From NCBI RefSeq assembly GCF_023055435.1, contig NW_025963890.1, positions 65,844,001 through 65,908,000 of the forward strand: a DNA stretch of 64,000 nucleotides, in the 5' to 3' direction. Below the pieces are notes generated by a model. The model saw only the letters and a program-made list of their open reading frames with translations, was not told where the DNA came from and did not search any database. The DNA is from Haliotis rufescens (lineage: Eukaryota). Numbering within the stretch: position 1 is the first letter of the stretch; each line of letters opens with the position of its first letter. Below are positions 1 to 64,000 of this stretch, piece after piece. Made by a program: the position numbers and the translations under genes.

Positions 1-299
1 AATTATACGCTTATAAGTAAAAGGTATCAGTGACAAAATATCCGTGTTGCTTGTATTGTAATTCAGTGATATTGTTTATTCAGCTTAACCATAGAATGAG
101 TGAACTAACAGAGGGGAGGTCATTTATTGTGACTAAGTTATTCAATAATCTTTCCAATTTAAACTTTCTTTACTATTGATAGACGCATTGTATTTTAATT
201 ATTATTAACATGAATGGGCTAGATGATATTTTAGTAAGTGTACATGTATTGCTCTTTATGTTCAAGATGAATCAATACATCAGATGTTTTATGTGTAAC

Positions 300-1107
300 A
301 TGTGCAAAAGTGAGCGTGGCTCACTAATACCCCCGACCCACCTAGTGTGTCAGTAGTTACAAATTAAATAGCTAGGATAGGGTTAGCAACTTAGGGTTTG
401 AAAAATTCATAAAAAATGGAAAATTAATAAAAACATTTTTTTCCTTTTGACTGCTCCCCTCCATATGACACAGATTATATGTACTAAGTTTGAGATGAAT
501 CCTCTGAATAGTTTAAGAGAAATCGCGCGGACAAAGTTTTCGGACGGACGGTCGGAATCTTGGTATAATTAAAAACGGTCTCGACTCGGGAACATTGCTG
601 TCCTTTGAACCGTAAATCAGGTCAATATCAAAACAACGCTTCAATATTTCTGCTACCTTGAGATGGCGGACCAAATCCAGCACTTGCTGTTTGCTCAAAT
701 TACATGACAACAGTGGGGGCAACCGAGAGGGCTTGTCACCGCATGAAGGGAGGACATATTTTAAAGGTGTGAATTACATTCGAGGAATTGATTTCGTGGG
801 CGAATTCTTTGAATTGCCGTGCGGGATAAACGTGTTGACGCCCAGATACGATCAAAATGTAGTTTGTCACAACAAAGAATCACCTCTCAAACGAGTCTAT
901 ACTCGTTTTTACTGGCGTGTCTTGTCCAGACTCTATTGTTTACAGGTAGCGTTTTTCGGGAGTATTGCTGGCTGTACAGTTTGACAACGAAAATACACTC
1001 ACTTTTTTTATGTAAAGTGTGTTAGTGGCGGTTGCTACCGTTAGGGCAGGACATACAGACATATATTTTATTTTGGCAGGCTTAACCTTTTCTCGAACGT
1101 CTAGTGT
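300..1107. mobile_element. possible Helentron-associated non-autonomous (HINE/DINE-like) element
   Basis: Segment aagtttgagatgaatcc...gagaaatcgcgcggac followed by (cgga)n, and a CTAGT-type end at about 1101-1106. Resemblance only; boundaries are approximate. Confidence 0.3.
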
Positions 1108-3612
1108 AATCACTGGTTTTCAGAGCTCCATTCATGTGGCCATAATGATATAATAATATCATTTTTATCACTGTTTTTCAGTGCTCCATCCATGTGGTCA
1201 TAATGATATAATAATATCATTTTTATCACTGGTTTTCAGTGCTCCATCCATGTGGTCATAATGATATGATAATATCATTTTTATCACTGTTTTTCAGTGC
1301 TCCATCCATGTAGTTATAGTGATATAATAATAACATTTTTTTCACTGGTTTTCAGTGCTCCATCCATGTAGTTGTAATGATATAATAATATCATTTTTAA
1401 CACTGGTTTTCAGAGCTCCATTCATATAGTTATAATCTTATAATAATGTCATTTTTATCACTGGTTTTCAGTGCTCCATGCATGTAGTTATAATCTTATA
1501 ATAATATCATTTTTATCACTGGTTTTCAGTGCTCCATCCATGTAGTTATAGTGATATAATAATATCATTTTTATCACTGGTTTTCAGTGCTCCATCCATG
1601 TAGTTAAAATGATATAATACTATCATTTTTATCACTGGTTTTCAGTGCTCCATCCATGTAGCTATAATGATATAATAATATCATTTTTATCACTGGTTTT
1701 CAGAGCTCCATTCATATAGTTATAATGACATAATATCATTTTTATCACTGGTTTTCAGAGCTCCATTCATATAGTTATAATGACATAATATCATTTTTAT
1801 CATTGGTTTTCTGTGCTCCACCCATGTAGTTATAATGATATAATAATATCATTTTCATCACTGGTTTGCCAATTACTTCCAACGGAATCTGTTTTGGTAG
1901 ATTGGGTAGACTGGTTTGACGTTGTGAATTTGCACACGCCCATACTTTCCTTAAGGTGAATGATAAGATACACATTTATCTCCATACATCTTTAACAAGG
2001 CTGCACAAGTGGTATCTCTCACTTTATTCAGTACTTTAAGGACACGGGCCTTTTTGTAAAAACGAAATACAATTTAGTACAACACATCTCTTTATTTTTT
2101 TAACAAAAGCAGTTTTAACAATTGCTTATTATCAAAGTTGGATTATTTGTGAAGGGAGGACATATTTTAAAGGTGTGAATTACATTCGAGGAATTGATTT
2201 CGTGGGCGAATTCTTTGAATTGCCGTGCGGGATAAACGTGTTGACGCCCAGATACGATCAAAATGTAGTTTGTCACAACAAAGAATCACCTCTCAAACGA
2301 GTCTATACTCGTTTTTACTGGCGTGTCTTGTCCAGACTCTATTGTTTACAGGTAGCGTTTTTCGGGAGTATTGCTGGCTGTACAGTTTGACAACGAAAAT
2401 ACACTCACTTTTTTTATGTAAAGTGTGTTAGTGGCGGTTGCTACCGTTAGGGCAGGACATACAGACATATATTTTATTTTGGCAGGCTTAACCTTTTCTC
2501 GAACGTCTAGTGTAATCACTGGTTTTCAGAGCTCCATTCATGTGGCCATAATGATATAATAATATCATTTTTATCACTGTTTTTCAGTGCTCCATCCATG
2601 TGGTCATAATGATATAATAATATCATTTTTATCACTGGTTTTCAGTGCTCCATCCATGTGGTCATAATGATATAATAATATCATTTTTATCACTGTTTTT
2701 CAGTGCTCCATCCATGTAGTTATAGTGATATAATAATAACATTTTTTTCACTGGTTTTCAGTGCTCCATCCATGTAGTTATAATGATATAATAATATCAT
2801 TTTTAACACTGCTTTTCAGAGCTCCATTCATATAGTTATAATCTTATAATAATGTCATTTTTGTCACTGGTTTTCAGTGCTCCATGCATGTAGTTATAAT
2901 CTTATAATAATATCATTTTTATCACTGGTTTTCAGTGCTCCATCCATGTAGTTATAGTGATATAATAATATCATTTTTATCACTGGTTTTCAGTGCTCCA
3001 TCCATGTAGTTAAAATGATATAATAATATCATTTTTATCACTGGTTTTCAGTGCTCCATCCATGTAGCTATAATGATATAATAATATCATTTTTATCACT
3101 GGTTTTCAGAGCTCCATTCATATAGTTATAATGACATAATATCATTTTTATCACTGGTTTTCAGAGCTCCATTCATATAGTTATAATGACATAATATCAT
3201 TTTTATCACTGGTTTTCAGAGCTCCATTCATATAGTTATAATGACATAATATCATTTTTATCATTGGTTTTCTGTGCTCCACCCATGTAGTTATAATGAT
3301 ATAATAATATCATTTTCATCACTGGTTTGCCAATTACTTCCAACGGAATATGTTTTGGTAGATTGGGTAGACTGGTTTGACGTTGTGAATTTGCACACGC
3401 CCATACTTTCCTTAAGGTGAATGATAAGATACACATTTATCTCCATACATCTTTAACAAGGCTGCACAAGTGGTATCTCTCACTTTATTCAGTACTTTAA
3501 GGACACGGGCCTTTTTGTAAAAACGAAATAAAATTTAGTACAACACATTTCTTTATTTTTTTAACAAAAGCAGTTTTAACAATTGCTTATTATCAAAGTT
3601 GGATTATTTGTG
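744..3612. repeat. about 1.4-kb near-identical tandem duplication (744-2151 and 2150-3612)
   Basis: Both copies start tgaagggaggacatattttaaagg and end ggattatttgtg, with TG microhomology at the junction. Copy 2 has one extra 55-bp minisatellite unit. Confidence 0.95.
1110..1867. repeat. 58-bp minisatellite, about 13 copies (second array 2516-3328, about 14 copies)
   Basis: Unit tcactggttttcagtgctccatccatgtagttataatgatataataatatcattttta, with a 55-bp deletion variant. Confidence 0.95.
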
Positions 3613-4704
3613 TTCTTAAAGCTTTGGCCTAAGACAAGTACTTTGCTGTATTCATATTGATAATAGAGTCTTGCATCAGTAGTGTATTAAACTTCAGAAT
3701 ATATGGAAAGATGTACCATTTAGATTGTTTAACTTTGCCTAAAATGGCTATAAGGTGGACAAATTAACAAAAAGTGACATTCATTTTCGATATGGTTTAG
3801 AAACAAACTTCACATTTTCTAATTTTCAAATATTAAAATGTCACCCACCTTCAATTTCACGAGTGTTATATGGCAGTGTCATGTATTGTGAAGCAATGTT
3901 GTAATTATATAATATTATTTCTGTTAAGATTCAGTAGAAGCTCATAACATTGTTTTAACAATAATTAGTAGCCAGTAATGTATTACAATCTAATGTCAGC
4001 AGTGGTGTTGAAATTACCATATTTTGATGCTGTTGGGGTCAAGGGTAATCTAGAATCTTCTAGAACAGCATGCTACTCGTATGGAACTTTCTAGAAGGTC
4101 GTTGAACTATATAAGTGGGCAAGTGCATGCATCACTCTCATCTCACATTACATCAAGACCAGCGGTTGTGTGAAGATCATCTTTAACCCTGGATATCCAA
4201 CCTAGTTCTATTTTGGAAGCTTGACCACTGTTGCTGCTAGGTGGATATTATTATCTCTGACTTTAATGCTATTACCAATGCCACTGTATTTTATATTGCC
4301 ATTGAAATTGGATTGTTTGAATTTTGCACCAAACAGGGTTACAACAAGTACCATATTTTAACATCATTTGGTATGACAAATCCGGGGATCGAACGCCAGA
4401 CCTTCCACTCTCCGTGCGGACGCTCTACCACCAGACTACAGAGGCGGTTTATTATTGAACTTACATAATGTTTATCTCCTAACTCAAACATTTCTAAATC
4501 TGTCTAAATCATGGGCAACTTTGGTCAACCGAAGTTCAAAACCTACCCCAGTGTCCCTGATTACACAAATAGGTAAAATGTGTGAAGACCATGTTCAGTG
4601 TCCCCCCACCCCATGATAGGCCTGCTATGTAGGCCCAAAGCACTCTAACTCATGCTCACTCACACAAAATACCGCTGAAAACATACAAAATCATATTGAA
4701 ATTG

Positions 4705-4710
4705 TTTATT
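4705..4710 (-). promoter_or_regulatory. candidate polyadenylation signal (would give a 3' UTR of about 3.2 kb)
   Basis: AATAAA on the minus strand followed by U/GU-rich sequence. Other AATAAA sites exist (e.g. near 6748), so this is uncertain. Confidence 0.3.
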
Positions 4711-7700
4711 TTTGTCCAATCACTGCAGGCAGCTGTAAGATATACATACATCGGACATCAATGACATGGAGTTTCATTAATACAAACCGGTGATCTCAAC
4801 AGTCAATTGAGACATAGAAGTACTTCGATGTCTGTCCCATACCAAGGAATACCATTCTCAAATCACAACACAGTTGAACACTTTACGCAATCACAAACAC
4901 AAAGTATGTATGTAATAAATACATATACCAGGAATATGTACATCATTATAATGAAGCACATGGTGGTGATCCATCCTCACATATCAGGGTATTATTATTC
5001 AAGTTTTCCTTACCAGCCCCCAGGAGTCACACATGTGCAACAATTGTACCCTTGGATTCACATGTTAAAGACCAGTTATTCAAAAACTAATTACTTTAAA
5101 ATATAACGGATTGTGATACACCAAATGAGACAAACAAGCCTCTCTCTACCTGTCAGCAATAGTCTCTACACTGTCCAATCAACATATCATTCAAAGCTTC
5201 AAATGAAATACTACAAGGAAGAATTGGAGTTAATTTCTGAATTGAATCTGGTATTTCATTGTCATAGTTTAGAAGTCAATAACAAACAAATATTTTTGGA
5301 CAAAAGCCAGAGTGATCTTGAGTGATAATGAACATGATGTTTAACAGTTCAATAGTTTTCCTTAAACACTTTACCACTGCTGTGAACTTAAAAACTCTGT
5401 CTAATAGAAATGTCCTCCGTTAACATCGCAAGTCAATCAAATTCCACTGATATGACTAATGATGACAAATCAAAGTCGACACAAAATTTCATGTTACACT
5501 TCCAACGAAACTACAAACTGAACATCGGTGGTAAGATCCCAAGTATCTAATGACAAATCAAAGTCGACACAAAATTTCATGTTACACTTCCAACGAAACT
5601 ACAAACTGAACATCGGTGGATCCCTAGTATCCCAAGTGAGGATTCCATAGAACAAGTCCTCAGTACCCATTGCTCGTAGTAAGAGTGAGTGAGTTGGGTT
5701 TGAACAGTTTTCCAGGGCATGTTAGGGTAGAGTAGGAGGAACGGCTGAAGTGATGCAGGTCTGAGACGTTTACCACTTTGGTGAAACCCACAAGCACGGG
5801 TATGGTGTTGACAACCCTAGAATTATAATTGGGGCAAACTAGGAATCGAACCCTCAATCATAGGTTTCTGGCGTGGTTTGTGGTAAGAAATAAGGATTGG
5901 TTGGCAACAATGTGTGACCTGGGCAGTTTCCATCCTACCCCAACAGTGTGGATCTTTTAACATGATTATTTACATGTCAACCATCACATGGCAGCGACAT
6001 TGCTGACAGAGGCAGGCATTAGACAACATCGTAACATTCACTCACAGTCGTGAGAACATTTGCTGGATACATCCATGTGTGACTTTTACAGAATAAATGC
6101 AGTCACCTCCTCATTCTCTTTGTGTCAGCATACAGCATATTCATAAAAAAACAAACAAATTTCAGTGAAACACAAAACTTTGTCATGTCATGTTATCAGA
6201 ACACATTTTATCACCTCCATTCCGTTAACAAGAACACAGCCAAAGGCTCTGGTCCATTGCAGGTTGTACATCTGGGTCACAATTACCTCCTCCATAATTG
6301 TCCTCTTACCAATGCACCAATACAGCAGTGCTGCTTGAGCTGTACGTACTAAAGTATTACACAGGCCAAGAAGCTTGTGGGCCTTGAGAGGTAAAGGATT
6401 TGTTTGTTTGTTTGTTTGTAGTTTAACGCCGCAGTCAGCACTATTCCAGCTATAAGACAGAGGTCTTTAAACAATCGAGTCTGGACCAGACAATCCAGTG
6501 ATTGACTTCATAAGCATCGATCCACACAATTCAATTGGGAAACGATGACATGCATCAACAAAGTCAGCGAGCCTGACCAGTCTATCCCATTAGTCGCCTC
6601 TTACACCAAGCATATAGGTTAAGGAAAAACTGTTTTGAAGTATTTGGCTGTGCTCAAAGACAGAGGACATGGGACAGTACTGTGTCAGGATAAAAGGAAT
6701 ATTTTGTTCTGGCAACTACGTTCATGTCCCAGTCCTCTCAATCATCATTTATTACAAGAAAAGCTCAGGTTCCACATTGCATTCCACACACATTTATATC
6801 CATTGCTATCACCTCCAGACAGGTGACACAGAGACCTTAGCTGACTGTCCTGTATGCATTGCTTTAATTGCCTTATCACTGATAAAAACTAACAAAAATC
6901 CACTAGTCCTTATATAAATGAAAACAAATAGTAAAAGCCTTATAAGGGAAAATTTCTACTGGTCCTTATAATAACTATTGGGCAGTTTGGCAAGGACTAT
7001 AGGACTAGTGCCAATTTCTAACGTTGCTTATACATACAAGAGGCACATTGCTCCCCCAGTTCGCCTTGGAGGTGATCCACTTGATAAAGGATAGCTCCCT
7101 TGCTGTCATCCAGGTGGCACTGTGATCTAAGCTGACTGTTCAACCTCTAATACATACAAGAGGCACATTGCTCCCCCAGTTAGCTTTAAAGGTGATCCAC
7201 TTGATAAAGGAGGTATAGTACATAGGAACATGATGATGTATATATATATTTGTGCCAGCAAATATAATGAAGATAAAGAAGGATACATTGTTATGCAAAT
7301 TGGATGGTATCATCATCCTAATATTCCTCAGGAATATATCATGCCTCTGAGGTATTTAAGTCATAGCGTCTACCTGACAATTCCAACATTCCAACAAGTA
7401 AGATACCCATGTATCCACAATAACATTTTGATGTCCTTTTTGCACACTGTAAATATCTTGCATGGTAATGAACCATACCAATATATATCCACTTGAGACC
7501 TTCCTATGTCCCATGTTTTGGAGTCCAAGGTGAACTCCATTCACTGAGCAAATCAAAAGTCTTCTCACAATGATTCACAGTAAACTGTATTGTTCCGACA
7601 TGCTCCGACTGAACCAGCTCCATGTCCCCTGTGCACTCAGTCCAGACTTCAGTGTTACAATGGAGTCAGGCACATACATGTCTTCACAGCAGCTGTGTCC

Positions 7701-7864
7701 ATACCACCTGACATCATGGGGGCCAGTTCCAGGAAGATAGCCATGTCCTTTAATGCATCCCAAAGGCATTATCTTCATTTGTCATTTCCACTTGAAAAGC
7801 TTCTCTTTTGCCCTTAGTCAGCACTTTTTTCTTTTGACTTAGTTTCTTAAGGCAACACTTTCTC

Positions 7865-7922
7865 TCACTTGCTTTCTTCCTTGGCTTCCTCAGCCATTTC
7901 CTGCCATTTGGATAAGTTTGCT
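7865..7922 (-). CDS. PDE10A: PDE10A-like last coding exon E21 ([18 protein letters not shown])
   Basis: ttccCAG acceptor, phase 2; NL..W matches DNLSQWEK; TGA at 7865-7867. Confidence 0.88.
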
Positions 7923-10900
7923 CTGGGAAGGGAATGTTAAATGTTAGATCTATCATGTAATATTTATAACAAATATTTCGTTCATTCAAAGCAAGATGCA
8001 CCAAATAAGGTTAAGATATATGGATGAAGAACTTATTATTACAATCAGGAGCTACGTCTCAGTGTAGGTTCTAACACTGTTATCAAGCAAATAAGGATAA
8101 GATATATGGATGAAATAGGGGCGGTCGGGTAGCCTGGTGGTTAAAGGGCTCGCTCGTCACGCCGAAGACCCGGGTTCGATTCCCGACATGGGTACAATGT
8201 GTGAAGCCCATTTGTGGTGTCCCCCGCCTTGATATTGCTGGAATATTGCTAAAAGCGGTGTAAAACCATATTCACTCACTCACTCACTCAGGACAAATAA
8301 ATAAAAAAATATAATGATTACATTATTAAATAGGGGCGGTCGGGTAGCCTGGTGGTTAAAGGGCTCGCTCGTCATGCCGAAAACCCGGGTTCGATTCCCG
8401 ACATGGGTACAATGTGTGAAGCCCATTTGTGGTGTCCCCCGCCCTGATATTGCTGGAATATTGCTAAAAGCGGTGTAAAACCATATTCACTCACTCACTC
8501 ACTCAGGACAAATAAGTGTCAAATAAAAAAAATAAATATAATGATTACATTATTATTAGCAAACTATTGCTACAGTTTTTTTTAAAAACCCAAGAGTCTC
8601 ACCTTATTCCTTCGACCATTGGTGTAGTCGCAGGAAGAATCTGGGCCAGCAACTCATAACAGGGCAGACATATGCCAACAATGAAGCCCACCTAGAAGTA
8701 AAAGGTCATGTACTCAGATTAGATCTGGATATGATGTAAGAGTATGTTAATTCAAAATGTCAGAGCCAGAGAATAATCAGTCTCAATTTTCTGCAGAAAC
8801 AGATTCCATAGGGCATAAAAGGCAAAATATTGATGAAAATTATAAGAATGGGTCACTGAAAGAAATGATGACACCAGGTGTCTAAAAAAGGGTAAATCAT
8901 GTTCTGTCCTAGTGGTAGCACCAGCCACTCACACAAAAGTCGAACAGAATATATTCTCTCAATATTCAAATCTTGGTGCACTAACTAGCAACAAAGTACC
9001 TCTCATCTGTTTGACTAACACATATCAATAGTCCTCAGGTAGTGTTGCACAACCAAAGAATTTCTTATAAAGCATTATATTTCTGACCCTGGTAGACCAT
9101 CCTCCTTCAACAAGAGTTTAAATACCATGTCACAATAAGGCCAAAATATTGCTGACATGGCCATAAATTTGAACTCAATCTCTTCCTGTCACATTAAGGC
9201 CAAAATATTGCTGACATGGCCATAAATTTGAACTCACTCTCCTCCTGACACACTAATGCTGAAATATTGCTGACATGGCCATAAATTTTAACCCACTCTT
9301 CTCCTGTCAAAATATGGCTGACATATTACTGACATGGCCATAAATTTTAACCCACTCTTCTCCTGCTACACAATATGGCTGAAATATTGCTGTCATGGCT
9401 ACAAATTTGAACTCACCTCCAGCTGTGGTAGTTCATGTTTCTTGTCCCGATCCATCATTGCCATGGGGGTCATGCCCTGTTCCTTCTCCTCATCTCCCTA
9501 CAAGGTCAAGGTCAATGTTACTATATTCAAAGACCAGGACACTCTGCCTCACCTGCATAAGTGTTACTAATAATAATTTCTGATAACATTTTAAGATATT
9601 TCATCACTTGAAAAATATGAGGAGTGAATGTAATAACTATTAGTTTCTGTAATAGAATGTACAACACTTTTCTTTATATTAAGTTATCTGAGACACAAAT
9701 AATTAAATGACATTAACCAATACAGAATCTTACAATAACTGTTACTAGAAAGTTTATACTAGTTATTCAAGTGTAAGCATATGTTTTAGGCATTAAATTG
9801 TTCATTTATACAATGAATATCTACCTACATATCCAGCATTTATCCAGGACAACTTGGAAAATGTTCTGTGACAGTATTAACACATAAATATGGTCCTACT
9901 GTAGGAATGATGACAAAGAGGACACCCAGAAGATGAAAGAGAGATAGAGAGAAATTATTAGAAAACATCAAAGAAAGAAATCCAAGAAAATAGAAGGCAA
10001 TAACTGGTCAGAAGTGACCATATTCAAACAAGATACCATATTAAACAATTCCCCTTGACTAAATGACTAGATTGAAGGATGGTGGATCTCTGCTTGCACT
10101 GAAAATTGGATGTGATGATTCATTGAACTATTGATGCATTGCATTGTCTCATTGATGCATTCTCTATGGGCCGATGACAATTTAACTATGACAAGTTGTA
10201 ATATTAATATTAAAGATACCAATAGATGAACAAAATAATTACTTTAATATCATTCATTCTTCTACAAAATACACATTGTTTTAAGAGCCGTGTAGGTATC
10301 TATTCAGAATTCATTCACAACTTTACATTAAATATTTAGCTACTTCTGTAACAACTTCTAGTACATTCTACATGATTGTATGGAATCTACATTGTGCCAA
10401 CTGTTGCAGTACTATCACAGCAATATTTGTAAGTATATTACAAAATATACAATGTCCCCAAAGGTTAGCCATACTGAAAATAATGGATAAATAATGAATA
10501 TATTTTTGGAATTAGAAAAGTGTTTGAATCACATGCAAATGCCGAAGCCTACCCAACCCCATACCGAATGCTCTCAAACTTTCTCATCAGAAACATGCAT
10601 CATGAACCATGTTGACTCGGCCAACCTCTCACAATGCAGTAGAACTTTGAACAGAAACTCCAACTACTCTAGCAACATTAATAACAAAGTTACGAGCCCT
10701 TCCTGTTTAATAGCATTACTTCCACTTCGTGAAAACACATCTCCCATCGCCATTGCAGTACCATGTTGAAACAGAAACTCCCATGAATCTAGCTACCTTA
10801 ATAACAAGTTACAAGCGCTTGTACAGGTCATTGATGAGGATATGACCTTCAAACTGACCTCAAAATTTGAACACAGCCATGAAATATGACAAGTATTGAG

Positions 10901-13900
10901 TTAATTATTGGGAGTCAATGATAAGTCATTGGAAAATGCTTTGATTTCCCATGAATTAATCTGAAACATCATGAAATTTGAACAATGTTCCATAATTTGA
11001 CATATGTGACCTTGACCGTACAGGGGTGACCCAAGACCAAACTAGAGTTTCATCAAATTCCATAACAAAATTAAGGTTATCACCTACATAATCTTTTGAC
11101 TCCTATTTTGTAGGAACATTTGTAACATATTCTCCAAGGGTATTGTTGTTTCTCATGGGAGTACAGGACTGTCCCCAGTAGGCCAAGTTGTCATGTGAGT
11201 GCACCACCTTGCCCATTAGGGGCCATTAGATCTCCTCAGTAAGTCTGTTTCTCATGGGAGCATACGATGTCCTCAGTAAGTCTGTTTCACAAGGGAGCGT
11301 AAGACCTCCTCAGTAAGTCTGTTTCTCATGGATGAGTAAGACCTCCTCAGTAAGTCTGTTTCTCATGGGAGAGTAAGACCTCATTAGTAAGTCTGTTTCT
11401 GAAGGGAGAGTAAGACCTCCTCAGTAAGTCTGTTTCACAAGGGAGCGTAAGACCTCCTCAGTAAGTCTGTTTCCGAAGGAAGTGTAAGACCTTCTCAGTA
11501 AGTCTGTTTCTGAAGGGAGAGTAGGACCTCCTCAGTAAGTCTGTTTCACAAGGGAGCGTAAGACCTCCTCAGTAAGTCTGTTTCACAAGGGAGCGTAAGA
11601 CCTCCTCAGTAAGTCTGTTTCCGAAGGAAGTGTACGACCTTCTCAGTAAGTCTGTTTCTGAAGGGAGAGTAAGACCTCCTCAGTAAGTCTGTTTCACAAG
11701 GGAGCGTAAGACCTCCTCAGTAAGTCTGTTTCTGAAGGAAGTGTAAGACCTCCTCAGTAAGTGTGTTTCTCATGGATGAGTAAGACCTCCTCAGTAAGTC
11801 TGTTTCTCATGGGAGAGTAAGACCTCATTAGTAAGTCTGTTTTCTCATGGGAGCGTAAGACCTCAGTAAGTCTGTTTGTGAAGGGAGAGTAAGAACTCCT
11901 CAGTAAGTCTGTTTCTCAAGGGAGCGTAAGACCTCCACAGTAAGTCTGTTTCACAAGGGAGTGTAAGACCTCCTCAGTAAGTCTGTTTCTGAAGGGAGCG
12001 TAAGACCTCCTCAGTAAGTCTGTTTCTCAAGGGAGAGTAAGACCTCCTCAGTAAGTCTTTTTCTCATGGAAGAGTAAGACCTCCTCAGTAAGTCTGTTTC
12101 TCATGGGAGAGTAAGACCTTATTAGTAAGTCTGTTTCTCATGGGAGCGTAAGACCTCCTCAGTAAGTCTGTTTCTCAAGGGAGAGTAAGACCTCCTCAGT
12201 AAGTCTGTTTCTGAAGGGAGCGTAAGACCTCCTCAGTAAGTCTGTTTCTCAAGGGAGAGTAAGACCTCCTCAGTAAGTCTGTTTCACAAGGGAGCGTAAG
12301 ACCTCCTCAGTAAGTCTGTTTCTCAAGGGAGCGTAAGAACTCCTCAGTAAGTCTGTTTCTCAAGGGAAAGTAAGACCTCCTCAGTAAGTCTGTTTCACAA
12401 GGGAGCGTAAGACCTCCTCAGTAAGTCTGTTTCTCATGGGAGTTCAGGACCCCCCTAGAAAGTTTGTTTATGATGGGAGTGATGTCTGGAATGGAGAGTG
12501 CGAGTCACATGGGCTGTTAGGATGTTAGTGCTGGTTTAGTAGAACTAATATATCGACTAATTCCAGTATAAGGATTCCTACCTGCTGCCAAAACTCTTCC
12601 ATAATGACATAAACGAGGTTAAGCTGCGTGTCCCAGGGCTTATACATGGCACAAAGGTCACATGCGGTCATGGAAACAGTCATTAGCATATGTCTGCAGA
12701 TTGAGAGAGATGTCCACATAATCACACTAGCCACAAAGTAAGCACTAAAATAACAGACTTGTCTCTACATACCTTACTCTGTACTGATTCAGTGACATAC
12801 AACCTTACTCCAAGGCCTTGTTTCCACCAGTAATACAAATCAAAAGGTTTCCAGATAAATTTGCTGGAAAACATAGGCATAATTATACCTACCTAACAGC
12901 AATTTTATCATTTTATTTTTGAAGCATTTTAATCATTTTCATAAAATGTGAAGAGTATGTAGTGACAAGTCTGAGTGTTAACAATAGCATATCTGAAAAA
13001 AAAGTTGAATTAAGGCTTTGCACCATACTTATTCCAATAGAAAAGAGGCATTATAAAACAATCATCAACAGGTAGGTGTACACTGCATTCACCTATCAAC
13101 AGGATATACATTGTACTAATATATGCATAGCAGTTGTGTAGTGTTAATTTTCAGTAATTCCAGAAATATAGAAAGGGTCCTACTCCATAAATGACTTTGA
13201 GGCACTGTGTAGTGAGCGAGTATGGTTTTACATCGCTTTTAGCAATATTCCAGCAATATCATGGCGTGACGAGTGAACGCTTTAACAAGTAGGCTACCCA
13301 ACCGGCCCGAAGCACTGTGTAGAGGAAATGCCACAATATTGCTGTTTTTCCGATATAAGCTGAGCGTTCATTGGTCTGATCAAATCTGCCAATGAACTCG
13401 CTGCTGTATGTATTCATTGGTGATGTCAGAACATAGTGTACACAAACCCTTGAAATAATGATGATTGCATAAATATCTCATTAAGATCATAATTATGTTA
13501 GCAAAGAAATATTTAAAAATCATTGATTCATTTTTCATATTTTTTACAAAATTATTTTCATTGGAATAAATCTGATGTCCCAGACACAGTACAATCCTCC
13601 ATTGCTTACAACTAAGTCAGACAGTTTTATTTCATCTACAGAAGAACTCACAATAACAGGCAAACACAGGTGATGAAAAATAATTGGCAAAACCTCATGA
13701 ATGTCATTGAAGCAAACCCCAGAAAAAGATTGGGATTCATCCAAAGAACATTAAACACTTCTAAAAGTAATGAAGTAAAATAAACACTAATAGGTGGGTC
13801 AAAATATGTTGGAAAGAAAATTTAGAAAATAAAATTAACATTAAATAAACATAAAAATACACGTGTGGATACACGTACTTAAAGAAAAATGGTGTGCATA

Positions 13901-16900
13901 TGCCATCATCAAGTTCATAAATATTTTGAAATGTTGATTTTCAATGTAATTAGAAAAAGTCATAAAAACACTACCCAAAGAAGAAATATATAAATAACTA
14001 GCAAATCCAGAAATGCAGTGATAAAAGAATCAAAACAAAGTGCACAATACAATAAACTAAAGCAAAAACTCATGCACAAATACTCCTTATAACAGTTTTT
14101 ACAGGACTGCCGGTAAGCTATGCTAATGTATCTGCCATGCATACATAGGCCGATTACATTCAGCTGAAACAGGCAAGACAGCCTCACACTCTGTAGAAGT
14201 CACCTGTGCATAAAACTCCTCATAAATGACCTTGACCGTTTCCGCCTGCACGTCCCATGGCTTTGTCATTGCACAAAGGTCACACGATGTCATGGCAATG
14301 TCACGTAACACCCGCCTAGCATGTCAGGGAAAATTGAAAATTATAATTGAACAGATGTCTTTGAATGTCATTAACAACAAGTGACTCTGGAAAACGAATA
14401 CCTTTGTCGTATTAAATTGTTTTTCTTAAATGTGAAATTTATATAACATACTGCTTTCTGATTGAATCATATTCCAGTCAAATGACCATGAAAGTGACAT
14501 TCACAAGCATCTGATTGACCTATTTTGACTTTCATATGCTCATTAAGAGGTACGATTCCTCAAATGAAAGCCACTGGGCTACTGCAACATTCCAGCCGAA
14601 ACTCCAGGGAACTAACTGATGCAATTAACTGCAGAAACACTGTGTATATTGTTAAGAGATTGTATCCTTGACATAAGCGTCTTTGAAAAAGGTGAAGAAG
14701 AAATGATTTATGATCACATATTCTGTAATGAAACTTCTGCACCATGATCTAACCTACAGTGAACGAAATGAGTGAGTAAGTGAGTGAGTTCGGTTTTGAT
14801 GCCGCTTTGAACAGTATTCCAGTTATATCATGGCATATCAGCTAAATGTACAAGGAAAGCCCAAAGTAATGCAGGTCTCAGAGGTTTCCCACTTTGGAGA
14901 AACCCACAATCTTGTTTATGGTGCTGACATACCTAGAAACATAATTGGGGCAAACCAGGAATCGAACCCATAATCATGAGAACAACAGACATCATTGTTT
15001 ATAATTCTAAGAATACTACCTCTATTACATCCTTGCCATAAATCCTGTATTTCGGCTGCAATCACTGAAAACTAATCTTTAGAATTTTCAACAGAACACT
15101 GTCAACCACACATAACTAGTTGTCAAGACAATAGGACCGCCCATCGTCTAGCTCTCTGGCTTGTCAAGGCAGGAAAACCTCACCTCTTTCCCAAAGGCTT
15201 ATCATCGTAGAGACAGAAGATTGGGGAGGAGGGTGGGAGTACTTCTGAACTAATAGAGGTAGTTGCCTTAGAATTATAAACAATGATGTCTATTGTTCAT
15301 ATAATTCTTGCGAATCCTCTTCCTCTATTACAACCAATGAAGTTCAGGAATGGAATAGGTCTTCAGCAACCCATGCTTGCTTGGCGACTAACGGTATCGG
15401 GGGGCCAGGCTCAATGACTTGGTTTGTGCATGTCATCGTATTCCAATTGCGTGGATCGATGCTCATAATATCAATCACTGGATTGTCTGGTCCAGACTCA
15501 ATTATTGAAAGACTGCAATCTTGTAGCTGGAATATTGCTGAGTGCAGCATTAAACAACAAACAACCAAACAACGCTCTATCACATCATTGCCAGAATATA
15601 CCAGAGAGATAGGCGGGTTCTGGCTCTGGTGTGCTCCCAGTGTAGCGGATAGTGGTATAATATTCTTGTGATTTCATCCCCTAATAGTTGTTTCCAATCC
15701 TGAAGGTGAAAAACCAACTATCAAATCACTTCATGTGCAAAACACAAATATGTAGTATCTTCACTAGAACTACCAACTATTTGTTATTATGCAATCATAG
15801 ATGTTCTAAACCTATCTCTCATACATATTATCTTTTCTAATTTTGTGACGTCACTTTCGGTCTATTATACTTCCGGGTGTGACGTCACTTCCAGGTATTG
15901 TTGCTATATGTTGTTATTTCTGGTTCTGACATTCCTTATTTCCCTTCAAATTGTGATGTCAATTCCGGTTTTAAGTGTTCTTTCTGGTTTTGTGACGCCT
16001 TTTCCGGCTAACTCTGGTCCAGGACGTCACTTCCGGTTATGATGACACTTCATTGTGACGCTTCTCCCGAGAGCATAGAATATTGCCTTAATTTCTAGGC
16101 AGTTTATGTTAAGGTTCTTTTCGGAAGTGTTCCAAAGACCTTGAATCCTGATATTGTCCATATTAGGCTCCTGAAAAGAGACATATACCAACAGAGTGGT
16201 CGTATGGGACGAGATGGTACTGTGAGCAACATCTTCAAGGTCTTTGCTTAATGATACTGCAGGGGGGTAAGACATCAAAGATGTAGCATGGATCTGGCCC
16301 TATGTGTACACTAATAATGTCTGGTGATGGTCTCTGACTTCGTTGGATATACCACCAAACCCAGATAAGTTGGCCAGGAAGATCCTGTTGTAACTGTGAC
16401 CTGTCTTGATTCGGTGCCCCCAAACCGTCTAGGTAGACATGAAGATGGACTAGTTGCAGACGAAACCGTGAGTCTGGTGAATATCCAAGGTACTATAGAT
16501 ATCCCGAATGGAAGAACCTGAAATTCATATCTCCTTCCATTGACGGCAAAACATGGAGATATGCTCATGAACCTCACTGTCTGCCTTTCCCAGAGTTGAA
16601 AGCCACTTCTGTATTGATTCCATCTGGAACTGGCGTGGCGGTGCTAGAAAAGACTTGCTCAGGATCTTGCCTGCTATTATCATTCTCATGTCTGGGGAAT
16701 TCTTCTCTGGTGCAAGAAATGTAAAATCATCTGTGATGTAGCAGGGCATAGAGTCATCCCACAGATGACATCACTGCCATGACAGTTTGCTCAAGGGGTT
16801 AACCTCTTTGGTCATGTGGACAAGGTGTCTAGAAAAACCTCAATGACAATGTTTGCAGTTTATAGCTTGGCTCATTCCAGATGGAATCTTTGGCCTTCTG

Positions 16901-19900
16901 GCAGGATTACAAATAGAGGATAGTGGTGGAAGTAAAGCTTGTACCATTTTGATACAACGTTCAGGATCTAGCCATTGGACTTGATCTGCTTCCAGTTCTA
17001 GGTGCATGACAAGAGATGTCCCCCAAGTTGGCGTTATGTTGACAGTCGGCAGTCTTAAATCGTGGTCCATAGTTAATGCCAGGTCGATAGGATGTAGAGA
17101 TTGTTGAAAAGAATCATTCCTGATGGGTCTTGTTGTGTCTGCTGAAATTTCTTCAAAGGATTCCGGTAGCGTGGTGACGTGTCAGATACTGGTCACAAAC
17201 CAAATCATCCAAATCTTTAAACCTAGCTGAAGGTAGGTCAAATCTTGAGTTTGGAGACTCTCATCCAAAACTTGAGAATCTGGTAGAGGTACAGTCATGT
17301 GTCTGATATTGTTTCTTCTTCAGCGACGTAAAGGGGAGATGATAATCGTGTCTCAGCCTCCATAAATTCTCTGACGCAAGGTCAATGATCTTGTGAGCAT
17401 AGCTTGGCCATTGAAGAGAATGATGTACTCTAAGAGGTGAATGGGGTCTGAGATCCAGTATACTCTGGTATTTGAGGGAAGTCAAATTCCTCCAACTTCG
17501 GATGTATCAAAGGTATTAATGATACAGCTGTCCAATCTGCTCCGAGGTAGAGAAATGAGGATCAAAATCTCCCGACAGAGAATAATCAGATCCATCAAAA
17601 TTATCTTCAACTTCCTCTTAGTCTGTGGGGTCAGATAGAATCTTTGGGGGTGACCTGGCGTATGGCGGCCAGATCAATCAAAGGAACCATGTGATTTTCA
17701 CACGTGTCAAGGTCCGAAAGGGACCACAATGATTTAGGCCCGTGGAGAGTGAGTGAGTGAGTGAGTGAGTGAGTGAGTGAGTGAGTGAGTGAGTGAGTGA
17801 GTGAGTGAGTGAGTATGGTTTTACGCCGCTTTTAGCAATATTCCAGCTATATCACAGTGGGGGACACCAGAAATGGGCTTCACAGATTGTACCCATGCCG
17901 GGAATCGAACCCGGGTCTTCGGAATGTGGAGCGAACGCTTTAACCACTAGGCTACCCGACCCGCCCTGTGGAGTGTGAGACTCTAATCCATATGAAACAG
18001 TTCTCAAACAGTCTGCTTGGTTTCATTGTCTTCTCTACAGTCTTTATCCTGGGTGTTCAGGATAGCCAAATCTGAATGCTTCTGAGATGTCCAAGAGGCT
18101 TGGCTTCAGAAGAACCTCTAGGGTAACCGTGTGGTGATCGTGACGATCTGGTAACGGACGATGACTTGGCGCCTGTCGGGTCTGTGCAGGTACCGTACTG
18201 AGACTGTGACGACCAGGTAAGGGCTGGTGGATTGACTCCTGTACTGGAACTGTGCTCTGCAGAGACGGTGTTTGTCTGGTCCATGTGGTAGGTGGATAAT
18301 TGGCTGGTAGATTGGCTTCCCTCGCGACAGTCCTGATTACCGTGCGGTGAACGTGCCAGCTATGTATTCTTGGTGAAATATAGCTGAATGGCATCTAGCT
18401 CTCTGGTCAGTTAGTGACAAGCTGGGCGCTCCCTCAGAAGGTCGTACGGCCATGGTAGTAGACAGGAGATGTTTATCCAGCGGCTGTCCACCTTGCGGCA
18501 TCTTGGCCAGGGACTTCTTGGCTTGATCGCAGGAGCCTTAGGCGTTCCCGATCCTGATCCATCTTGAGTAGCAGTTGAGGGTGAGGAAATAACATCGGCG
18601 ATGGCATCCATATTTAATATTTAATGAAATACCATGACCAATGTTAAGTGACAATAGTGAATGAGTAGAGAAAATTATCAATGACAACAGAACATCTAAT
18701 ATCTGTCTAATAAAAGCTGTGAAAGAAGTATTGGGAAGGCAAAAGTTAACGATCAATATGCATTGTTAAAAAAACAAGAAAAGAAAATGGTCTAATCATC
18801 ACAGTATTTCGTGATTTTATTTCACGTGGCGAGGACAATAGCGATGTCATTTGATTGCGATGTCATGGTAACCAATGATGTCACAAAGGGTTGCAAAGCA
18901 TTGCAATGCAATATCTTTGTAGCGTTATCTCCTACATTATACGCCAATGGAAGCCAGTTTTGCTAATTTCTTTCTTTACCATCACTAAAAAAATATGGAT
19001 TTCCATCAAATTAACTATTTATGAAACAAATTATCCTTCTGGCTTCCATTTGTCCATTGCCATTGCTATAACCTATCATTTGCTCATTGCCCATTGCCAG
19101 TCATTGATAATTTAAGTCCTGGCTTCCAATTGTCCATCGCTATCAACTATTCATTAACTAACTGTCGTGTGTTGGCTTCCATTTGTCCATTGCAAATCTT
19201 CTATCAGCAGCAATGAACTGATGGCTTCCCTTGTTAAGTTCCTCCCTTTGTTATTTCATTACTTTTGTTGTTCTAGCTTACAGGAACATATATATGTCCT
19301 CTGCCTCATAGCATTCATTCACCTGATGAAGGAGCAAGTATACACTCTGAAACGTTGTGTTCCTCATAATAGAGAAGTTAACATCAATAATTTTTCTTCC
19401 TTATGTGTATCACTTCTAAATGCCATTCAAAGACTATTTGTAAAACACTAATGTAAAATCAGCTACTCTTGCAGTAGTTGCCTTACATTGATGATCTTTA
19501 CTCTAGAGTGGACATTTTTATCAGAAAATACATAAAAACATAGCATTAGCACACACAGATTTCATCTAGAGATAGTACATATTTCACAATATTCCACTGT
19601 TAGACTTTGAGGCTAAACAAAACTTTGCTCAAAATAATCTAATGTCAGTGCCAGACATGATCTGAATCAGTCAGTACATACATTACGTAATAAACACATT
19701 TTTTATGTTAAGCAAACAATGGAGAGACTGCACAACAACATATTAAATATCTCAAATAAAGAAGTTAAAAAACAAATTCAAACACAATTCAATGCACATG
19801 AGAATGACCTAAACATGAATATAGAGACAACTAAGAATATCCTTGTGACTCAAACAATCATTACCAGTATATCATTATGTGCATGAGATTATAAGTTAGT

Positions 19901-22900
19901 GAGTGAGTTTGGGTTAACACCGCTTTTAACAGTATTCCAGTTATATCTCGGCGTGTCAGCTTAATGTGGGAGGAAAGCCCAAAGTGATGCAGTTCTCAGA
20001 CGTTTACCACTTCGATGAAACCAACGAGCACGGGTATGGTGCTGACAAACCTAGAAACATAATCGGAGTGAACCGGGATTTGAACCCACAATCATTGGTA
20101 TCTGGCATGCCCAAGGGACGCAACTCTGCACAGCGAATCGCAGCGCCTTAGACGACTGGGCCACCCGTGACCCAATGAGATTAAAAGAAAGAATTATTGA
20201 AAAACATTGAATCATAATCTTTGTCCATGGTTTGCTGTCCAAATCATTGGCTATCACACATGACTGTGTGTGAGTTTACCTGTGTTCCTGTATGTCCCAT
20301 GAAAAGTCATTCCTGTCTGCAATGTCCTTTAACTTGGCTCTGTTCCCAAAGAACAGTGCCAGGTCTGTAGCCAGAATGCAGTGCCGGATGTCACCCAGAA
20401 CCTGCAATGACAGTAGCTATATACAGGAACAATGGCTGCTATCTGGATTCAAGGAGTGTTGATTATGCCTACCTCAAGTATCAATACATACATTCTAAAT
20501 TCTCCATGTTCAACATGGCCCAGTTAAATTTCTAAATCCACCATGTGCAACGCAGCCCAGCTCAATTACTAAATTCTCCATGTTTCATGTTGTCCCGCTA
20601 AATTACAAAATCCTCCATGCTCAACCCATCCTAGCTCAATTACAAAATCCTCCATGTTCAACTCAGCCCAACTAAATTACTAAATTCTCCATATTCCACG
20701 CGGCCCAGCTCAATTACAAAATCCTCCATGTTCCACGTGACAAAGCTACCTTACTAAATTCTTTATGTTCCATACAGCCCAGCGGAATTATTAAAATCTA
20801 CTTTCTTGTAAGATATAGAGTCTATTCCCCATCTGTAGTGCATAGATATACATGTAACTTCTCAGAGACCACCTTACCTTTTTGTATTCTTCTGAACACA
20901 GGTGCTTGAAGATATTGTGACCTTCATGCTGCAACAATCAAATTCCAGTATTACAATCACATGCAAACTGACACCACTGAAACATTACCATACAGGCTGA
21001 TATATATGTATCTGGTCTACAACATAACATAAGATATTACTGTGTTTTATCTATATATTTGATCTGTACCTCAGAGCCAGGTCTACATCATAAGTTGTCC
21101 ACCGGTCTCGAGGGGTATATGGTGTGATGTATGAATGAATGTTGGTAATCCCGACAAGCGATCCCTCAGGGAATAATATGAGTTGTCGCAGGATCATGAG
21201 GGGTACATGGGGTTTTATGCATCCTGGATTAGATTTTATACCATGAACCAAAGAGTGGTATAAAATCTAATGAGGGACGCATAAAACACAGTGATCCCCT
21301 TGTGATCCTGCTACAACAAATTCATCTTACCAACATGCTTTAATGTGACATTGTTATAGAATTAACACACATTCAAAATTGATAGAAAACAGCGATTTGA
21401 TTGAGCTGAGGTTAACTTGTGCAATGTCATGTGACTTATGCGTGATAAGCAAGTTACCTAGATGTTTCCGTATATATTTCCCGGGCTACAAGGAAAATTA
21501 TTTCCCTCTCCATAACCAATCAAAACCTGTGTGCGAAATATGCATGTCGGAAAGCACACGTAAAACCTCCAATCATCTCTCTCTCTCAACAAATGTTATA
21601 TTGTGGATAACATCTTGTTAGTAAAGTACAGATTCTAGTACTTTTTTGGGTTGAGTCCCATCCGGGATTCGAACCCACACTGCCAGAGTGATGCACCTAA
21701 TCGACAGCACACAAAGTCAGCAATCTAACCCACTCAGCCACACTAAGATAATGAAGCCTGCACCATGTGACCCACGACATGCTACTGTGGGGCCCAGCAT
21801 GCTACCTGCAGTATCGCGACTGTCTGGTTGAAGTGATGATGTTCCATGGTGGAGGTGGAGTAGATGGCTGCCAAGGGGGAGGCACTCTTCACCATGAAGG
21901 CGTTGGTCTTCCCGCGATGATCCAAGTCATGACACAGGCATGCCACAAACAGTGCCAGGCTCTGAAACAGATGAACAACATTGGAATTCAACTTCCATGT
22001 GATCTGACGAGGACATTAGTTGACACCGGAGTAAAACAAATGTACCACGAATTACCCCATTTAGATGTTTCAGAATACTTGTGCCTTCACTGATATTAAT
22101 ACATGAAACTGGGGACATTTGGCACACCATGGCACAGTGTGATCACCAAAAGTCATACTGAGGTTAGCTCACTGGTGTCCTGCCCTACTAGCATTACAGT
22201 TATTATACACAGCCTATTAGGGGAATATGTAACTGACTGACCTCAGTTGTTTGATAGGCATTTCTTAGAAGTTGATGGAGGGCAAAGTAGACACAATTTA
22301 TTGTCAAGTGATCCCTCGGGGAATATTATATGTTATTGCAGGATCATGAGGGGTACATGGGGTTTTATGCATCCTGGATTAGGTTTTATACCATGATCCG
22401 GAGAGTGGTATAAAATCTAACGAGGGACGCATAAAACCCAGTAATCCCCTTGTGATCCTGCTACAACAAATTTATCTTACCAACATACTTTAATGTGACA
22501 TTGTTATAGAATTAACACACATTCAAAATTGATAGAAAACAGCGGTTCGATTGAGCTGAGGTTATCTTGTGCAATGTCACGTGACTTATGCGTGATAAGT
22601 TACCTAGATGTTTCCATATTGATCCGTATGGATAACAACTTCTTTATTTTACTGCAAAGGCAACGTTTCGGTATAGACCCTTATAAGTTGTCAAAAAGGA
22701 GTAAACAAGAGTCATGACTGACCTCAAGTGGAGTAAACAGTAGTCATGACAGACCTCAAGTGGAGTAAACAGGAGTCATGACTGACCTCAAGTGGAGTAA
22801 ACAGGTGCCATGACTGACTCAAGTGGAGTTAACAGGAGCCATGACTGACCTCAAGTGGAGTAAACAGGAGACATGACTGACCTCAAGTGGAGTAAACAGG

Positions 22901-25900
22901 AGCCATGACTGACATCTAGTGGAGTAAACAGGAGCCATGACTGACCTCTAGTGGAGTAAACAGGAGTCATGACTGACCTCTAGTGGAGTAAACAGGAGCC
23001 ATGACTGACCTCTAGTGGAGTAAACAGGAGCCATGACTAACCTCTAGTGGAGTAAACAGGAGCCATGACTGACCTCAAGTGGAGTAAACAGGAGCCATGA
23101 CTGACCTCAAGTGGAGTAAACAGGAGCCATGACTGACCTCAAGTGGAGTAAACAGGAGCCATGACTGACCTCAAGTGGAGTAAACAGGAGCCATGACTGA
23201 CCTCTAGTGGAGTAAACAGGAGCCATGACTGACCTCAAGTGGAGTAAACAGGAGCCATGAGTAACCTCTAGTGGAGTAAACAGGAGCCATGACTGACATC
23301 TAGTGGAGTAAACAGGAGCCATGAGTAACCTCTAGTGGAGTAAACAGGAGCCATGACTGACATCTAGTGGAGTAAACAGGAGCCATGACTGACCTCTAGT
23401 GGAGTAAACAGGAGCCATGACTGACCTCAAGTGGAGTAAACAGGAGCCATGACTAACCTCTAGTGGAGTAAACAGGAGCCATGACTGACCTCAAGTGGAG
23501 TAAACAGGAGCCATGACTGACCTCAAGTGGAGTAAACAGGAGCCATGACTGACCTCAAGTGGAGTAAACAGGAGTCATGACTGACCTCAAGTGGAGTGAA
23601 CTGGTGGGCTGCCCGCTTGATGACTGTGTACATGGAGTGCGCCACTGAAAACGCATGAACCCAGTTGTGGTAGGGCACATTGCGGTAGTTCTTCCGCACA
23701 GTCAGCGTGAACCGAATCAAAGCATCCGTGTCAAACCTGAAAATTTGAATTATTTGATAAATGTCCATTTCGTAATAATTTACGACAAACTTACATACCA
23801 ACAATATATTAATGGATCTGACACTTACAGCGCAAGAACCAAATACGTTTCCCTGTTCTGTTTCTTATTTTATATTATATTTTTCAGAATTATGTAGACT
23901 CCAACAACACTGAGCTACCAGTAGACATAAATATTGGCAGGTGCACTCTTTCTGTAAGACACACATCGATCAATGGAATCAGTATTGTTGACATATACAT
24001 TATGATCAAATACAAAGATTGATTTAAGATACTAGGATTGGTTTTAAGAAAGTGCTACAATGCTGTGACCTTGTTTCCTCAGTATTGCATTTTGAGTGCA
24101 ATCTTAAATTCACAAGTCCAGAAAATATGTTTTCCTGGGGCAACTGAAGTGACTTCACGTCTTGCAAGAAACAGAACTAAGAGCATGTGATGTAAAATAA
24201 CTTGTGGTGAAAAGTGAGAAATGAGAATCAACAACTATTTGGAACCAAATACAACAGAGCAACTTTCAGTGGTCAAGTTTATCAATCTCCAAAATTGTAT
24301 TTAATGTCGGTCCACACTCAAGTAGGTTTACAATTATTTTCTTCTTCTTAAGAACAATTATTCTGATTGAAAGAATGTTTTCATATAAGGCATTTTTAAT
24401 ACTTGGTGAATAAATGTGACAACCTTCAATTTCACAAATGTGGAATCAAATTTAAAAAACCAAACCAAAAAAACATGTCTTTCCTTCCTGTCAAAAAGTT
24501 GTTAACTTCTTTCAGCAATCAAATAAAAACTTCAATAGAGGTCAACATAAGTAAGGAAGGATATTTCAATACACTTTTCATGTTTTGTTTTCAATTTAAT
24601 TTAAGTTTCTTAAGGTGAATACCATCAAAGATCTGAAAGCCAACTGATACAGATGAGGTCTACTGATGACCATTTCATATTCTGTGTGTAAGAGGGGGGA
24701 ATGGAGGGTTGGGGTCAGGATGGATTTGTTTTACAAAAACAATTTGTTCAATGAAAAATACTAGAAAAATAATCTTGCCTCAGATTTTGCTGGGTGTCAA
24801 GACTAACAAAGAAGTTGGTTAAAAAAAAAAAAAATGAAAAGCAAAAGATTGTATGTCATGAAAATGTCTGGGATGTCTCCATAATCCCCCAACCCTCCAA
24901 GAATATTAAATGGTCAGTCTCCAAATATCTCTTATACTAAGGAGATAGTTCTAGCTCTAACAACATTAGTTCTATAAGCTTTAAGCCAATACAGGACATA
25001 CCGTCATCACAACTCTATCAACTCAGTATTTACTTAAAGGAATTTTTTCACATCTTTTATCTTTTCAGATTTATAGTTTCGTTTGCTAAAAACAAGATAG
25101 CAAAGAAGGATTCACAAAAGGCTGAAATACTTTTGAATGGAATTTGTAAAACTTAGCTTGATAGTGTACATGATGAGTGTATATATATATATATATACTA
25201 CTCAAAAGAAGTTAAGGATCACCCGATTCTTTCATATTGGTAATGTTAATCTGTCATGGCATGAGAGATTAACTATTGTAATATGAAAGAATCAGGTGAT
25301 CCTTAATTTCTTTAGAGTAGTATATATATATGCGTGTGTGTGTGAACTTGCAGTGCATCAGACTTCTACAAATACAGAATCATTGTAAATAACGTGATAC
25401 TTCATTTCAATGATGTAAAAAATATCAGTTACATGTGAACAGATTTTGAAATTACAAATACTGAATGAAAATAACGGTTGAAGTAAACCTGTAAATCCTT
25501 ACATACAGTAGTCATGTCAATCAATGTATACTGAGCAAAAATAATTAAGAATCATGAATATTTTTTTGGATATTTTTTTGGAATATTGTGTGCTCTGTCT
25601 CCACTACGAAGCAAATATCACAAAAAATATTCATGACCCCTTAATGTTTTTATTCAGTATCTGTTCGTTTTGCAAACAATTCACTTCCATGGTTCCATGA
25701 ATACTTGAATCCATGACACTTCAGGGAAGTATATAGGCTTGCGAATATTCTGTACTATATCCATAGCAAATGTCTGTTTAGGTTTAATCGTAGGAAAAGA
25801 TTTGTTTGTTTGCCACACTCAGCAATATTCCATCTATATGACAGCAGTCTGTAGGTAATCAAGTCTGAACCAGACAGTCCAGTGATTGATATCATGAGCA

Positions 25901-28900
25901 TTGATCTACGCAATTGGGATACAATGACATGTATCCACCAAGTCAGCGAGCCTGACCATCCGATCCCATTAGTCGCCTCTTACGATAAGCATGGGTTGCG
26001 GAAGACCTATTCTAAACCGGATCTTCAGGGGTCTGCAGGAAAAGAAAATTCCTTTATCTGTTTATTTTAAAACTCGAATTTCAACTTTGTAAAGGTGATT
26101 TGTTTCTCACTGATATCTGGGCCCATAAATTGAAAAGGGCTTTATACATAGCTTTGTGATATTGCAAGAAGAATGTTTAAATACTTTAGTGTCTAATATA
26201 CCTACCATTGGCACATATTATATAATCATAGCTGAGGGTGGCGTTAAACAACAAACAAACATTTTAAAATCCTAGATAAATCCCTGAATATGCATTGAAA
26301 CTGGAGCATACGTATCTTGATGATACTTCATCACAGTTAACGTTAACAAATATCCTAACCTGGACCAAGCATCGGTGTTATCTAACCATGACACAGAATA
26401 AAAACATACTATACACTATGGCACGTGTCAGTATAAACTTAATGTTACAAGAAATCATCTAACCATACTGCTAGACATATCTATCATAAGGCACCAAGCA
26501 TGAAGGTAAAAAACAGGTGTCATATCTATATGCACAGGAGAAGAAATTCCAGAAAGAAGGCTGGGCAAAAAAACAACCAAAACAATTCAAACATTAATTA
26601 CAATAGATTGGTATCAATTTCTTGTTTATCACTGTTGCACATTTTGGTGAACCATCACTATCCAAAGAATCCAACACCTCTAACACAGATACCGGAAAAC
26701 CAACTTCCACACCCTTCCTTTTATGTTATACTTGCTCAATCACCACAAACCTCTCATCCAGTCACCCACCATCCCTCCCAACTTCCACACCACCCTTCCT
26801 TTTAGCTTATACTTGCTCCATCACCACAAACCTCTCATCCAGTCACCCACCGTGCCACCATCCCTCCCAACTTCCACACCACCCTTCCTTTTAGCTTATA
26901 CTTGCTCCATCACCACAAACCTCTCATCCAGTCACCCACCGTGCCACCATCCCTCCCAACTTCCACACCACCCTTCCTTTTAGCTTATACTTGCTCCATC
27001 ACCACAAACCTCTCATCAAGCCACCCATCGTGCCACCATCCCTCCCAACTTCCACACCAGCCTTCCTTTTATCTTATACTTGCTCCCATTATTTCTGAAT
27101 TATTGTAAAAAGTTATTAAAATTTTATTGACATTGACCAGCCTTTGTTTCTGGAACTTCCTATTATATTAGGGCAAGAAGCAGCTGAAAGGTTCGGCTGA
27201 AATAAAATTAAATACAAACTTATGACTATCATGTAAATTTCTAATTCACTTGGTATTAAGTGTATTTCAAAACCATACTTCAATAAAAGCAAGGTAAGCT
27301 AGCTAATGAGAAAAAAGAATTCAGAGACTACAAAATGATTCCACATAAATTCTGAAATGAATGATCAAATGCATGTGTTTTCTAACACACCGGTAGATTT
27401 AGCTGTGGACCAACTTTCAATACAATGAAGGATTTTGAAAATATGAAGAAAATTTAGTTAATCAAATTGTTCTTAATAACAGAAACACATAAATTTCATT
27501 CATATAAATAAAACTTTGGAATGTAACAAGTCATAAACCTATTTGCAACCTTAATACAGGGGAGGTAATCCAAACATAAAAGGGAGACTACTCATAACCA
27601 CTGCTTCAAGCCCTTTTGTTAGTTGATATAGTTGATAGATATCAGCATCCCCAAAACCCAGGTGTATGTGTTCCACAATCCATTCCACTCCTACTCCGGG
27701 ACAACGATGAGGGTAACCTTCTGTCACTATATAACTCAACAATGAGGGTAACCTTCTGTCACTATATCTCAACAATGAGGGTCACCTCCTGTCACTATAT
27801 AACTCAACAATGAGGGTAACCTTCTGTCACTATATAACTCAACAATGAGGGTAACCTTCTGTCACTATATAACTCAACAATGAGGGTCACCTTCTGTCAC
27901 TATATAACTCAACAATGAGGGTCACCTTCTGTCACTATATAACTCAACAATGAGGGTAACCTTCTGTCACTATATAACTCAACAATGAGGGTCACCTTCT
28001 GTCACTTTATAACTCAACAATGAGGGTAACCTTCTGTCACTATATAACTCAACAATGAGGGTAACCTTCTGTCACTATATAACTCAACAATGAGGGTAAC
28101 CTTCTGTCACTATATAACTCAACAATGAGGGTAACCTTCTGTCACTATATAACTTAACAATGAGGGTCACCTTCTGTCACTATATAACTCAACAATGAGG
28201 GTAACCTTCTGTCACTATATAACTCAACAATGAGGGTCACCTTCTGTCACTATATAACTCAACAATGAGGGTAACCTTCTGTCACTATATAACTCCTACA
28301 ACACTCACTGAATCAGACATTTACAGATGGAACAGGCAAGGGGAATAACTCCTGTGACCTTCCATATCTTGACAGTCACATGATCACAAGGAGAAGGGAA
28401 CATAAACTACCTCAGAAGAAAGTATTTCAAGTTCACTACTAAAAATAGTCGCTTCAAACATGTGTCAACAGCCAGCTTTTCCTTTTGAACCTGCTCTGAA
28501 CTATTTAAAGTCAAGACATTTCCAAATGATTTGAGGTAAATGTGCATATTGCGATTTATATTGTATCGTGACCCATTTATCATTTCATCACTATCTTAAC
28601 TGCACAGGGGAAATGTGTAAATCATGCACAGTCTCTCTTCAAGCCCCTGTATAGAAGTGGATGAAAGTTGAATTAAGAATGCCAACAGATGTCACTTTGT
28701 TAACGGGACACTCATGAAAAGAAGTACTCAGTAATTCCCAAGCTTACTGGCACCCCAAATTAATAGTAAATTAGATCTATTGTCAGTGTCTGAAGGTCAC
28801 ACAGGGTAATCCGCGAAGTGGACATGAAGCAAATTACGGATCATCTACACCTGAGTTTCAAGGATGAGCCAACGGATAAAATTTGCGAAAAGCCTAGATG

Positions 28901-31900
28901 TGGCAAAAAAACCAAACATATTTTCTTTAATTCTAAAGTGAAAGTAATAATAATAAGTGAAAAGACTTAAAAAGGTATGATATATATCATATTGAGACTT
29001 GATTATATTGTATACCTTGGATCACTGACAGAACTGAAAGACAAAGGTGGTGTTTATGTTGAAAATATATCAAGGAGTAAAACCGTATATATCTATAACC
29101 ATCCTCCATGGTCTAGTGGATAGAGAATGTGCCCAGAGAGTGGAAGGTCGGTGGTTCAATCCCCAGCCATGTCAAGATGGTACTTGTTGTTACCCTGCCT
29201 GGCACTCAGCATCAAAGGGATAAAACAAGGACTTATCGGCTCAGAGTCAGTATACTGTGTCTGGGTGGGGTATCTATGTTAAACTGTGGCATGGTATCTC
29301 AACTGGCTAGCACTATAAATCCGGTTTATGTCCAGACCTATACATGTAGCCACAACCACACATAACTATATAAGTGCAATAATCTTGAATGCGATATTAA
29401 TCCCCATTTCACGTTACCTCACAAATATCCATCACATAATAATCAGTGAGCAAAACAATTAATTGATATAGTTTAACATCATATCTGCAATATTCTAGCC
29501 ATACAACATTAGGCATTGAGTGAAACAAATCAGGACACATGACACTGACCGAAGAAACTGACAAACACACTTTTAGTATAAAATGAATAGCAACCATATA
29601 TCATGCAGTGAAATGATTTAATTTTATCATCCATGCCATCTTTGACAATTACATTGTGCTATCCATTTCCTAACTTGTATTTCACAACTGGGTGAATAGA
29701 TTGTTGGTTTTGCCAATCTGTTCTTTTCACTGAGCCATTTATATTATTTTTCATCACTATTTTGCCTTTTTATGTCCAATGGAATGTGTCTGGGCAGATA
29801 ATAAAGAAAGTGCTCTGGTATTTAATATTTACACAATAAATCCCTGGAGTTCTTATATTGATTCCCATATTTTCATGTGTACATTTTGCACTTGAGTATA
29901 ATGCACACTTCCAATTCTTGGGTATAAATTTCGGGATAAAATGTTATTCCATACAAAGTGTGAGGTAAAAAACTACATCGTATTGCTTCAGCCTGAATAA
30001 CTACTGAATGTATTTGTGCTCTTGGATAATGGTCTAATTTCCCTATTTTTCACAAGCTCTTTGATGTGCTGAATTTTCCGCTCCCTCCAGCATACTACAG
30101 TTTGCACCTTTACAATGAAGTTAATCATGGCAGAGAGTGTTTAGTCAACAACGATCAGTTCCACATGGAATAAGTCAACTATTGCCAGTGTAACTGTGTC
30201 ATGGATAATGTTCCTTGTGAAAACTGTTCTATGGAATAATTCCCCAAGACAATACAGTTCAAAGGAACAATGTCACTACAGACAGACAGATTTAGTTTGT
30301 ATAGATCTATGTGGCCATGAGGCCAATAGTACAATGACATTTTGTTGTAGGAAAATTCGTCATGGAGCACTACTTGTTTGTTGTAGCTGAACAGATGTAC
30401 ACAGTTTTATTTATATTCAATGTCATCCTTCTTTCAAATATCTTATAAACAAAAACTGCAAGTCTGAGAAGAATATGGCTATTTTTGCTGTTCATTAACT
30501 GTACAAATTTTCTTTGTGATGGATACGTATTATAATAGATAGGCAGGTATTTGATTCTTATATCTTCATATACTGGACATATTAATAAAACATGGTATTC
30601 GTTTTCTTGGTAATATTTGCAGTAAGGACACATCGATGTTAAAACATCATTATCTTTGGAATGTCTGTATAACTGTAGATTGAGGGTAGACATTAGGGCT
30701 GTTACGATTCACTCGCATATTCGGGGAATCGAACCGTATCCATTTATGAATTGAATTCGCTATTTGTGGCAACTAGAATCGAATATTTAAGAATATGCAA
30801 TCATGTGCATTTACATACCCTGTACCTAAAAATACCCATTAGAACATATTATATGCATAGATTTCTTCAAAGACAACACTCTTATGATATTTGATTTGAC
30901 AGTATTGTGGTCATGGGTCATTGTCGCATTTGTGAAGATACCTACCAGGATAAGTGCAGTATATAAATGTATAATATATTAATAATTAACAAACCATGTA
31001 AAATAATTTATGTTGTTACTTTTTCACTGAATATAAAATACTGAATCGTTTTCCCCTCGAAGTGTATTCGTTGCAGCCCTAGTAAACATCGTTGTTTAAA
31101 CATTGTTAAGAACATAATTTTCATTTTATGACAATGGCACTACAGGCATTTAGTGATACACCAAACCTACAAAAGGAAGAGTTTTGCAAGGACTAGTTTT
31201 ACAAGTCTAACAATTAGATCAATCAGCTAAGAAAGGCTCACACACTCCTAACTATTCTCACACAGTCAGCTGAGTCTTGTGTAGAAGGACCTTAAAGTCC
31301 ATGTGCTTACCTCATTGTGCCAAACAGGTCCTTGAACATGTAGAGAACATAGAGTGGCTTTTCGTCATTGTCAATACCCCAAGGGGAATAGGCATAACTG
31401 AAACACAAAACTTGTTTGTCATAAATAATGCTTGTAAGATTTATGCCATAGTGGCTGCACTCAATATTGATAAATTATTAGGAATATATATTTCAATAGT
31501 GTTTGTCATTAAAGATGTTTGTGGTATGATTAGTTGTTGTGATTCTTTACCATCTTTTAACAGACAATATGGAACAAATCCCAGTTTTCATCCCAATGGG
31601 CCCCTGTCTACACCAGAATGTACCCCAGTCTCCATCCCAATGTACCCAGTCTCTGTCACAATGTGTCCCCGTTTCCCCTTTCGGTCAGTATAATTCTCAT
31701 ACATACGTGTTAAATTACGACTGGCATAGCTCAGGTCATTTGGTAGAATGTTTGTTTGTCGTTTAACGCCGCACTCAGCAATATTCCAGCTATATGAAGA
31801 CGGTCTGTAAATAATCAAGTCTGGACCAGACAATCCAGTGATTGACATCATGAACATCGATCCACGCAATTGGGATCGATGACATACATCAACCAGGTCA

Positions 31901-34900
31901 GTAAGCCACTGATCCCGTTAGTCACCTCTTACAACAAGCATAGTCGCTTTTTACAGCAAGCATGGGTTGCTGAAGACCTATTCTTCCCCTGATCTTCACA
32001 TTCGATAGAAATAGGCCCTGATTGTTCTTCAAAAGCACATGATTAAGGGATAACAAACTGGTGTGGTTCTAGCCTCTGAGTTCACCTTGTGATTGCATGC
32101 ATGTCATGAGGTACTGGGCTGGAGCGCAGTGACATCATCTCCTCCTCAGAACACTGACTGTGGTAGGACAACACCTCCAGTGCCACCTTGTACTTCTGTT
32201 CTGACCGCCGAATCTTCTCATACAGCTGTGAATAAGAACATCAACTGATCTTAGTACGAGTGGAGCAGTTGAATGCGATAACTCCCAGGGTGCTGTTGTA
32301 CAAAACAACCTTAGCGTCAAGATTGCCGTAAGTCTATGTTAAGGTATGGGAGTTACGATCACCTTTGCTCTAAGATCGCTTTGTACAACGGCACCCTGAT
32401 CAACACAAATCACTTTGGATTTTGTTCTGTTATGTTAAGAAAACATATTTTTTTATATAAATATAAAGACTTCAAGTATTCCATTTGTATTCAGGATGAA
32501 GATGCATTATAAGTCAAGTCAGGGGAAAAATAACATGTTCAAACTTCCATCACCACTGACATCAAATTGAAAATATCAACATCAAGCCTTCCTTCACTCC
32601 TCCCTTCACTTTCCCAGTCCTTCCGTCACTCTTTTCCAAGTCCTTTTACATTTACCCAGTTCTTCCTTCACTTGCTCACTCCTCAACTTCTCAAGTTACC
32701 AACACTGTACTTTTGTTAAGTTTGCTAATGCCCTAATTCCGTTTCATTCACTGATTCCCTTCGTCTGTCATCCTTCACTCAATCACACTCCCTTCCGCTG
32801 CTCAGCCTCCCACGTCAACCATTACCTTTGCGTGATGCAGTGCCAGGCCACAGTAGATAGCAAAGGTCTCAAAGGCTTCCTCATCTGCCCTAGTGAATGG
32901 TCCACTCATCTTGTTGACCATCTGAACCACTCCGATGATGCTGAAACACCCACCATGCATCACTCAACTGGGGTGGATTAACCAGGTAACCTGACACTCA
33001 ATATACAGGCGACAGCTATCTCGGACATACTGAACACCAAAAAGGTTTTGAGTATTTTGATAGATCGTATATTGTTTCAAATTTTTATGTCGATGTCAAA
33101 AACACCATCAGTCATAAAGAGTGAGAGAAACATTCCAGCTTAATCGCAACAACCTGTTAACAATTATGTCTGGGGCAGACAAACCAATGGTTGATTGCAT
33201 GAGCCCCGATCAATATCATCTGGGTATGTTGAGACACAATCAGCAATAGCAACACACTGTAAACACCTGATTCTCATTAAAGTTGGTTCTTACAACAAGC
33301 ATGGGGTACTGGTGAACTATTGACCAATAACTCTTAGCTCAGTTGGTACATTTGGTTAAACATATCTTGATACACAGTTCTACAGATTACACAGAATCGA
33401 TCTGATTAGTTAGAGAAAAAATAAGTTATAACTACAAGTAATGTTTTCATGTCCGTCAGCAAAATAGACCGTCTCGGAAGTGGGTATTTTAAAAACTGAC
33501 ATTGCATTGATGAAAAGAACAGAATTCAATACCTGTAACAAGATATTTCAGTTGATAGAGACAATAGGATTCAAAGAAAGATGGTTTGGGGTACCCTCCT
33601 TTCTGTGGTACTGATTTGAAGGGACTTACTTCCCCCTGATGTAGATGGGCATACACAGTATGCTCTTGGTCCTGTAGCCAGTCTGTAGGTCTACGTCGCG
33701 GTTAAACCGGATGTCCCCATAGGCATCCTGGATGTTGAGAACCTCCCCAGTGGTGGCGACGTGGCCAGCCACGCCTTTGCCCATGGGGAATCTACATGCA
33801 GTAATATAGATCAGGTGTAAGAAAATGTACACCTCAGAAAGATTATATTTGAGACAAGCATTTTACTTGAAAACGATGAAAGACTAGAGATATTCAGTTT
33901 TTAAGAAATTTATCAAATCCATGAACAAGGCTTTAGTACCTTACTGACAGACCAAGGTTCATGACTGGGGCTATTTGGAGCTTCAATCTCATGATCATTG
34001 GATGCATAAAGTGCATGTGAAAAAGATCTGACTAAACCGTCCACTCACAAAATCAATCTTTGAACACACTCAATACCTCTGAGGTTTACTTACCATACTA
34101 GATCTCTAATCCCTGTGTCATGTGTAATCTGTCATACTTTCTTGGGCTTAACATCATCAACTTATGGGTGGTAATTCAAGCAAATGTGCACATGTTCCTG
34201 TTACACTTGACAGCAATGCGTCATTAACATACGTGACACTATCAGCAGCAGACCAGCCCATGTTTCAACTTTGATATATTTATGGGACCTGGGGGGGCAT
34301 GGGTGGCCCAGTCGCCTAAGGCGGTGCGATTCGCTGTGCAGAGTTGCATCCCTTGGGCACTCAAGAAACCTATGATTGTGGGTTCAAATCACGATTCTCC
34401 CCGATTATGTTTCTAGGTTTGTCAGCACCATATCTGTGCTCACGGGTTTCACCGAAGTGGTAAATGTCTGAGACCTGCATCACTTTGAGCTTTCCTCCCA
34501 CATTAAGCTGACACGCCGCGATATAACTGGAATACTTTTTAAAGCGGTGTTAAACCAAACTCATTAACTCACTCACTTATGGGACCTGGGTGCAACCTGG
34601 TTTTGTTTGGTCCAACTTGGTTTTCATGTCAACATGCATGTGGTGCAAGTTAAATCAAGTTCCTTAAATCGACCCTGCATATATTTGCAAATTTGAACAT
34701 ACTTGCATTGCAAGAACTGAACGAGAATGGCCTGGCATATTACCATATGATGCATACCCATCCCATGTCGGTGCTGCAGGGTCATTCACTATACATGTTC
34801 ACAGCAGTCAAATTCACCCATTTCCTTTTCCAGTGGGTTTAAGGCTCCTATTTTAGCCATGTCCTGGCATGGATAAGCTTACTGAGAGAGGAGAGGCCAC

Positions 34901-37900
34901 TTGAGACATTTTACAGGCATACATCCTGAATCAGACACAACTGATTTGGGGGATTTCTGCCTCCATTTTAACTTCGCAGTATAAGCAGACACATGAGAAA
35001 ACATTACATGGGGACATTTGATGGATGTTGGAACCTGATTTAGTTCCTCTGTGTTCAGTAATGCAGCTAATATTATGATAATTTCAGTAAAGATCCAACC
35101 TTATTTCTTTCTGTGGTACATTTTCTTCACACTTTCCAGTATCAAATATTCGGGAGAAGAGTTCCTTGGTGCGGGAGTCGAGCATAAATAATGATGCCCG
35201 ATCGGCATGCACAAGAGTTTTTGCAAAATTCTGCCAGAGGAAAAAGTTACCAAAACTTAAGTTATTTGACTTGAAATTGATGGAAATAACTAAATTCAAA
35301 AGTAGGCTAGAGACAACTGAACATAATCAGAGGAGGTAGCAAATAAGTTAAGGGCAAGACAACAAGCACACTAGACTATGGTTACCACAAACACTGGTGC
35401 AAACTCTTGTACAGGGAGTAGGCCTAGGGTTTCTGAAGATACAGTACAAGCTATGGATTGACTAAGGACAGCGCCATCTGGCTTGACTAAGGACAGCGCC
35501 ATCTGGCTTGACTAAGGACAGCGCCATCTACCACAATCATCCACACGCCAAGGCTACAAGCATGTTCAGTATCTAAAGCATGGGTTACTGGGTTTGTCAA
35601 ACATAAATGCACACAAATTAAGCTGATATCATTTGCACAAATGATATAATGAGTATGAAATATTTATATGGAAAAATATCTCAATGTAGTTTCAGAATCA
35701 AGAGCATGAGGATATACTTTAGTCATTTGATCAAATTCATTTTAATTTTTGAAAGGCAGAAAAGATTTGTGCCAATGAATCCTGTCAGTGGAGCTCTGGG
35801 ACTTTAATGTCTTTGTTGAGATTCAGTCGAAGCACCAAATGGTAGAACTTGGCTTACATATAAACAAGATAACAGCACAAATGTAAGGACAAAATGGATT
35901 ATTATCACTACAAAAAGACAATCAAATACTGATCACAAAAGAGGCTTTTTAAAAAAACAACATATGTCAAAGCAGCTGTAGGAACAAATGTTAACAGCAA
36001 TATGACATACAGCTGTAAGTTTTGGAAGTTAGGTCAGACCGTTTAAAAGTCATTGTTTTACAATCAACCTCAGTACTTTGATACATGTTACTTTTGTAAT
36101 ATGGAGGGCATATTTATCTGTAAATCAAGAAAGAAACTGTCCTTCATTTCAAAAGATGGAATCGTACTACAAGATGTTGAAGTGCCAGATGTCCACTGAT
36201 GCACTGGGCTGACCCAGTCACTCTAACCTGATTTCTTTCTGCTGACTACTTTCAGGTGAAGGAACACCCATAGTGCTCCCGACGTCAAAAATACGTGCAA
36301 ATAACTCCTGCCGGTGGTGATCCAATAGGAACAGTGAAGCTCGATCCGCATTCACCAACTTTTGTGCAAAATTCTGTCACAACGGAACAAAATTGGGAAT
36401 ACTACAGGGTAAGAAAATAAAGCAAACCAACAAGGGGTGATTGATAAGTTCTCAGCCTCACATAGAAAGAATTATTCACAATCCATAGTCCTCTTCTACA
36501 TTGATACACTTTTGCCCATGATGTTGGAGTTTCACAGACGTCCTTTGGCTGTCCAAAAAGCTATAGAGTCAAAATGGGTTCCGGATAGAGCTTTCTTCAT
36601 GTTTGGGAACAGATTGAAGTCTGATGGAGCCAGATCAGGAGAATGAGTTGGGTGCTGAAGGAGTTTAAAGCAACACTCGTGAATTGTACCCACTGGCTTG
36701 TGCACTTGCCCATTGTCCTGGGGGAAGAGCACACGATTTCTCAGTTTTCCATGTTTCTTAGTCTCAATTTCATCCCATAATTGCCTCATAAGTCCAGCAT
36801 AATATGCTCCATTTATTGTCTGGCCCTTTGGAAGATCCACCATGAAGACACCTTTGAACACAGGAGGCCATCTTTCCTGGTCATGAGACAGTCTTTGCCT
36901 TCTTTGGTGGTGGTGATGTCAAATCCTGCCACTATTTAGAATCTTGTTAGAACCGAGGGATCATTGATTGTCACAAATCGTTGAAAGAACCTTTCTGGTC
37001 AGCTTCAAACATAGCTAAATCACCACAAGACATGGTGTGAATGGTTGCATATTTGATCAGTTGACGCAAGTTATTCTAGATATACCCCTCTGACATCATG
37101 TCGCTTAGACATTTGTCCACAAGAAACGATTTCCCCATTGTTCAAATCCTTCTATGTGAGGCTCAGAGCTTATCAGTCAACCCTTGTATAAGCATGAGTG
37201 TCTAACATCCTAGAGTTGTGATTGTACCACAAAATAATCATTTGATTCAATAAGCCTTGGTAATTGAGGAAATGGGACTAAGGACATGAATATCATGTTC
37301 AGAGTTTGCTGAATTGATTTCTGTCAGCTGTATCTCAGGCTTAATGTCTTGCAGCTGTACTGCTATGACGCTGTAGCTCACCTGCTGACATTTACTTAAA
37401 GTCATGTGAACATCTTTAATGATAAACAAGTCACATACGCTAAATATTTAAAAACGAATGTGCTATTATTAACGTTTCATAAAAAGTAACAAATTTAACC
37501 TGCTCATCAAGTTTCAATCCCAATGGCAGCAGAAATACCAAAATTTGAATCATCGTCAAAGTAAAGATGCAATCAAAGTGAAACAATATTTCAAATGACT
37601 GACTGCATGGTACTCAGATGTCAAATCTAATTTACTTTACTTCAATGATGGTAACTGAATAGTCAAAGGGTTTTTAATATAACTGCCATTTTGAATACTT
37701 TATGAAAAACACCTGATCCAATTCAGGTACTATCCTTTGAATGAGTATTGTTTCACACTCTCCTTAGAAGTGTTCCAGCAATATCATGGTGGAGAAAAAC
37801 CAGAAAGGAGCTACACACATCTAACCATGTGGGACATCGAGCCCAGGCATTTGGTGTGATCAGTGATTGCATTAAACCACTAGGTTATCTTATCGCCCAT

Positions 37901-40900
37901 CCAATTGCCCTAAATGAAGCAGGTCTTGATTTTCAGGTTCTGAATCTCCCATCTCATATCTGAGTGTTTCTATCAACTTTATATTTTTTCAGAGACAAAG
38001 AGTTAGACTATTTCTGTGGGGGCCTGCTCTCATTATCTTTTGTTTGTTTGTTTGTTGTTTAACACCTCACTCGGCAATATTCCAGCTATATGACGGCGGT
38101 CTGTAAATAATTGAGTCTGGACCAGACAATCCAGTGATTGACATCATGAACATCGATGCACGCAACTGGGATCGATGACATGCATCAACCAAGTCAGCGA
38201 GCCTGACCACCCGATCCCTTTAGACGCTTCTTACGACAAGCATAGTCGCCTTTAACAGCAAGTATAGGTTGCTGAAGACCTATTCTACCCCAGATCTTCA
38301 TGGGTCTCTCATTTCCCCTGGAATTATCTGAAGCTCTAGTGAATACCTTATTATGTTTAACATGCCAAAGATATGCTATACTCTACCTTTAAACATTAGA
38401 GGTCTTAGGAAAATGTATTATGATACAGTGAAACCTATCTAATCCATATGGTAATCCAGAAATCATCTGGATTAACAAATTTCCAGATTGACGAATCACT
38501 GATACAGTCCCTTAAAGAACATACAGATGTTCCTAATAGTAATCTTCTCGAGGACATGGTTTCCAGATTAACAGGTTCCAGACAAACAGGGTTTCATTGC
38601 ATTCATTTGTTCATAGCCATCATCAATCTCCAAACGGTGACCACATCTTGTGATGAGGTGATGAATAGAGACACTGTAATCATTTGGGTACAAACACAAG
38701 TGATGAAAAGCAAAATGGTAAACTATTTGGTGAATAAAAGCCAGCTTCTACTCCGAAGTCTAACAATTGGGTAAACTAAAGATGGGGTAAACTTTCTACG
38801 TGACATAACATGACGAGTCAGGACATTGCAATGCAAAAAAAAGCTACTCATCTCTACAAGGATTTATGTTATGAAGCAAGCCAACAGAAAGATAATTATA
38901 TATACTACTTTCAAAAGACACTGAAATCTACATAAGAAATAAGGTTTCCTGAAGGGCTCAAACATCAGTAAAACATAATCCAACAAAAAGAACAATATGT
39001 TTCATATATATCAATGAATGTCTCAGGAACCACAAGGCTCTGGAGCTCACCTTTCATGATAGAATGCATATGTTAACTGTCTTATATCAACTTTTCAGGC
39101 ATTATTTTTAACAGCTGTACATGACTTATCCTAAGGTATACCAACTCTTTCATTTACTGACAATAATGTGCCTATGGTTTCTCATTTTACAAAAAGGATA
39201 CTGTTAAACATTTTAATGTCTTTAGATATAAGGAGTTAACGAGTGCTTTTAGCAACATTTCAGCAATATCAGGGACACCAGAAAAGGGCTACACACTTTG
39301 CACCCATGTGGAGACTTGAACCCGGGTCTTAGGCGAGATGAGCGAACACCTTAACCACAAGGCTACCCAACCACCTTACCACAAAGTTATTACAAGTATT
39401 GTGATGAAATATTGAATGGTGCTTAAGTTGTAAACACCAAGGTAAGTTGAACATACACCCTGATTGATTCCATGAAAATCCCCCAAATAAGATTGAGAAA
39501 ACGTAGTGCTTCATAACTAGTTTCACAACTAGTATGTGTGCAAAATTTGTAATAACGTACAATCTTTTTAAAATCAAATCTTTTACCCCGATCTAACAAT
39601 ACCACAATAGAATTTCAAGTCAGGTGAGGATTTTCCCACTTTAGCAAGCTAAGGAGTTGGATGCTGATTTGGGGTACTATTATGTACTATTATGTACTAG
39701 TTGTGTGAAGTTGACAGTAACACTTCTGTTGAAAATCTGAAGATTAGTTTTGGTGTGATTGCAGCCAAAATACAGGATTAATGGCAATGATGTAATAGAG
39801 GTAGAGTATTTGCAAGAATTACACCTTTTTTGGTCTAAATGGCAAGGCACTCAGAACCAACAGAATGTAGAAGATATCCACAACAATACAACAGTGCAGA
39901 GTTATGTTTAGGCATGTTGGAAATCATGATTATATTAGTTTTTGAGACACAGAAATCATATATGCTTGTGCCGAGAATTTAGTAGCCCCTATGCTGATTG
40001 GTGCATCAGCAAGTTCACTTGACGCCACCTCCTTATATGGAGGTGTCCTAAGATCTTCATATCAGGAAGAAAACGTATTAGAGTAATAGATCTGATTTTA
40101 ATGAAATTGTGATAAAATTTCCATGGTCTTTGAGTTATGACTGATACAGATATTCTCATTGCTAGATTGCTAGATCCCAGGACTAAATGACAATTAATCA
40201 CGCTATATGCACACCAAGACCTTAGGTCAAGGGGAGTTTCTCAACCAATCAGAAAATCCCTTCAGTTTCAATCACTGTGACAATGACACTTTTGAATTCA
40301 TGTAAAGAATATTCATACTTTATCAATATTGTCATTTATAATATTCCTGAGACAACCAGGAATTACCAGTATCAAGAAATAAACACAAACATATTAGAAG
40401 TGACAACCTACCATTATTTTCATGATGACAGTATCCATGCTGATGATGTCTTGAAAAACGGACCTGTAGAAATCAGCATCGTCTTTTTACATATTTCAAC
40501 ATTACCACAGCATCGTCTTTTTACATATTTCAACATTACCAATCTTAAAGGTTATCTTCAACTCACAAAATACAGTGAGTGAGTGAGTGAGTGAGTGAGT
40601 GAGTGAGTGAGTGAGTGAGCGAGCATGTTTGGCTTAATGAACACTTGAAAAGTACTCATGACACAGGCACAAAAAATCCAAGGGCAGGGCTGTTGGGGCT
40701 GACAAATAAAGAATCATGTTTGGGCTGAAAGTTTGATTCAAACCCAATCTGCAGATCCTGGAATTGGTGAGGGACACACAGGAAATTGAGACAATTATAC
40801 CTCTGGGCCTGGTGGGTCAGTGGGGACAGACAGTGAGTATATGTTAATGTTGGACCTATGTTTGGAGGTTTAGTGTAGACAGACAGTGAGTATATGCTGT

Positions 40901-43900
40901 TGTTGGACTTGTGTTTGGAGCTTTAGTGGGAACAGTGAGTATATGGCATTGTTGAAGTTATGTTTGGAGACTTAGTGTTGACAGACAGTGAGTATATGCT
41001 GTTGTTGGACTTGTGTTTGGAGGTTTAGTGGGAACAGTGAGTGTATGGCATTGTTGAACTTATGTTTGGAGGTTTAGTGTGGACAGACAGTGAGTATATG
41101 CTGTTGTTGGACTTACTTTGTGACTGTTAATAAAAACTCATTGAGTTTTCTTTGTTTTAACATACTGCTATGAACCTGCAAGAAAAAATATATAATTGAT
41201 ACATACATACCAGCAGCAGAAGGAAAAGGCATTCATGGTATTAATTATTAACTGCTGAACAAATGTTTACTTTCGTCATAGGTGTCTTCTAGATAAAGGC
41301 TTTAAATGATCCTTGATGTTAACATTCTTTCATAATAAGTTCATAAAACATATTACCATATTAAATTAAAATGTCCTATGTCATGGTCCTATAGTTGAAT
41401 ACTGTGATATGAAAACAATTCTCGGAAAGGAATACATTACTGTACAATTGTTAGTAAAAATGAAAATCACAAAAAAGATGTTAGAAGCATCTAACAGTAC
41501 AACACAAATAGAGGTCTGTTAGCAAATGAACAGCAAGATACTTAATGCTAAAACAGAGATGACCAGTCATTACCATTATGGTCTAAAGCATTACCTGCCG
41601 TAGCACAATAAGGGGAGATAATCACATGAAGTACACAAAAGCATATCACACAATCACATCTTTGTTTACACAAATAGAAATATTTGTAAAATTTAATAAA
41701 AGAGTTTGCACAACAAACATTTAACAAACCATACTGTAAATTCAAAGTGTACAATACTCTTGTACATTCAAGGTCAATGCGGATCATGTTGCCATAGTTA
41801 CAGGTTTAGTCAACAGAATTTCAAAACAATTTCCTAATCTGAAGTTTGTAAAAACAAACAATGACACACAAGTAGCTTATAAACACAAGTGGCAATAACA
41901 CACAGTGGAATGTTTCGGCAGATAGTCAAGACTGAATATTCTCTGGCACTGTCATTTAATATTTTTCTGAAGACCTTTTCTAAACATATAATCTTAATAA
42001 ACAAAAAAGTGAAAAACTGATTGTTTATACATTAAGTAGGTAAAATAATAATGAGCAAACAATGAATCAGCATTGGCCTCTGGTTGATGTGAATTCACAA
42101 AGACATGCACAGATACAACTACTCTGTTTGGGATACCTCTGTATAAAACAAAACCAGTCCACCCCAAGCTAGTATTCTCTCAGCACCCTGTAGGAACAGA
42201 CACAGGTGAGGCTATAATGTCAGGCACAGACAAGAAGGAGGGGGAGGAGGAGGCAGAGGGACTTATCACAAACTCCCAGAGGCGGAGCCTAGGATTTTGA
42301 AAAAGGGTTTGGGCATGTAATACCAAAGTCAACGAAATGGCTTGGCCGAGGGTGCAGTTAACATGTAAAGTGTCTGGAAAAAGAGGGTGGAGGTGCGCAG
42401 CCCCTGCACCGCAACAATGCCAGTTAACTACAAACTCCATCATGGACAAAATTCAACATTAACACTGGGTGTCATTTCCAAATTTCCGAAACATTGTCTG
42501 ACATTTCAAAAAAATATTTGTAACATTAACTTTTACTTCAATATGTAACTGAATTCATCATGCTGATATGGGTTGTTGTGATCTGAATGAAATCTGGAAT
42601 TTAGCATTCAGCAGCAGCTGATGACGTCAGTCAAGGAAATGTGTTTAGTGGTTTAAAATTCAAAAAGGCACACTAGCAACATTACAGCCATATTGTGTGG
42701 AATTGGTTTAAACAGACTGTACATATCTTTGGTGAAGTAAGGATTGGGGCCTACGGACTACAGATCATAATCAGGGAGAATCTAGGATTTGGAACCCGCC
42801 ACCAACAAATCCTGGTATAACTAAGGGAGGCAACTATTTATCCCCCTTAACAGGAGAAAATATTTTCTGATGATTGTGGTTAAAATTACCAACAGGTATT
42901 TGTCCTATTCCAAATTCAATTTTATAATGACATTACTAATTAGTATATAATAATTAATAAGCACACATAATACACACACCTTCAAAATTATAAAATATTT
43001 TATGGTCACTAAACCGTGTTCTGACTGTGTCAAACTAGGAACACTGTCCTCTACAGAACAAGTCTAGCTAGAGAGTAGATAAAATGATAAGCTTGTCAGG
43101 CCTCTACCTGTGACACTACGGTAAGATATATAAAAATCTGTTAAAGCTGAGGGGTGGAAGGGGAACAGGGTGGCGTTAGCAGGCTGCAAGTGTTAGTCAG
43201 GAGTCTACATTTTCAGACCATCCCTTAGCCGATATGCTTCAGACCCAGCAACAACAAATACCTTAGATCCTTCAAACATATTTGTGACTATTATTTGCAC
43301 CTTTTGTTTTAGTAATGAAAGACTACATGAATAAATCATAAAAATATTGCAAAATAGATTCAAAAGTTCTGACTGATTTCTTTTATGATCACAAAATCTG
43401 TATAACTAAGTTTCTGTGATTATTATCCATATAGCTAAATTTTTTATGAAATATGACTTGAGTTGAAGATTTAGCCATCCAATCTCATAAACTTCTCTTT
43501 TACATCAGATTCCCATCCTCTCTCCATCAACTCCGGACAAACCAGTAAATAAGAGGTCATTACAGGTGAAGTTTCTAGTCTGGCAAGCAGATCGGAAGCT
43601 ACAAAACTCTCAGTACAAATAAGCAAACCATTTGGAATGTGAACAAATGAACATAATTGGGCAGTTCTGGATGGAGAAAATAATGACCCAATGTTGTTGA
43701 TATTTTCATCCTATAGTTTCAGTCTTGTATTTTTAATCAGCTTCATTAGAAGTTCTTTTTGCTGTGGTTTCATTTCTCTTTTACCCAACTTTGATCAAAT
43801 TGCAAATTGCTGTCCCACGATACCAAAGTGTTTGAAAACCCTGGCCTGTAGGACCTGTGTCACCAAATTTTCACATGAGAATTTTGCTCAACACCTCCAC

Positions 43901-46900
43901 CTGTTGTCCAACATCTACATACATACAGAGTAGACCTGTGAAGATCCAGGGTAGAATAGGTCTTCAGCAACCCATGCTTGATTATTCGCCATCATATAGC
44001 TGGAATATTGCTGAGTGTGGCGTCAAACAACAATAAACAAGCATACAGAGTAGCTGTGAAACTGAATTTTAAATCAATATAATCTTAGATCCATATGTTT
44101 TGATTAATAATATGTTTTTGTCTTGCGTGAAGATTCTGAATCAGTGCCATTGATAACATGGGACAACCTATGGGCTTCAAAACACCAGGGGGGACGGGTC
44201 AATGTTTGCTCAGGGCTGATGATCTCCTGTCAAGGGTTTGTCAGATCAGGATGGAGAGAGGTACAGAATCAAGTGTTTTATATACATATATATTTAACAA
44301 GACTGAGCTGTGGCAAGGAATTTGACTGAGAAAGTACTACAGAATGTTGGTAGGTCTGATTGCTAGGGTGAGATGAAGGCAAAGATGGTAATATGTAAGC
44401 CTGGTTTAGGATCTGGATTATATGGTTTACCTCAACATAATCTACTAGCATATCTGCCCACATTAGAAGAAGGATTGACACCTACAAAATGAACATTGTC
44501 ACATGACAGTAAATGTGTGCCTCAGTATTTCAACTTTTCACAGAAGTCATTAACTTACAGATCTCGTGGATCATATACATCTGACTGCAAGTCATTGAGT
44601 GCCAAGTGTAGGCAAACATACAAGTGGCATGAAGAATGCTCTCCACAGGCAGGGATGATAATAACACAAATGCTAACTACACGATCTCATTTCAATCAGC
44701 TTTTACTCAAACATTGGGCAAAGGGGACCTCACTGGGTCAACATCTAGACTTATTCTAAAGAATGATATCATAGGGCAACAAAATCAAAACAGCAGATAT
44801 TTAAAATGTGAATTTCAATGAGACTTAAGATGCACTTAATTGAATTCATAAATTTAACAATTTCAACCATTTTTCAGTATCAAACGGACAAAATTCATGC
44901 CCTACAAAACTAATATCTTACCTCTTCTTCTTCTTCTGTAAATGACGTATATTTAAAGTTTCTGTAAAATTCTACTACACCTGAAACCAAGTTATTTCAT
45001 GTTACTTTGCTTGCTAAACTAAATGAGGACAATGACAATGAGGATTTAAAGACAAAGGAGTATTTGTAATTTTGATGTTACTCTCATTCAAAGTAGTCCA
45101 GGTTAAACAAGTTTTTCTCAAACTAATGAAACAAGTATCATAAACAATGTCATATATTGTAATCACTGTCATGGTGGGTCCCTGGAGTGAACTATCCACT
45201 GAGTGAGTGAGTGGTTTTATGCTGCTTTTGTCAATATTCCAGCAGTGGTGATGATACAGGTTAAGGATGTCTTGGACCTTACAAAGGTCAATCAGCTCCC
45301 TCAGATGCATCTTCCTGAGGCAAGGGAATTAACTGACTGTAAAAGTCCAGTTTCCACCCTTGCAAAGCTACCTCCCTTGTCTCGGTAAAATGCCTCAGAT
45401 GTTACAATTCACTCTTCAGAGTGCATCCCTCAGTCATACAAGGTTCTGCTGATCACTGGTTTGAATACAAGATTCACTCTGATTATGATCCTTGGTCAGA
45501 TCCATTTCAGTGAATAGGGCTTTTAAAAAATGGTAAATGCCTGTGTCCCAATTGTCTCTAACACATTGGACTTTCCATGACAAGCTGTGATACAATTAAA
45601 ATACTGTTCAAAGCAGGTCTAAACAAAACTCACATCAATATGCAAAACAGTTATCATAAAGTATTTATTATAACAGTTAGATAGTTTAAATCCACTATAA
45701 ACAAAACTGTGAGTATTTAATAAGTAGTATCTGATCTTCAATCTCAGACTCTGTGGGGCAGTGGACAGCCTTGTGGTCATATTGCTGGAATATTTGCTAA
45801 AAGCGGTGTAAAACCCAACATTAGTGAATGAAGCACCCTTTAAATATCTATTCAATCTCTTGTTATACGTTGTTATACAGTCATCATACATTACATCAAG
45901 TAATACAAAAAGTATACTAGAATGAATAAAAAGTACGAGAACATTTTTAAAGGAAGAATTTATTTGCCACAATAAATAAATAAATTCAAAGTTTTTAGAT
46001 GATTCATGCAACTTCATGATTTGAAAATTTAGTCCTTAAATTCTTTCCAAAGTCACAAATTCTAGATGTTGACTGAAGCAACGAGATACTGATTGAACGG
46101 TAGTGATTAAACAACAGACAAGGCCTCTTATTACCTAATAAGGACCCCCTGCCATCCTGCAGTGGCAGGGCTAGCACTGAATGAACCTTGATATTGCCGT
46201 GTCCCAAACCCTCAGGGAACCGACCGTCCTGAAACATAGTGACACAACATATATCTTATTACAACACTCTAAAACCAATATAAACATCATAGCATTTGGA
46301 AAATAGTCACTTTGTAGTCCGGAGTCCACTGTAATGTAAGTTATGTCGATCATGGTGACCTGATAGAATCGAGTCTGGACCAGGCAAACCAGAAATTGAA
46401 AGCATGAGCAGTGAACTGCATCATCAGGGCTAAAATTTGCAACAGTAAATCAGCAGTGGCTGAGTCCTACCACCCTATCCAACTTCGTCACCTAATACGA
46501 CAACCTGTAGTGCTTGGGATCCATTTTAACCCTGGGGCCCATTATGTTACAGAGACAAAAAACAGATATATAATCTGAACCATCTGCCCACTACAATGTC
46601 AACTGCCTCATCACGTAGAGAGTTATCTGCCCACTTAAATGTCCACTGTCTCATAGGAAGAGATTTATCTGCCCACTAAAACATATGATGTCTCATCAGG
46701 TAGAGAGTTATCTGCCCACTAATTTATCCAGTGCCTCATAGGAAGAGAGTTATCTGCCCACTAAAACATATGATGTCCCATCAGGTAGAGAGTTATCTGC
46801 CCACTAAAATGTCCACTGCATCATCACAAACAGAGTTGTCTGCCCACTAAATCATTCGCTTTATAGTGTAAAAAGAACTTCAACTCGCAGTCCAGTGTCA

Positions 46901-49900
46901 CTTTGTACATCCATGACCTGTTTTCAATGTGAGAATTTGTTTGAAGCACCCCACAAATATCAGAACCATTTACTTCTTCATCAACAGTTATGCTTCCTTT
47001 GATTATCAATGAAAACACATTATCTGGAGTAATTAGTCTTCCAACTGTCTGGGTTTTTACAAGATGGTGACTTGCCACATAGCATGATTTTCTGATGAGT
47101 ATGATCAATCATCTAACTCAATATACCAACTAAATGAAGTTAAAGTTTAACAAAGATGTTTCACTTTGTGGCATATTAAATATTAGACCAGACCAATTTT
47201 TTTCGTGTATTACAGATCTGCTGAATGGATGTTTTGCCTGATTTAAAAAACAAATCGCTGAAAATTATTAAAAAATATAACTGCCGACAACACTAACATA
47301 TTCTCAATGGAAGGGAAGCAACTCTTACGCAATTTTCACTTGCCATCAGCACAAGTGTAAATAATATCATTTGATGACTGCTGCAACATACAGCCATACA
47401 AATTTCATTTTGGCACCAGACACGTAAAAACAAAATAAAACACTTCCATGTCTCATTACAGTGATATTTCCCAATGAGCTACTGGCCCAGCACAGTGTAC
47501 TTACCCCATGCGGATCCTTTAACCTGACTGTTTCCTGTGTGTGTGCTACATGTGCTGCTACTGTCGTCCCCAGACAGATCCGGTCGCCATTACTCGGACC
47601 ACTACTGGACATCGGCTTACTACTGCAGTAACACATACCATTGGTAGAGAAGTCATATGGCGAAAAAAACATTTGTTTCTTTTGTTTGTAGCTTAAAACT
47701 GCATTCAGCAATATTTCAGCTGCATGAATGGCGGTCTGTACGTAATCAAGTCTGACCAGACAATTCTGTGATTCACATCATGAACATCGATTGATGCACA
47801 ATGGGATACGACGACATGCAAATTACAGAGCCTGACCACCAGATTCATTTCGCCATATCTTATGACAAGTATAGGTTGCTAATATTCTTACCCAGAATCA
47901 CCACAGGTAACAAAAAGCCATACTACTATATGTGACCTTGATATAACATCAGATTAGTACATGTTCTATCATCTTAATGTTTTGTGTTACTTTGGCACTA
48001 CAACTTTCTATGTAACTCATAGGAAATATGACAACCATATCACCATAAAATAAACTTACCTGGCACTGAATTTTGAACACATCAGAAATGAAATTTTTAG
48101 CAACACGTCACATTAAAATATAATACAATCATTTCTAAATTCTACATAATCATTGCAACGAGTTTGTTTCTAATAGCAAGAATGACAACTCACCATAATG
48201 TGAGTATAATAAATAAATTATTTTTTTACATAATTTTCTGACAAAAGATCATTTAAGCTTTTCTCACCTGTTAACATTTGGCACGTACATCACTTCCTGC
48301 AACAGAAAACTGAATGTGATGCGGACTGTGAACACAGGACTCAAACATATGTTGGTGAAATTCTAACCAGAATCATTTTCTTATTTGTGCTGAGCAGGAC
48401 TTCATAATGTGATCTCATGATGATACATCGTGAGCGGCTAATGAGACTGTGAAATCAATTAATTAACATGTATGCCCTTGTGTGTGTGTGCATGATTATC
48501 TGAGTGAGTGAGTGAGTGAGTGAGTGAGAGTGAGTGAGTGAGTGAGCCTGGTTTTATGCTGCTTTTAGCAATATTCCAGCAATATCACGGCGGGGGACAT
48601 GTGTATGGGTGTGTGTCTGTCTGTTAGAATGTACTACTCACCTCGACAACCATGTTTTAATGTTTTACACACAGGTTTGTATGTGCCATTGTAAAAAAGA
48701 GGCATTTCTATTGTCATGAATACCTAAATGAATTTTTGTTGTTGTTGTTTTATCAGCAACTCATTAACTATCTGTTTTTTTTATTTGACTAAAATGCTTT
48801 TTTTGTTTTTTACCCTACTGCCTCAAAGAACTTAATGCTAAACTATTCAAAAACATACTGAGTCATATACAAATATCTTTTTGACTATTGAAGCTAACTG
48901 GTCACAATAGAAAAATAAAACTGCTGCTGGGACAATGATTAAATTTTGTTGGGAAAAATTTGCAACAAGCTGAACGTCTGAATCCTAAAATGAAGAGACC
49001 TTTCCCTGCACATATCTGCATGAACATGTATGTAAACAGTGTGTCTCCAGATTACAACAAAATGCACAGTGGGAAAGTACATGGTAAGATTAGAGCACCG
49101 CATGTGATTGTCTCACACAGATACCACCCCTACGTGATGACCGACATAGTCCATAGTGAGATTAAACATCAACATTATCACAAGATCCTGAGAATGTGGG
49201 CATACGCTACAACATGTACAATAGTTATCTCTAGACCACACCGATCTATGGAAGCACACACTAGCCATTTGTAACTCACGACTCGGCTTGTGGGTTATTA
49301 GGTTTGTTGACAAGGATGTCGGTTATTTGACAAATAAACCATTAGTTGGAGTTGCTTATCGTACAATAAAACACTGCTGGGAGAATAAACCATTAGTTGG
49401 AGTTGCTTATCGTACAATAAAACACTGCTGGGAGAATAAACCACGAGGGGCGCACCTCAGAGTGGTTTATTCTCCCTGCAGTGTCATTTATTTCTTATAT
49501 GAGATTTCAACATTATATTCAGCCTCTTTAAGGATGATGATAAAATGCACAAGCTTAAAAAATATTTACCTGTTTTTTAATAATGATGACTCCCTCAATA
49601 GAATCCGATTTCGGCAATTTTGGACAAGTCCATTTTATGCACAGGTGAATATTTCCCGCATATTCTCACAATCTGCACCCTCATGGTTTATTTTCCCTGC
49701 AGTGTTTTATGGTATGATACACAACTCCAACTTGTTTTTTTTTCCTTAACTGAAGGGGATTTAATCAAATACTTATAAATGCAGCTACTAGTGAGGTTTT
49801 CTGGCAGTTGATGAGTTAATCCAGCAATATCATGGAGAGACACAAGGAGTCAGATCCACACTGTGTTCCCATGTAGGGAATCGCACATGAATTTTTTTCG

Positions 49901-52900
49901 TGATGAGCGAACACTTTAACGACTAGGCTACCTCATTTTTAACAAAAATTAAATATTGAATTTCTATAGCACACTTTCCAATTTATAACTGGTCAAATGC
50001 AGTTAGACTATGAGAGACTACATTATTATCCCAGTCAATGGTTCGTGTGCACTCGATTTTCATTCTCAGCTCCCTAGGGAGTATACAATCCAAGCAGCCT
50101 ATCAACAGGCTTAACAGTCACATTATCATGTCATCCTACCAGGTACCCATTCACTGCTGGGTGAACAGAGGCATATATTACATTTGCCTAAAGATACTTC
50201 ACACGTGCTACATGAAAGAGTCAAGCTAATCAACATGATCACTGATCCAACCATCTCTTGTCATGTCCAGCAGAACAAAGTCTGCAATGTTCAATCCCAC
50301 ATGAAGTTCTAGCTGCTACCGACTTTATAGCCATTGCCAACTTTAGACCAATGATTCTGGGGTTCTGATTCAATATCCACCAAAGAACCTGAATGACTTG
50401 TTTGTTTGTTGTTTAACGTTGAAATCAGCAATATTCCAGCTATATGATGGCAGTCTGTATATCATTGAGTCTGAACGAGACAATCCAGTGATTGACATCA
50501 TGAGTATCAATCCACGCAATTGGGAAGTGATGACATGCATCAACCAAGTCAGCAAGCCTGACCACCCAATCCCGTTAGTCGCCTCTTACGACAAGTATGG
50601 GTTGCTTAAGGCCAATTCTAACCCGGAATCTTTACGGGACTGAACCTGAGTGAAGAGTCATTAAATAAACATTTTGTGTCACTGGTTCTCTGGGTTAAAC
50701 AAGTTCGCAATAGGTGGTCCCCTGAACACACCTGAGTAGACGGAACAGTTGAGTCATACCTGGATTAAATCGTGACATACAATTGAATGTGACATTATAT
50801 TCACAGTGAAGCATGAGCACACAGAGCAGGTGCCATCCTCACCTTTCCCCCCAAAACTGACAGGTCGACCTGAAAGATACCCCATGATCACTCAGTTATG
50901 AACATCTGGTGATGTTACTGTCAGTGCTGAGGAATTCAGTTGCGGTCCTTAATGGGCTTTATTTGTAAACTGTCATTCAAGGTATGACACACACTGCTCA
51001 AAACAAGTTAAAGAACACCAGATTTGGAAGGTTGTGAGGTGCAATACCCACCAGAGATGATAGATTAACTGTAGTCATATGTAAAAATGTCATTCCTGAC
51101 TGGTGTAGTGAGTGAGTAAGTAGCTTTTAACTGTATTCCACTTGTATGGCGGCGTGTCAGCTTAATGTGGGAGGAAAGCTTGAAGTGATGCAAGTCTCAG
51201 ACGTTTACCACTTCGGTGAAACCCACGAGCACAGGTATGGTGCTGACAAACCTAGAAACATAATCGTGGGATTCAAACCCACAATCATAGGTTTCTGGCA
51301 TGCCCAAGGGATGGAACTCTGCACAGCGAATCGTGGTGCCTTAGACGACTGGACCACCTGTGCCCCCTTACCTGGTGTAAAGTTTGGTCACAAATGTCAA
51401 ATGATCCACCTGACCAGGTTCTCACTCTGGTCACCAGTATTCCTCCTAAAGCCGACAGCGCCTCTGTGGTCCAGTGGTAGATCATTCGCCCTTTTTCGTA
51501 TCAAAATTGCCCATGATTTAGAAAGATTTAGAAGTGCTTAGTTAGGAGATAAAGATAATGTGTATTCAACTTTTCAGGTTTATTGTATGTTCAATATTAA
51601 AACTTCTGCCTCTGTAGCCTGGTGGTAGAGTGTCTGCCGGGAGAGCGGAAGGTCTGGGGTTCAATCCCCGGATGTGTCATACCTAAAGATGTTAAAAGAT
51701 GGTATTTGTTACCCTGCCTGGCAATCGGCATCAAGGGGCTAAAACAAGGACTGGTCGGCTTGGAGTCAGTATGCTGTGTCTGTGTGAGGTATTCATGTTA
51801 AACTGCAGCATGGTATCTCAGTGGTCAGGCACCATAGAATTGGCATAAGACTGGACTAGTACAAGCAACCACATACACAAATGCATGCACATCGCTAAAA
51901 AAGTGCAATAACCGTGAAAGCCATGTTAAACGCCATTTCACCTCAACCACATCCTATTTAAGCCTGATGCCAGAACATAAATGTTTCAACCTTATTGGAG
52001 TTAAATGGATCTCATCAAAGCCTACTGCTGAACAGGCTTACGAAAACTCACGACCTGACAACTGAACCTGCAGATCTTGCATAATCTGTTCTGTCAATAA
52101 CAGCAGCAGGGGTGGGAGGATTTCACATGGACCAGTCTGTTGTGTGTTTGCTACCTCACATGATTGAGAAACCCATTTTCTTAATTCAGTATTTGACGTT
52201 TCTGTTACTTACTAGGATGGTGTTCTGTGCGACAAACAAACGGTTCCAACAAAATCTATAACTAATATCTAAGCAGTTGAAGACATTTAATCCCTTACAA
52301 TAAATTAAGTAATATGAACAGCTACAGTGACTGAAGAGTCAAAGCTGCACATTGAGAATACATGTGGAGCATCGACTCCTCGTGCACCTTGTCACTGCCC
52401 ACCTCGGGGCTGTTGGGTAGCCTAGTGGTTAAAGCGTTTCCTTATCACGCTGAAGACACAGGATCGATTCCTTACACGGGTACAACGTGTGAAGCCCATT
52501 TCTGGTGTCCCCGCCGTGATATTACTGGAATATTCAACAGTTAAAAGCGGCATATTTAAACCATACTCACCTCAGACCCCTGCTCAGTGGAACTTAATTT
52601 TTCCATTATTGTACAATTCCATATTGTATTAAGTACAAAATATCATTCAGTATGCAGGTTAAGGATAAATCACGACTCTGAGGTTTTGGTTGAAAATGTA
52701 AAACCACAAGCAAGGGAAAAGCCAAAGCCACGAGCTCGAGATTTTACCTATGTGGTAATCGGGCCTTCAGTGTGACGAGTAAACACTTTAACCACTAGGC
52801 TACCTAACCGCGCCATAGCGTAAGCAATCTAAGTGTTCGCACACAGTTTAAAAAATAAAACATTTCATTCCTGAAAAAAGTTCCTTATCTCAAATATAAT

Positions 52901-53003
52901 TATTTTGCACCTGGAATGAAGAGGTCATGAAATGAGTACTGCAATCTTCTTACCCTTTTGTTTTCATCCACAATATAAAGATTATATCCATCTGCATTGA
53001 TCG
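7865..53003 (-). CDS. PDE10A: PDE10A-like GAF-A/GAF-B/PDEase phosphodiesterase, spliced, 5'-partial (span of coding exons in window)
   Basis: Exons joined by hand with GT-AG boundaries and consistent phases. The protein has [16 protein letters not shown], catalytic [24 protein letters not shown] and CDL..KPW motifs. It is colinear with human PDE10A as recalled (e.g. [31 protein letters not shown]). Confidence 0.93.
8118..8504 (+). mobile_element. two tandem copies of tRNA-derived SINE family A (8118-8290, 8333-8504)
   Basis: A box TAGCCTGGTGG, B box GGTTCGATTCC, (ACTC)n tail. Other copies at about 17749-17965(-), 37743-37900(-), 39240-39375(-), 49790-49935(-), 52407-52572(+), 56845-57011(-), plus fragments. 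Confidence 0.88.
8603..8691 (-). CDS. PDE10A: PDE10A-like exon E20 ([30 protein letters not shown])
   Basis: 89 nt, TAG/GTGAGA; GF...PCY motif. Confidence 0.93.
9130..9416. repeat. about 58-bp minisatellite, about 5 copies, abutting the E19 donor
   Basis: Unit ...gctgaaatattgctgacatggccataaatttgaactcac. Confidence 0.9.
9417..9497 (-). CDS. PDE10A: PDE10A-like exon E19 ([27 protein letters not shown])
   Basis: 81 nt, TAG/GTGAGT; GD.E...MMDR motif. Confidence 0.93.
11231..12443. repeat. 37-bp minisatellite, about 32 copies
   Basis: Unit cctcctcagtaagtctgtttctcaagggagcgtaaga. Confidence 0.97.
12582..12693 (-). CDS. PDE10A: PDE10A-like exon E18b ([37 protein letters not shown]), alternative to E18a
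   Basis: 112 nt, phase 2 to 0, tgCAG/GTAGGA; same length as E18a. Confidence 0.92.
14204..14315 (-). CDS. PDE10A: PDE10A-like exon E18a ([37 protein letters not shown]), alternative to E18b
   Basis: 112 nt, phase 2 to 0, gcTAG/GTGACT. Confidence 0.92.
14981..18800 (-). mobile_element. degenerate DIRS-like retrotransposon
   Basis: RT remnant [20 protein letters not shown] (16311-16577) and FQMESIQ (16525-16749). RNase H remnant QGLW...[10 protein letters not shown] (16027-16278). Low-complexity gag-like remnants at 18044-18611. Inverted repeat 14981-15027/15251-15297. Frameshifted; outer boundaries approximate. Confidence 0.75.
17749..17965 (-). mobile_element. SINE family A copy with long (GAGT)n tail, inserted in the DIRS relic
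   Basis: Reverse complement of the 8118 element. Confidence 0.88.
19300..19440 (+). mobile_element. Penelope-like element terminal fragment with hammerhead-like core
   Basis: CAC-CTGATGA-AGGAG..CTCT-GAAACGTT-GTG followed by aatagagaagtt. A related fragment CCGAAACGTTG...AATAAAGAAGTTG lies on the minus strand at about 22632-22680. Confidence 0.5.
19899..20173 (-). mobile_element. SINE family C (tRNA-Leu-like head with long A-B spacer)
   Basis: Head GGTGGCCCAGTCGTCTAAGGCG ... GGGTTCAAATCCC and ACTC tail. Copies at 34292-34578(+) and 51107-51368(-); partial copies at 5684-5875 and 14770-14975. Confidence 0.8.
20280..20401 (-). CDS. PDE10A: PDE10A-like exon E17 ([25 protein letters not shown]...QEH-R)
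   Basis: 122 nt, phase 0 to 2; ILATDLA motif. Confidence 0.95.
20495..20800. repeat. diverged minisatellite, unit about 39 bp
   Basis: Repeated aattactaaattctccatgttc...cccagct. Confidence 0.8.
20878..20928 (-). CDS. PDE10A: PDE10A-like exon E16 ([17 protein letters not shown])
   Basis: 51 nt, CAG/GTAAGG. Confidence 0.93.
21158..21480. mobile_element. palindromic non-autonomous repeat, copy 1 (copy 2 at about 22305-22620)
   Basis: Two direct copies of about 320 bp, each with an imperfect inverted repeat of about 60-bp arms centred on ttttatacca...tggtataaaa. Confidence 0.75.
21806..21961 (-). CDS. PDE10A: PDE10A-like exon E15 ([22 protein letters not shown]...[16 protein letters not shown])
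   Basis: 156 nt, phase 0-0; HD metal-binding signature. Confidence 0.96.
22700..23601. repeat. 32-bp minisatellite, about 28 copies, containing the E14 exon end and donor
   Basis: Unit ctgacctcaagtggagtaaacaggagccatga. Confidence 0.97.
23586..23736 (-). CDS. PDE10A: PDE10A-like exon E14 ([33 protein letters not shown]...FTPLE)
   Basis: 151 nt, CAG/GTCAGT; YHN..H catalytic motif. Confidence 0.95.
25196..25322. mobile_element. Tc1-like palindromic MITE in a (TA)n tract
   Basis: tactactcaaaagaagttaaggatcacc ... ggtgatccttaatttctttagagtagta. A second inverted-repeat element lies at about 25528-25660. Confidence 0.7.
26700..27087. repeat. about 89-bp tandem repeat, about 4 copies
   Basis: Repeated ccctcccaacttccacaccacccttccttttagcttatacttgctccatcaccacaaacc. 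Confidence 0.9.
27703..28294. repeat. 35-bp minisatellite, about 17 copies
   Basis: Unit caacaatgagggtaaccttctgtcactatataact. Confidence 0.96.
30370..30693 (-). mobile_element. LINE ORF2 C-terminal (CCHC zinc knuckle) remnant
   Basis: CPYC...[20 protein letters not shown] is typical of non-LTR retrotransposon ORF2 C-termini. Confidence 0.8.
30694..31081. mobile_element. hAT-type MITE
   Basis: TIRs TAGGGCTG.../...CAGCCCTA; 8-bp TSD gtagacat/gtaaacat. Confidence 0.85.
31311..31397 (-). CDS. PDE10A: PDE10A-like exon E13 ([29 protein letters not shown])
   Basis: 87 nt, phase 2-2, CAG/GTAAGC. Confidence 0.88.
32086..32225 (-). CDS. PDE10A: PDE10A-like exon E12 ([29 protein letters not shown]...HAIT-S)
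   Basis: 140 nt, CAG/GTGAAC; LSYH linker helix. Confidence 0.93.
32287..32398. mobile_element. short MITE with 19-bp TIRs
   Basis: cagggtgctgttgtacaaa ... tttgtacaacggcaccctg. Confidence 0.7.
32826..32940 (-). CDS. PDE10A: PDE10A-like exon E11 ([38 protein letters not shown])
   Basis: 115 nt, CAG/GTAATG; NKFDE motif. Confidence 0.95.
33630..33791 (-). CDS. PDE10A: PDE10A-like exon E10 ([24 protein letters not shown]...[12 protein letters not shown])
   Basis: 162 nt, TAG/GTAAGT; GAF-B core. Confidence 0.95.
35100..35230 (-). CDS. PDE10A: PDE10A-like exon E9b ([44 protein letters not shown]), alternative to E9a
   Basis: 131 nt, phase 0 to 2, ggCAG/GTTGGA. Confidence 0.9.
36228..36373 (-). 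CDS. PDE10A: PDE10A-like exon E9a ([49 protein letters not shown]), alternative to E9b
   Basis: 146 nt, phase 0 to 2, gaCAG/GTTAGA, open frame, clear paralogue of E9b. Not shown by the ORF track. Confidence 0.9.
36431..37186 (-). mobile_element. internally deleted mariner relic with both TIRs
   Basis: Transposase remnant QDNG..H...[15 protein letters not shown] (36532-36861). TIRs of about 37 bp (caaggggtgattgataagttctcagcctcacatagaa and its reverse complement at 37150-37186); TA follows the right TIR. Confidence 0.88.
38424..38601. mobile_element. pogo/Tigger-like MITE relic
   Basis: tacagtgaaacct... and ...gggtttcattgca ends. Confidence 0.5.
40412..40463 (-). CDS. PDE10A: PDE10A-like exon E8 ([17 protein letters not shown])
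   Basis: 52 nt, phase 2 to 0, CAG/GTAGGT. Confidence 0.92.
40825..41114. repeat. about 50-bp minisatellite, 5-6 copies, abutting the E7 donor
   Basis: Unit gacagacagtgagtatatgctgttgttggacttgtgtttggaggtttagtg. Confidence 0.9.
41117..41175 (-). CDS. PDE10A: PDE10A-like exon E7 ([20 protein letters not shown])
   Basis: 59 nt, CAG/GTAAGT; matches KQTELNDFLLDVSK. Confidence 0.92.
42137..42187 (-). CDS. PDE10A: PDE10A-like exon E6b ([17 protein letters not shown]), alternative to E6a
   Basis: 51 nt, phase 0-0, cctaCAG/GTATCC. LAW matches the human helix, W is at position 8 and the Y-x-E end is shared with E6a. Not shown by the ORF track. Confidence 0.8.
44431..44481 (-). CDS. PDE10A: PDE10A-like exon E6a ([17 protein letters not shown]), alternative to E6b
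   Basis: 51 nt, phase 0-0, ttgTAG/GTAAAC. 17 codons with W at position 8, as in human VATANLAWASVAIHQVQ. Confidence 0.78.
44922..44980 (-). CDS. PDE10A: PDE10A-like exon E5 ([20 protein letters not shown])
   Basis: 59 nt, phase 1 to 0, CAG/GTAAGA; matches GILELYR...F....QE. Confidence 0.9.
46135..46228 (-). CDS. PDE10A: PDE10A-like exon E4 (DGRFPEGLG...[18 protein letters not shown])
   Basis: 94 nt, CAG/GTAATA; matches DERFPRG...QSVLCLPI. Confidence 0.92.
46580..46850. repeat. about 42-bp minisatellite, about 6 copies
   Basis: Repeated agagttatctgcccactaaa. Confidence 0.85.
47505..47622 (-). CDS. PDE10A: PDE10A-like exon E3 (SKPM...[22 protein letters not shown])
   Basis: 118 nt, CAG/GTAAGT; matches GAF-A GTTVSAYVA. 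Confidence 0.9.
48268..48296 (-). CDS. PDE10A: PDE10A-like micro-exon E2 ([10 protein letters not shown])
   Basis: gttgcAG acceptor, GTGAGA donor, 29 nt, phase 0 to 2. It bridges E1 (ends phase 0) to E3 (starts phase 2). Confidence 0.75.
49335..49732. mobile_element. MITE-like inverted-repeat element with a 53-bp internal tandem duplication
   Basis: ttggagttg...ataaaacactgc...aataaacca is matched in reverse by tggtttattt...gcagtgttttat...caactccaa. Confidence 0.65.
51608..51945 (+). mobile_element. SINE family D (tRNA head plus gtcatacc...aagatggta...ccctgcctggca core)
   Basis: A box TAGCCTGGTGG, B box GGTTCAATCCC. Related copies at 29098-29420(+), 55698-55962(+) and 4318-4447(-). Confidence 0.75.
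52954..53003 (-). CDS. PDE10A: PDE10A-like exon E1 ([17 protein letters not shown]), start of GAF-A
   Basis: tttcAG acceptor, GTAAGA donor, 50 nt, phase 1 to 0; similar to human ATKADGFALYFL. Confidence 0.88.
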
Positions 53004-53159
53004 CTGAAATAAAAAAACGAAACATTATAACACAAACAACACACAGTTCACACAGGAGAACATTGTAATTCCAATTAAGGCTGAGCATATACAAACACAA
53101 TTTCAGGAAAGTTTTCTGGTTATTGATCTAAGTATTTTACCCATAGAAACAGACACTAG

Positions 53160-53825
53160 TATGTTTTGATTATGGTCATGGTCTAAGTATGTTTCCTTGG
53201 TCATGGTCTAATCATGTTTCCTAGGTCATGATCCAAGTATGTTTCCTTGGTCATGGTCTAATCATGTTTCCTTGTTCATGGTCTAGGTATGTTTCCTTGT
53301 TCATGGTCTTAGTATGTTTCCTTGTTCATGGTCTAATCATGCTTCCTTATTCATGATCTAAGTATGTTTCCTTGTTCATGATCTAAACATGTTTCCTTGG
53401 TCATGGTCTAAACATGTTTCCTTGGTCATGGTCTAAGTATGTTTCCTTGGTCATGGTCTAAGTATGTTTCCTTGGTCATGGTCTAAGTATGTTTCCTTGG
53501 TCATGGTCTAAACATGTTTCCTTGGTCATGGTCTAAGTATGTTTCCTTGTTCATGGTCTAAACATGTTTTCTTATTCATGGTCTAAGTATGTTCTCAAGG
53601 AAATGGTCTTAGTATGCTTTCACGATAATGGTCTAAGTATGTTCTCAAGGTAATGGTCTATGTAAGTTTTTCACGACAATGGCCTGAGTATGTTCTCAAG
53701 GTAATGGTCTAAGTAAGTTTTTCACGACAATGGCCTGAGTATGTTTTCAAGGAAATGGTCTAAGTATGCTTTCACGATAATGGTCTAAGAATGTTCTAAA
53801 GGTAATGGTCTAAGAATGTTTCTGT
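53160..53825. repeat. 25-bp minisatellite, about 26 copies, two sub-variants
   Basis: Unit ggtcatggtctaagtatgtttcctt. Confidence 0.95.
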
Positions 53826-56125
53826 GCAATATTTGCTGCCTACCGTACCTGAACACACACAGCCAGCCAGCTCGTGCAGGATAATGGCTTTCCCATTGGG
53901 CTGGTAAACCTCCCTGGCTAACTCCTGTAGCACTCGACCACGGCTCGACTGAATTCGGGACTGAAGTGAAATTCATTCACATTGAATTAAATCATACAGT
54001 CAGCTTGACATGCTTCTATTATCACAAGTTACTTATGAATATGGAAAGCGTCTTGTCGCTTTCTTTTTTCCAAATGTTCAAACATTATTATCATCCTGAC
54101 ATGCTTTGACTGACACTGTTTGTTGTTTAACTCACTTTAACACATACTCATCAATGTTCCATCTATATTATGTAAATAATAATCAGGTTTGAACCAGACA
54201 TCATGAGCATCAATTACTCAATTTGGATATGATGACATGCATCAACCAAGTCAGTGAGTCCGACCACCTGATCCCGTTAGTCGCCTCTTATGACAAGCGT
54301 AAGTTGCTGAAGATCAATTCTAACCCAGATCTAACTGACATTACAAAACACCTATTTGGTATTTATGAATGACTATAAGAGTGAAACCCTACTGTCAGTT
54401 GTGACGCCATCATCGCTGAATACATTTGTTTGTTCGTTGTTTGACGGCACTCTCTGCAATTTCCATCTATATGAGGATGGTCTGTCAATAAGTAAGTCTG
54501 GACCAGACAATCCAATGATTGGAATTGTCAGCAACCCATCAAATCTAATGAAATTAATAAGCACAGAAGATATCTTCCAAACACAGATGTTTCTAATGCT
54601 ATATTAATAGTTAATTTCCTACCTTCCACTTTGAAAGACTTGATTTATTATCACCATGGTTTTCACCTGAAAGAAAATATCAGGAATAAAGTTCAGGTTA
54701 TGAAAAATACACCAAAAAAGAGTCATACTACACATTTAGGACTGATATTCTTTGTTCTCCGGCACAGTGAGTTTTTTTCCACATCAGTCACCACCAACAA
54801 GGCACTTTGTAACAAGCTGTTTGTGTTGGTCAGTTTTGTGGAAAAAATAAAGGCTAAGTCCTTTTAGTTTACAGCAATACATTGATGTAAACAAACATAT
54901 GTCAGAAAAGGCTTGGTTATCTTGTTTACAGTGAACAGAAGCTATGCACCCTGGGGTACAATCCATTTCATCAATCACTTTCTACAAAATTAACATTTAC
55001 TTTTATGGTGGTCAGACAAATAATTAATATTTTCAGATCCTGAATTTTGAACCTGTTCCCAAACCATCTCCTCCTTCAACCAAAGACACCCCCACCGCCT
55101 TCCGCCATCCTTCCCCGAAAGACACAACCCAACTTCCTTCCCCCCCCCCCCCCGACACACACACACACATCTCCCATTTGAAACAAAATCGCCCATAATG
55201 ATGTATCAATACTCCAGAGCTTTCCTTTCGTTTCATGAAGCACACAATAAGCTAATGGAGCTCAATCTAAACAGAATGGGAGTGCCCAGTCACTGTTGTC
55301 ACACAATATGTCACAGATGACACACGCTAATGATGATTGTTTGTTTGTTTGCTTATTGTTTAAAGCTGCACTGAGCAATATTACAGCTAAGATGACGTCG
55401 GTCAGTAAATAATGGACCAGACAATCCAGGAATTGACATCATGAGAATCTATCCAAGCAATTGGGATCGATGACATGCACCAACCAAGTCAGCGAGTCTG
55501 ACCACCCGATCCTGTTAGTTGCCTCTTACTACAAGCTGTTGGAAAGCAGAATGATGGATCTGAGGGAGTTCAAGCAAATACGTAATGAGGCCTGAATCCA
55601 AATTCCATACTTAATTATGTAAAAATTGACTTTAATATTTTTTGTTTGTGTTTTATGAGGTACAAATGTAAAAAAACTTTGCATACTGTGTATATATGTG
55701 TCATACCTAAATATGTTAAAAGATGGAAATTGTTGTTACCCTGCCTGGCATTTGTCATTAATGGGATAAAACTGGTCAGCTCAGAGTGAGTGTACTGTGT
55801 ATGAATGGGGTGTCCATGTTCATCTGTGACATGGTATCTCAATAGGTTGAAACTAAGCACTATAAAACTGACATGAGTCTGGATGGGTACAAACAGCCAC
55901 ACGCACGTTGCCATACAGTGTGCAATAATCTTGAATGCAACATCAAACCCAATTTTCACAAACAACACCAACAAGGCTTCTCACCACAATGGATGAGAAC
56001 ATAATCTCTCCATAAGGTCATGTACACATTGTTATTCATGGTTTATAGATTCTTTTCTGATTATTTTTATCAGAGAAGGTTTTGTTCTCTTTATAGGTGC
56101 TCCTCAGTGGACAGATATGGCATAT

Positions 56126-57446
56126 ATACAAGGGGTGGATGTTCTGAGCCCAACAATGATGGACTGTGTTGATGGATCGAGTTGGTTGCCAGTATCTTTT
56201 CAACATAATCCCATCTGAGGTCCATACACTTCTACCATCAATGCTGGAGTGCCTGGACTCCATTGGTGGAGAAGGTTCCTCCTGGTGGTGTTAAGTCCTC
56301 TACAGCAGAAATGACATCACCATTTGCATAATGCTTGCCAGACATTGCTACCTTCATGTTTGGGAAGAGGTGGAAATCTGACCAAGCCAGATATGGCGAA
56401 TACAGACTTGTGCACAGGTGCAACAATTTTAATGAATTTTCCCATGCAATTAACTGTTTCTGATCATGAGTCAGAAGCCTTGGAACCCAGTGTGCTGAAA
56501 CCTTTGTCATGCCATTTATGCCTCAGAACGCTCTTCACTCTCTCATGAGAGATGCCCACTGTATTGGCTGTCAGTGGTCGATTATCCATAATCATATCAT
56601 GTCTTTGTCAACACTTTCCTCAGTGGAAGCAGTCGAAGGTCTTCCAGATCTTGGACCATCTTCAAGCCTCACTCTACCCTTCTTGAACTCTGCTGCCCAC
56701 CTCCTAACAGAAGCAAAGGAAGGAGCATCATTCATGATGTCCGGCGCATCAACATGCATGGATGCTTAAGAAGTCAGCCCTTTCAGTTGGAGATACTTGA
56801 TGACAGTGCTCAGGAGCCAATTTTGTCCATTTTCATCAACAAGGAGTGAGTGAGTGAATATGGTTTTACGCCACTTTTAGCAATATTCCAGCAATATCAT
56901 GGCTGGGGACACCAGAAATGGGCTTCACACATTGTACCCATGTGGCATATTGAACCCGGGTCTTCTGCATGACTTGCGAGCGCTTTAACCACTAGGCTAC
57001 CCGACCGCCCTATTAACACGGAACTCAGGTCACATTAATGCTTGCGGAAATAGGCTGCCTGGTTGTGTGTTGGGTTCAAATGCAGGATGTAAACATGGAA
57101 GTGTTGTACTCAGTACTTACTACATGCAACTGTTAAGGGAGCACTTTACATCCTGTGTGACCTATGAAAATTCCAGGGTAGAATAAGTCTTCAGCAGCCC
57201 ATGCTTGTCGTAAAAAGCGACTAACAGGATCGGGTTGTCAGGCTCGCTGACTTGGTTGATGCATGTCATCGATCCCAATTGCGTGGATCAATGCTCATTA
57301 TATTAATCACTGGATTTTTCTGGTCCAGACTTGATTATTTACAGACTGCCGTCATATAGCTGGAATATTGCTGAGTGCGGCGTTAAACAACAAACCAACC
57401 AACCAACAACATCCTGTGTAGTTCACAACTATTCACCAACCTGCGT
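56126..57446 (-). mobile_element. degenerate mariner with two nested SINEs
   Basis: KVSAHWVPRLLT and YSPYLAWSDFHLFP (56238-56510); TIR-like tacaaggggtg at 56126. The right end is tentative. Confidence 0.8.
57160..57408 (+). mobile_element. SINE family B copy with 11-bp target-site duplication ACATCCTGTGT
   Basis: TSD at 57148-57158 and 57409-57419. Core catgcttgtcgtaagaggcgactaa resembles a Nin/Deu-type SINE domain (from memory); (AAAC/AACC)n tail. Other copies at about 6400-6615, 15345-15572, 25800-26035, 31748-32000, 38040-38305, 47670-47905, 50398-50640, 54118-54332, 55335-55537 and 62237-62473. Confidence 0.85.
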
Positions 57447-57729
57447 ACAGTGTATTTTGACAAGTTTCACCTGAAGGGTTAACAATTATACTTTCTTTTC
57501 TATTTTTTCAGCTGAATATTTTTACTATTTTTGGTTGGGCAAAAACAAATAAACAGTAATAAAAATTTTTTGTGTGTGATTTTTATCTCCTGTCGAAACA
57601 ATAAACAAAACTCCCATGTGTTGTCATGTGACAAGCTGGGCATGTCATGTGACTAGTTTGGCACGACAAGCTGTATAGGAGCATGGTTTTACATTGCTGA
57701 TAGCATTAATCCATATGATAGTGCGTGCG

Positions 57730-57769
<40 letters not shown>

Positions 57770-58332
57770 GATAGTGCAGTGAGATAGTGATTAAGTGTGT
57801 GTGCATGACAGTGTGCGTGTTAGTGTGGGTGTGTATGTGTGAATGCATATGTGTGTGGGTGTGGAATCAAACCTGAGTTGTTGGCATGACGAAGCAAGGC
57901 TTTAACCACTCACCCACCCCACCGCCTCTTAGATGAATATGAAACATGGGACATTCTCCAAGCTTGCTCACCTGGAACATACTTATATCAAGCACCTGCA
58001 TGACAAACTCAGTACAGTAGAAAGTGAGCAAATCAAATTATTGGCTCACAATTTCCTTATCAACTGGAGTGTGCAAACTCATGTAGCCAGGGGCTAATAC
58101 AGTCATACAGGCTGACGAGATCTGACAGCTAACTAGGTGCCCTTTAATCAGACAGACAGGCTGGATAGACTCATAGGGGGTAGGGAGTGAGGGGTGCGGC
58201 ACCTCAGTCATATTTGTGATACTTAGTGTAGAATGTATGTCTATTTGTGAGCTGGGGTGGGGCACAGTCAGGTCATGTATTGGCACATGTTGCACAGATA
58301 GTCTGGACTACCCTGTGCTCAATAGGTTACAT

Positions 58333-61300
58333 GATGAACAGACAATGAAATTATAACATACAGACAGTGGACAGACAATACAGTGATGATATACAGACAG
58401 TGGACAGACAATACAGTGATAACATACAGACAGTGGACAGACAATACAGTGATAACATACAGACAGTGGACAGACAATACAGTGATGATATACAGACAGT
58501 GGACAGACAATACAGTGATGATATACAGACAGTGGACAGACAATACAGTGATGATATACAGACAGTGGACAGACAATACAGTGATGATATACAGACAATG
58601 GACAGACAATACAGTGATAACATACAGATAGTGGACAGACAATACAGTGATAATATACAGACAGTGGACAGACAATACAGTGATAATATACAGACTGTGG
58701 ACAGACAATACAGTGATAACATACAGATAGTGGACAGACAATACAGTGATAATATACAGACAGTGGACAGACAATACAGTGATAACATACAGACAGTGGA
58801 CAGACAATACAGTGATGATATACAGACAGTGGACAGACAATACAGTGATAACATACAGACAGTGGACAGACAATACAGCGATAATATACAGACAGTGGAC
58901 AGACAATACAGTGATGATATACAGACAGTGGACAGACAATACAGTGATGATATACAGACAGTGGACAGACAATACAGTGATGATATACAGACAGTGGACA
59001 GACAATGAAGTTATAATATACAGACAGTGGACAGACAATACAGTGATAACATACAGACAGTGGACAGACAATACAGTGATAACATACAGACAGTGGACAG
59101 ACAATACAGTGATAACATACAGACAGTGGACAGACAATACAGTGATGATATACAGGCAGTGGACAGACAATACAGTGATAATATACAGACAGTGGACAGA
59201 CAATACAGTGATGATATACAGACAGTGGACAGACAATACAGTGATGATATACAGGCAGTGGACAGACAATACAGTGATAATATACAGACAGTGGACAGAC
59301 AATACAGTGATGATATACAGACAGTGGACAGACAATACAGTGATGATATACAGACAATACAGTGATAACATACAGATAGTGGACAGGCAATACAGTGATA
59401 ATATACAGACAGTGGACAGACAATACAGTGATAATATACAGACAGTGGACAGACAATACAGTGATGATATACAGACAGTGGACAGACAATGCAGTGATGA
59501 TATACAGACAGTGGACAGACAATACAGTGATAACATACAGACAGTGGACAGACAATACAGTGATGATATACAGACAGTGGACAGACAATACAGTGATAAT
59601 ATACAGACAGTGGACAGACAATACAGTGATGATATACAGACAGTGGACAGACAATGCAGTGATGATATACAGACAGTGGACAGACAATACAGTGATAACA
59701 TACAGACAGTGGACAGACAATACAGTGATGATATACAGACAGTGGACAGACAATACAGTGATAATATACAGACAGTGGACAGACAATACAGTGATGATAT
59801 ACAGACAGTGGACAGACAATACAGTGATAACATACAGACAGTGAACAGACAATACAGTGATGATATACAGACAGTGGACAGACAATACAGTGATAATATA
59901 CAGACAGTGGACAGACGATACAGTGATGATATACAGACAGTGGACAGACAATACAGTGATGATATACAGACAGTGGACAGACAATACAGTGATAACATAC
60001 AGACAGTGGACAGACAATACAGTGATGATATACAGACAGTGGATACAATACAGTGATGATATACAGACAGTGGACAGACAATACAGTGATTATGTACAGA
60101 CAGTGGACAGACAATACAGTGATAATATACAGACAGTGGACAGACAATACAGTGATGATATACAGACAGTGGACAGACAATACAGTGATAACATACAGAC
60201 AGTGGACAGACAATACAGTGATAACATACAGACAGTGGACAGACAATACAGTGATAACATACAGACAGTGGACAGACAATTACAGTGATAACATACAGAC
60301 AGTGGACAGACAATACAGTGATAACATACAGACAGTGGACAGACAATACAGTGATAATATACAGACAGTGGACAGACAATACAGTGATAATATACAGACA
60401 GTGGACAGACAATACAGTGATGATATACAGACAGTGGACAGACAATACAGTGATAACATACAGACAGTGGACAGACAATACAGTGATGATATACAGACAG
60501 TGGATACAATACAGTGATAATATACAGACAGTGGACAGACAATATAGTGATAATATACAGACAATGAACAGACGATACAGTGATAATATACAGACAGTGG
60601 ACAGACGATACAGTGATTATGTACAGACAGTGGACAGACAATACAGTGATAACATACAGACAGTGGACAGACAATACAGTGATAATATACAGACAGTGGA
60701 CAGACAATACAGTGATGATATACAGACAGTGGACAGACAATACAGTGATGATATACAGACAGTGGACAGACAATACAGTGATGATATACAGACAGTGGAC
60801 AGACAATACAGTGATGATATACAGACAGTGGACAGACAATACAGTGATAATATACAGACAGTGGACAGACAATACAGTGATGATATACAGACAGTGGACA
60901 GACAATACAGTGATGATATACAGACAGTGGACAGACAATACAGTGATGATATACAGACAGTGGACAGACGATACAGTGATTATGTACAGACAGTGGACAG
61001 ACAATACAGTGATGATATACAGACAGTGGACAGACAATACAGTGATGATATACAGACAGTGGACAGACAATACAGTGATGATATACAGACAGTGGACAGA
61101 CAATACAGTGATGATATACAGACAGTGGACAGACAATACAGTGATGATATACAGACAGTGGACAGACAATACAGTGATGATATACAGACAGTGGACAGAC
61201 GATACAGTGATTATGTACAGACAGTGGACAGACAATACAGTGATGATATACAGACAGTGGACAGACAATACAGTGATGATATACAGACAGTGGACAGACA

Positions 61301-61827
61301 ATACAGTGATGATATACAGACAGTGGACAGACAATACAGTGATGATATACAGACAGTGGACAGACAATTACAGTGATAACATACAGACAGTGAACAGACA
61401 ATACAGTGATAATATACAGACAGTGGACAGACAATACAGTGATAATATACAGACAGTGGACAGACAATACAGTGATGATGTACAGACAGTGGACAGACAA
61501 TACAGTGATAACATACAGACAGTGGACAGACAATACAGTGATGATATACAGACAGTGGACAGACAATTACAGTGATAACATACAGACAGTGAACAGACAA
61601 TACAGTGATAATATACAGACAGTGGACAGACAATACAGTGATAATATACAGACAGTGGACAGACAATACAGTGATGATGTACAGACAGTGGACAGACAAT
61701 ACAGTGATAACATACAGACAGTGGACAGACAATACAGTGATGATATACAGACAGTGGATACAATACAGTGATAATATACAGAAAGTGGACAGACAATATA
61801 GTGATAATATACAGACAATGAACAGAC
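58333..61827. repeat. 33-bp satellite, about 105 copies
   Basis: Unit gacagacaatacagtgatgatatacagacagtg; it explains all the long ORFs in this region. Confidence 0.98.
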
Positions 61828-62596
61828 AAAAGAGAAAGCTAACAGTGTTAAACACTGACTGTAACATAGTATGGTCTCTGGCAACTGCAAACATCAAAGA
61901 CCAGTGGAATTCTGGGGGTACGGCGATAGGTTGTTTGTCGTGAAAGGCGATCTGATGGAATATTGCTGAGTGCAGTGTTCAACAACCAACAAAACAAATC
62001 ACTCTACAAAGAACAGATACAACCCCTTCTGTATGATGTGAATATAAAGCATGAACGCCAGAGAATGACCAGTCTCTATTATCTGCCGAAACAGATTCCA
62101 TTTGGCATAAAAGACAATGCAGTGAAGATCATAAGACTGGATCACTGAAATTCAGTGATGGCACCAGGTGTTTGCAAAAAGTGTAAGCATACCTGCCCAA
62201 TCAGTACAATAGGCACCCTGCCACTAACACAATTGACCCGTGAAGATCCAGGGTAGAATAGGCCTTCAGCAAGACTGCTTGTCGTAAGAGGACACTAATG
62301 GGATCGGGTGGTCAGGCTCACTGACATGGTTGATGCATGTCATCGTATCCTCATGATAGATCTATGCTCATGATGTCAATCACAGGATTGTCTGGTCCAG
62401 TCTCAATTATTTACAGACTGCCCCCTTATAGTTGGAATATTTCTGAGTGCGGCGCTAAACAGACAAACAAACAAAACTAACACAATTTGCATAAAAAAGT
62501 GTTTGGTCGTTGCCTGACACCACAAAGCGGCTCTCCTGCTCGTCATGGTTGGTATATAGTCAGATGTAAACATTTTTCACCTCCGAACCAATGAAT

Positions 62597-63002
62597 TAGG
62601 GCTTGGACAAGTCCAAATTAACTACCCGGGTGCCACACACCCTATTACCCGGCCCTACCCGGATACCCGCTATAGGTCTCTAGAGTTGGGTACAAAATGT
62701 CTGAATGGGAATTGTTTTACCACAGCCCTGGCAAAAACTATTTAGATACATGATCATGTATACACTGCAGTTGATAGACCCTTTATCCTTACTCGAACAT
62801 ATAAAAGTCAGAACGAATGCCTGCATAGTGAGAAAGAAATGTGAACATTAGCTATACTTTTAGTGTAACATTGAGTTTTATTGTTAATGTCATTAAACAG
62901 TATGTCACATGACTAACCTTGGGTCCGGGTAGTCATGTGGGTACCCGGGTCCTACTCAGGATCCACCCGACCCAAGTACCAGAGTTACCCGTCCCAGCCC
63001 TA
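62597..63002. mobile_element. hAT-type MITE with (TACCCG)-rich subtermini
   Basis: TIRs tagggcttggac / gtcccagcccta; imperfect 8-bp TSD caatgaat/caatcaac. Confidence 0.75.
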
Positions 63003-63585
63003 CAATCAACCCACACAATGTTGTGTAAAACTAGAAAGTTTCTGATATCCTACATAAAATACAGCAAACATTATGTAAACCATAGAATGGTGACCTTGTG
63101 TACAGCATTCCCTGACCTCCAGGTGTTAACTGGTATCTGGGGCTAAAATAGTACAGGGTTTTCAAAGGTCGGGTTATCAGAAGAAAACAACTTCAAAATC
63201 GTGGAAACGGTTTCTCTTGTTCTCCCTGTTCTCTTGTTACTTGAAAATAAATAAAAACAACAAAACCCTTTCCATAAACGTTAGGACTAAGAGCCAATTG
63301 TACAATTCTGACTATTATGTATTGTAGCATGTATTTATGAATCACTATCATATTTTTATCATACCTACATCCATCAATGTATCAAGTTCCAAATATATTT
63401 AAGCTTAATGAATTAATGTCTTCTATAAATATTAATGTACTGAAGCCCCTGACAGCGTATATATTTCATGCAATGAATTTTAGAAATGATAAGATGACCT
63501 AAACAAGTAGAGATCAATATGTCTACGCACTATCCACAAAGATATGTACTATAGGCCTATGGCCTTTCAGTATTTCTGTACTAAA

Positions 63586-63586
<1 letters not shown>

Positions 63587-63621
<35 letters not shown>

Positions 63622-63677
63622 GAATGAATGAATGAATGAATGAATGAATGAATGAATGAATGAATGAATGAATGAAT
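63587..63677. repeat. compound (GATT)n(GAAT)n microsatellite
   Basis: Read directly. Other microsatellites: (GAGT)n at about 40577-40620 and 48500-48546, (GA)n at 57733-57766. Confidence 0.95.
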
Positions 63678-64000
63678 CACAATCAAATGGTGATGATATC
63701 AGGTGTTTATGTAAAGGTGATCATATCCTGCTCCACCCAATTCAATTGTTCACCTGAACAAAACACAGGAATATTGTATGGTACAAGTCAAAATAGGGAA
63801 TTGCATCAGAATTGGGAATTTTTGTCACTAATGCGTCAAATTTGGAAATGTCTTCAAATGTCAACCATAACATGTTTTGAAAGATTGTTAAGTCCTTGAA
63901 TGTAATGTTGCCCTAATCAAACAACTTTTGAGCAAGAGTCGGATGAAGTTCTTTGAAGTATTCGTAGAAAGAGCATTCTCAGTTGTGCCTCAAAAGTTGT

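Follow-up and report, generated by a model that had tools for sequence, protein, structure and literature searches.

The window analysed here, a 64,000-nucleotide stretch of Haliotis rufescens contig NW_025963890.1, carries on its minus strand the nine catalytic exons of a phosphodiesterase (PDE). These are the exon that opens the catalytic domain and supplies the first two His ligands (23586..23736), the exon carrying the HD metal motif (21806..21961), a further catalytic-domain exon (20878..20928), the exon preceding E18 (20280..20401), two alternative versions of E18 (E18a, 14204..14315, and E18b, 12582..12693), E19 (9417..9497), E20 (8603..8691), and the final coding exon E21, which includes the stop codon (7865..7922). 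All nine have AG/GT ends, with the exception that E21 terminates in the stop. Both versions of E18 encode the metal-binding Asp, with Tyr (E18a) or Met (E18b) in the column of PDE10A Tyr693. Spliced with either version, the catalytic exons encode a 272-residue stretch that matches the ends of two H. rufescens RefSeq isoforms (P0010 and P0127) exactly. The Pfam PDEase_I profile matches at 265-269 bits (cut-off 24.8) over positions 1-237 of 238, and Pfam GAF matches two stretches, so that tandem GAF domains lie ahead of the catalytic domain.

Several repeats accompany these exons. Two minisatellites (22698-23601, 32 bp x 28; 9128-9420, 59 bp x 4.9) start at exon ends and carry copies of the splice donor into the intron; the second, a feature of the abalone intron, begins at the E19 donor and overlaps the last codon of that exon. 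A unit of roughly 1.4 kb that includes a 58-bp minisatellite occurs twice in tandem (~946-1990 and ~2352-3590), either through recent duplication or as an artefact of assembly. The intron between E17 and E18a contains broken reading frames (~15950-17200, minus strand) with a putative resemblance to a decayed retroelement polymerase.

E19 is 81 nucleotides long, follows a ttgtag acceptor, and runs from the M-loop to the start of the Gln helix. Its final codon, read on the reverse complement of the window sequence, is GAG (Glu; 9417..9419), followed directly by the donor gtgagt, and the Glu is residue 794 in both RefSeq isoforms. The purine-binding Gln that it replaces has been called a hallmark of class I PDEs (PMC7720076). 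The preceding codon (9420..9422) encodes Leu, which exon comparison places in the column of PDE10A Gly725, and E20 begins GTG GGC TTC, with the clamp Phe three residues past the Glu. Reading through the E19 donor meets a stop after five codons; therefore, no in-frame downstream donor restores Gln. To our knowledge, no type of RNA editing makes the G-to-C change that would be needed to turn this codon back to Gln.

The initial annotation had assigned the Glu to the invariant-Gln column, three residues ahead of the clamp Phe, and alignments to known enzymes agree. The H. rubra orthologue aligns with solved PDE5A without gaps over the stretch between the MDR motif and the clamp Phe, with the Glu on Q817 (a number counted along the structure's chain). 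Alignment with a vertebrate PDE10A-type protein, recognised by a motif common to PDE10A PDB chains, is likewise gapless and places the Glu on the Gln column (Q726 of PDE10A2). A slip in register would have made the Gln of the nearby Pro-Gln-Leu the pocket residue; that position instead pairs with PDE10A Q724 and holds Gln in just 15 of the 25 Glu-type exons, and the gapless alignments together with this variability rule the slip out.

Contigs from sequencing runs are consistent with the codon as assembled. One contig from a DNA run, possibly the same data as the assembly, spans 9336-9750 with no differing letter. In three runs from three organisms, presumed to be RNA, one contig covers E21, continues at equal depth over E20, and extends 172 letters, which equals E20, E19, and two further letters; a SINE dominates the presumed-RNA alignment over the locus, and no difference at the Glu codon is among the differences listed. 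From the extent of this contig and the RefSeq models, we infer that E19 is joined to E20 in abalone transcripts.

In a catalytic-domain tree of 37 rows, the gene falls in a pde-5 clade (support 96/97) together with sequences from nematodes, amphioxus, urchin, cnidarians, and Trichoplax. The sister group of this clade (100/98), itself supported at 95/93, contains vertebrate PDE10A and an abalone paralogue, L002 (G000:C179:2672000-2679500). The tree (100/98) and fold matches set the combined PDE10A/pde-5 group apart from PDE2, 5, 6, and 11. In an AlphaFold model of the H. rubra protein (mean pLDDT 74.5), used for fold and secondary structure only, all 50 listed fold matches are PDE10A structures. 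The gene had been called PDE10; this is right for the broad group, but within it the tree places the gene with nematode pde-5 and the paralogue on C179 with PDE10A, although an alternative tree grouping the abalone gene with PDE10A is statistically compatible with the data (p-AU 0.16). On the sequence evidence, the gene is a GAF-GAF phosphodiesterase of the nematode pde-5/PDE10 group. The tree further suggests two old animal PDE10 subfamilies, in which case nematode pde-5 may not be the orthologue of PDE10A.

The C179 paralogue has matching exon boundaries, Gln at the end of E19, and Tyr in the Tyr693 column, with a single E18 and a single E19 in the stretch examined. A third abalone GAF-PDE (L001 1233-3956, on G000:C598) is intronless, encodes 907 aa with a GAF-GAF arrangement, groups on the PDE5/6/11 side, and also keeps the Gln. 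Therefore, abalone still has Gln enzymes.

We examined how widely the Glu is shared. Among the best 150 representatives at 50% identity, 142 were readable at the column, and these carry Gln (136), Glu (4), or another residue (2), so the abalone Glu is not a chance state. The four Glu representatives are two mollusc orthologues, a protein that groups with bivalves, and a cockroach model that is divergent, partial, and also without the last metal Asp. Matches to the HD exon (n = 120, 88 readable) divide into 50 with Glu and 38 with Gln, and a further 47 proteins gave Gln in 42/42 readable cases. In a tally by genus of hand-picked named proteins, which leaves out unnamed and truncated ones, Glu is present in 13/13 gastropod genera and in 16/16 bivalve genera, three of which have Gln too. 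Lingula has both residues; among annelids, one genus has Glu and two have Gln. Gln alone was found in two cephalopod genera (three models), two nemerteans, one bryozoan, two flukes, 2/3 rotifers (one unread), 9/10 non-bilaterians (one unread), 17 ecdysozoans, and 13 deuterostomes. All 16 Haliotis models have Glu, and three Haliotis species besides H. rufescens carry it. The residue is thus not specific to abalone but clade-wide in gastropods and bivalves. In both Babylonia and Nucella, pde-5 is represented by two divergent models (P0033/P0051 and P0035/P0048), all of them with Glu.

The Leu goes with the Glu: among 55 selected exons, it precedes Glu in 25/25 and Gln in 0/30. The proposal that Leu replaced the Gly of PDE10 holds for the Leu itself but not for Gly as the ancestral state, since only 2 of the 30 Gln-type exons have Gly in the Gly725 column (vertebrate PDE10A and a fluke). 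Two places ahead of the Glu, the residue takes six states, whereas the Glu is constant across gastropod and bivalve genera.

Isoform models from other lophotrochozoans show that E19 can exist in two forms. In RefSeq/GenBank models of Crassostrea virginica, X1 and X3 are identical outside E19, which ends Ser-Gln in X1 and Leu-Glu in X3, and X1 and X3 of Magallana angulata likewise differ solely in E19, again Ser-Gln or Leu-Glu. Because these oyster isoforms differ in E19 only, the same protein accepts either residue without changes elsewhere. Both types are also present in M. gigas, and a Pinctada model contains both exons in tandem, with the Gln copy leading. Two Lingula models are distinguished by E18 and E19, by single-residue differences at two places, and by one 9-residue insert. 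In Lineus, the isoform models contain two distinct E19 copies, both with Gln at the end. The Gln and Glu copies of E19 are unlike at about half of their residues, including many M-loop positions.

No second E19 is present in the window: a six-frame profile scan returned E18a, E18b, and one E19, with z of 12-14 at E19 and at most 5.4 anywhere else in the window. Searching the abalone genome with the Gln-type exon, with the best candidates scored, gave E19 and one paralogue exon only; a decayed remnant is possible. Both searches bear out the earlier statement that no alternative, Gln-bearing E19 exists here. The picture of a single Glu exon was correct as to the Glu and incomplete as to its history, since this exon is one of an E19 pair kept in oysters, Pinctada, and Lingula. 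The exon comparisons mark E19 as an old pair of mutually exclusive exons, and the abalone exon is its Glu-type copy, the only one retained and the sole copy in the genome.

That both Lineus copies end in Gln suggests that the duplication preceded the Glu. E19 would have been duplicated early in lophotrochozoans, with both copies initially Gln as in Lineus; one copy would then have turned to Leu-Glu, and most snails and bivalves would afterwards have lost the Gln copy. An E19 exon tree built without the two trait columns required four changes but is statistically compatible with a single origin (p-AU 0.22), and its 25 columns are too few for counting origins of Glu. In this tree, the Lamellibrachia exon lies among ancestral-type exons, on a long branch.

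As cooperation between the Glu and the E18 swap had been suggested, we compared the two exons across species. Glu co-occurs with both types of E18, and with Tyr, Phe, Ile, or Met in the Tyr693 column (Phe and Ile in bivalves), and therefore needs neither type. In PDE10A, Tyr693 bonds to Gln726 (PMC12571622), and cooperation between Glu and E18 seems possible on sequence comparison without being required. The gene has further exon pairs. Another mutually exclusive pair encodes the end of GAF-A (~44425-44481 and ~42134-42190, minus strand); RefSeq X1 and X2 differ solely at this pair, a swap that M. gigas shares. GAF-B likewise has a duplicated first exon, whose two copies (~36227-36374 and ~35100-35230, minus strand) serve as alternatives. 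The abalone gene thus has three exon pairs (GAF-A, GAF-B, and E18), and E19 is a fourth in oysters.

The metal and catalytic columns (H, H, HD, D), the clamp Phe, and the pocket Trp are all intact, and the Glu-form enzyme is therefore likely to be active. Lacking the invariant Gln, it is, as predicted from the gene, a variant of the class I PDEs and not a canonical member. This natural Glu variant of a known enzyme class is real and seemingly new, its sequences standing uncommented in RefSeq. In literature searches, with subscription journals mostly outside their coverage, neither a natural Glu at the invariant-Gln site nor the E19 pair turned up.

The closest guide to what the Glu might do is the engineered PDE9A mutant Q453E (Hou et al. 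2011, PMC3069055). In that study, KM increased from 0.113 to 2.8 uM for cGMP (25-fold) and from 501 to 1233 uM for cAMP (2.5-fold), kcat was about halved, and the cGMP/cAMP selectivity ratio fell from 337 to 29. The mutant still preferred cGMP, and its efficiency was reduced on both substrates. Its authors attributed the loss with cGMP to the missing amide-O6 bond and doubted that this residue is the main selector (PMC3069055). By analogy with these kinetics, the mollusc Glu form could well bind cGMP more weakly and be shifted towards cAMP, and we put the chances of this at about even. The altered nucleotide selectivity proposed in the initial annotation is the most likely meaning of the Glu, with the PDE9 data favouring a shift of about 12-fold and not a flip.

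Mechanistically, the Glu carboxylate would retain one hydrogen-bond acceptor for a purine N-H, would lose the amide donor, and would face guanine O6. In the PDE10 binding mode, Glu would cost cGMP its one hydrogen bond to this residue, and cAMP would keep one, in line with the direction seen in PDE9. The KM for cGMP would rise about 10-fold more than that for cAMP, and species with both E19 exons would tune nucleotide preference through splicing.

Three points temper this reading. PDE9 is a different family from the abalone enzyme. Selection may act on other M-loop residues that differ between the E19 copies. Finally, a protonated Glu, or one hydrogen-bonded by the conserved Gln in the PDE5 Q775 column, could mimic Gln. 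A candidate parallel, in which the abalone Gln/Glu pair would mirror Glu406/Gln453 of PDE9, was dropped because the partner residues lie in different columns by PDE9 numbering.

An opposite effect on selectivity is conceivable and, in our view, unlikely: both oxygens of the Glu would grip guanine N1-H and N2-H, adenine would be rejected, and cGMP specificity would be sharpened. Recognition of guanine by a carboxylate is common elsewhere, in G proteins, cyclases, and CNG channels, and the Leu, always beside the Glu, could reshape the pocket. Nematode PDE-5, moreover, acts mostly in cGMP pathways according to a 2025 review (PMC12346295), which describes the substrate preference of C. elegans PDE-5 as unmeasured. 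The single crystal and kinetic test that we found points the other way, as the 25-fold loss of cGMP affinity in PDE9 Q453E was accompanied by rotation of the Glu off the ligand carbonyl (PMC3069055).

It is similarly improbable that Glu is simply a tolerated near-equivalent of Gln, protonated or hydrogen-bonded by its neighbours, with the exon pair kept for other M-loop differences, for example in regulation or partner binding. A neutral swap should recur or revert, yet the invariant Gln holds in nearly all of the 142 readable representatives, and the Glu-type exons from 29 mollusc genera all keep Glu. What gives this explanation some weight is the extent to which the E19 copies differ, the retention of two Gln-ending copies in Lineus, and the protonated Glu-Glu contact proposed for PDE9 Q453E (PMC3069055).

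We consider it very improbable that the Glu form is weak or inactive and persists as a scaffold or GAF sensor, or that its substrate is a non-canonical nucleotide, for example cCMP or cUMP. The other abalone GAF-PDEs, with their Gln, could do the usual job, and the efficiency of Q453E was down 50-fold and 5-fold (PMC3069055); however, the same mutant retained about half of its kcat (PMC3069055), the metal ligands and clamp of the abalone enzyme are intact, and the HD exon is 85-100% identical among the named molluscs. An assembly error, repeat-driven conversion, or register slip as the source of the Glu has a negligible chance of being correct: the 59-bp minisatellite does overlap the codon, but Glu in 13/13 gastropod genera rules out repeat conversion, independent assemblies from four Haliotis species and from 29 mollusc genera show the identical Glu, the alignment is gapless, and the DNA contig shows no differences.

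A bolder reading, to which we give somewhat less than even odds, is a genetically encoded 'glutamine switch' in lophotrochozoans, in which one gene would shift its cAMP/cGMP preference by splicing either Gln or Leu-Glu into the purine site, with the E18 pair additionally re-lining the pocket. More than one origin of Leu-Glu is possible (Lamellibrachia), and snails and most bivalves would be committed to Glu, as the first natural class I PDE lineage without the invariant Gln.

The discrimination of cAMP and cGMP, and the role of the invariant Gln in it, have been debated since the 'glutamine switch' was proposed, and engineered mutants mostly lose function. A Gln-to-Glu change kept by selection throughout gastropods and bivalves bears on this debate, and oysters provide a natural matched pair, unlike in one exon of 27-28 residues, that allows a direct test. 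Since many PDE inhibitors hydrogen-bond to the invariant Gln, mollusc enzymes of the pde-5 group may also respond differently to drugs that are applied in mollusc physiology or occur in coastal water. PDE9 Q453E lost more than 1800-fold in affinity for one inhibitor (PMC3069055).

Among known systems, the C. elegans PDE-5 subfamily shares the clade, the GAF-GAF-catalytic layout, and the Gln in the PDE5 Q775 column; in its members from nematodes, arthropods, deuterostomes, and cnidarians the invariant site holds Gln, in contrast to the abalone Glu. Vertebrate PDE10A is the best fold match to the H. rubra model (TM 0.83-0.89 to target, 44-49% identity), belongs to the joint clade (100/98), and aligns without gaps through the pocket. 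It differs in that the abalone gene has Glu for Gln726, Leu for Gly725, Gln for Thr685, and the Tyr of Tyr693 in E18a only. Gly725 has a role in the selectivity pocket of PDE10A (PMC12571622), and with Leu in its place this pocket is absent from the abalone gene. PDE9A Q453E (PDB 3QI3 and 3QI4) has the same substitution in the same column, and the mutant is active (PMC3069055), but it was engineered, in another family, and next to Glu406. The mollusc Glu, in contrast, is a natural residue that is fixed in two classes of molluscs and comes together with Leu, and in oysters it can be chosen through splicing. As in the 'glutamine switch' model, selectivity would be set at this residue; however, that model, which is disputed (PMC3069055), rotates a single amide, whereas in molluscs the residue itself is exchanged by the choice of exon.

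What the first reader, a model, noticed from the sequence alone, without database searches (positions are those of the whole stretch)
12582..44481. Three independent mutually exclusive exon pairs in one PDE10A-like gene (up to 8 isoforms)
Seen: E6a/E6b (51/51 nt, phase 0-0), E9a/E9b (146/131 nt, phase 0-2) and E18a/E18b (112/112 nt, phase 2-0). Each pair has intact GT-AG sites, open frames and clear protein paralogy, but strongly diverged DNA, so they are old and retained rather than assembly duplicates. Known: vertebrate PDE10A varies mainly through alternative first exons; I know of no internal mutually exclusive exons in it. Inference: one locus can recombine the GAF-A output helix, the GAF-B ligand domain and the catalytic pocket, acting as a splice-encoded PDE family. 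Two of the six exons (E6b, E9a) are absent from the ORF track.
Basis: partly seen in the sequence, partly recalled or inferred. Interest (0 to 1): 0.92.

Follow-up and report, generated by a model that had tools for sequence, protein, structure and literature searches.

The report
Three swappable exon pairs, abalone PDE10
The abalone counterpart of the brain enzyme PDE10 has three pairs of duplicated exons, and each transcript uses only one of each pair. The pairs are real and shared with other molluscs and a ribbon worm, but public RefSeq gene models already list them as isoforms.

Summary
Confirmed. All six exons lie on the minus strand at the stated places, with the stated lengths, phases, AG/GT sites and open frames.

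The gene is the Haliotis rufescens PDE10 orthologue, which RefSeq calls 'probable 3',5'-cyclic phosphodiesterase pde-5'. Its 11 RefSeq isoforms (X1-X11) match the window exons without a mismatch. Each isoform carries exactly one of E6a/E6b, one of E9a/E9b and one of E18a/E18b. Six of the eight combinations are listed.

Spliced transcript contigs show E9b-E10-E11 in one study and E9a-E10-E11 in another.

The same alternative positions appear in isoforms of Babylonia, Mya, Argopecten, Pecten and the nemertean Lineus. E9 and E18 variants group by type, not by species (support 96-100). The duplications are therefore older than the mollusc-nemertean split.

For E9 and E18, using both or neither exon shifts the frame into early stops. 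E6 stays in frame either way, and its exclusion mechanism is unknown.

E18 swaps Tyr for Met at the site of human PDE10A Tyr693, in the inhibitor selectivity pocket.

The observation and reading are right. Novelty is modest, because public models already hold the isoforms; I found no paper on them. This scan also noted each pair separately on this window, and similar pairs in other abalone genes.

The parts
44922..44980 (-). E5, constitutive exon (59 nt), end of the GAF-A beta sheet; ends in phase 0
   Evidence: Sequence read. The peptide is found with 0 mismatches in all RefSeq isoforms.
44431..44481 (-). E6a, 51 nt, phase 0-0; last helix of GAF-A, 'WAD' type; the commoner form in gene models
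   Evidence: Present in H. rufescens isoforms X1, X3-X5 and X7-X11 and absent from X2 and X6. The a-type is conserved in Littorina, Babylonia, Mya, Argopecten, Pecten and Potamilus.
42137..42187 (-). E6b, 51 nt, phase 0-0; alternative last helix of GAF-A, closer to the gene's own GAF-B helix
   Evidence: Present in isoforms X2 and X6 and in H. cracherodii X1. The Gigantopelta models carry an 82 % identical b-type; Babylonia and Argopecten list a second variant here.
41117..41175 (-). E7, constitutive exon (59 nt), linker helix after GAF-A; strong pyrimidine-rich acceptor, GTAAGT donor
   Evidence: Peptide found with 0 mismatches in all isoforms.
40412..40463 (-). E8, constitutive exon (52 nt), start of GAF-B
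   Evidence: Peptide found with 0 mismatches in all isoforms.
36228..36373 (-). E9a, 146 nt, phase 0-2; first strands of GAF-B with the longer loop (48 aa)
   Evidence: Spliced straight to E10 in run X3, contig record 14. In isoforms X1-X4, X7, X9 and X10. Forms an a-type clade with Littorina, Babylonia, Lineus and sea urchin.
35100..35230 (-). E9b, 131 nt, phase 0-2; the same part of GAF-B with a loop 5 aa shorter (43 aa)
   Evidence: Spliced to E10 and E11 in run X1, contig record 1, which has no E9a piece. In isoforms X5, X6, X8 and X11. Forms a b-type clade with bivalves, Gigantopelta, Babylonia and Lineus.
33630..33791 (-). E10, constitutive GAF-B exon; acceptor shared by E9a and E9b
   Evidence: Best solved-structure match is PDE10A GAF-B 2zmf, E 4e-19. 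Contig pieces.
32826..32940 (-). E11, constitutive GAF-B exon
   Evidence: Contig pieces in all four runs.
20280..20404 (-). Its 5' end was not fixed here.
14204..14315 (-). E18a, 112 nt, phase 2-0; catalytic-pocket helix with Tyr at the site of human PDE10A Tyr693
   Evidence: Solved-structure matches: PDE6 2e-5, PDE10A 3.5e-5. The alignment puts its Tyr on the PDE10A Tyr. In isoforms X3, X7 and X11. a-type clade, support 100/99.
12582..12693 (-). E18b, 112 nt, phase 2-0; the same helix with Met at that site; the commoner form in gene models
   Evidence: Solved-structure matches: PDE6 2e-6, PDE10A only 0.014-0.03. In isoforms X1, X2, X4-X6 and X8-X10. b-type clade, support 100/99.
9417..9497 (-). 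E19, constitutive catalytic exon; acceptor shared by E18a and E18b. It ends with Glu where PDEs have the invariant Gln.

Best explanation
The window holds most of the Haliotis rufescens orthologue of PDE10A. RefSeq names it 'pde-5' after the C. elegans PDE10 orthologue.

Three ancient tandem exon duplications give three clusters of mutually exclusive exons. Each mRNA takes one exon from each cluster.

- E6a/E6b encode alternative versions of the last helix of GAF-A, which leads into the linker to GAF-B.
- E9a/E9b encode alternative first strands of GAF-B, with a loop that differs by 5 residues.
- E18a/E18b encode alternative versions of a catalytic-pocket helix. They place Tyr (as in PDE10A) or Met at the site of human Tyr693.

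Shown: the exon anatomy; one-of-each usage in public models; both spliced E9 forms in RNA-derived contigs; conservation of both types across molluscs and a nemertean.

For E9 and E18, exclusivity is enforced by the reading frame. With both exons or neither, translation runs into stop codons. The likely removal of such mRNAs by nonsense-mediated decay is inferred.

Also inferred: the pairs change allosteric coupling (E6), ligand response of GAF-B (E9), and substrate or inhibitor preference (E18). The cell would choose among them by regulated splicing.

How E6 avoids double inclusion or skipping is unknown, because both outcomes stay in frame.
For: - Anatomy.
- Family: E10, E15 and E16 best match solved PDE10A. 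C. elegans pde-5 is the PDE10 orthologue (PMC12346295).
- Gene models: 11 H. rufescens isoforms and 2 H. cracherodii isoforms carry exactly one of each pair. The window peptides match at 0 mismatches, and six of eight combinations occur.
- RNA: contig record 1 of run X1 joins E9b|E10|E11. Record 14 of run X3 joins E9a|E10|E11 and skips E9b. Both runs are the same organism but different studies.
- E6 in RNA: record 14 starts 3 nt upstream of E7. That fits a graph branch between exons ending ..TGAG (E6a) and ..AGAG (E6b). This is indirect.
- Conservation: two variants at the same positions in Babylonia (E6, E9), Mya (E18), Argopecten (E6, E18), Pecten (E18) and Lineus (all three).
- Trees split a-type from b-type with support 100/99 (E18) and 96/98 (E9).
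- Frame: both or neither gives early stops for E9 and E18, but not for E6.
- The Tyr/Met site aligns with the PDE10A Tyr. Tyr693 shapes the PDE10 selectivity pocket (PMC4694998).
Against: - I tested RNA junctions directly only for E9. For E6 and E18 the support is automatic RefSeq models, cross-species models and an indirect contig-end argument.
- RefSeq combinations may be assembled from partial evidence, so independent choice at the three sites is unproven.
- In runs X2 and X4, E9b was seen only in unspliced low-depth contigs, so its use may be restricted.
- E6a and E6b are barely similar to each other. Low-level joint inclusion or skipping of E6 would stay in frame and cannot be excluded.
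- No functional data exist for any variant.
Confidence: 0.88

Rival explanations
1. One member of each pair is a dead duplicate (pseudo-exon) that merely kept an open frame. The gene makes a single protein core.
For: In runs X2 and X4, E9b appears only in unspliced contigs. H. asinina models list only the a/a/b combination. The E6a/E6b similarity is close to the chance level.
Against: - Both E9 forms are spliced to E10 in contigs.
- All six exons are used in RefSeq isoforms.
- Both types are conserved by type across molluscs and a nemertean.
- E18b matches solved PDE catalytic domains better than E18a does. A decaying copy would not.
Confidence: 0.04
2. E9 and E18 are true either/or pairs, but E6a/E6b are not strictly exclusive. 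Because 51 nt keeps the frame, some transcripts carry both or neither, as with a cassette exon.
For: Both-in and both-out products stay in frame. I found no frame-based, steric or U12-type barrier: the E7 acceptor is an ordinary pyrimidine-rich one and the introns are 440-2243 nt long. An earlier follow-up on another abalone pair of in-frame exons (s1-813583) reported non-strict use.
Against: None of the listed isoforms of Haliotis, Babylonia, Argopecten or Lineus has two or no E6-type segments. Two copies of the terminal GAF-A helix, or none, would probably disturb the domain (inference).
Confidence: 0.25
3. The three choices are coupled rather than independent, so far fewer than eight proteins are made.
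For: Only six of eight combinations are listed, and both missing ones pair E6b with E18a. Automatic models can combine local evidence that never occurs on one molecule.
Against: Each variant is listed with both variants of at least one other site. The clusters are 6-20 kb apart, with no obvious link between them.
Confidence: 0.35

Closest known systems
Mutually exclusive exon clusters from tandem exon duplication (for example Drosophila 14-3-3zeta, Mhc and Dscam; coq-2 in helminths, PMC7434440)
   Same: Adjacent paralogous exons of equal or similar length and identical phase, with one used per transcript. In two of the three clusters the frame penalises use of both or neither. The clusters are old and conserved by variant type.
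   Different: Three separate two-exon clusters in one phosphodiesterase gene. No competing RNA structure or splice-site incompatibility was shown here. The E6 cluster is frame-neutral.
Vertebrate PDE10A
   Same: Tandem GAF-A and GAF-B domains plus a class I catalytic domain. The best solved-structure matches are to PDE10A. The E18a type keeps the Tyr at the selectivity-pocket site.
   Different: From background knowledge, vertebrate PDE10A is known to vary mainly at its N-terminus; my searches found no report of internal duplicated exon pairs. The mollusc protein has Glu where all PDE families have the invariant pocket Gln.
C. elegans pde-5 (PDE10 orthologue)
   Same: It is the family after which RefSeq names the abalone gene.
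   Different: The review PMC12346295 lists one isoform for it, so the three pairs are not a general invertebrate feature.
Other abalone exon pairs noted by this scan (ELAV s1-812732, RBPMS s1-813583)
   Same: Same genome. Old tandem exon pairs that are shared with other molluscs, already present in RefSeq isoforms and, for the ELAV pair, undescribed in papers according to its follow-up.
   Different: Those are single pairs in RNA-binding proteins. Here three pairs sit in one enzyme, one of them in the active site.

Membership tests
Mutually exclusive exon cluster (tandem-duplication type) | Neighbouring exons of the same or similar length with identical entry and exit phases and intact splice sites | tested here: met
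   51/51, 146/131 and 112/112 nt. AG/GT at all six exons. Phases 0-0, 0-2 and 2-0.
Mutually exclusive exon cluster (tandem-duplication type) | The two exons are homologous to each other | tested here: met
   E9 and E18 are clearly homologous (54 % amino-acid identity for E18; DNA identity 58 % and 71 %). E6 is only marginal: score 21 against a decoy at 20.
Mutually exclusive exon cluster (tandem-duplication type) | Transcripts carry exactly one member | tested here: met
   All 13 Haliotis RefSeq isoforms of the 90 % cluster carry one of each pair. Spliced contigs show E9a or E9b, never both. I did not test E6 and E18 on reads.
Mutually exclusive exon cluster (tandem-duplication type) | A mechanism that prevents joint inclusion or joint skipping | tested here: inconclusive
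   A frameshift with early stops for E9 and E18. None was found for E6. One 19-nt inverted repeat flanks E6b but lies in transposon-like sequence.
PDE10 family of class I cyclic nucleotide phosphodiesterases | Two GAF domains followed by a PDEase_I catalytic domain | tested here: met
   The precomputed Pfam domains of the matching RefSeq protein are GAF families plus PF00233.
PDE10 family of class I cyclic nucleotide phosphodiesterases | Closest to PDE10A rather than to PDE2, PDE5, PDE6 or PDE11 | tested here: met
   E10 matches the PDE10A GAF-B at 4e-19. E16 matches PDE10A at 2e-19 against PDE2A at 6e-16. E15 matches at 4e-12 against 1e-10. E18b alone leans towards PDE6/5.
PDE10 family of class I cyclic nucleotide phosphodiesterases | Invariant substrate-binding glutamine before the (V/L)GF motif | tested here: not met
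   Glu stands at this place in all ten mollusc orthologues checked; Gln stands there in Lineus. Catalytic activity is not testable here.

The most novel reading that the evidence does not exclude
The three clusters are chosen independently and in a tissue-specific way. One locus would then yield eight or more PDE10 enzymes that differ in pocket chemistry (Tyr or Met at the Tyr693 site), in GAF-B response and in GAF-A to GAF-B coupling. That would be a splice-encoded enzyme family dating at least to the lophotrochozoan ancestor and absent from the vertebrate and nematode PDE10 genes.
Probability: 0.3. Interest if true: 0.6.

Novelty: new member of a known kind. Interest (0 to 1): 0.42.

Why it matters
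PDE10A is a drug target, and its selectivity pocket is defined by Tyr693. Here an old, conserved splice switch changes that very residue and two regulatory GAF elements within one gene.

It offers natural paired variants for asking how pocket and GAF changes alter substrate choice, inhibitor binding and allosteric control. It also adds a multi-cluster case to the catalogue of ancient mutually exclusive exons in lophotrochozoans.

The practical novelty is limited, because RefSeq already lists the isoforms. What is missing is any description or functional test.

Tried and rejected
- **Representative search.** The search with E10 returned only multi-GAF proteins of protists, fungi and insects. 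None was a close orthologue.
- **Exon-sized query.** An exon-sized protein query found no candidates because of the length filter.
- **Chytrid backbone first.** An alignment with a chytrid backbone as first row plus exon rows gave only fungal, protist and bacterial hits. The same idea with the window exons as first rows (A7) found the abalone and other mollusc proteins.
- **Many short exon rows.** MAFFT scattered them across the alignment, so only cleanly aligned rows were kept.
- **Homology of the E6 17-mers.** Their match to 150 GAF-PDE proteins is no better than that of shuffled peptides.
- **U12-type intron after E6b.** Rejected. The donor is GTATCC, but the E7 acceptor is pyrimidine-rich and has no branch-site match at the right distance.
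- **Reads for E18 and E6.** Not possible. Only one read-laying run was allowed, and the E18 stretch holds a 1.2-kb minisatellite.
- **Joined exons.** Exons were joined only inside local scripts, to read frames.
Full report
**Observation**

The gene lies on the minus strand.

| Exon | Coordinates | Length | Phase |
|---|---|---|---|
| E6a | 44481-44431 | 51 nt | 0-0 |
| E6b | 42187-42137 | 51 nt | 0-0 |
| E9a | 36373-36228 | 146 nt | 0-2 |
| E9b | 35230-35100 | 131 nt | 0-2 |
| E18a | 14315-14204 | 112 nt | 2-0 |
| E18b | 12693-12582 | 112 nt | 2-0 |

All six have an AG acceptor, a GT donor and an open frame. DNA identity within pairs is 43 %, 58 % and 71 %. These are old copies, not assembly duplicates.

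E9 and E18 are obvious paralogues. E6a and E6b are only weakly alike, with an ungapped BLOSUM62 score of 21. They are each other's best match among 144 splice-flanked 51-nt open segments in the window, but an unrelated plus-strand segment scores 20. Neither 17-mer matches GAF-PDE proteins better than shuffled versions do. The E6 pair therefore could not be validated from the window alone.

**Neighbouring exons**

I fixed the flanking exons:
- E5 at 44980-44922.
- E7 at 41175-41117.
- E8 at 40463-40412.
- E10 at 33791-33630 and E11 at 32940-32826.
- E17 ending at 20280, and E19 at 9497-9417.

**Family**

The best solved-structure matches are to PDE10A:
- E10 matches the PDE10A GAF-B domain at E 4e-19.
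- E16 matches PDE10A at 2e-19, against PDE2A at 6e-16.
- E15 matches PDE10A at 4e-12, against PDE2A at 1e-10.

**RNA evidence for E9**

One read-laying run was allowed. I put it on 32750-38749 with four runs from four studies and three closely related organisms. The runs are kept as contigs whose RNA origin is only a guess, but several contigs are spliced, so they derive from RNA.

- Run X1, record 1 (2902 nt) joins E9b, E10 and E11 without a break and has no E9a piece.
- Run X3, record 14 (2297 nt, same organism, another study) joins E9a, E10 and E11 and skips E9b.
- Runs X2 and X4 show E9a in spliced contigs, and E9b only in low-depth unspliced ones.

Both E9 exons are therefore spliced to the same acceptor, one at a time, and the dominant form differs between samples.

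Record 14 begins exactly 3 nt upstream of E7. With a 31-letter word graph, that is where paths ending in ..TGAG (E6a) and ..AGAG (E6b or E5) would merge. This is indirect support for two upstream partners of E7 in that sample.

**Public gene models**

Exon-sized queries cannot reach full-length proteins in the protein search. An alignment with the window exons as first rows and a long backbone as last row did reach them (A7).

The window gene is the Haliotis rufescens 'probable 3',5'-cyclic phosphodiesterase pde-5', with RefSeq isoforms X1-X11. C. elegans pde-5 is the PDE10 orthologue (PMC12346295). Earlier notes of this scan had already said that the genome is an abalone's and that RefSeq lists such isoforms. 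That was the lead.

Every window exon peptide I tested occurs without a mismatch in these proteins. Every isoform carries exactly one of E6a/E6b, one of E9a/E9b and one of E18a/E18b.

| Isoform | E6 | E9 | E18 |
|---|---|---|---|
| X1 | a | a | b |
| X2 | b | a | b |
| X3 | a | a | a |
| X4 | a | a | b |
| X5 | a | b | b |
| X6 | b | b | b |
| X7 | a | a | a |
| X8 | a | b | b |
| X9, X10 (other N-termini) | a | a | b |
| X11 | a | b | a |

Six of eight combinations are listed, and no isoform has both or neither member of a pair. H. cracherodii lists E6b in X1 and E6a in X2. H. asinina lists only a/a/b.

**Conservation**

I took the segments of orthologues that align with E6, E9 and E18. Two alternative versions occur at the same positions in these species:
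- Babylonia: E6, and E9 with 47 or 43 residues.
- Mya: E18.
- Argopecten: E6 and E18.
- Pecten: E18.
- The nemertean Lineus: all three.

Maximum-likelihood trees split the E18 segments into an a-type and a b-type group with support 100/99. They split the E9 segments likewise with support 96/98. Each group holds gastropods, bivalves and Lineus. The duplications therefore predate the mollusc-nemertean split.

The single sea urchin model falls with the a-types. The trees are unrooted, so they cannot tell loss in deuterostomes from origin in lophotrochozoans.

E6 is too short for a tree. The a-type keeps a Trp-Ala-Asp motif in all molluscs. The b-type is 82 % identical between Haliotis and Gigantopelta.

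Tandem order in other species is therefore inferred, not seen.

**How it works**

*Shown.* For E9, using both exons or neither shifts the frame and gives stops within E9b or E10. For E18, stops follow 11 codons into E18b or 9 codons into E19.

*Inferred.* Such mRNAs are removed by nonsense-mediated decay or give truncated protein, so only one-exon products persist.

*E6.* Both outcomes stay in frame. I found no barrier:
- The introns are long, at 440, 2243 and 961 nt.
- The E7 acceptor is an ordinary one, although the E6b donor reads GTATCC.
- The only notable inverted repeat around E6b is 19 nt long and lies in transposon-like sequence.

Whether E6 is strictly either/or is therefore open.

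**Functional reading (inference)**

- E6 encodes the last helix of GAF-A, which leads into the linker. The b-type resembles the gene's own GAF-B helix more than the a-type does.
- E9 encodes the first strands of GAF-B and a loop that differs by five residues.
- E18 encodes a pocket helix. The alignment to solved PDE10A puts the Tyr of E18a on the PDE10A Tyr, and E18b has Met there. Tyr693 shapes the PDE10 selectivity pocket, and PDE5 has Ala at that site (PMC4694998).
- E18a matches PDE10A better, while E18b matches PDE6 and PDE5 better.

**Comparison and novelty**

This is a textbook kind of feature, namely mutually exclusive exons from tandem duplication. It is unusual in having three clusters in one phosphodiesterase, one of them in the active site.

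Four literature searches found no paper describing it. A preprint on mouse Pde10a splicing concerns another event. RefSeq isoforms of several species already contain the variants, so the data are public. What is new is only the recognition and dating.

**Limits**

- I saw E6 and E18 junctions only in automatic models.
- Independent choice at the three sites is untested.
Exons were joined only in local scripts, to read frames.

Noticed in passing
window 9417-9419 (minus strand): Glu stands where class I PDEs have the invariant substrate-binding Gln, just before the VGF motif. It is Glu in all ten mollusc orthologues checked (gastropods and bivalves) and Gln in the nemertean Lineus.
   Followed up: partly
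window 11228-12442, 22698-23601 and 27702-28295: Three long intronic minisatellites: 37 bp x 33, 32 bp x 28 and 35 bp x 17 copies, at 89-96 % matches. The second abuts the low-coordinate end of the exon at about 23.6 kb.
   Followed up: no
window 34150-34650 and 37950-38350: Two intronic repeat fragments have contig depths of 1e5-1e6 in all four runs, with many variant copies and joints. This looks like a very abundant, expressed short interspersed element. Related open frames recur across the window.
   Followed up: no
window 36532-36861 (minus strand): A 109-aa open frame in the E8-E9a intron looks like the C-terminal part of a mariner-type transposase, judged from background knowledge of the motif.
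   Followed up: no
RefSeq isoforms P0386, P0389, P0385, P0388, P0394, P0384: The gene has further alternative events: an optional Ser at residue 203, an optional 6-residue segment at 564-569 between GAF-B and the catalytic domain, and two shorter N-termini. The number of possible proteins therefore exceeds eight.
   Followed up: partly
window 41964-41982 and 43952-43970: A 19-nt inverted repeat, 89 % complementary, brackets E6b and could loop it out. One arm lies in a transposon-like fragment, so it may be a chance or species-specific feature.
   Followed up: no

What the first reader, a model, noticed from the sequence alone, without database searches (positions are those of the whole stretch)
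12582..14315. Swappable active-site exon: Tyr (PDE10-type) versus Met (PDE4-type) in the nucleotide pocket
Seen: E18a reads [30 protein letters not shown] and E18b reads [30 protein letters not shown]. Both keep the metal-binding Asp of CDL, KPW and EF. Including both gives a frameshift and a TGA within E18b, so NMD could enforce exclusivity. Known: this segment lines the purine pocket. The Tyr of human PDE10A IYAEF (Y693 in PDE10A2) bonds the invariant Gln and shapes the inhibitor selectivity pocket, whereas PDE4 has IMEEF. Inference: the splice choice may change cAMP/cGMP preference, Km or inhibitor sensitivity.
Basis: partly seen in the sequence, partly recalled or inferred. Interest (0 to 1): 0.85.

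Follow-up and report, generated by a model that had tools for sequence, protein, structure and literature searches.

The report
Swappable catalytic exon pair, abalone PDE10
An abalone cyclic-nucleotide phosphodiesterase gene carries two interchangeable copies of one active-site exon; public gene models already show this splice choice, and it is shared by molluscs and ribbon worms, so it is real and very old, but what it does to the enzyme is untested.

Summary
On the minus strand, two 112-nt exons (E18a 14204-14315, E18b 12582-12693) have AG/GT splice sites, the same phase and 58% peptide identity. Both match the same stretch of the Pfam phosphodiesterase profile. Including both, or skipping both, gives an early TGA.

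The gene is the abalone (Haliotis) PDE10-family gene, named "pde-5" in RefSeq. The H. rufescens isoforms already hold exactly one of the two exons each: E18a in X3, X7 and X11, E18b in eight others. Their peptides are identical to the window's.

The same a/b pair appears as alternative isoforms in limpets, mussels, scallops, oysters, clams and two nemerteans. All b-type exons, from five spiralian phyla, form one clade. So this is an ancient mutually exclusive exon pair, and b, not a, is the commoner annotated form.

The functional reading is partly supported. The residue 19 positions after the metal-binding Asp corresponds to PDE10A Y693 and PDE4D M337, in the Q2 pocket. It is Met in 63 of 63 b-type sequences, but mostly Phe in a-type ones; Tyr is a gastropod, cnidarian and vertebrate state. 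E18b is not PDE4-like overall. The residue that is an invariant Gln in other PDEs is Glu in molluscs.

No reads could be examined and no kinetics exist. I found no paper that describes the pair.

The parts
20280..20401 (-). E17, the constitutive upstream exon (122 nt). It ends ...WDIQEH plus two spare bases (AG), followed by a GT donor at 20279-20278.
   Evidence: Sequence, translation, Pfam PDEase_I positions 103-139, tblastn of RefSeq isoform P0107.
14204..14315 (-). E18a, the a-type alternative exon (112 nt). It encodes the end of helix 14, the metal-binding Asp, and helix 15 with Tyr at +19 (residue 761 of isoform X3).
   Evidence: Pfam 31.1 bits at positions 148-183. Peptide identical to H. 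rufescens isoforms X3, X7 and X11.
12694..14203 (-). Intron of 1510 nt between the two alternative exons. It is far too long for steric exclusion of the two splice events.
   Evidence: The inverted-repeat scan found only chance-level pairings.
12582..12693 (-). E18b, the b-type alternative exon (112 nt). It has the same phase, with Met at +19, Tyr at +5 and +16, and Trp at +23.
   Evidence: Pfam 28.6 bits at positions 148-183. Peptide identical to H. rufescens X1, X2, X4-X6 and X8-X10, to H. cracherodii X1 and X2, and to H. asinina X1 and X2.
9417..9497 (-). E19, the constitutive downstream exon (81 nt, phase 0). It starts with GDEEK, and its last codon (9417-9419, GAG) puts Glu where other PDEs have the invariant Gln.
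   Evidence: The out-of-frame reading stops after 8 codons. No second E19 copy was found in the window.
8602..8691 (-). E20, which starts with VGF immediately after the Glu.
   Evidence: tblastn and translation.

Best explanation
E18a and E18b are an anciently duplicated pair of mutually exclusive exons in the catalytic domain of the abalone PDE10-family gene (RefSeq name 'pde-5').

Shown here:
- Each mRNA model carries exactly one of the two.
- Either exon supplies the C-terminal half of helix 14, the metal-binding Asp (D742) and about two thirds of helix 15. This stretch includes six pocket-lining positions.
- In abalone the two versions differ at only one of those six, +19 (Y761 or M761). 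This is the Q2-pocket site that is Y693 in PDE10A and M337 in PDE4D.
- They also differ at a set of positions that co-vary between types across phyla: -8, +5, +14 and +16 (and +23, which was one of my two sorting criteria).
- Both exons are 112 nt long, which is not a multiple of three. Including both or neither therefore gives an early stop.

Inferred:
- Nonsense-mediated decay removes the double-inclusion and double-skip products, and splicing regulators choose which exon is used.
- The two products are enzymes with the same fold but a repacked Q2 sub-pocket next to the purine-reading residue, which is Glu794 here rather than Gln. Their Km, kcat, nucleotide preference or small-ligand sensitivity would then differ moderately.

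The b form is the main one and the a form the minor one, judging by annotated isoform counts.
For: Anatomy, phase and stop codons.

Both exons are PDEase_I at the same profile positions.

The gene is PDE10-like. Its core exon matches PDE10A at 73 bits, against 61 for PDE2A and 54 for PDE5. The modelled catalytic domain matches PDE10A2 crystal structures at TM 0.90-0.92 and 45-46% identity.

Among the 11 H. rufescens RefSeq isoforms, 3 have a and 8 have b, never both or neither, and a is combined with either E9 version.

The same a/b alternation occurs within one gene in Mytilus edulis, Pecten, Argopecten, Saccostrea, Crassostrea virginica, Mya, Mercenaria, Patella caerulea, Lineus and Tubulanus. 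A Bulinus gene model carries a followed by b in tandem.

The b-type exons of 21 taxa in Mollusca, Annelida, Nemertea, Platyhelminthes and Rotifera form one clade (UFBoot 95, SH-aLRT 83, recovered in 98% of bootstrap trees).

Type-specific residues are conserved. In b-type, +19 is Met in 63/63, +5 is Tyr or Phe in 61/63 and +4 is Met in 62/63. In a-type, +19 is Phe 37, Tyr 5, Ile 2, +14 is Thr in 41/46 and +16 is Lys in 36/46.

E18b is 100% identical between H. rufescens and H. asinina, while most other exon matches are 71-97% identical.

AlphaFold models of X3 and X1 give identical helices (727-742, 744-747, 750-773), with pLDDT 90-96 over the swapped part.

Pocket roles of the +1, +3, +4, +18, +19 and +22 positions come from PMC8979230, PMC12982385 and PMC11820465.
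Against: Expression of both exons therefore rests on RefSeq and other gene models, whose transcript support I could not inspect.

Only b isoforms are listed for H. asinina and H. cracherodii.

In abalone only one direct pocket residue differs between the two exons.

PDE9 work argues that removing the partner residue of the Gln changes kinetics only 2-8 fold, and it argues against a glutamine switch (PMC3069055).

The models come without coordinates, so side-chain contacts (for example +5 with +19) are guessed from covariation and helix periodicity.

The exon tree rests on 38 columns, which include the type-defining ones.
Confidence: 0.8

Rival explanations
1. The swap acts mainly outside the nucleotide pocket. 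The many differences on the non-pocket faces (a has charged R, R, D, E and K at -11, -8, -7, +13 and +16; b has H, M, T, N and Y there) would repack helices 14 and 15, or change a surface used for GAF-catalytic coupling, dimer contacts, a partner protein or stability. Substrate preference would be essentially the same in both forms.
For: In abalone, five of the six pocket positions coded by the exon are identical in a and b, while 15 or more other positions differ. Positions -8, +14 and +16 co-vary with exon type across phyla. In PDE9, removing the partner residue of the Gln had modest kinetic effects (PMC3069055).
Against: The most strictly conserved b-type marker is the pocket residue itself (Met at +19, 63/63). 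Met at +4 is also fixed (62/63), and +4 is the position of the Gln partner Glu406 in PDE9 (PMC3069055). No interaction surface has been mapped here.
Confidence: 0.3
2. The splice choice switches nucleotide specificity, cAMP versus cGMP, because Tyr761 holds the purine-reading residue in one orientation and Met761 releases it.
For: Position +19 is the Y693-equivalent site (PMC12982385). It lies next to Glu794, and both residue states have been conserved for hundreds of millions of years.
Against: The partner residue is Glu, not Gln, so there is no amide to flip. Both exons keep Gln at +11, which from my own knowledge is the PDE5 Gln775-type lock. Most a-type exons have Phe at +19, which cannot hydrogen-bond. 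The glutamine-switch model is itself disputed (PMC3069055, PMC12982385).
Confidence: 0.2
3. E18a is a decaying or noise-spliced duplicate. Only the b enzyme matters, and the a isoforms are annotation by-products.
For: The b form dominates isoform lists. The two other Haliotis species have only b models. My searches found no short transcript-derived fragment with E18a.
Against: E18a has an intact frame and intact splice sites. A-type exons keep the metal-binding Asp, KPW, Gln at +11, Ile at +18 and EEF in every mollusc and nemertean examined. They are modelled independently in more than 10 species. The a form is in the majority of listed Mya isoforms. A blank proves nothing, because that search only sees proteins of 36-115 aa.
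Confidence: 0.06

Closest known systems
Human PDE10A (catalytic domain, PDE10A2 numbering)
   Same: It is the best solved relative by sequence and by fold (TM 0.90-0.92, 45-46% identity). It has the same tandem GAF plus catalytic architecture (Pfam domains, models). E18a reproduces the I-Y-x-E-F motif containing the Y693 equivalent, and the metal-binding Asp corresponds to D674.
   Different: To my knowledge vertebrate PDE10A has a single version of this exon, and its isoforms differ at the N-terminus. The abalone enzyme has Leu-Glu where PDE10A has Gly725-Gln726, and Gln at +11 where PDE10A has Thr685. Its main isoform has Met, not Tyr, at the Y693 site.
[quoted passage not shown]
   Same: The exons are adjacent and homologous, with equal length and phase. 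One is used per transcript. The pair is ancient, both copies are conserved, and the swap replaces a homologous structural segment to tune function.
   Different: The pair sits in the active-site helix of a cyclic-nucleotide phosphodiesterase and is restricted to spiralian animals. I found no description of such a pair in any PDE.
PDE4 Q2 pocket (PDE4D Ile336, Met337, Phe340)
   Same: E18b has the same local I-M-E-E-F motif. Met therefore occupies the Q2-pocket position next to the Ile of the hydrophobic clamp (PMC11820465).
   Different: The rest of E18b is of the GAF-PDE type (MTACDL...KPW). PDE6 and PDE5 are its best solved matches, and no PDE4 chain appears among the 60 listed.
PDE9A Q453E and E406A mutants (PMC3069055)
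   Same: These are the only experimental model I found of a Glu at the invariant-Gln position and of removing that residue's partner. Q453E lowered kcat/Km about 50-fold for cGMP and about 5-fold for cAMP. E406A changed kinetics 2-8 fold.
   Different: They are engineered mutants of a cGMP-specific human enzyme. In molluscs the Glu is the natural, conserved state, and the partner position toggles by splicing.

Membership tests
Class I cyclic-nucleotide phosphodiesterase catalytic domain (Pfam PF00233) | Sequence match to the PDEase_I profile above the gathering score | tested here: met
   E18a scores 31.1 bits and E18b 28.6 bits (cutoff 24.8), both at profile positions 148-183. The core exon at 21785-22015 scores 75.6 bits.
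Class I cyclic-nucleotide phosphodiesterase catalytic domain (Pfam PF00233) | Metal-binding His and Asp residues, including the Asp in the swapped exon | tested here: met
   The HDLDHRG motif lies in the exon at 21785-22015. The Asp of CDL is present in both E18a and E18b and is invariant (D742) in 61 aligned homologues.
Class I cyclic-nucleotide phosphodiesterase catalytic domain (Pfam PF00233) | Invariant purine-binding glutamine before the G-F motif | tested here: not met
   The codon at 9417-9419 is GAG, giving Glu. The same L-E-V-G-F motif occurs in all mollusc sequences of the first homologue set except the Crassostrea representative (whose E19 version has Gln), and in Lingula and Lamellibrachia. 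Other phyla have Gln.
PDE10 family | Catalytic domain closest to PDE10A among solved PDEs | tested here: met
   By sequence: 73 bits for PDE10A, 61 for PDE2A and 54 for PDE5. By fold: among catalytic-domain-only entries, PDE10A2 at TM 0.90-0.92. For the swapped exon alone the picture is mixed: E18a scores about equally against PDE6, PDE10A and PDE5, and E18b scores PDE6 above PDE5 above PDE10A.
PDE10 family | Two N-terminal GAF domains followed by the catalytic domain | tested here: met
   Precomputed Pfam GAF families plus PF00233 on the RefSeq isoforms. Both models show two alpha/beta GAF-like domains followed by an all-helical domain. Full-length matches to PDE2A and PDE6.
PDE10 family | Selectivity (Q2) pocket with the Tyr693 equivalent and the Gly725-Gln726 equivalents | tested here: not met
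   Tyr is present only in the E18a isoforms; E18b has Met. The Gly-Gln positions read Leu-Glu in both isoforms. The role of Gly725 is from my own knowledge and was not checked in a paper.
Mutually exclusive tandem-duplicated exons | Adjacent homologous exons of equal length and phase with canonical splice sites | tested here: met
   Both exons are 112 nt with AG...GT sites, share 58% amino-acid identity, and are each other's closest relatives in the genome.
Mutually exclusive tandem-duplicated exons | Transcripts carry exactly one of the two | tested here: inconclusive
   This holds at the level of gene models: all listed isoforms, 11 of H. rufescens and those of more than 10 other species, have exactly one. 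Frame arithmetic makes the other combinations nonsense transcripts.
Mutually exclusive tandem-duplicated exons | Both copies conserved in other lineages | tested here: met
   The a and b types alternate in gastropods, bivalves and nemerteans. The b type forms a single clade.
   No PDE4 chain appears among the 60 best solved matches listed (74 in all at E up to 1). Only the I-M-E-E-F motif is shared (PMC11820465).

The most novel reading that the evidence does not exclude
One gene would encode enzymes with different cyclic-nucleotide handling. In this reading an exon switch more than 500 million years old, specific to spiralians, re-tunes the Q2 pocket next to a naturally Glu-substituted 'invariant glutamine'. 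The a and b isoforms would then differ substantially in cAMP/cGMP selectivity or affinity. In oysters a second alternative exon pair (E19) would toggle that Gln/Glu residue itself. If so, alternative splicing, not only gene duplication, diversified PDE catalytic specificity in a whole animal clade.
Probability: 0.2. Interest if true: 0.75.

Novelty: new member of a known kind. Interest (0 to 1): 0.5.

Why it matters
From my own knowledge, the usual account of PDE isoforms is that splicing and alternative promoters vary the regulatory N-termini and leave the catalytic domain constant. Here a conserved exon swap sits inside the catalytic pocket of a PDE10-family enzyme across molluscs and nemerteans, and the b-type exon occurs in five spiralian phyla.

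It offers a natural pair of enzymes for asking what the Y693/M337 position and its co-varying neighbours contribute to substrate and ligand selectivity, in a background where the invariant Gln is Glu.

Two practical points follow. The isoforms are already in RefSeq, so the existence of the pair is not new. And PDE10A-directed inhibitors that rely on Tyr693, Gly725 and Gln726 should not be assumed to act on the molluscan enzymes.

Tried and rejected
- **Neighbouring DNA in other species.** I could not fetch the genomic neighbourhood of the exons in other species. Tandem arrangement elsewhere rests on isoform sets and on one Bulinus model that carries a followed by b.
- **Spliced model.** Searches went exon by exon by reference, and full-length work used database proteins (P0107, P0215).
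- **Short transcript fragments.** A search with the 66-aa open frame around E18a was blank. This is uninformative, because only proteins of 36-115 aa are seen.
- **Region search.** A search restricted to the E18a part of P0107 found only itself and the Patella protein.
- **Exclusion by RNA pairing.** The inverted-repeat scan of 12400-15000 gave only chance-level pairs. Examples are 13145-13167 with 14321-14343 (74% complementary) and 12603-12620 with 13691-13708 (83%). No comparative DNA was available to test them.
- **Steric exclusion.** Rejected, because the intron between the exons is 1510 nt.
- **Origin of E18b from a paralogue.** Rejected, because E18a is its closest relative in the genome.
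- **"PDE4-type exon".** Rejected as a family resemblance.
- **Second E19 carrying Gln.** None found in the window.
- **Structure models.** They confirm the fold and the helices, but no coordinates are returned, so I could not measure contacts between +5, +16, +19 and Glu794.
- **Tyr693-Gln726 hydrogen bond.** The PNAS PDE10A structure paper is not held, and the papers I could read do not state the bond.
- **Literature.** Searches for a described PDE10/pde-5 mutually exclusive exon found nothing.


Full report
**What is in the sequence**

The gene lies on the minus strand. Two exons of exactly 112 nt sit 1510 nt apart. E18a is at 14204-14315, preceded by AG at 14317-14316 and followed by GT at 14203-14202. 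E18b is at 12582-12693, with AG at 12695-12694 and GT at 12581-12580.

Each exon begins with one base that completes the last codon of E17 and then runs for 37 codons. Nucleotide identity is 69/112.

E17 is 20280-20401 and ends with two spare bases before a GT. E19 is 9417-9497, phase 0, and begins GDEEK. E20 starts at 8691 with VGF.

The frame claims hold:
- Read directly after E18a, E18b hits TGA at its 12th codon.
- If both exons are skipped, E19 is read one base out of frame and stops after 8 codons.

Exactly one of the two exons must therefore be included for the frame to hold.

**Not a chance resemblance**

Each peptide alone passes the Pfam gathering score for PDEase_I, and both hit the same profile positions, 148-183. 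In the whole 1.33-Gb assembly, E18a is the best relative of E18b at 58% identity. Exons of paralogous PDE genes reach only 39-52%. E18b is thus a local tandem duplicate, not an import from another PDE gene.

**What gene and organism**

The core catalytic exon (21785-22015) matches solved PDE10A best: 73 bits, against 61 for PDE2A and 54 for PDE5.

A search of 1.84 billion representative proteins with E18b, followed by a homologue search, led to RefSeq proteins named "probable 3',5'-cyclic phosphodiesterase pde-5". The window's exons are about 100% identical to Haliotis rufescens isoform X3 (P0107, XP_048256360.1). The window is therefore abalone, either H. rufescens or a very close relative.

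All full-length work used database proteins.

**The pair is already in public gene models**

Of the 11 H. rufescens isoforms, X3, X7 and X11 contain a peptide identical to E18a. X1, X2, X4-X6 and X8-X10 contain one identical to E18b. None has both or neither.

E18a is combined with either E9 version, so the choices look combinatorial.

The listed isoforms of H. cracherodii and H. asinina are b only. The E18b peptide of H. asinina is 100% identical to the window's, while most other exon matches are 71-97% identical.

**How old the pair is**

The same a/b alternation within one gene appears in:
- Patella caerulea
- Mytilus edulis
- Pecten maximus and Argopecten irradians
- Saccostrea echinata and Crassostrea virginica
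- Mya arenaria and Mercenaria mercenaria
- the nemerteans Lineus longissimus and Tubulanus polymorphus

One Bulinus gene model contains a followed by b in tandem.

B-type exons also occur in annelids, flatworms and rotifers. A-type exons occur in cnidarians, Trichoplax, deuterostomes, arthropods, a bryozoan, a brachiopod and the annelid Owenia.

In a maximum-likelihood tree of 54 exon peptides, the 21 b-type exons from five phyla form one clade (UFBoot 95, SH-aLRT 83, recovered in 98% of bootstrap trees). The a-type exons of the same species lie outside it. The caveat is that the tree rests on only 38 columns, and these include the type-defining ones.

The simplest reading is a single exon duplication early in Spiralia. 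The a type keeps the ancestral metazoan state and the b type is the derived copy. B is the commoner annotated form in most species, although a predominates among the listed Mya isoforms.

**What differs between the two exons**

I number positions from the metal-binding Asp, which is D742 in the abalone isoforms and D674 in PDE10A (PDB entries of the D674A mutant appear). The exon supplies pocket positions +1, +3, +4, +18, +19 and +22. These correspond to PDE10A L675, S677, V678, I692, Y693 and F696 (PMC8979230, PMC12982385).

In abalone, five of these six are identical in a and b. Only +19 differs: Tyr in a, Met in b.

Position +19 lines the Q2 or selectivity pocket in both reference enzymes. 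In PDE10A, Y693 donates the hydrogen bond used by selective inhibitors (PMC12982385). In PDE4D, the neighbouring Ile336 forms the hydrophobic clamp and Met337, Phe340, Met357 and Phe372 line Q2 (PMC11820465).

Across the unique sequences I sorted into the two types, 63 b-type and 46 a-type (sorted by +19 and +23; 9 others fitted neither):

| Position | a type (46) | b type (63) |
|---|---|---|
| +4 | mostly Ser (34) | Met (62) |
| +5 | small residues | Tyr or Phe (61) |
| +14 | Thr (41) | Leu, Val or Ile |
| +16 | Lys (36) | varied (Tyr, Ser, Asn and others) |
| +19 | Phe 37, Tyr 5, Ile 2 | Met (63) |
| +23 | Tyr (sorting criterion) | Trp (sorting criterion) |

Because I defined the two classes by +19 and +23, these two rows are partly circular.

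"Tyr versus Met" therefore describes gastropods only. The general contrast is an aromatic residue versus Met at +19, coupled with a small residue versus an aromatic one at +5. That looks like a volume-compensating pair. This last point is my inference from covariation, and I could not measure any contact.

E18b is not PDE4-like as a whole. Its best solved matches are PDE6 (30 bits) and PDE5 (23 bits), then PDE10A (18 bits).

The residue that the Tyr is supposed to hold is not Gln here. The last codon of E19 is GAG (9417-9419), giving L-E-V-G-F. The same Glu is present in all mollusc sequences of the first homologue set except the Crassostrea representative (whose E19 version has Gln), and in Lingula and Lamellibrachia. 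Other phyla have Gln. It is thus a real, conserved substitution shared by both isoforms.

The PDE10A Gly725 position is Leu. Both exons keep Gln at +11, which from my own knowledge is the position of the Gln775 lock in PDE5.

The only experimental guide I found is PDE9 (PMC3069055):
- Q453E lowered kcat/Km about 50-fold for cGMP and about 5-fold for cAMP.
- Removing the Gln partner (E406A, at position +4) changed kinetics only 2-8 fold.
- The authors argue against a glutamine switch.

This makes a moderate tuning of affinity or ligand fit more likely than a clean switch of nucleotide specificity.

**Fold compatibility**

I ran AlphaFold models of the a isoform (X3) and the b isoform (X1), each with a 61-sequence alignment. 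Both give the same helices (727-742, 744-747, 750-773) and pLDDT of 90-96 over the swapped segment. The b model's catalytic domain superposes on PDE10A2 crystal structures at TM 0.90-0.92.

Both exon versions are therefore compatible with the canonical fold. No coordinates are returned, so I could not examine side-chain geometry.

**How exclusivity is probably enforced**

The frame rule is shown. I infer that nonsense-mediated decay clears the double-inclusion and double-skip products.

The 1510-nt intron rules out steric exclusion, and both exons use GT-AG introns. An inverted-repeat scan gave only chance-level candidates for competing RNA pairings, and I had no comparative DNA to test them.

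Both exons have moderate splice sites, as is usual for alternative exons. E18a has TAG|G at the acceptor and CAG|GTGACT at the donor. E18b has CAG|A and CAG|GTAGGA.

**What I could not do**

- Two protein searches aimed at transcript fragments with E18a were blank or nearly so.
- Three literature searches found no description of this exon pair.

**Verdict**

This is a genuine, ancient, spiralian-wide pair of mutually exclusive exons inside the catalytic pocket of a PDE10-family enzyme. It is already present in RefSeq isoforms, but as far as I could find it has not been described or tested.

It is a new member of a known kind of system (substitution between tandem-duplicated exons). I score interest at 0.5. 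An alternative active-site exon in a PDE is unusual, and it gives a clean natural experiment. But the pair is annotated, only one direct pocket residue changes in abalone, and the biochemical effect is unknown.

Noticed in passing
window 9417-9419 (minus strand), and proteins: The invariant purine-binding Gln of PDEs is Glu (GAG) in abalone, in both isoforms. The same L-E-V-G-F motif occurs in nearly all mollusc sequences seen (one of the two Crassostrea E19 versions has Gln instead), and in Lingula and Lamellibrachia. In Crassostrea virginica and Magallana gigas, the exon carrying this residue (E19) exists in two quite different versions among the isoforms. One ends ...ESQ (Gln) and the other ...HLE (Glu), so oysters may toggle this residue by splicing. 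Lineus also has two E19 versions, both with Gln. No second E19 was found in this window.
   Followed up: partly
window 11228-12442: A 37-bp minisatellite of 33 copies (89% matches) lies in the intron downstream of E18b, starting about 140 nt after the E18b donor. In the gene's sense strand each unit carries a CUCUCCCUU-like pyrimidine run and a GAGGAGG purine run. It could be an array of splicing-factor sites affecting the a/b choice, or simply a repeat.
   Followed up: no
window 9128-9420: A 59-bp repeat of 4.9 copies begins at the E19 donor, so degenerate copies of the donor-like sequence (GAGTGAGTTCAAATTT) recur downstream of the real 5' splice site.
   Followed up: no
G000 contig C179, about 2672300-2674650 (L005, L007): A paralogous PDE10-like gene has a single a-like version of this exon (…HIYEEFYVQ). 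Its E19-like exon lies only about 380 nt downstream and carries a normal Gln (KQQ then VGF). It has no duplicated exon.
   Followed up: partly
G000 contig C598, about 330410-333517 (L004): An uninterrupted open frame of about 919 aa encodes a GAF-PDE of the PDE5/6/11 type, with no introns over at least 620 residues. It could be a retrogene, an unusual intronless gene or a foreign contig.
   Followed up: no
So do an optional 6-residue segment (SSVSDP) and three N-termini. The gene has at least three mutually exclusive clusters, used in several combinations.
   Followed up: partly
proteins P0149-P0156, P0161, P0167: Echinoderms and hemichordates also show two versions of the homologous exon across closely related species: a KPW...TVKVIFDEFY type and a KPF/KPY...IFEEF type. 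This suggests a separate alternative exon pair in Ambulacraria. These exons do not group with the spiralian b type in the tree.
   Followed up: partly
protein P0001: A 105-aa open frame from an unnamed contig contains two b-like copies of the exon about 35 codons apart. They match the two rotifer versions (IIMEEFF and ILMDEFW). Rotifers seem to have duplicated the b-type exon again.
   Followed up: no
window about 16000-18400 (minus strand): Long open frames resembling retroelement proteins lie in the 6-kb intron between E17 and E18a.
   Followed up: no

Follow-up and report, generated by a model that had tools for sequence, protein, structure and literature searches.

Does the PDE10/pde-5 gene of the abalone Haliotis rufescens hold two interchangeable exons for the same part of its GAF-B domain, and what would choosing one over the other change in the enzyme? 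Both questions are raised by a 64,000-nt stretch of contig NW_025963890.1 (positions 65,844,001 to 65,908,000), hereafter the window, in which an initial annotation placed two homologous alternative GAF-B exons, E9a and E9b. The coordinates, AG–GT bounds and phase of both agree with that proposal (Table 1). The number in "E9" is a label kept from the initial annotation, as at least ten coding exon positions precede E9a within the window.

Table 1. Positions in the window of the exons and sites discussed in the text
Feature	Position	Strand	Description
E8	40463-40412	minus	52 nt; upstream exon common to both forms
E9a	36373-36228	minus	146 nt; AG..GTTAGA bounds; alternative GAF-B exon; end of α2, β1-β2, 14-residue β2-β3 loop, start of β3; position 4 Gln, FD motif followed by Val; putative ancestral type
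Intron E9a-E9b	36227-35231	minus	997 nt; unspliced contigs often lie over it
E9b	35230-35100	minus	131 nt; AG..GTTGGA bounds; alternative GAF-B exon; loop of 9 residues; position 4 Lys, FD motif followed by Thr; putative derived type
TAA in E9b	35103-35101	minus	Reached when E9a and E9b are both included
E10	33791-33630	minus	162 nt; downstream exon common to both forms; remaining GAF-B pocket
GAF-A helix exon, first	44481-44431	minus	51 nt; last GAF-A helix; 9 of 11 H. rufescens models
GAF-A helix exon, second	42187-42137	minus	51 nt; alternative to 44481-44431; 2 of 11 models
Active-site exon, first	14315-14204	minus	112 nt; Tyr at the human Tyr693 position; 3 of 11 models
Active-site exon, second	12693-12582	minus	112 nt; Met at the human Tyr693 position; 8 of 11 models
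Glu codon at the Gln726 position	9419-9417	minus	Last codon of exon 9497-9417

Identity of the gene

The E9a product is 100% identical to a Haliotis rufescens pde-5 protein, and the joined exons of the window are exact substrings of RefSeq models (e.g. XP_046355354.2 and XP_046355355.2, which differ from each other in this exon alone); no counterpart of residues 1–122 of the RefSeq model turned up in the 64-kb window. The protein matches PF01590 over two stretches and PF00233 with an E-value of 1e-78, giving two GAF domains followed by a class I phosphodiesterase (PDE) domain. The best solved match of GAF-B is 2zmf, the GAF-B domain of human PDE10A (E = 8.9e-49), which bears out its earlier assignment to the PDE10 type. 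Against catalytic-only chains, the catalytic domain scores 315 bits with PDE10A versus 255 bits with PDE5, and a fold search with the full-length predicted model confirmed the PDE fold and nothing further. The accessible part of a review names the nematode pde-5 as a PDE10 orthologue (PMC12346295). By descent we class the abalone gene as a PDE10 orthologue, without implying PDE10A-like behaviour of the enzyme, because the position of human Gln726 is occupied by glutamate.

Two homologous exons for one segment of GAF-B

E9a and E9b have lengths that are both 2 mod 3 and follow E8 in the same phase, and E8 with either one of them and E10 gives an open frame. Joining both exons runs into the TAA at the end of E9b, as had been proposed, and joining neither, for which a frameshift had been proposed, leads to a stop within E10; both stops fall well upstream of the later junctions. 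Read-through past E9a is likewise halted after two codons. At the protein level, the two exons agree at 22 of the first 32 residues; at 15 of these the codons differ, as expected for an old duplication under protein-level constraint. An exon profile run over the window recovered the pair with E-values of 3.7e-26 and 1.4e-22, the next piece having an E-value of 3.5. These values and the codon pattern indicate that the similarity is not due to chance. The same profile search revealed no third copy in the 64-kb window. E9b DNA has one match in the genome, and a protein search with E9b alone as the query gave no match.

The motifs ADRASLF and RIFD.G are kept in both exons, and the loop before QKEIR comprises 12 residues in E9a and 7 (KCEENVP) in E9b, all as first described. 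The ligand-contacting segments cited at that time, ADRC and LFD, do lie in the exon; those spellings are human, however, and abalone reads ADRA and IFD in both copies.

Each of the 11 H. rufescens RefSeq models contains exactly one of the two exons (E9a in seven, E9b in four, both in none). These isoforms are automatic models that come without a description of exclusivity, age or function. The homology, the frames and the spliced contigs described below confirm E9a and E9b as tandem-duplicated, mutually exclusive exons of the Haliotis PDE10/pde-5 gene.

Splicing in assembled contigs

Twenty-four runs were listed, none from a holder recorded as RNA, and seven were examined as assembled contigs rather than raw reads, the 17 others including three small-RNA raw-read runs; contigs of this kind drop rare forms and give no ratios. 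In the repeat-poor stretch, X4 has an E9b contig whose loose ends match E8's end and E10's start exactly; the pieces listed for this run include no E9a cover, which is not proof of absence. E9a is joined to both E8 and E10 in X3 and X12 and to E8 in X7, and a single contig runs from E9a straight into E10 in both X1 and X13. The E9a piece listed for X2 continues into the intron. Spliced E9b (E8–E9b–E10) was found in one of the seven runs and the E9a–E10 joint in four; a missing spliced E9b is not proof of absence, and the listings of X1 and X13, dominated by repeats, cannot show that E9b is absent there. Each exon is accordingly seen spliced without the other (E9b in X4; E9a in X1, X3, X12 and X13), junction reads having been proposed earlier as a check. 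No E9a–E9b joint occurs in the repeat-poor stretch in any of the four runs X3, X4, X7 and X12.

For X1, X4 and X7 the organism and study codes agree and the sample codes differ, and because of this the contigs hint that exon choice is sample-dependent. The donor of E9b matches the consensus at five of nine positions versus seven of nine for E9a. Unspliced contigs cover much of 33792–36227, the introns after E9a, some of them running out of E9a itself. This cover possibly reflects slow splicing or retention in the cluster, or it could be plain pre-mRNA or DNA.

The pocket, the core and the loop

The predicted structures of the two forms show the same elements (the end of α2, β1, β2, the loop and the start of β3). 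Position 4 lies in model helix 339–354 and position 31 at the end of β2, and in both structures confidence is lowest in the loop. In the accessible portions of two papers, the human PDE10A GAF-B pocket is described as including Cys287, Asp305, Asn353 and Gln383 (PMC6151459) as well as Phe300 and Phe334 (PMC4833291). Alignment with 2zmf maps the Cys287, Phe300 and Asp305 positions into the exon, in keeping with the earlier view that the exon carries pocket residues, and the residues at these positions are the same in E9a and E9b. So are those at the positions of Arg286 and Phe304, which we take to be ligand contacts in human PDE10A GAF-B. The equivalents of Phe300, Phe334, Asp305, Asn353 and Gln383 are kept in abalone, and Cys287 is replaced by Ala in both exons. 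Because the two exons do not differ at any of the pocket positions mapped to them, the swap is unlikely to change ligand contacts directly.

The ten differences in the core of the segment are spread over α2 (three), β1 (one), the β1–β2 turn (four), β2 (one) and the residue following the Asp (one). The lengths of the a and b loops in six lineages are 14/9, 12/11, 18/57, 19/44, 13/14 and 13/13, so that the b loop is shorter in two, equal in one and longer in three, with an overall range of 7–57 residues. On this comparison, the loop-length difference between E9a and E9b is local to abalone. The Ser-Pro of the E9a loop is present in H. rufescens and H. cracherodii only; it is gone from H. asinina and from the a loops of the other five lineages with both types.

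Age and distribution of the two types

Gene models of both types are present in H. rufescens, Patella vulgata, Biomphalaria, Physella, Lineus and Tubulanus, and the conservation proposed earlier as a check thus extends over six gastropod and nemertean lineages. One Biomphalaria pfeifferi model contains a then b in tandem, the same order as in abalone. All 120 bivalve models have b only, as do those of Gigantopelta and the bryozoan Watersipora, while a-type residues are found in cnidarian, deuterostome, ecdysozoan and Owenia models; these are counts of gene models, and a type missing from the models may still be present in a genome. E9b is missing from the two H. asinina and the two H. cracherodii models. 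Since single-type states of either a or b occur, bivalves having b alone and many animals a alone, neither copy appears indispensable.

Two positions distinguish the types in the lineages that have both. Position 4 is Q in six of six a segments and K in six of six b segments, and position 31 is V or I in all six a segments and T, D or N in all six b segments. The two sites are not obligately linked, as human PDE10A combines K with I and Ridgeia K with M. Mean core identity is 0.81 among a segments, 0.74 among b segments and 0.69 between a and b within a species. A tree places all 17 b rows on one side of a branch with support of 92/87, the a and b labels having been assigned from the same two diagnostic residues that support this b clade. 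When those two columns are removed, the clade breaks up into an arrangement that lacks resolution and has seven changes. The trees cover the taxa of a 37-name list, with a single Branchiostoma variant and without one fused Biomphalaria segment. A single old duplication is the simplest reading of these patterns, with convergence as the alternative. In that simplest reading, one duplication before the mollusc–nemertean split would have produced b from an older a. Nucella lapillus has two pde-5 genes (P0214 and P0236), one with an a-type and the other with a b-type model, possibly splice forms that were split after gene duplication.

How exclusive use may be enforced

Exclusivity might require no special device. 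Wrong combinations stop so far upstream of later junctions that transcripts with both exons or with neither would be expected to be removed by nonsense-mediated decay, and the choice between E9a and E9b may be tissue- or state-dependent. Comparison of region pairs with shuffles revealed no convincing pairing for a competing or docking RNA structure at E9a/E9b. Seven of the eight region pairs were equalled by shuffles and the eighth narrowly beat 12 of 12. The sole strong inverted repeat is formed by the ends of a transposon. Steric clash at the branch point appears unlikely from the intron sequence, because the AG-free zone before E9b measures only 25 nt within a 997-nt intron. RBFOX-type TGCATG motifs, of which four lie between E8 and E10 versus 0.44 per kb across the gene, are not clearly enriched.

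What the exon swap may change

We give about even odds to the reading that the swap retunes activation of the enzyme by cAMP at GAF-B through second-shell residues, and not through pocket contacts or loop length. Gln or Lys in α2, combined with a hydrophobic or polar residue after the Asp305 equivalent, would alter the cAMP level needed for activation or the factor by which activity rises. We prefer such second-shell tuning because the kept differences lie next to the purine-side Asp and within the helix bundle behind the pocket floor. The allostery of human PDE10A has itself been disputed, and a 2009 paper by Matthiesen and Nielsen is said, on the strength of its title, to hold that GAF binding does not stimulate PDE10A. 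The accessible text of PMC4833291 assigns α2 to a three-helix bundle behind the floor of the GAF-B pocket, and reports that pocket changes in human PDE10A abolish stimulation by cAMP and leave basal activity untouched.

The same differences can be read in other ways. The pair could be exclusive and yet alter only the outer surface of the domain (partners, localisation or subunit packing), with cAMP sensing unchanged, a reading that we consider unlikely but worth keeping in view. It would fit the identity of the pocket residues, the location of four of the ten core differences in the β1–β2 turn, the 44–57 acidic, low-complexity residues reached by pond-snail b loops and the low confidence of the loops in both predicted structures. 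However, neither loop nor turn is conserved within a type across lineages, whereas the two non-loop positions are, and no partner is known. It is also rather doubtful that the two proteins are near-equivalent, the exons being retained either because splicing has become subfunctionalised between tissues or because expression is throttled through the decay of mis-joined and intron-retaining forms. The frequency of single-copy states of either type would agree with near-equivalence, as would the unspliced contigs over the E9a–E10 introns in the examined runs, the early stop on read-through past E9a, a Patella model (P0148) that ends just past its a exon, and the two Nucella genes, one modelled with each type. 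Against this, type-specific residues held in six of six dual lineages argue for differing constraints, and the intronic cover could come simply from pre-mRNA or DNA.

The initial annotation had offered a more direct explanation, in which the shorter b loop changes ligand affinity and the Ser/Pro-rich a loop acts as a phosphorylation switch. The loop begins two residues past the Asp305 equivalent, and β2–β3 loops help to close GAF pockets. Nevertheless, this explanation now looks improbable: loop length has no conserved direction over the six lineages and the loop is modelled poorly in both forms, so its length can hardly be a meaningful difference; the Ser-Pro is lost within the genus and in five other a loops, which undercuts a phosphorylation switch; and the human loop, at 13 residues, resembles neither exon. 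The idea that E9b is a degenerating duplicate or arose as an error of annotation is almost certainly wrong. Its absence from the H. asinina and H. cracherodii models, the lack of a spliced form in six of seven runs and its weaker donor would be compatible with decay, but E9b is spliced on both sides in X4, and this refutes the idea unless that contig is chimeric. E9b also retains an open frame in which 15 conserved residues differ by synonymous changes, and the b type recurs in other lineages, being modelled there more often than a.

Other duplicated exons and a catalytic substitution

Two further places in the gene carry duplicated exons (Table 1). The GAF-A helix pair does not disturb the frame, and two copies or none are included in some models of Patella, Mytilus, Tubulanus and Owenia; these exons may therefore not be strictly exclusive. 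The active-site pair is frame-incompatible, as the GAF-B pair is. Tyr693 is listed among the active-site residues of human PDE10A in the accessible text of PMC12571622, and two active-site variants are also found in bivalve, limpet, nemertean, Ptychodera and echinoderm models. Among the H. rufescens models, each GAF-B exon occurs with each active-site exon. An 18-nt cassette exon at about 29033–29016 (minus strand), between the GAF-B linker and the catalytic domain, is included in 8 of 11 H. rufescens models, and other species have variable inserts at this place. In Penaeus, models P0030 and P0198 show, downstream of GAF-B, another two homologous segments used as alternatives. In several phyla this gene appears liable to duplicate exons in tandem.

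In an ungapped alignment, human Gln726, an "invariant glutamine" in the accessible part of PMC13095499, corresponds to Glu in abalone, and Gly725 to Leu. Glu occupies this position in 32 of 32 named mollusc taxa listed, and the non-molluscs listed have Gln. Three of the 32, all oysters, have a Gln-bearing alternative exon besides the one with Glu. A profile search found no Gln-bearing second copy of exon 9497–9417 in the 64-kb window. The substrate preference of PDE10A is not transferable to the abalone enzyme because of these two substitutions, and Glu for Gln might shift the enzyme towards cGMP.

A more far-reaching proposal, and one that we think unlikely to be right in full, is that spiralian PDE10 is a splice-programmed enzyme family within one gene. 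Old switches in the GAF-B sensor, the GAF-A relay helix and the active site (2 × 2 × 2 in abalone) would be chosen per cell type to give differing cAMP thresholds and substrate preferences, on a molluscan core that, with Glu in place of Gln, would act as a cAMP-gated cGMP phosphodiesterase. If this were true, splicing would do the work of the separate PDE gene families of vertebrates.

Comparison with known systems

Mutually exclusive exons (MXEs) are recognised as adjacent homologous exons of similar length and the same frame that are used exclusively, according to the accessible text of Hatje et al. 2017 (PMC5740500). E9a and E9b resemble the clusters described there in being in the same phase, included one at a time, frameshifting when included jointly, coding for the same structural element and, apparently, being old. 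SCN exon 5a/5b and the myosin heavy chain and ATE1 clusters are further examples. Unlike in those clusters, the piece swapped in abalone is part of an allosteric cyclic-nucleotide sensor. The words "PDE" and "phosphodiesterase" are absent from the main text of PMC5740500, and its supplements may list PDE genes. The MXE mechanism is already known, and the H. rufescens isoforms are already modelled in RefSeq. We found no published description of the PDE10 exon pair in a search that covered mostly titles and the starts of abstracts, with subscription papers and the supplements of MXE surveys largely outside its scope.

Human PDE10A (2zmf; catalytic structures 2y0j, 2oun and 3lxg), also the best solved match of the catalytic domain, shares the tandem GAF and PDEase_I layout with the abalone protein, and the pocket residues R, F, F and D within the exon and F, A, F-N and Q downstream of it are kept between the two. 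The mammalian PDE10A splice variants described in the accessible part of PMC12571622 differ mainly at their ends, whereas abalone swaps internal exons at three places. C. elegans PDE-5 bears the same annotation family name and retains the catalytic Gln; it has one listed isoform, in contrast to the several of abalone, and nematode models have a-type GAF-B residues. The substrate specificity of C. elegans PDE-5 has never been evaluated, according to the available text of PMC12346295.

A natural GAF-B pair with the same pocket residues and few long-kept differences would provide a test of second-shell coupling between cAMP and PDE10. The step coupling cAMP binding to activation is broken by human chorea mutations, as stated in the accessible text of PMC4833291. 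The pair also adds a sensor-domain case to the MXEs of molluscs and nemerteans, some lineages keeping both types and others a alone or b alone. Compared with the loop, the active-site pair and the Gln-to-Glu substitution are the greater surprise, and they matter for how PDEs discriminate between cAMP and cGMP; the active-site pair is probably of more interest than the GAF-B pair.

Repeats in the window

A mariner-like remnant at 36430–37187, with 44-nt inverted ends that are 86% complementary, lies 57 nt upstream of the E9a acceptor. Its transposase fragment matches PF01359 below the cut-off (E = 1e-4). Three tandem copies of a 25-nt unit occupy 35454–35529, within the E9a–E9b intron, and one run of another organism code has a longer duplication at this place. 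A long low-complexity tandem repeat at about 58300–62000 contains spurious open frames of up to 765 codons.
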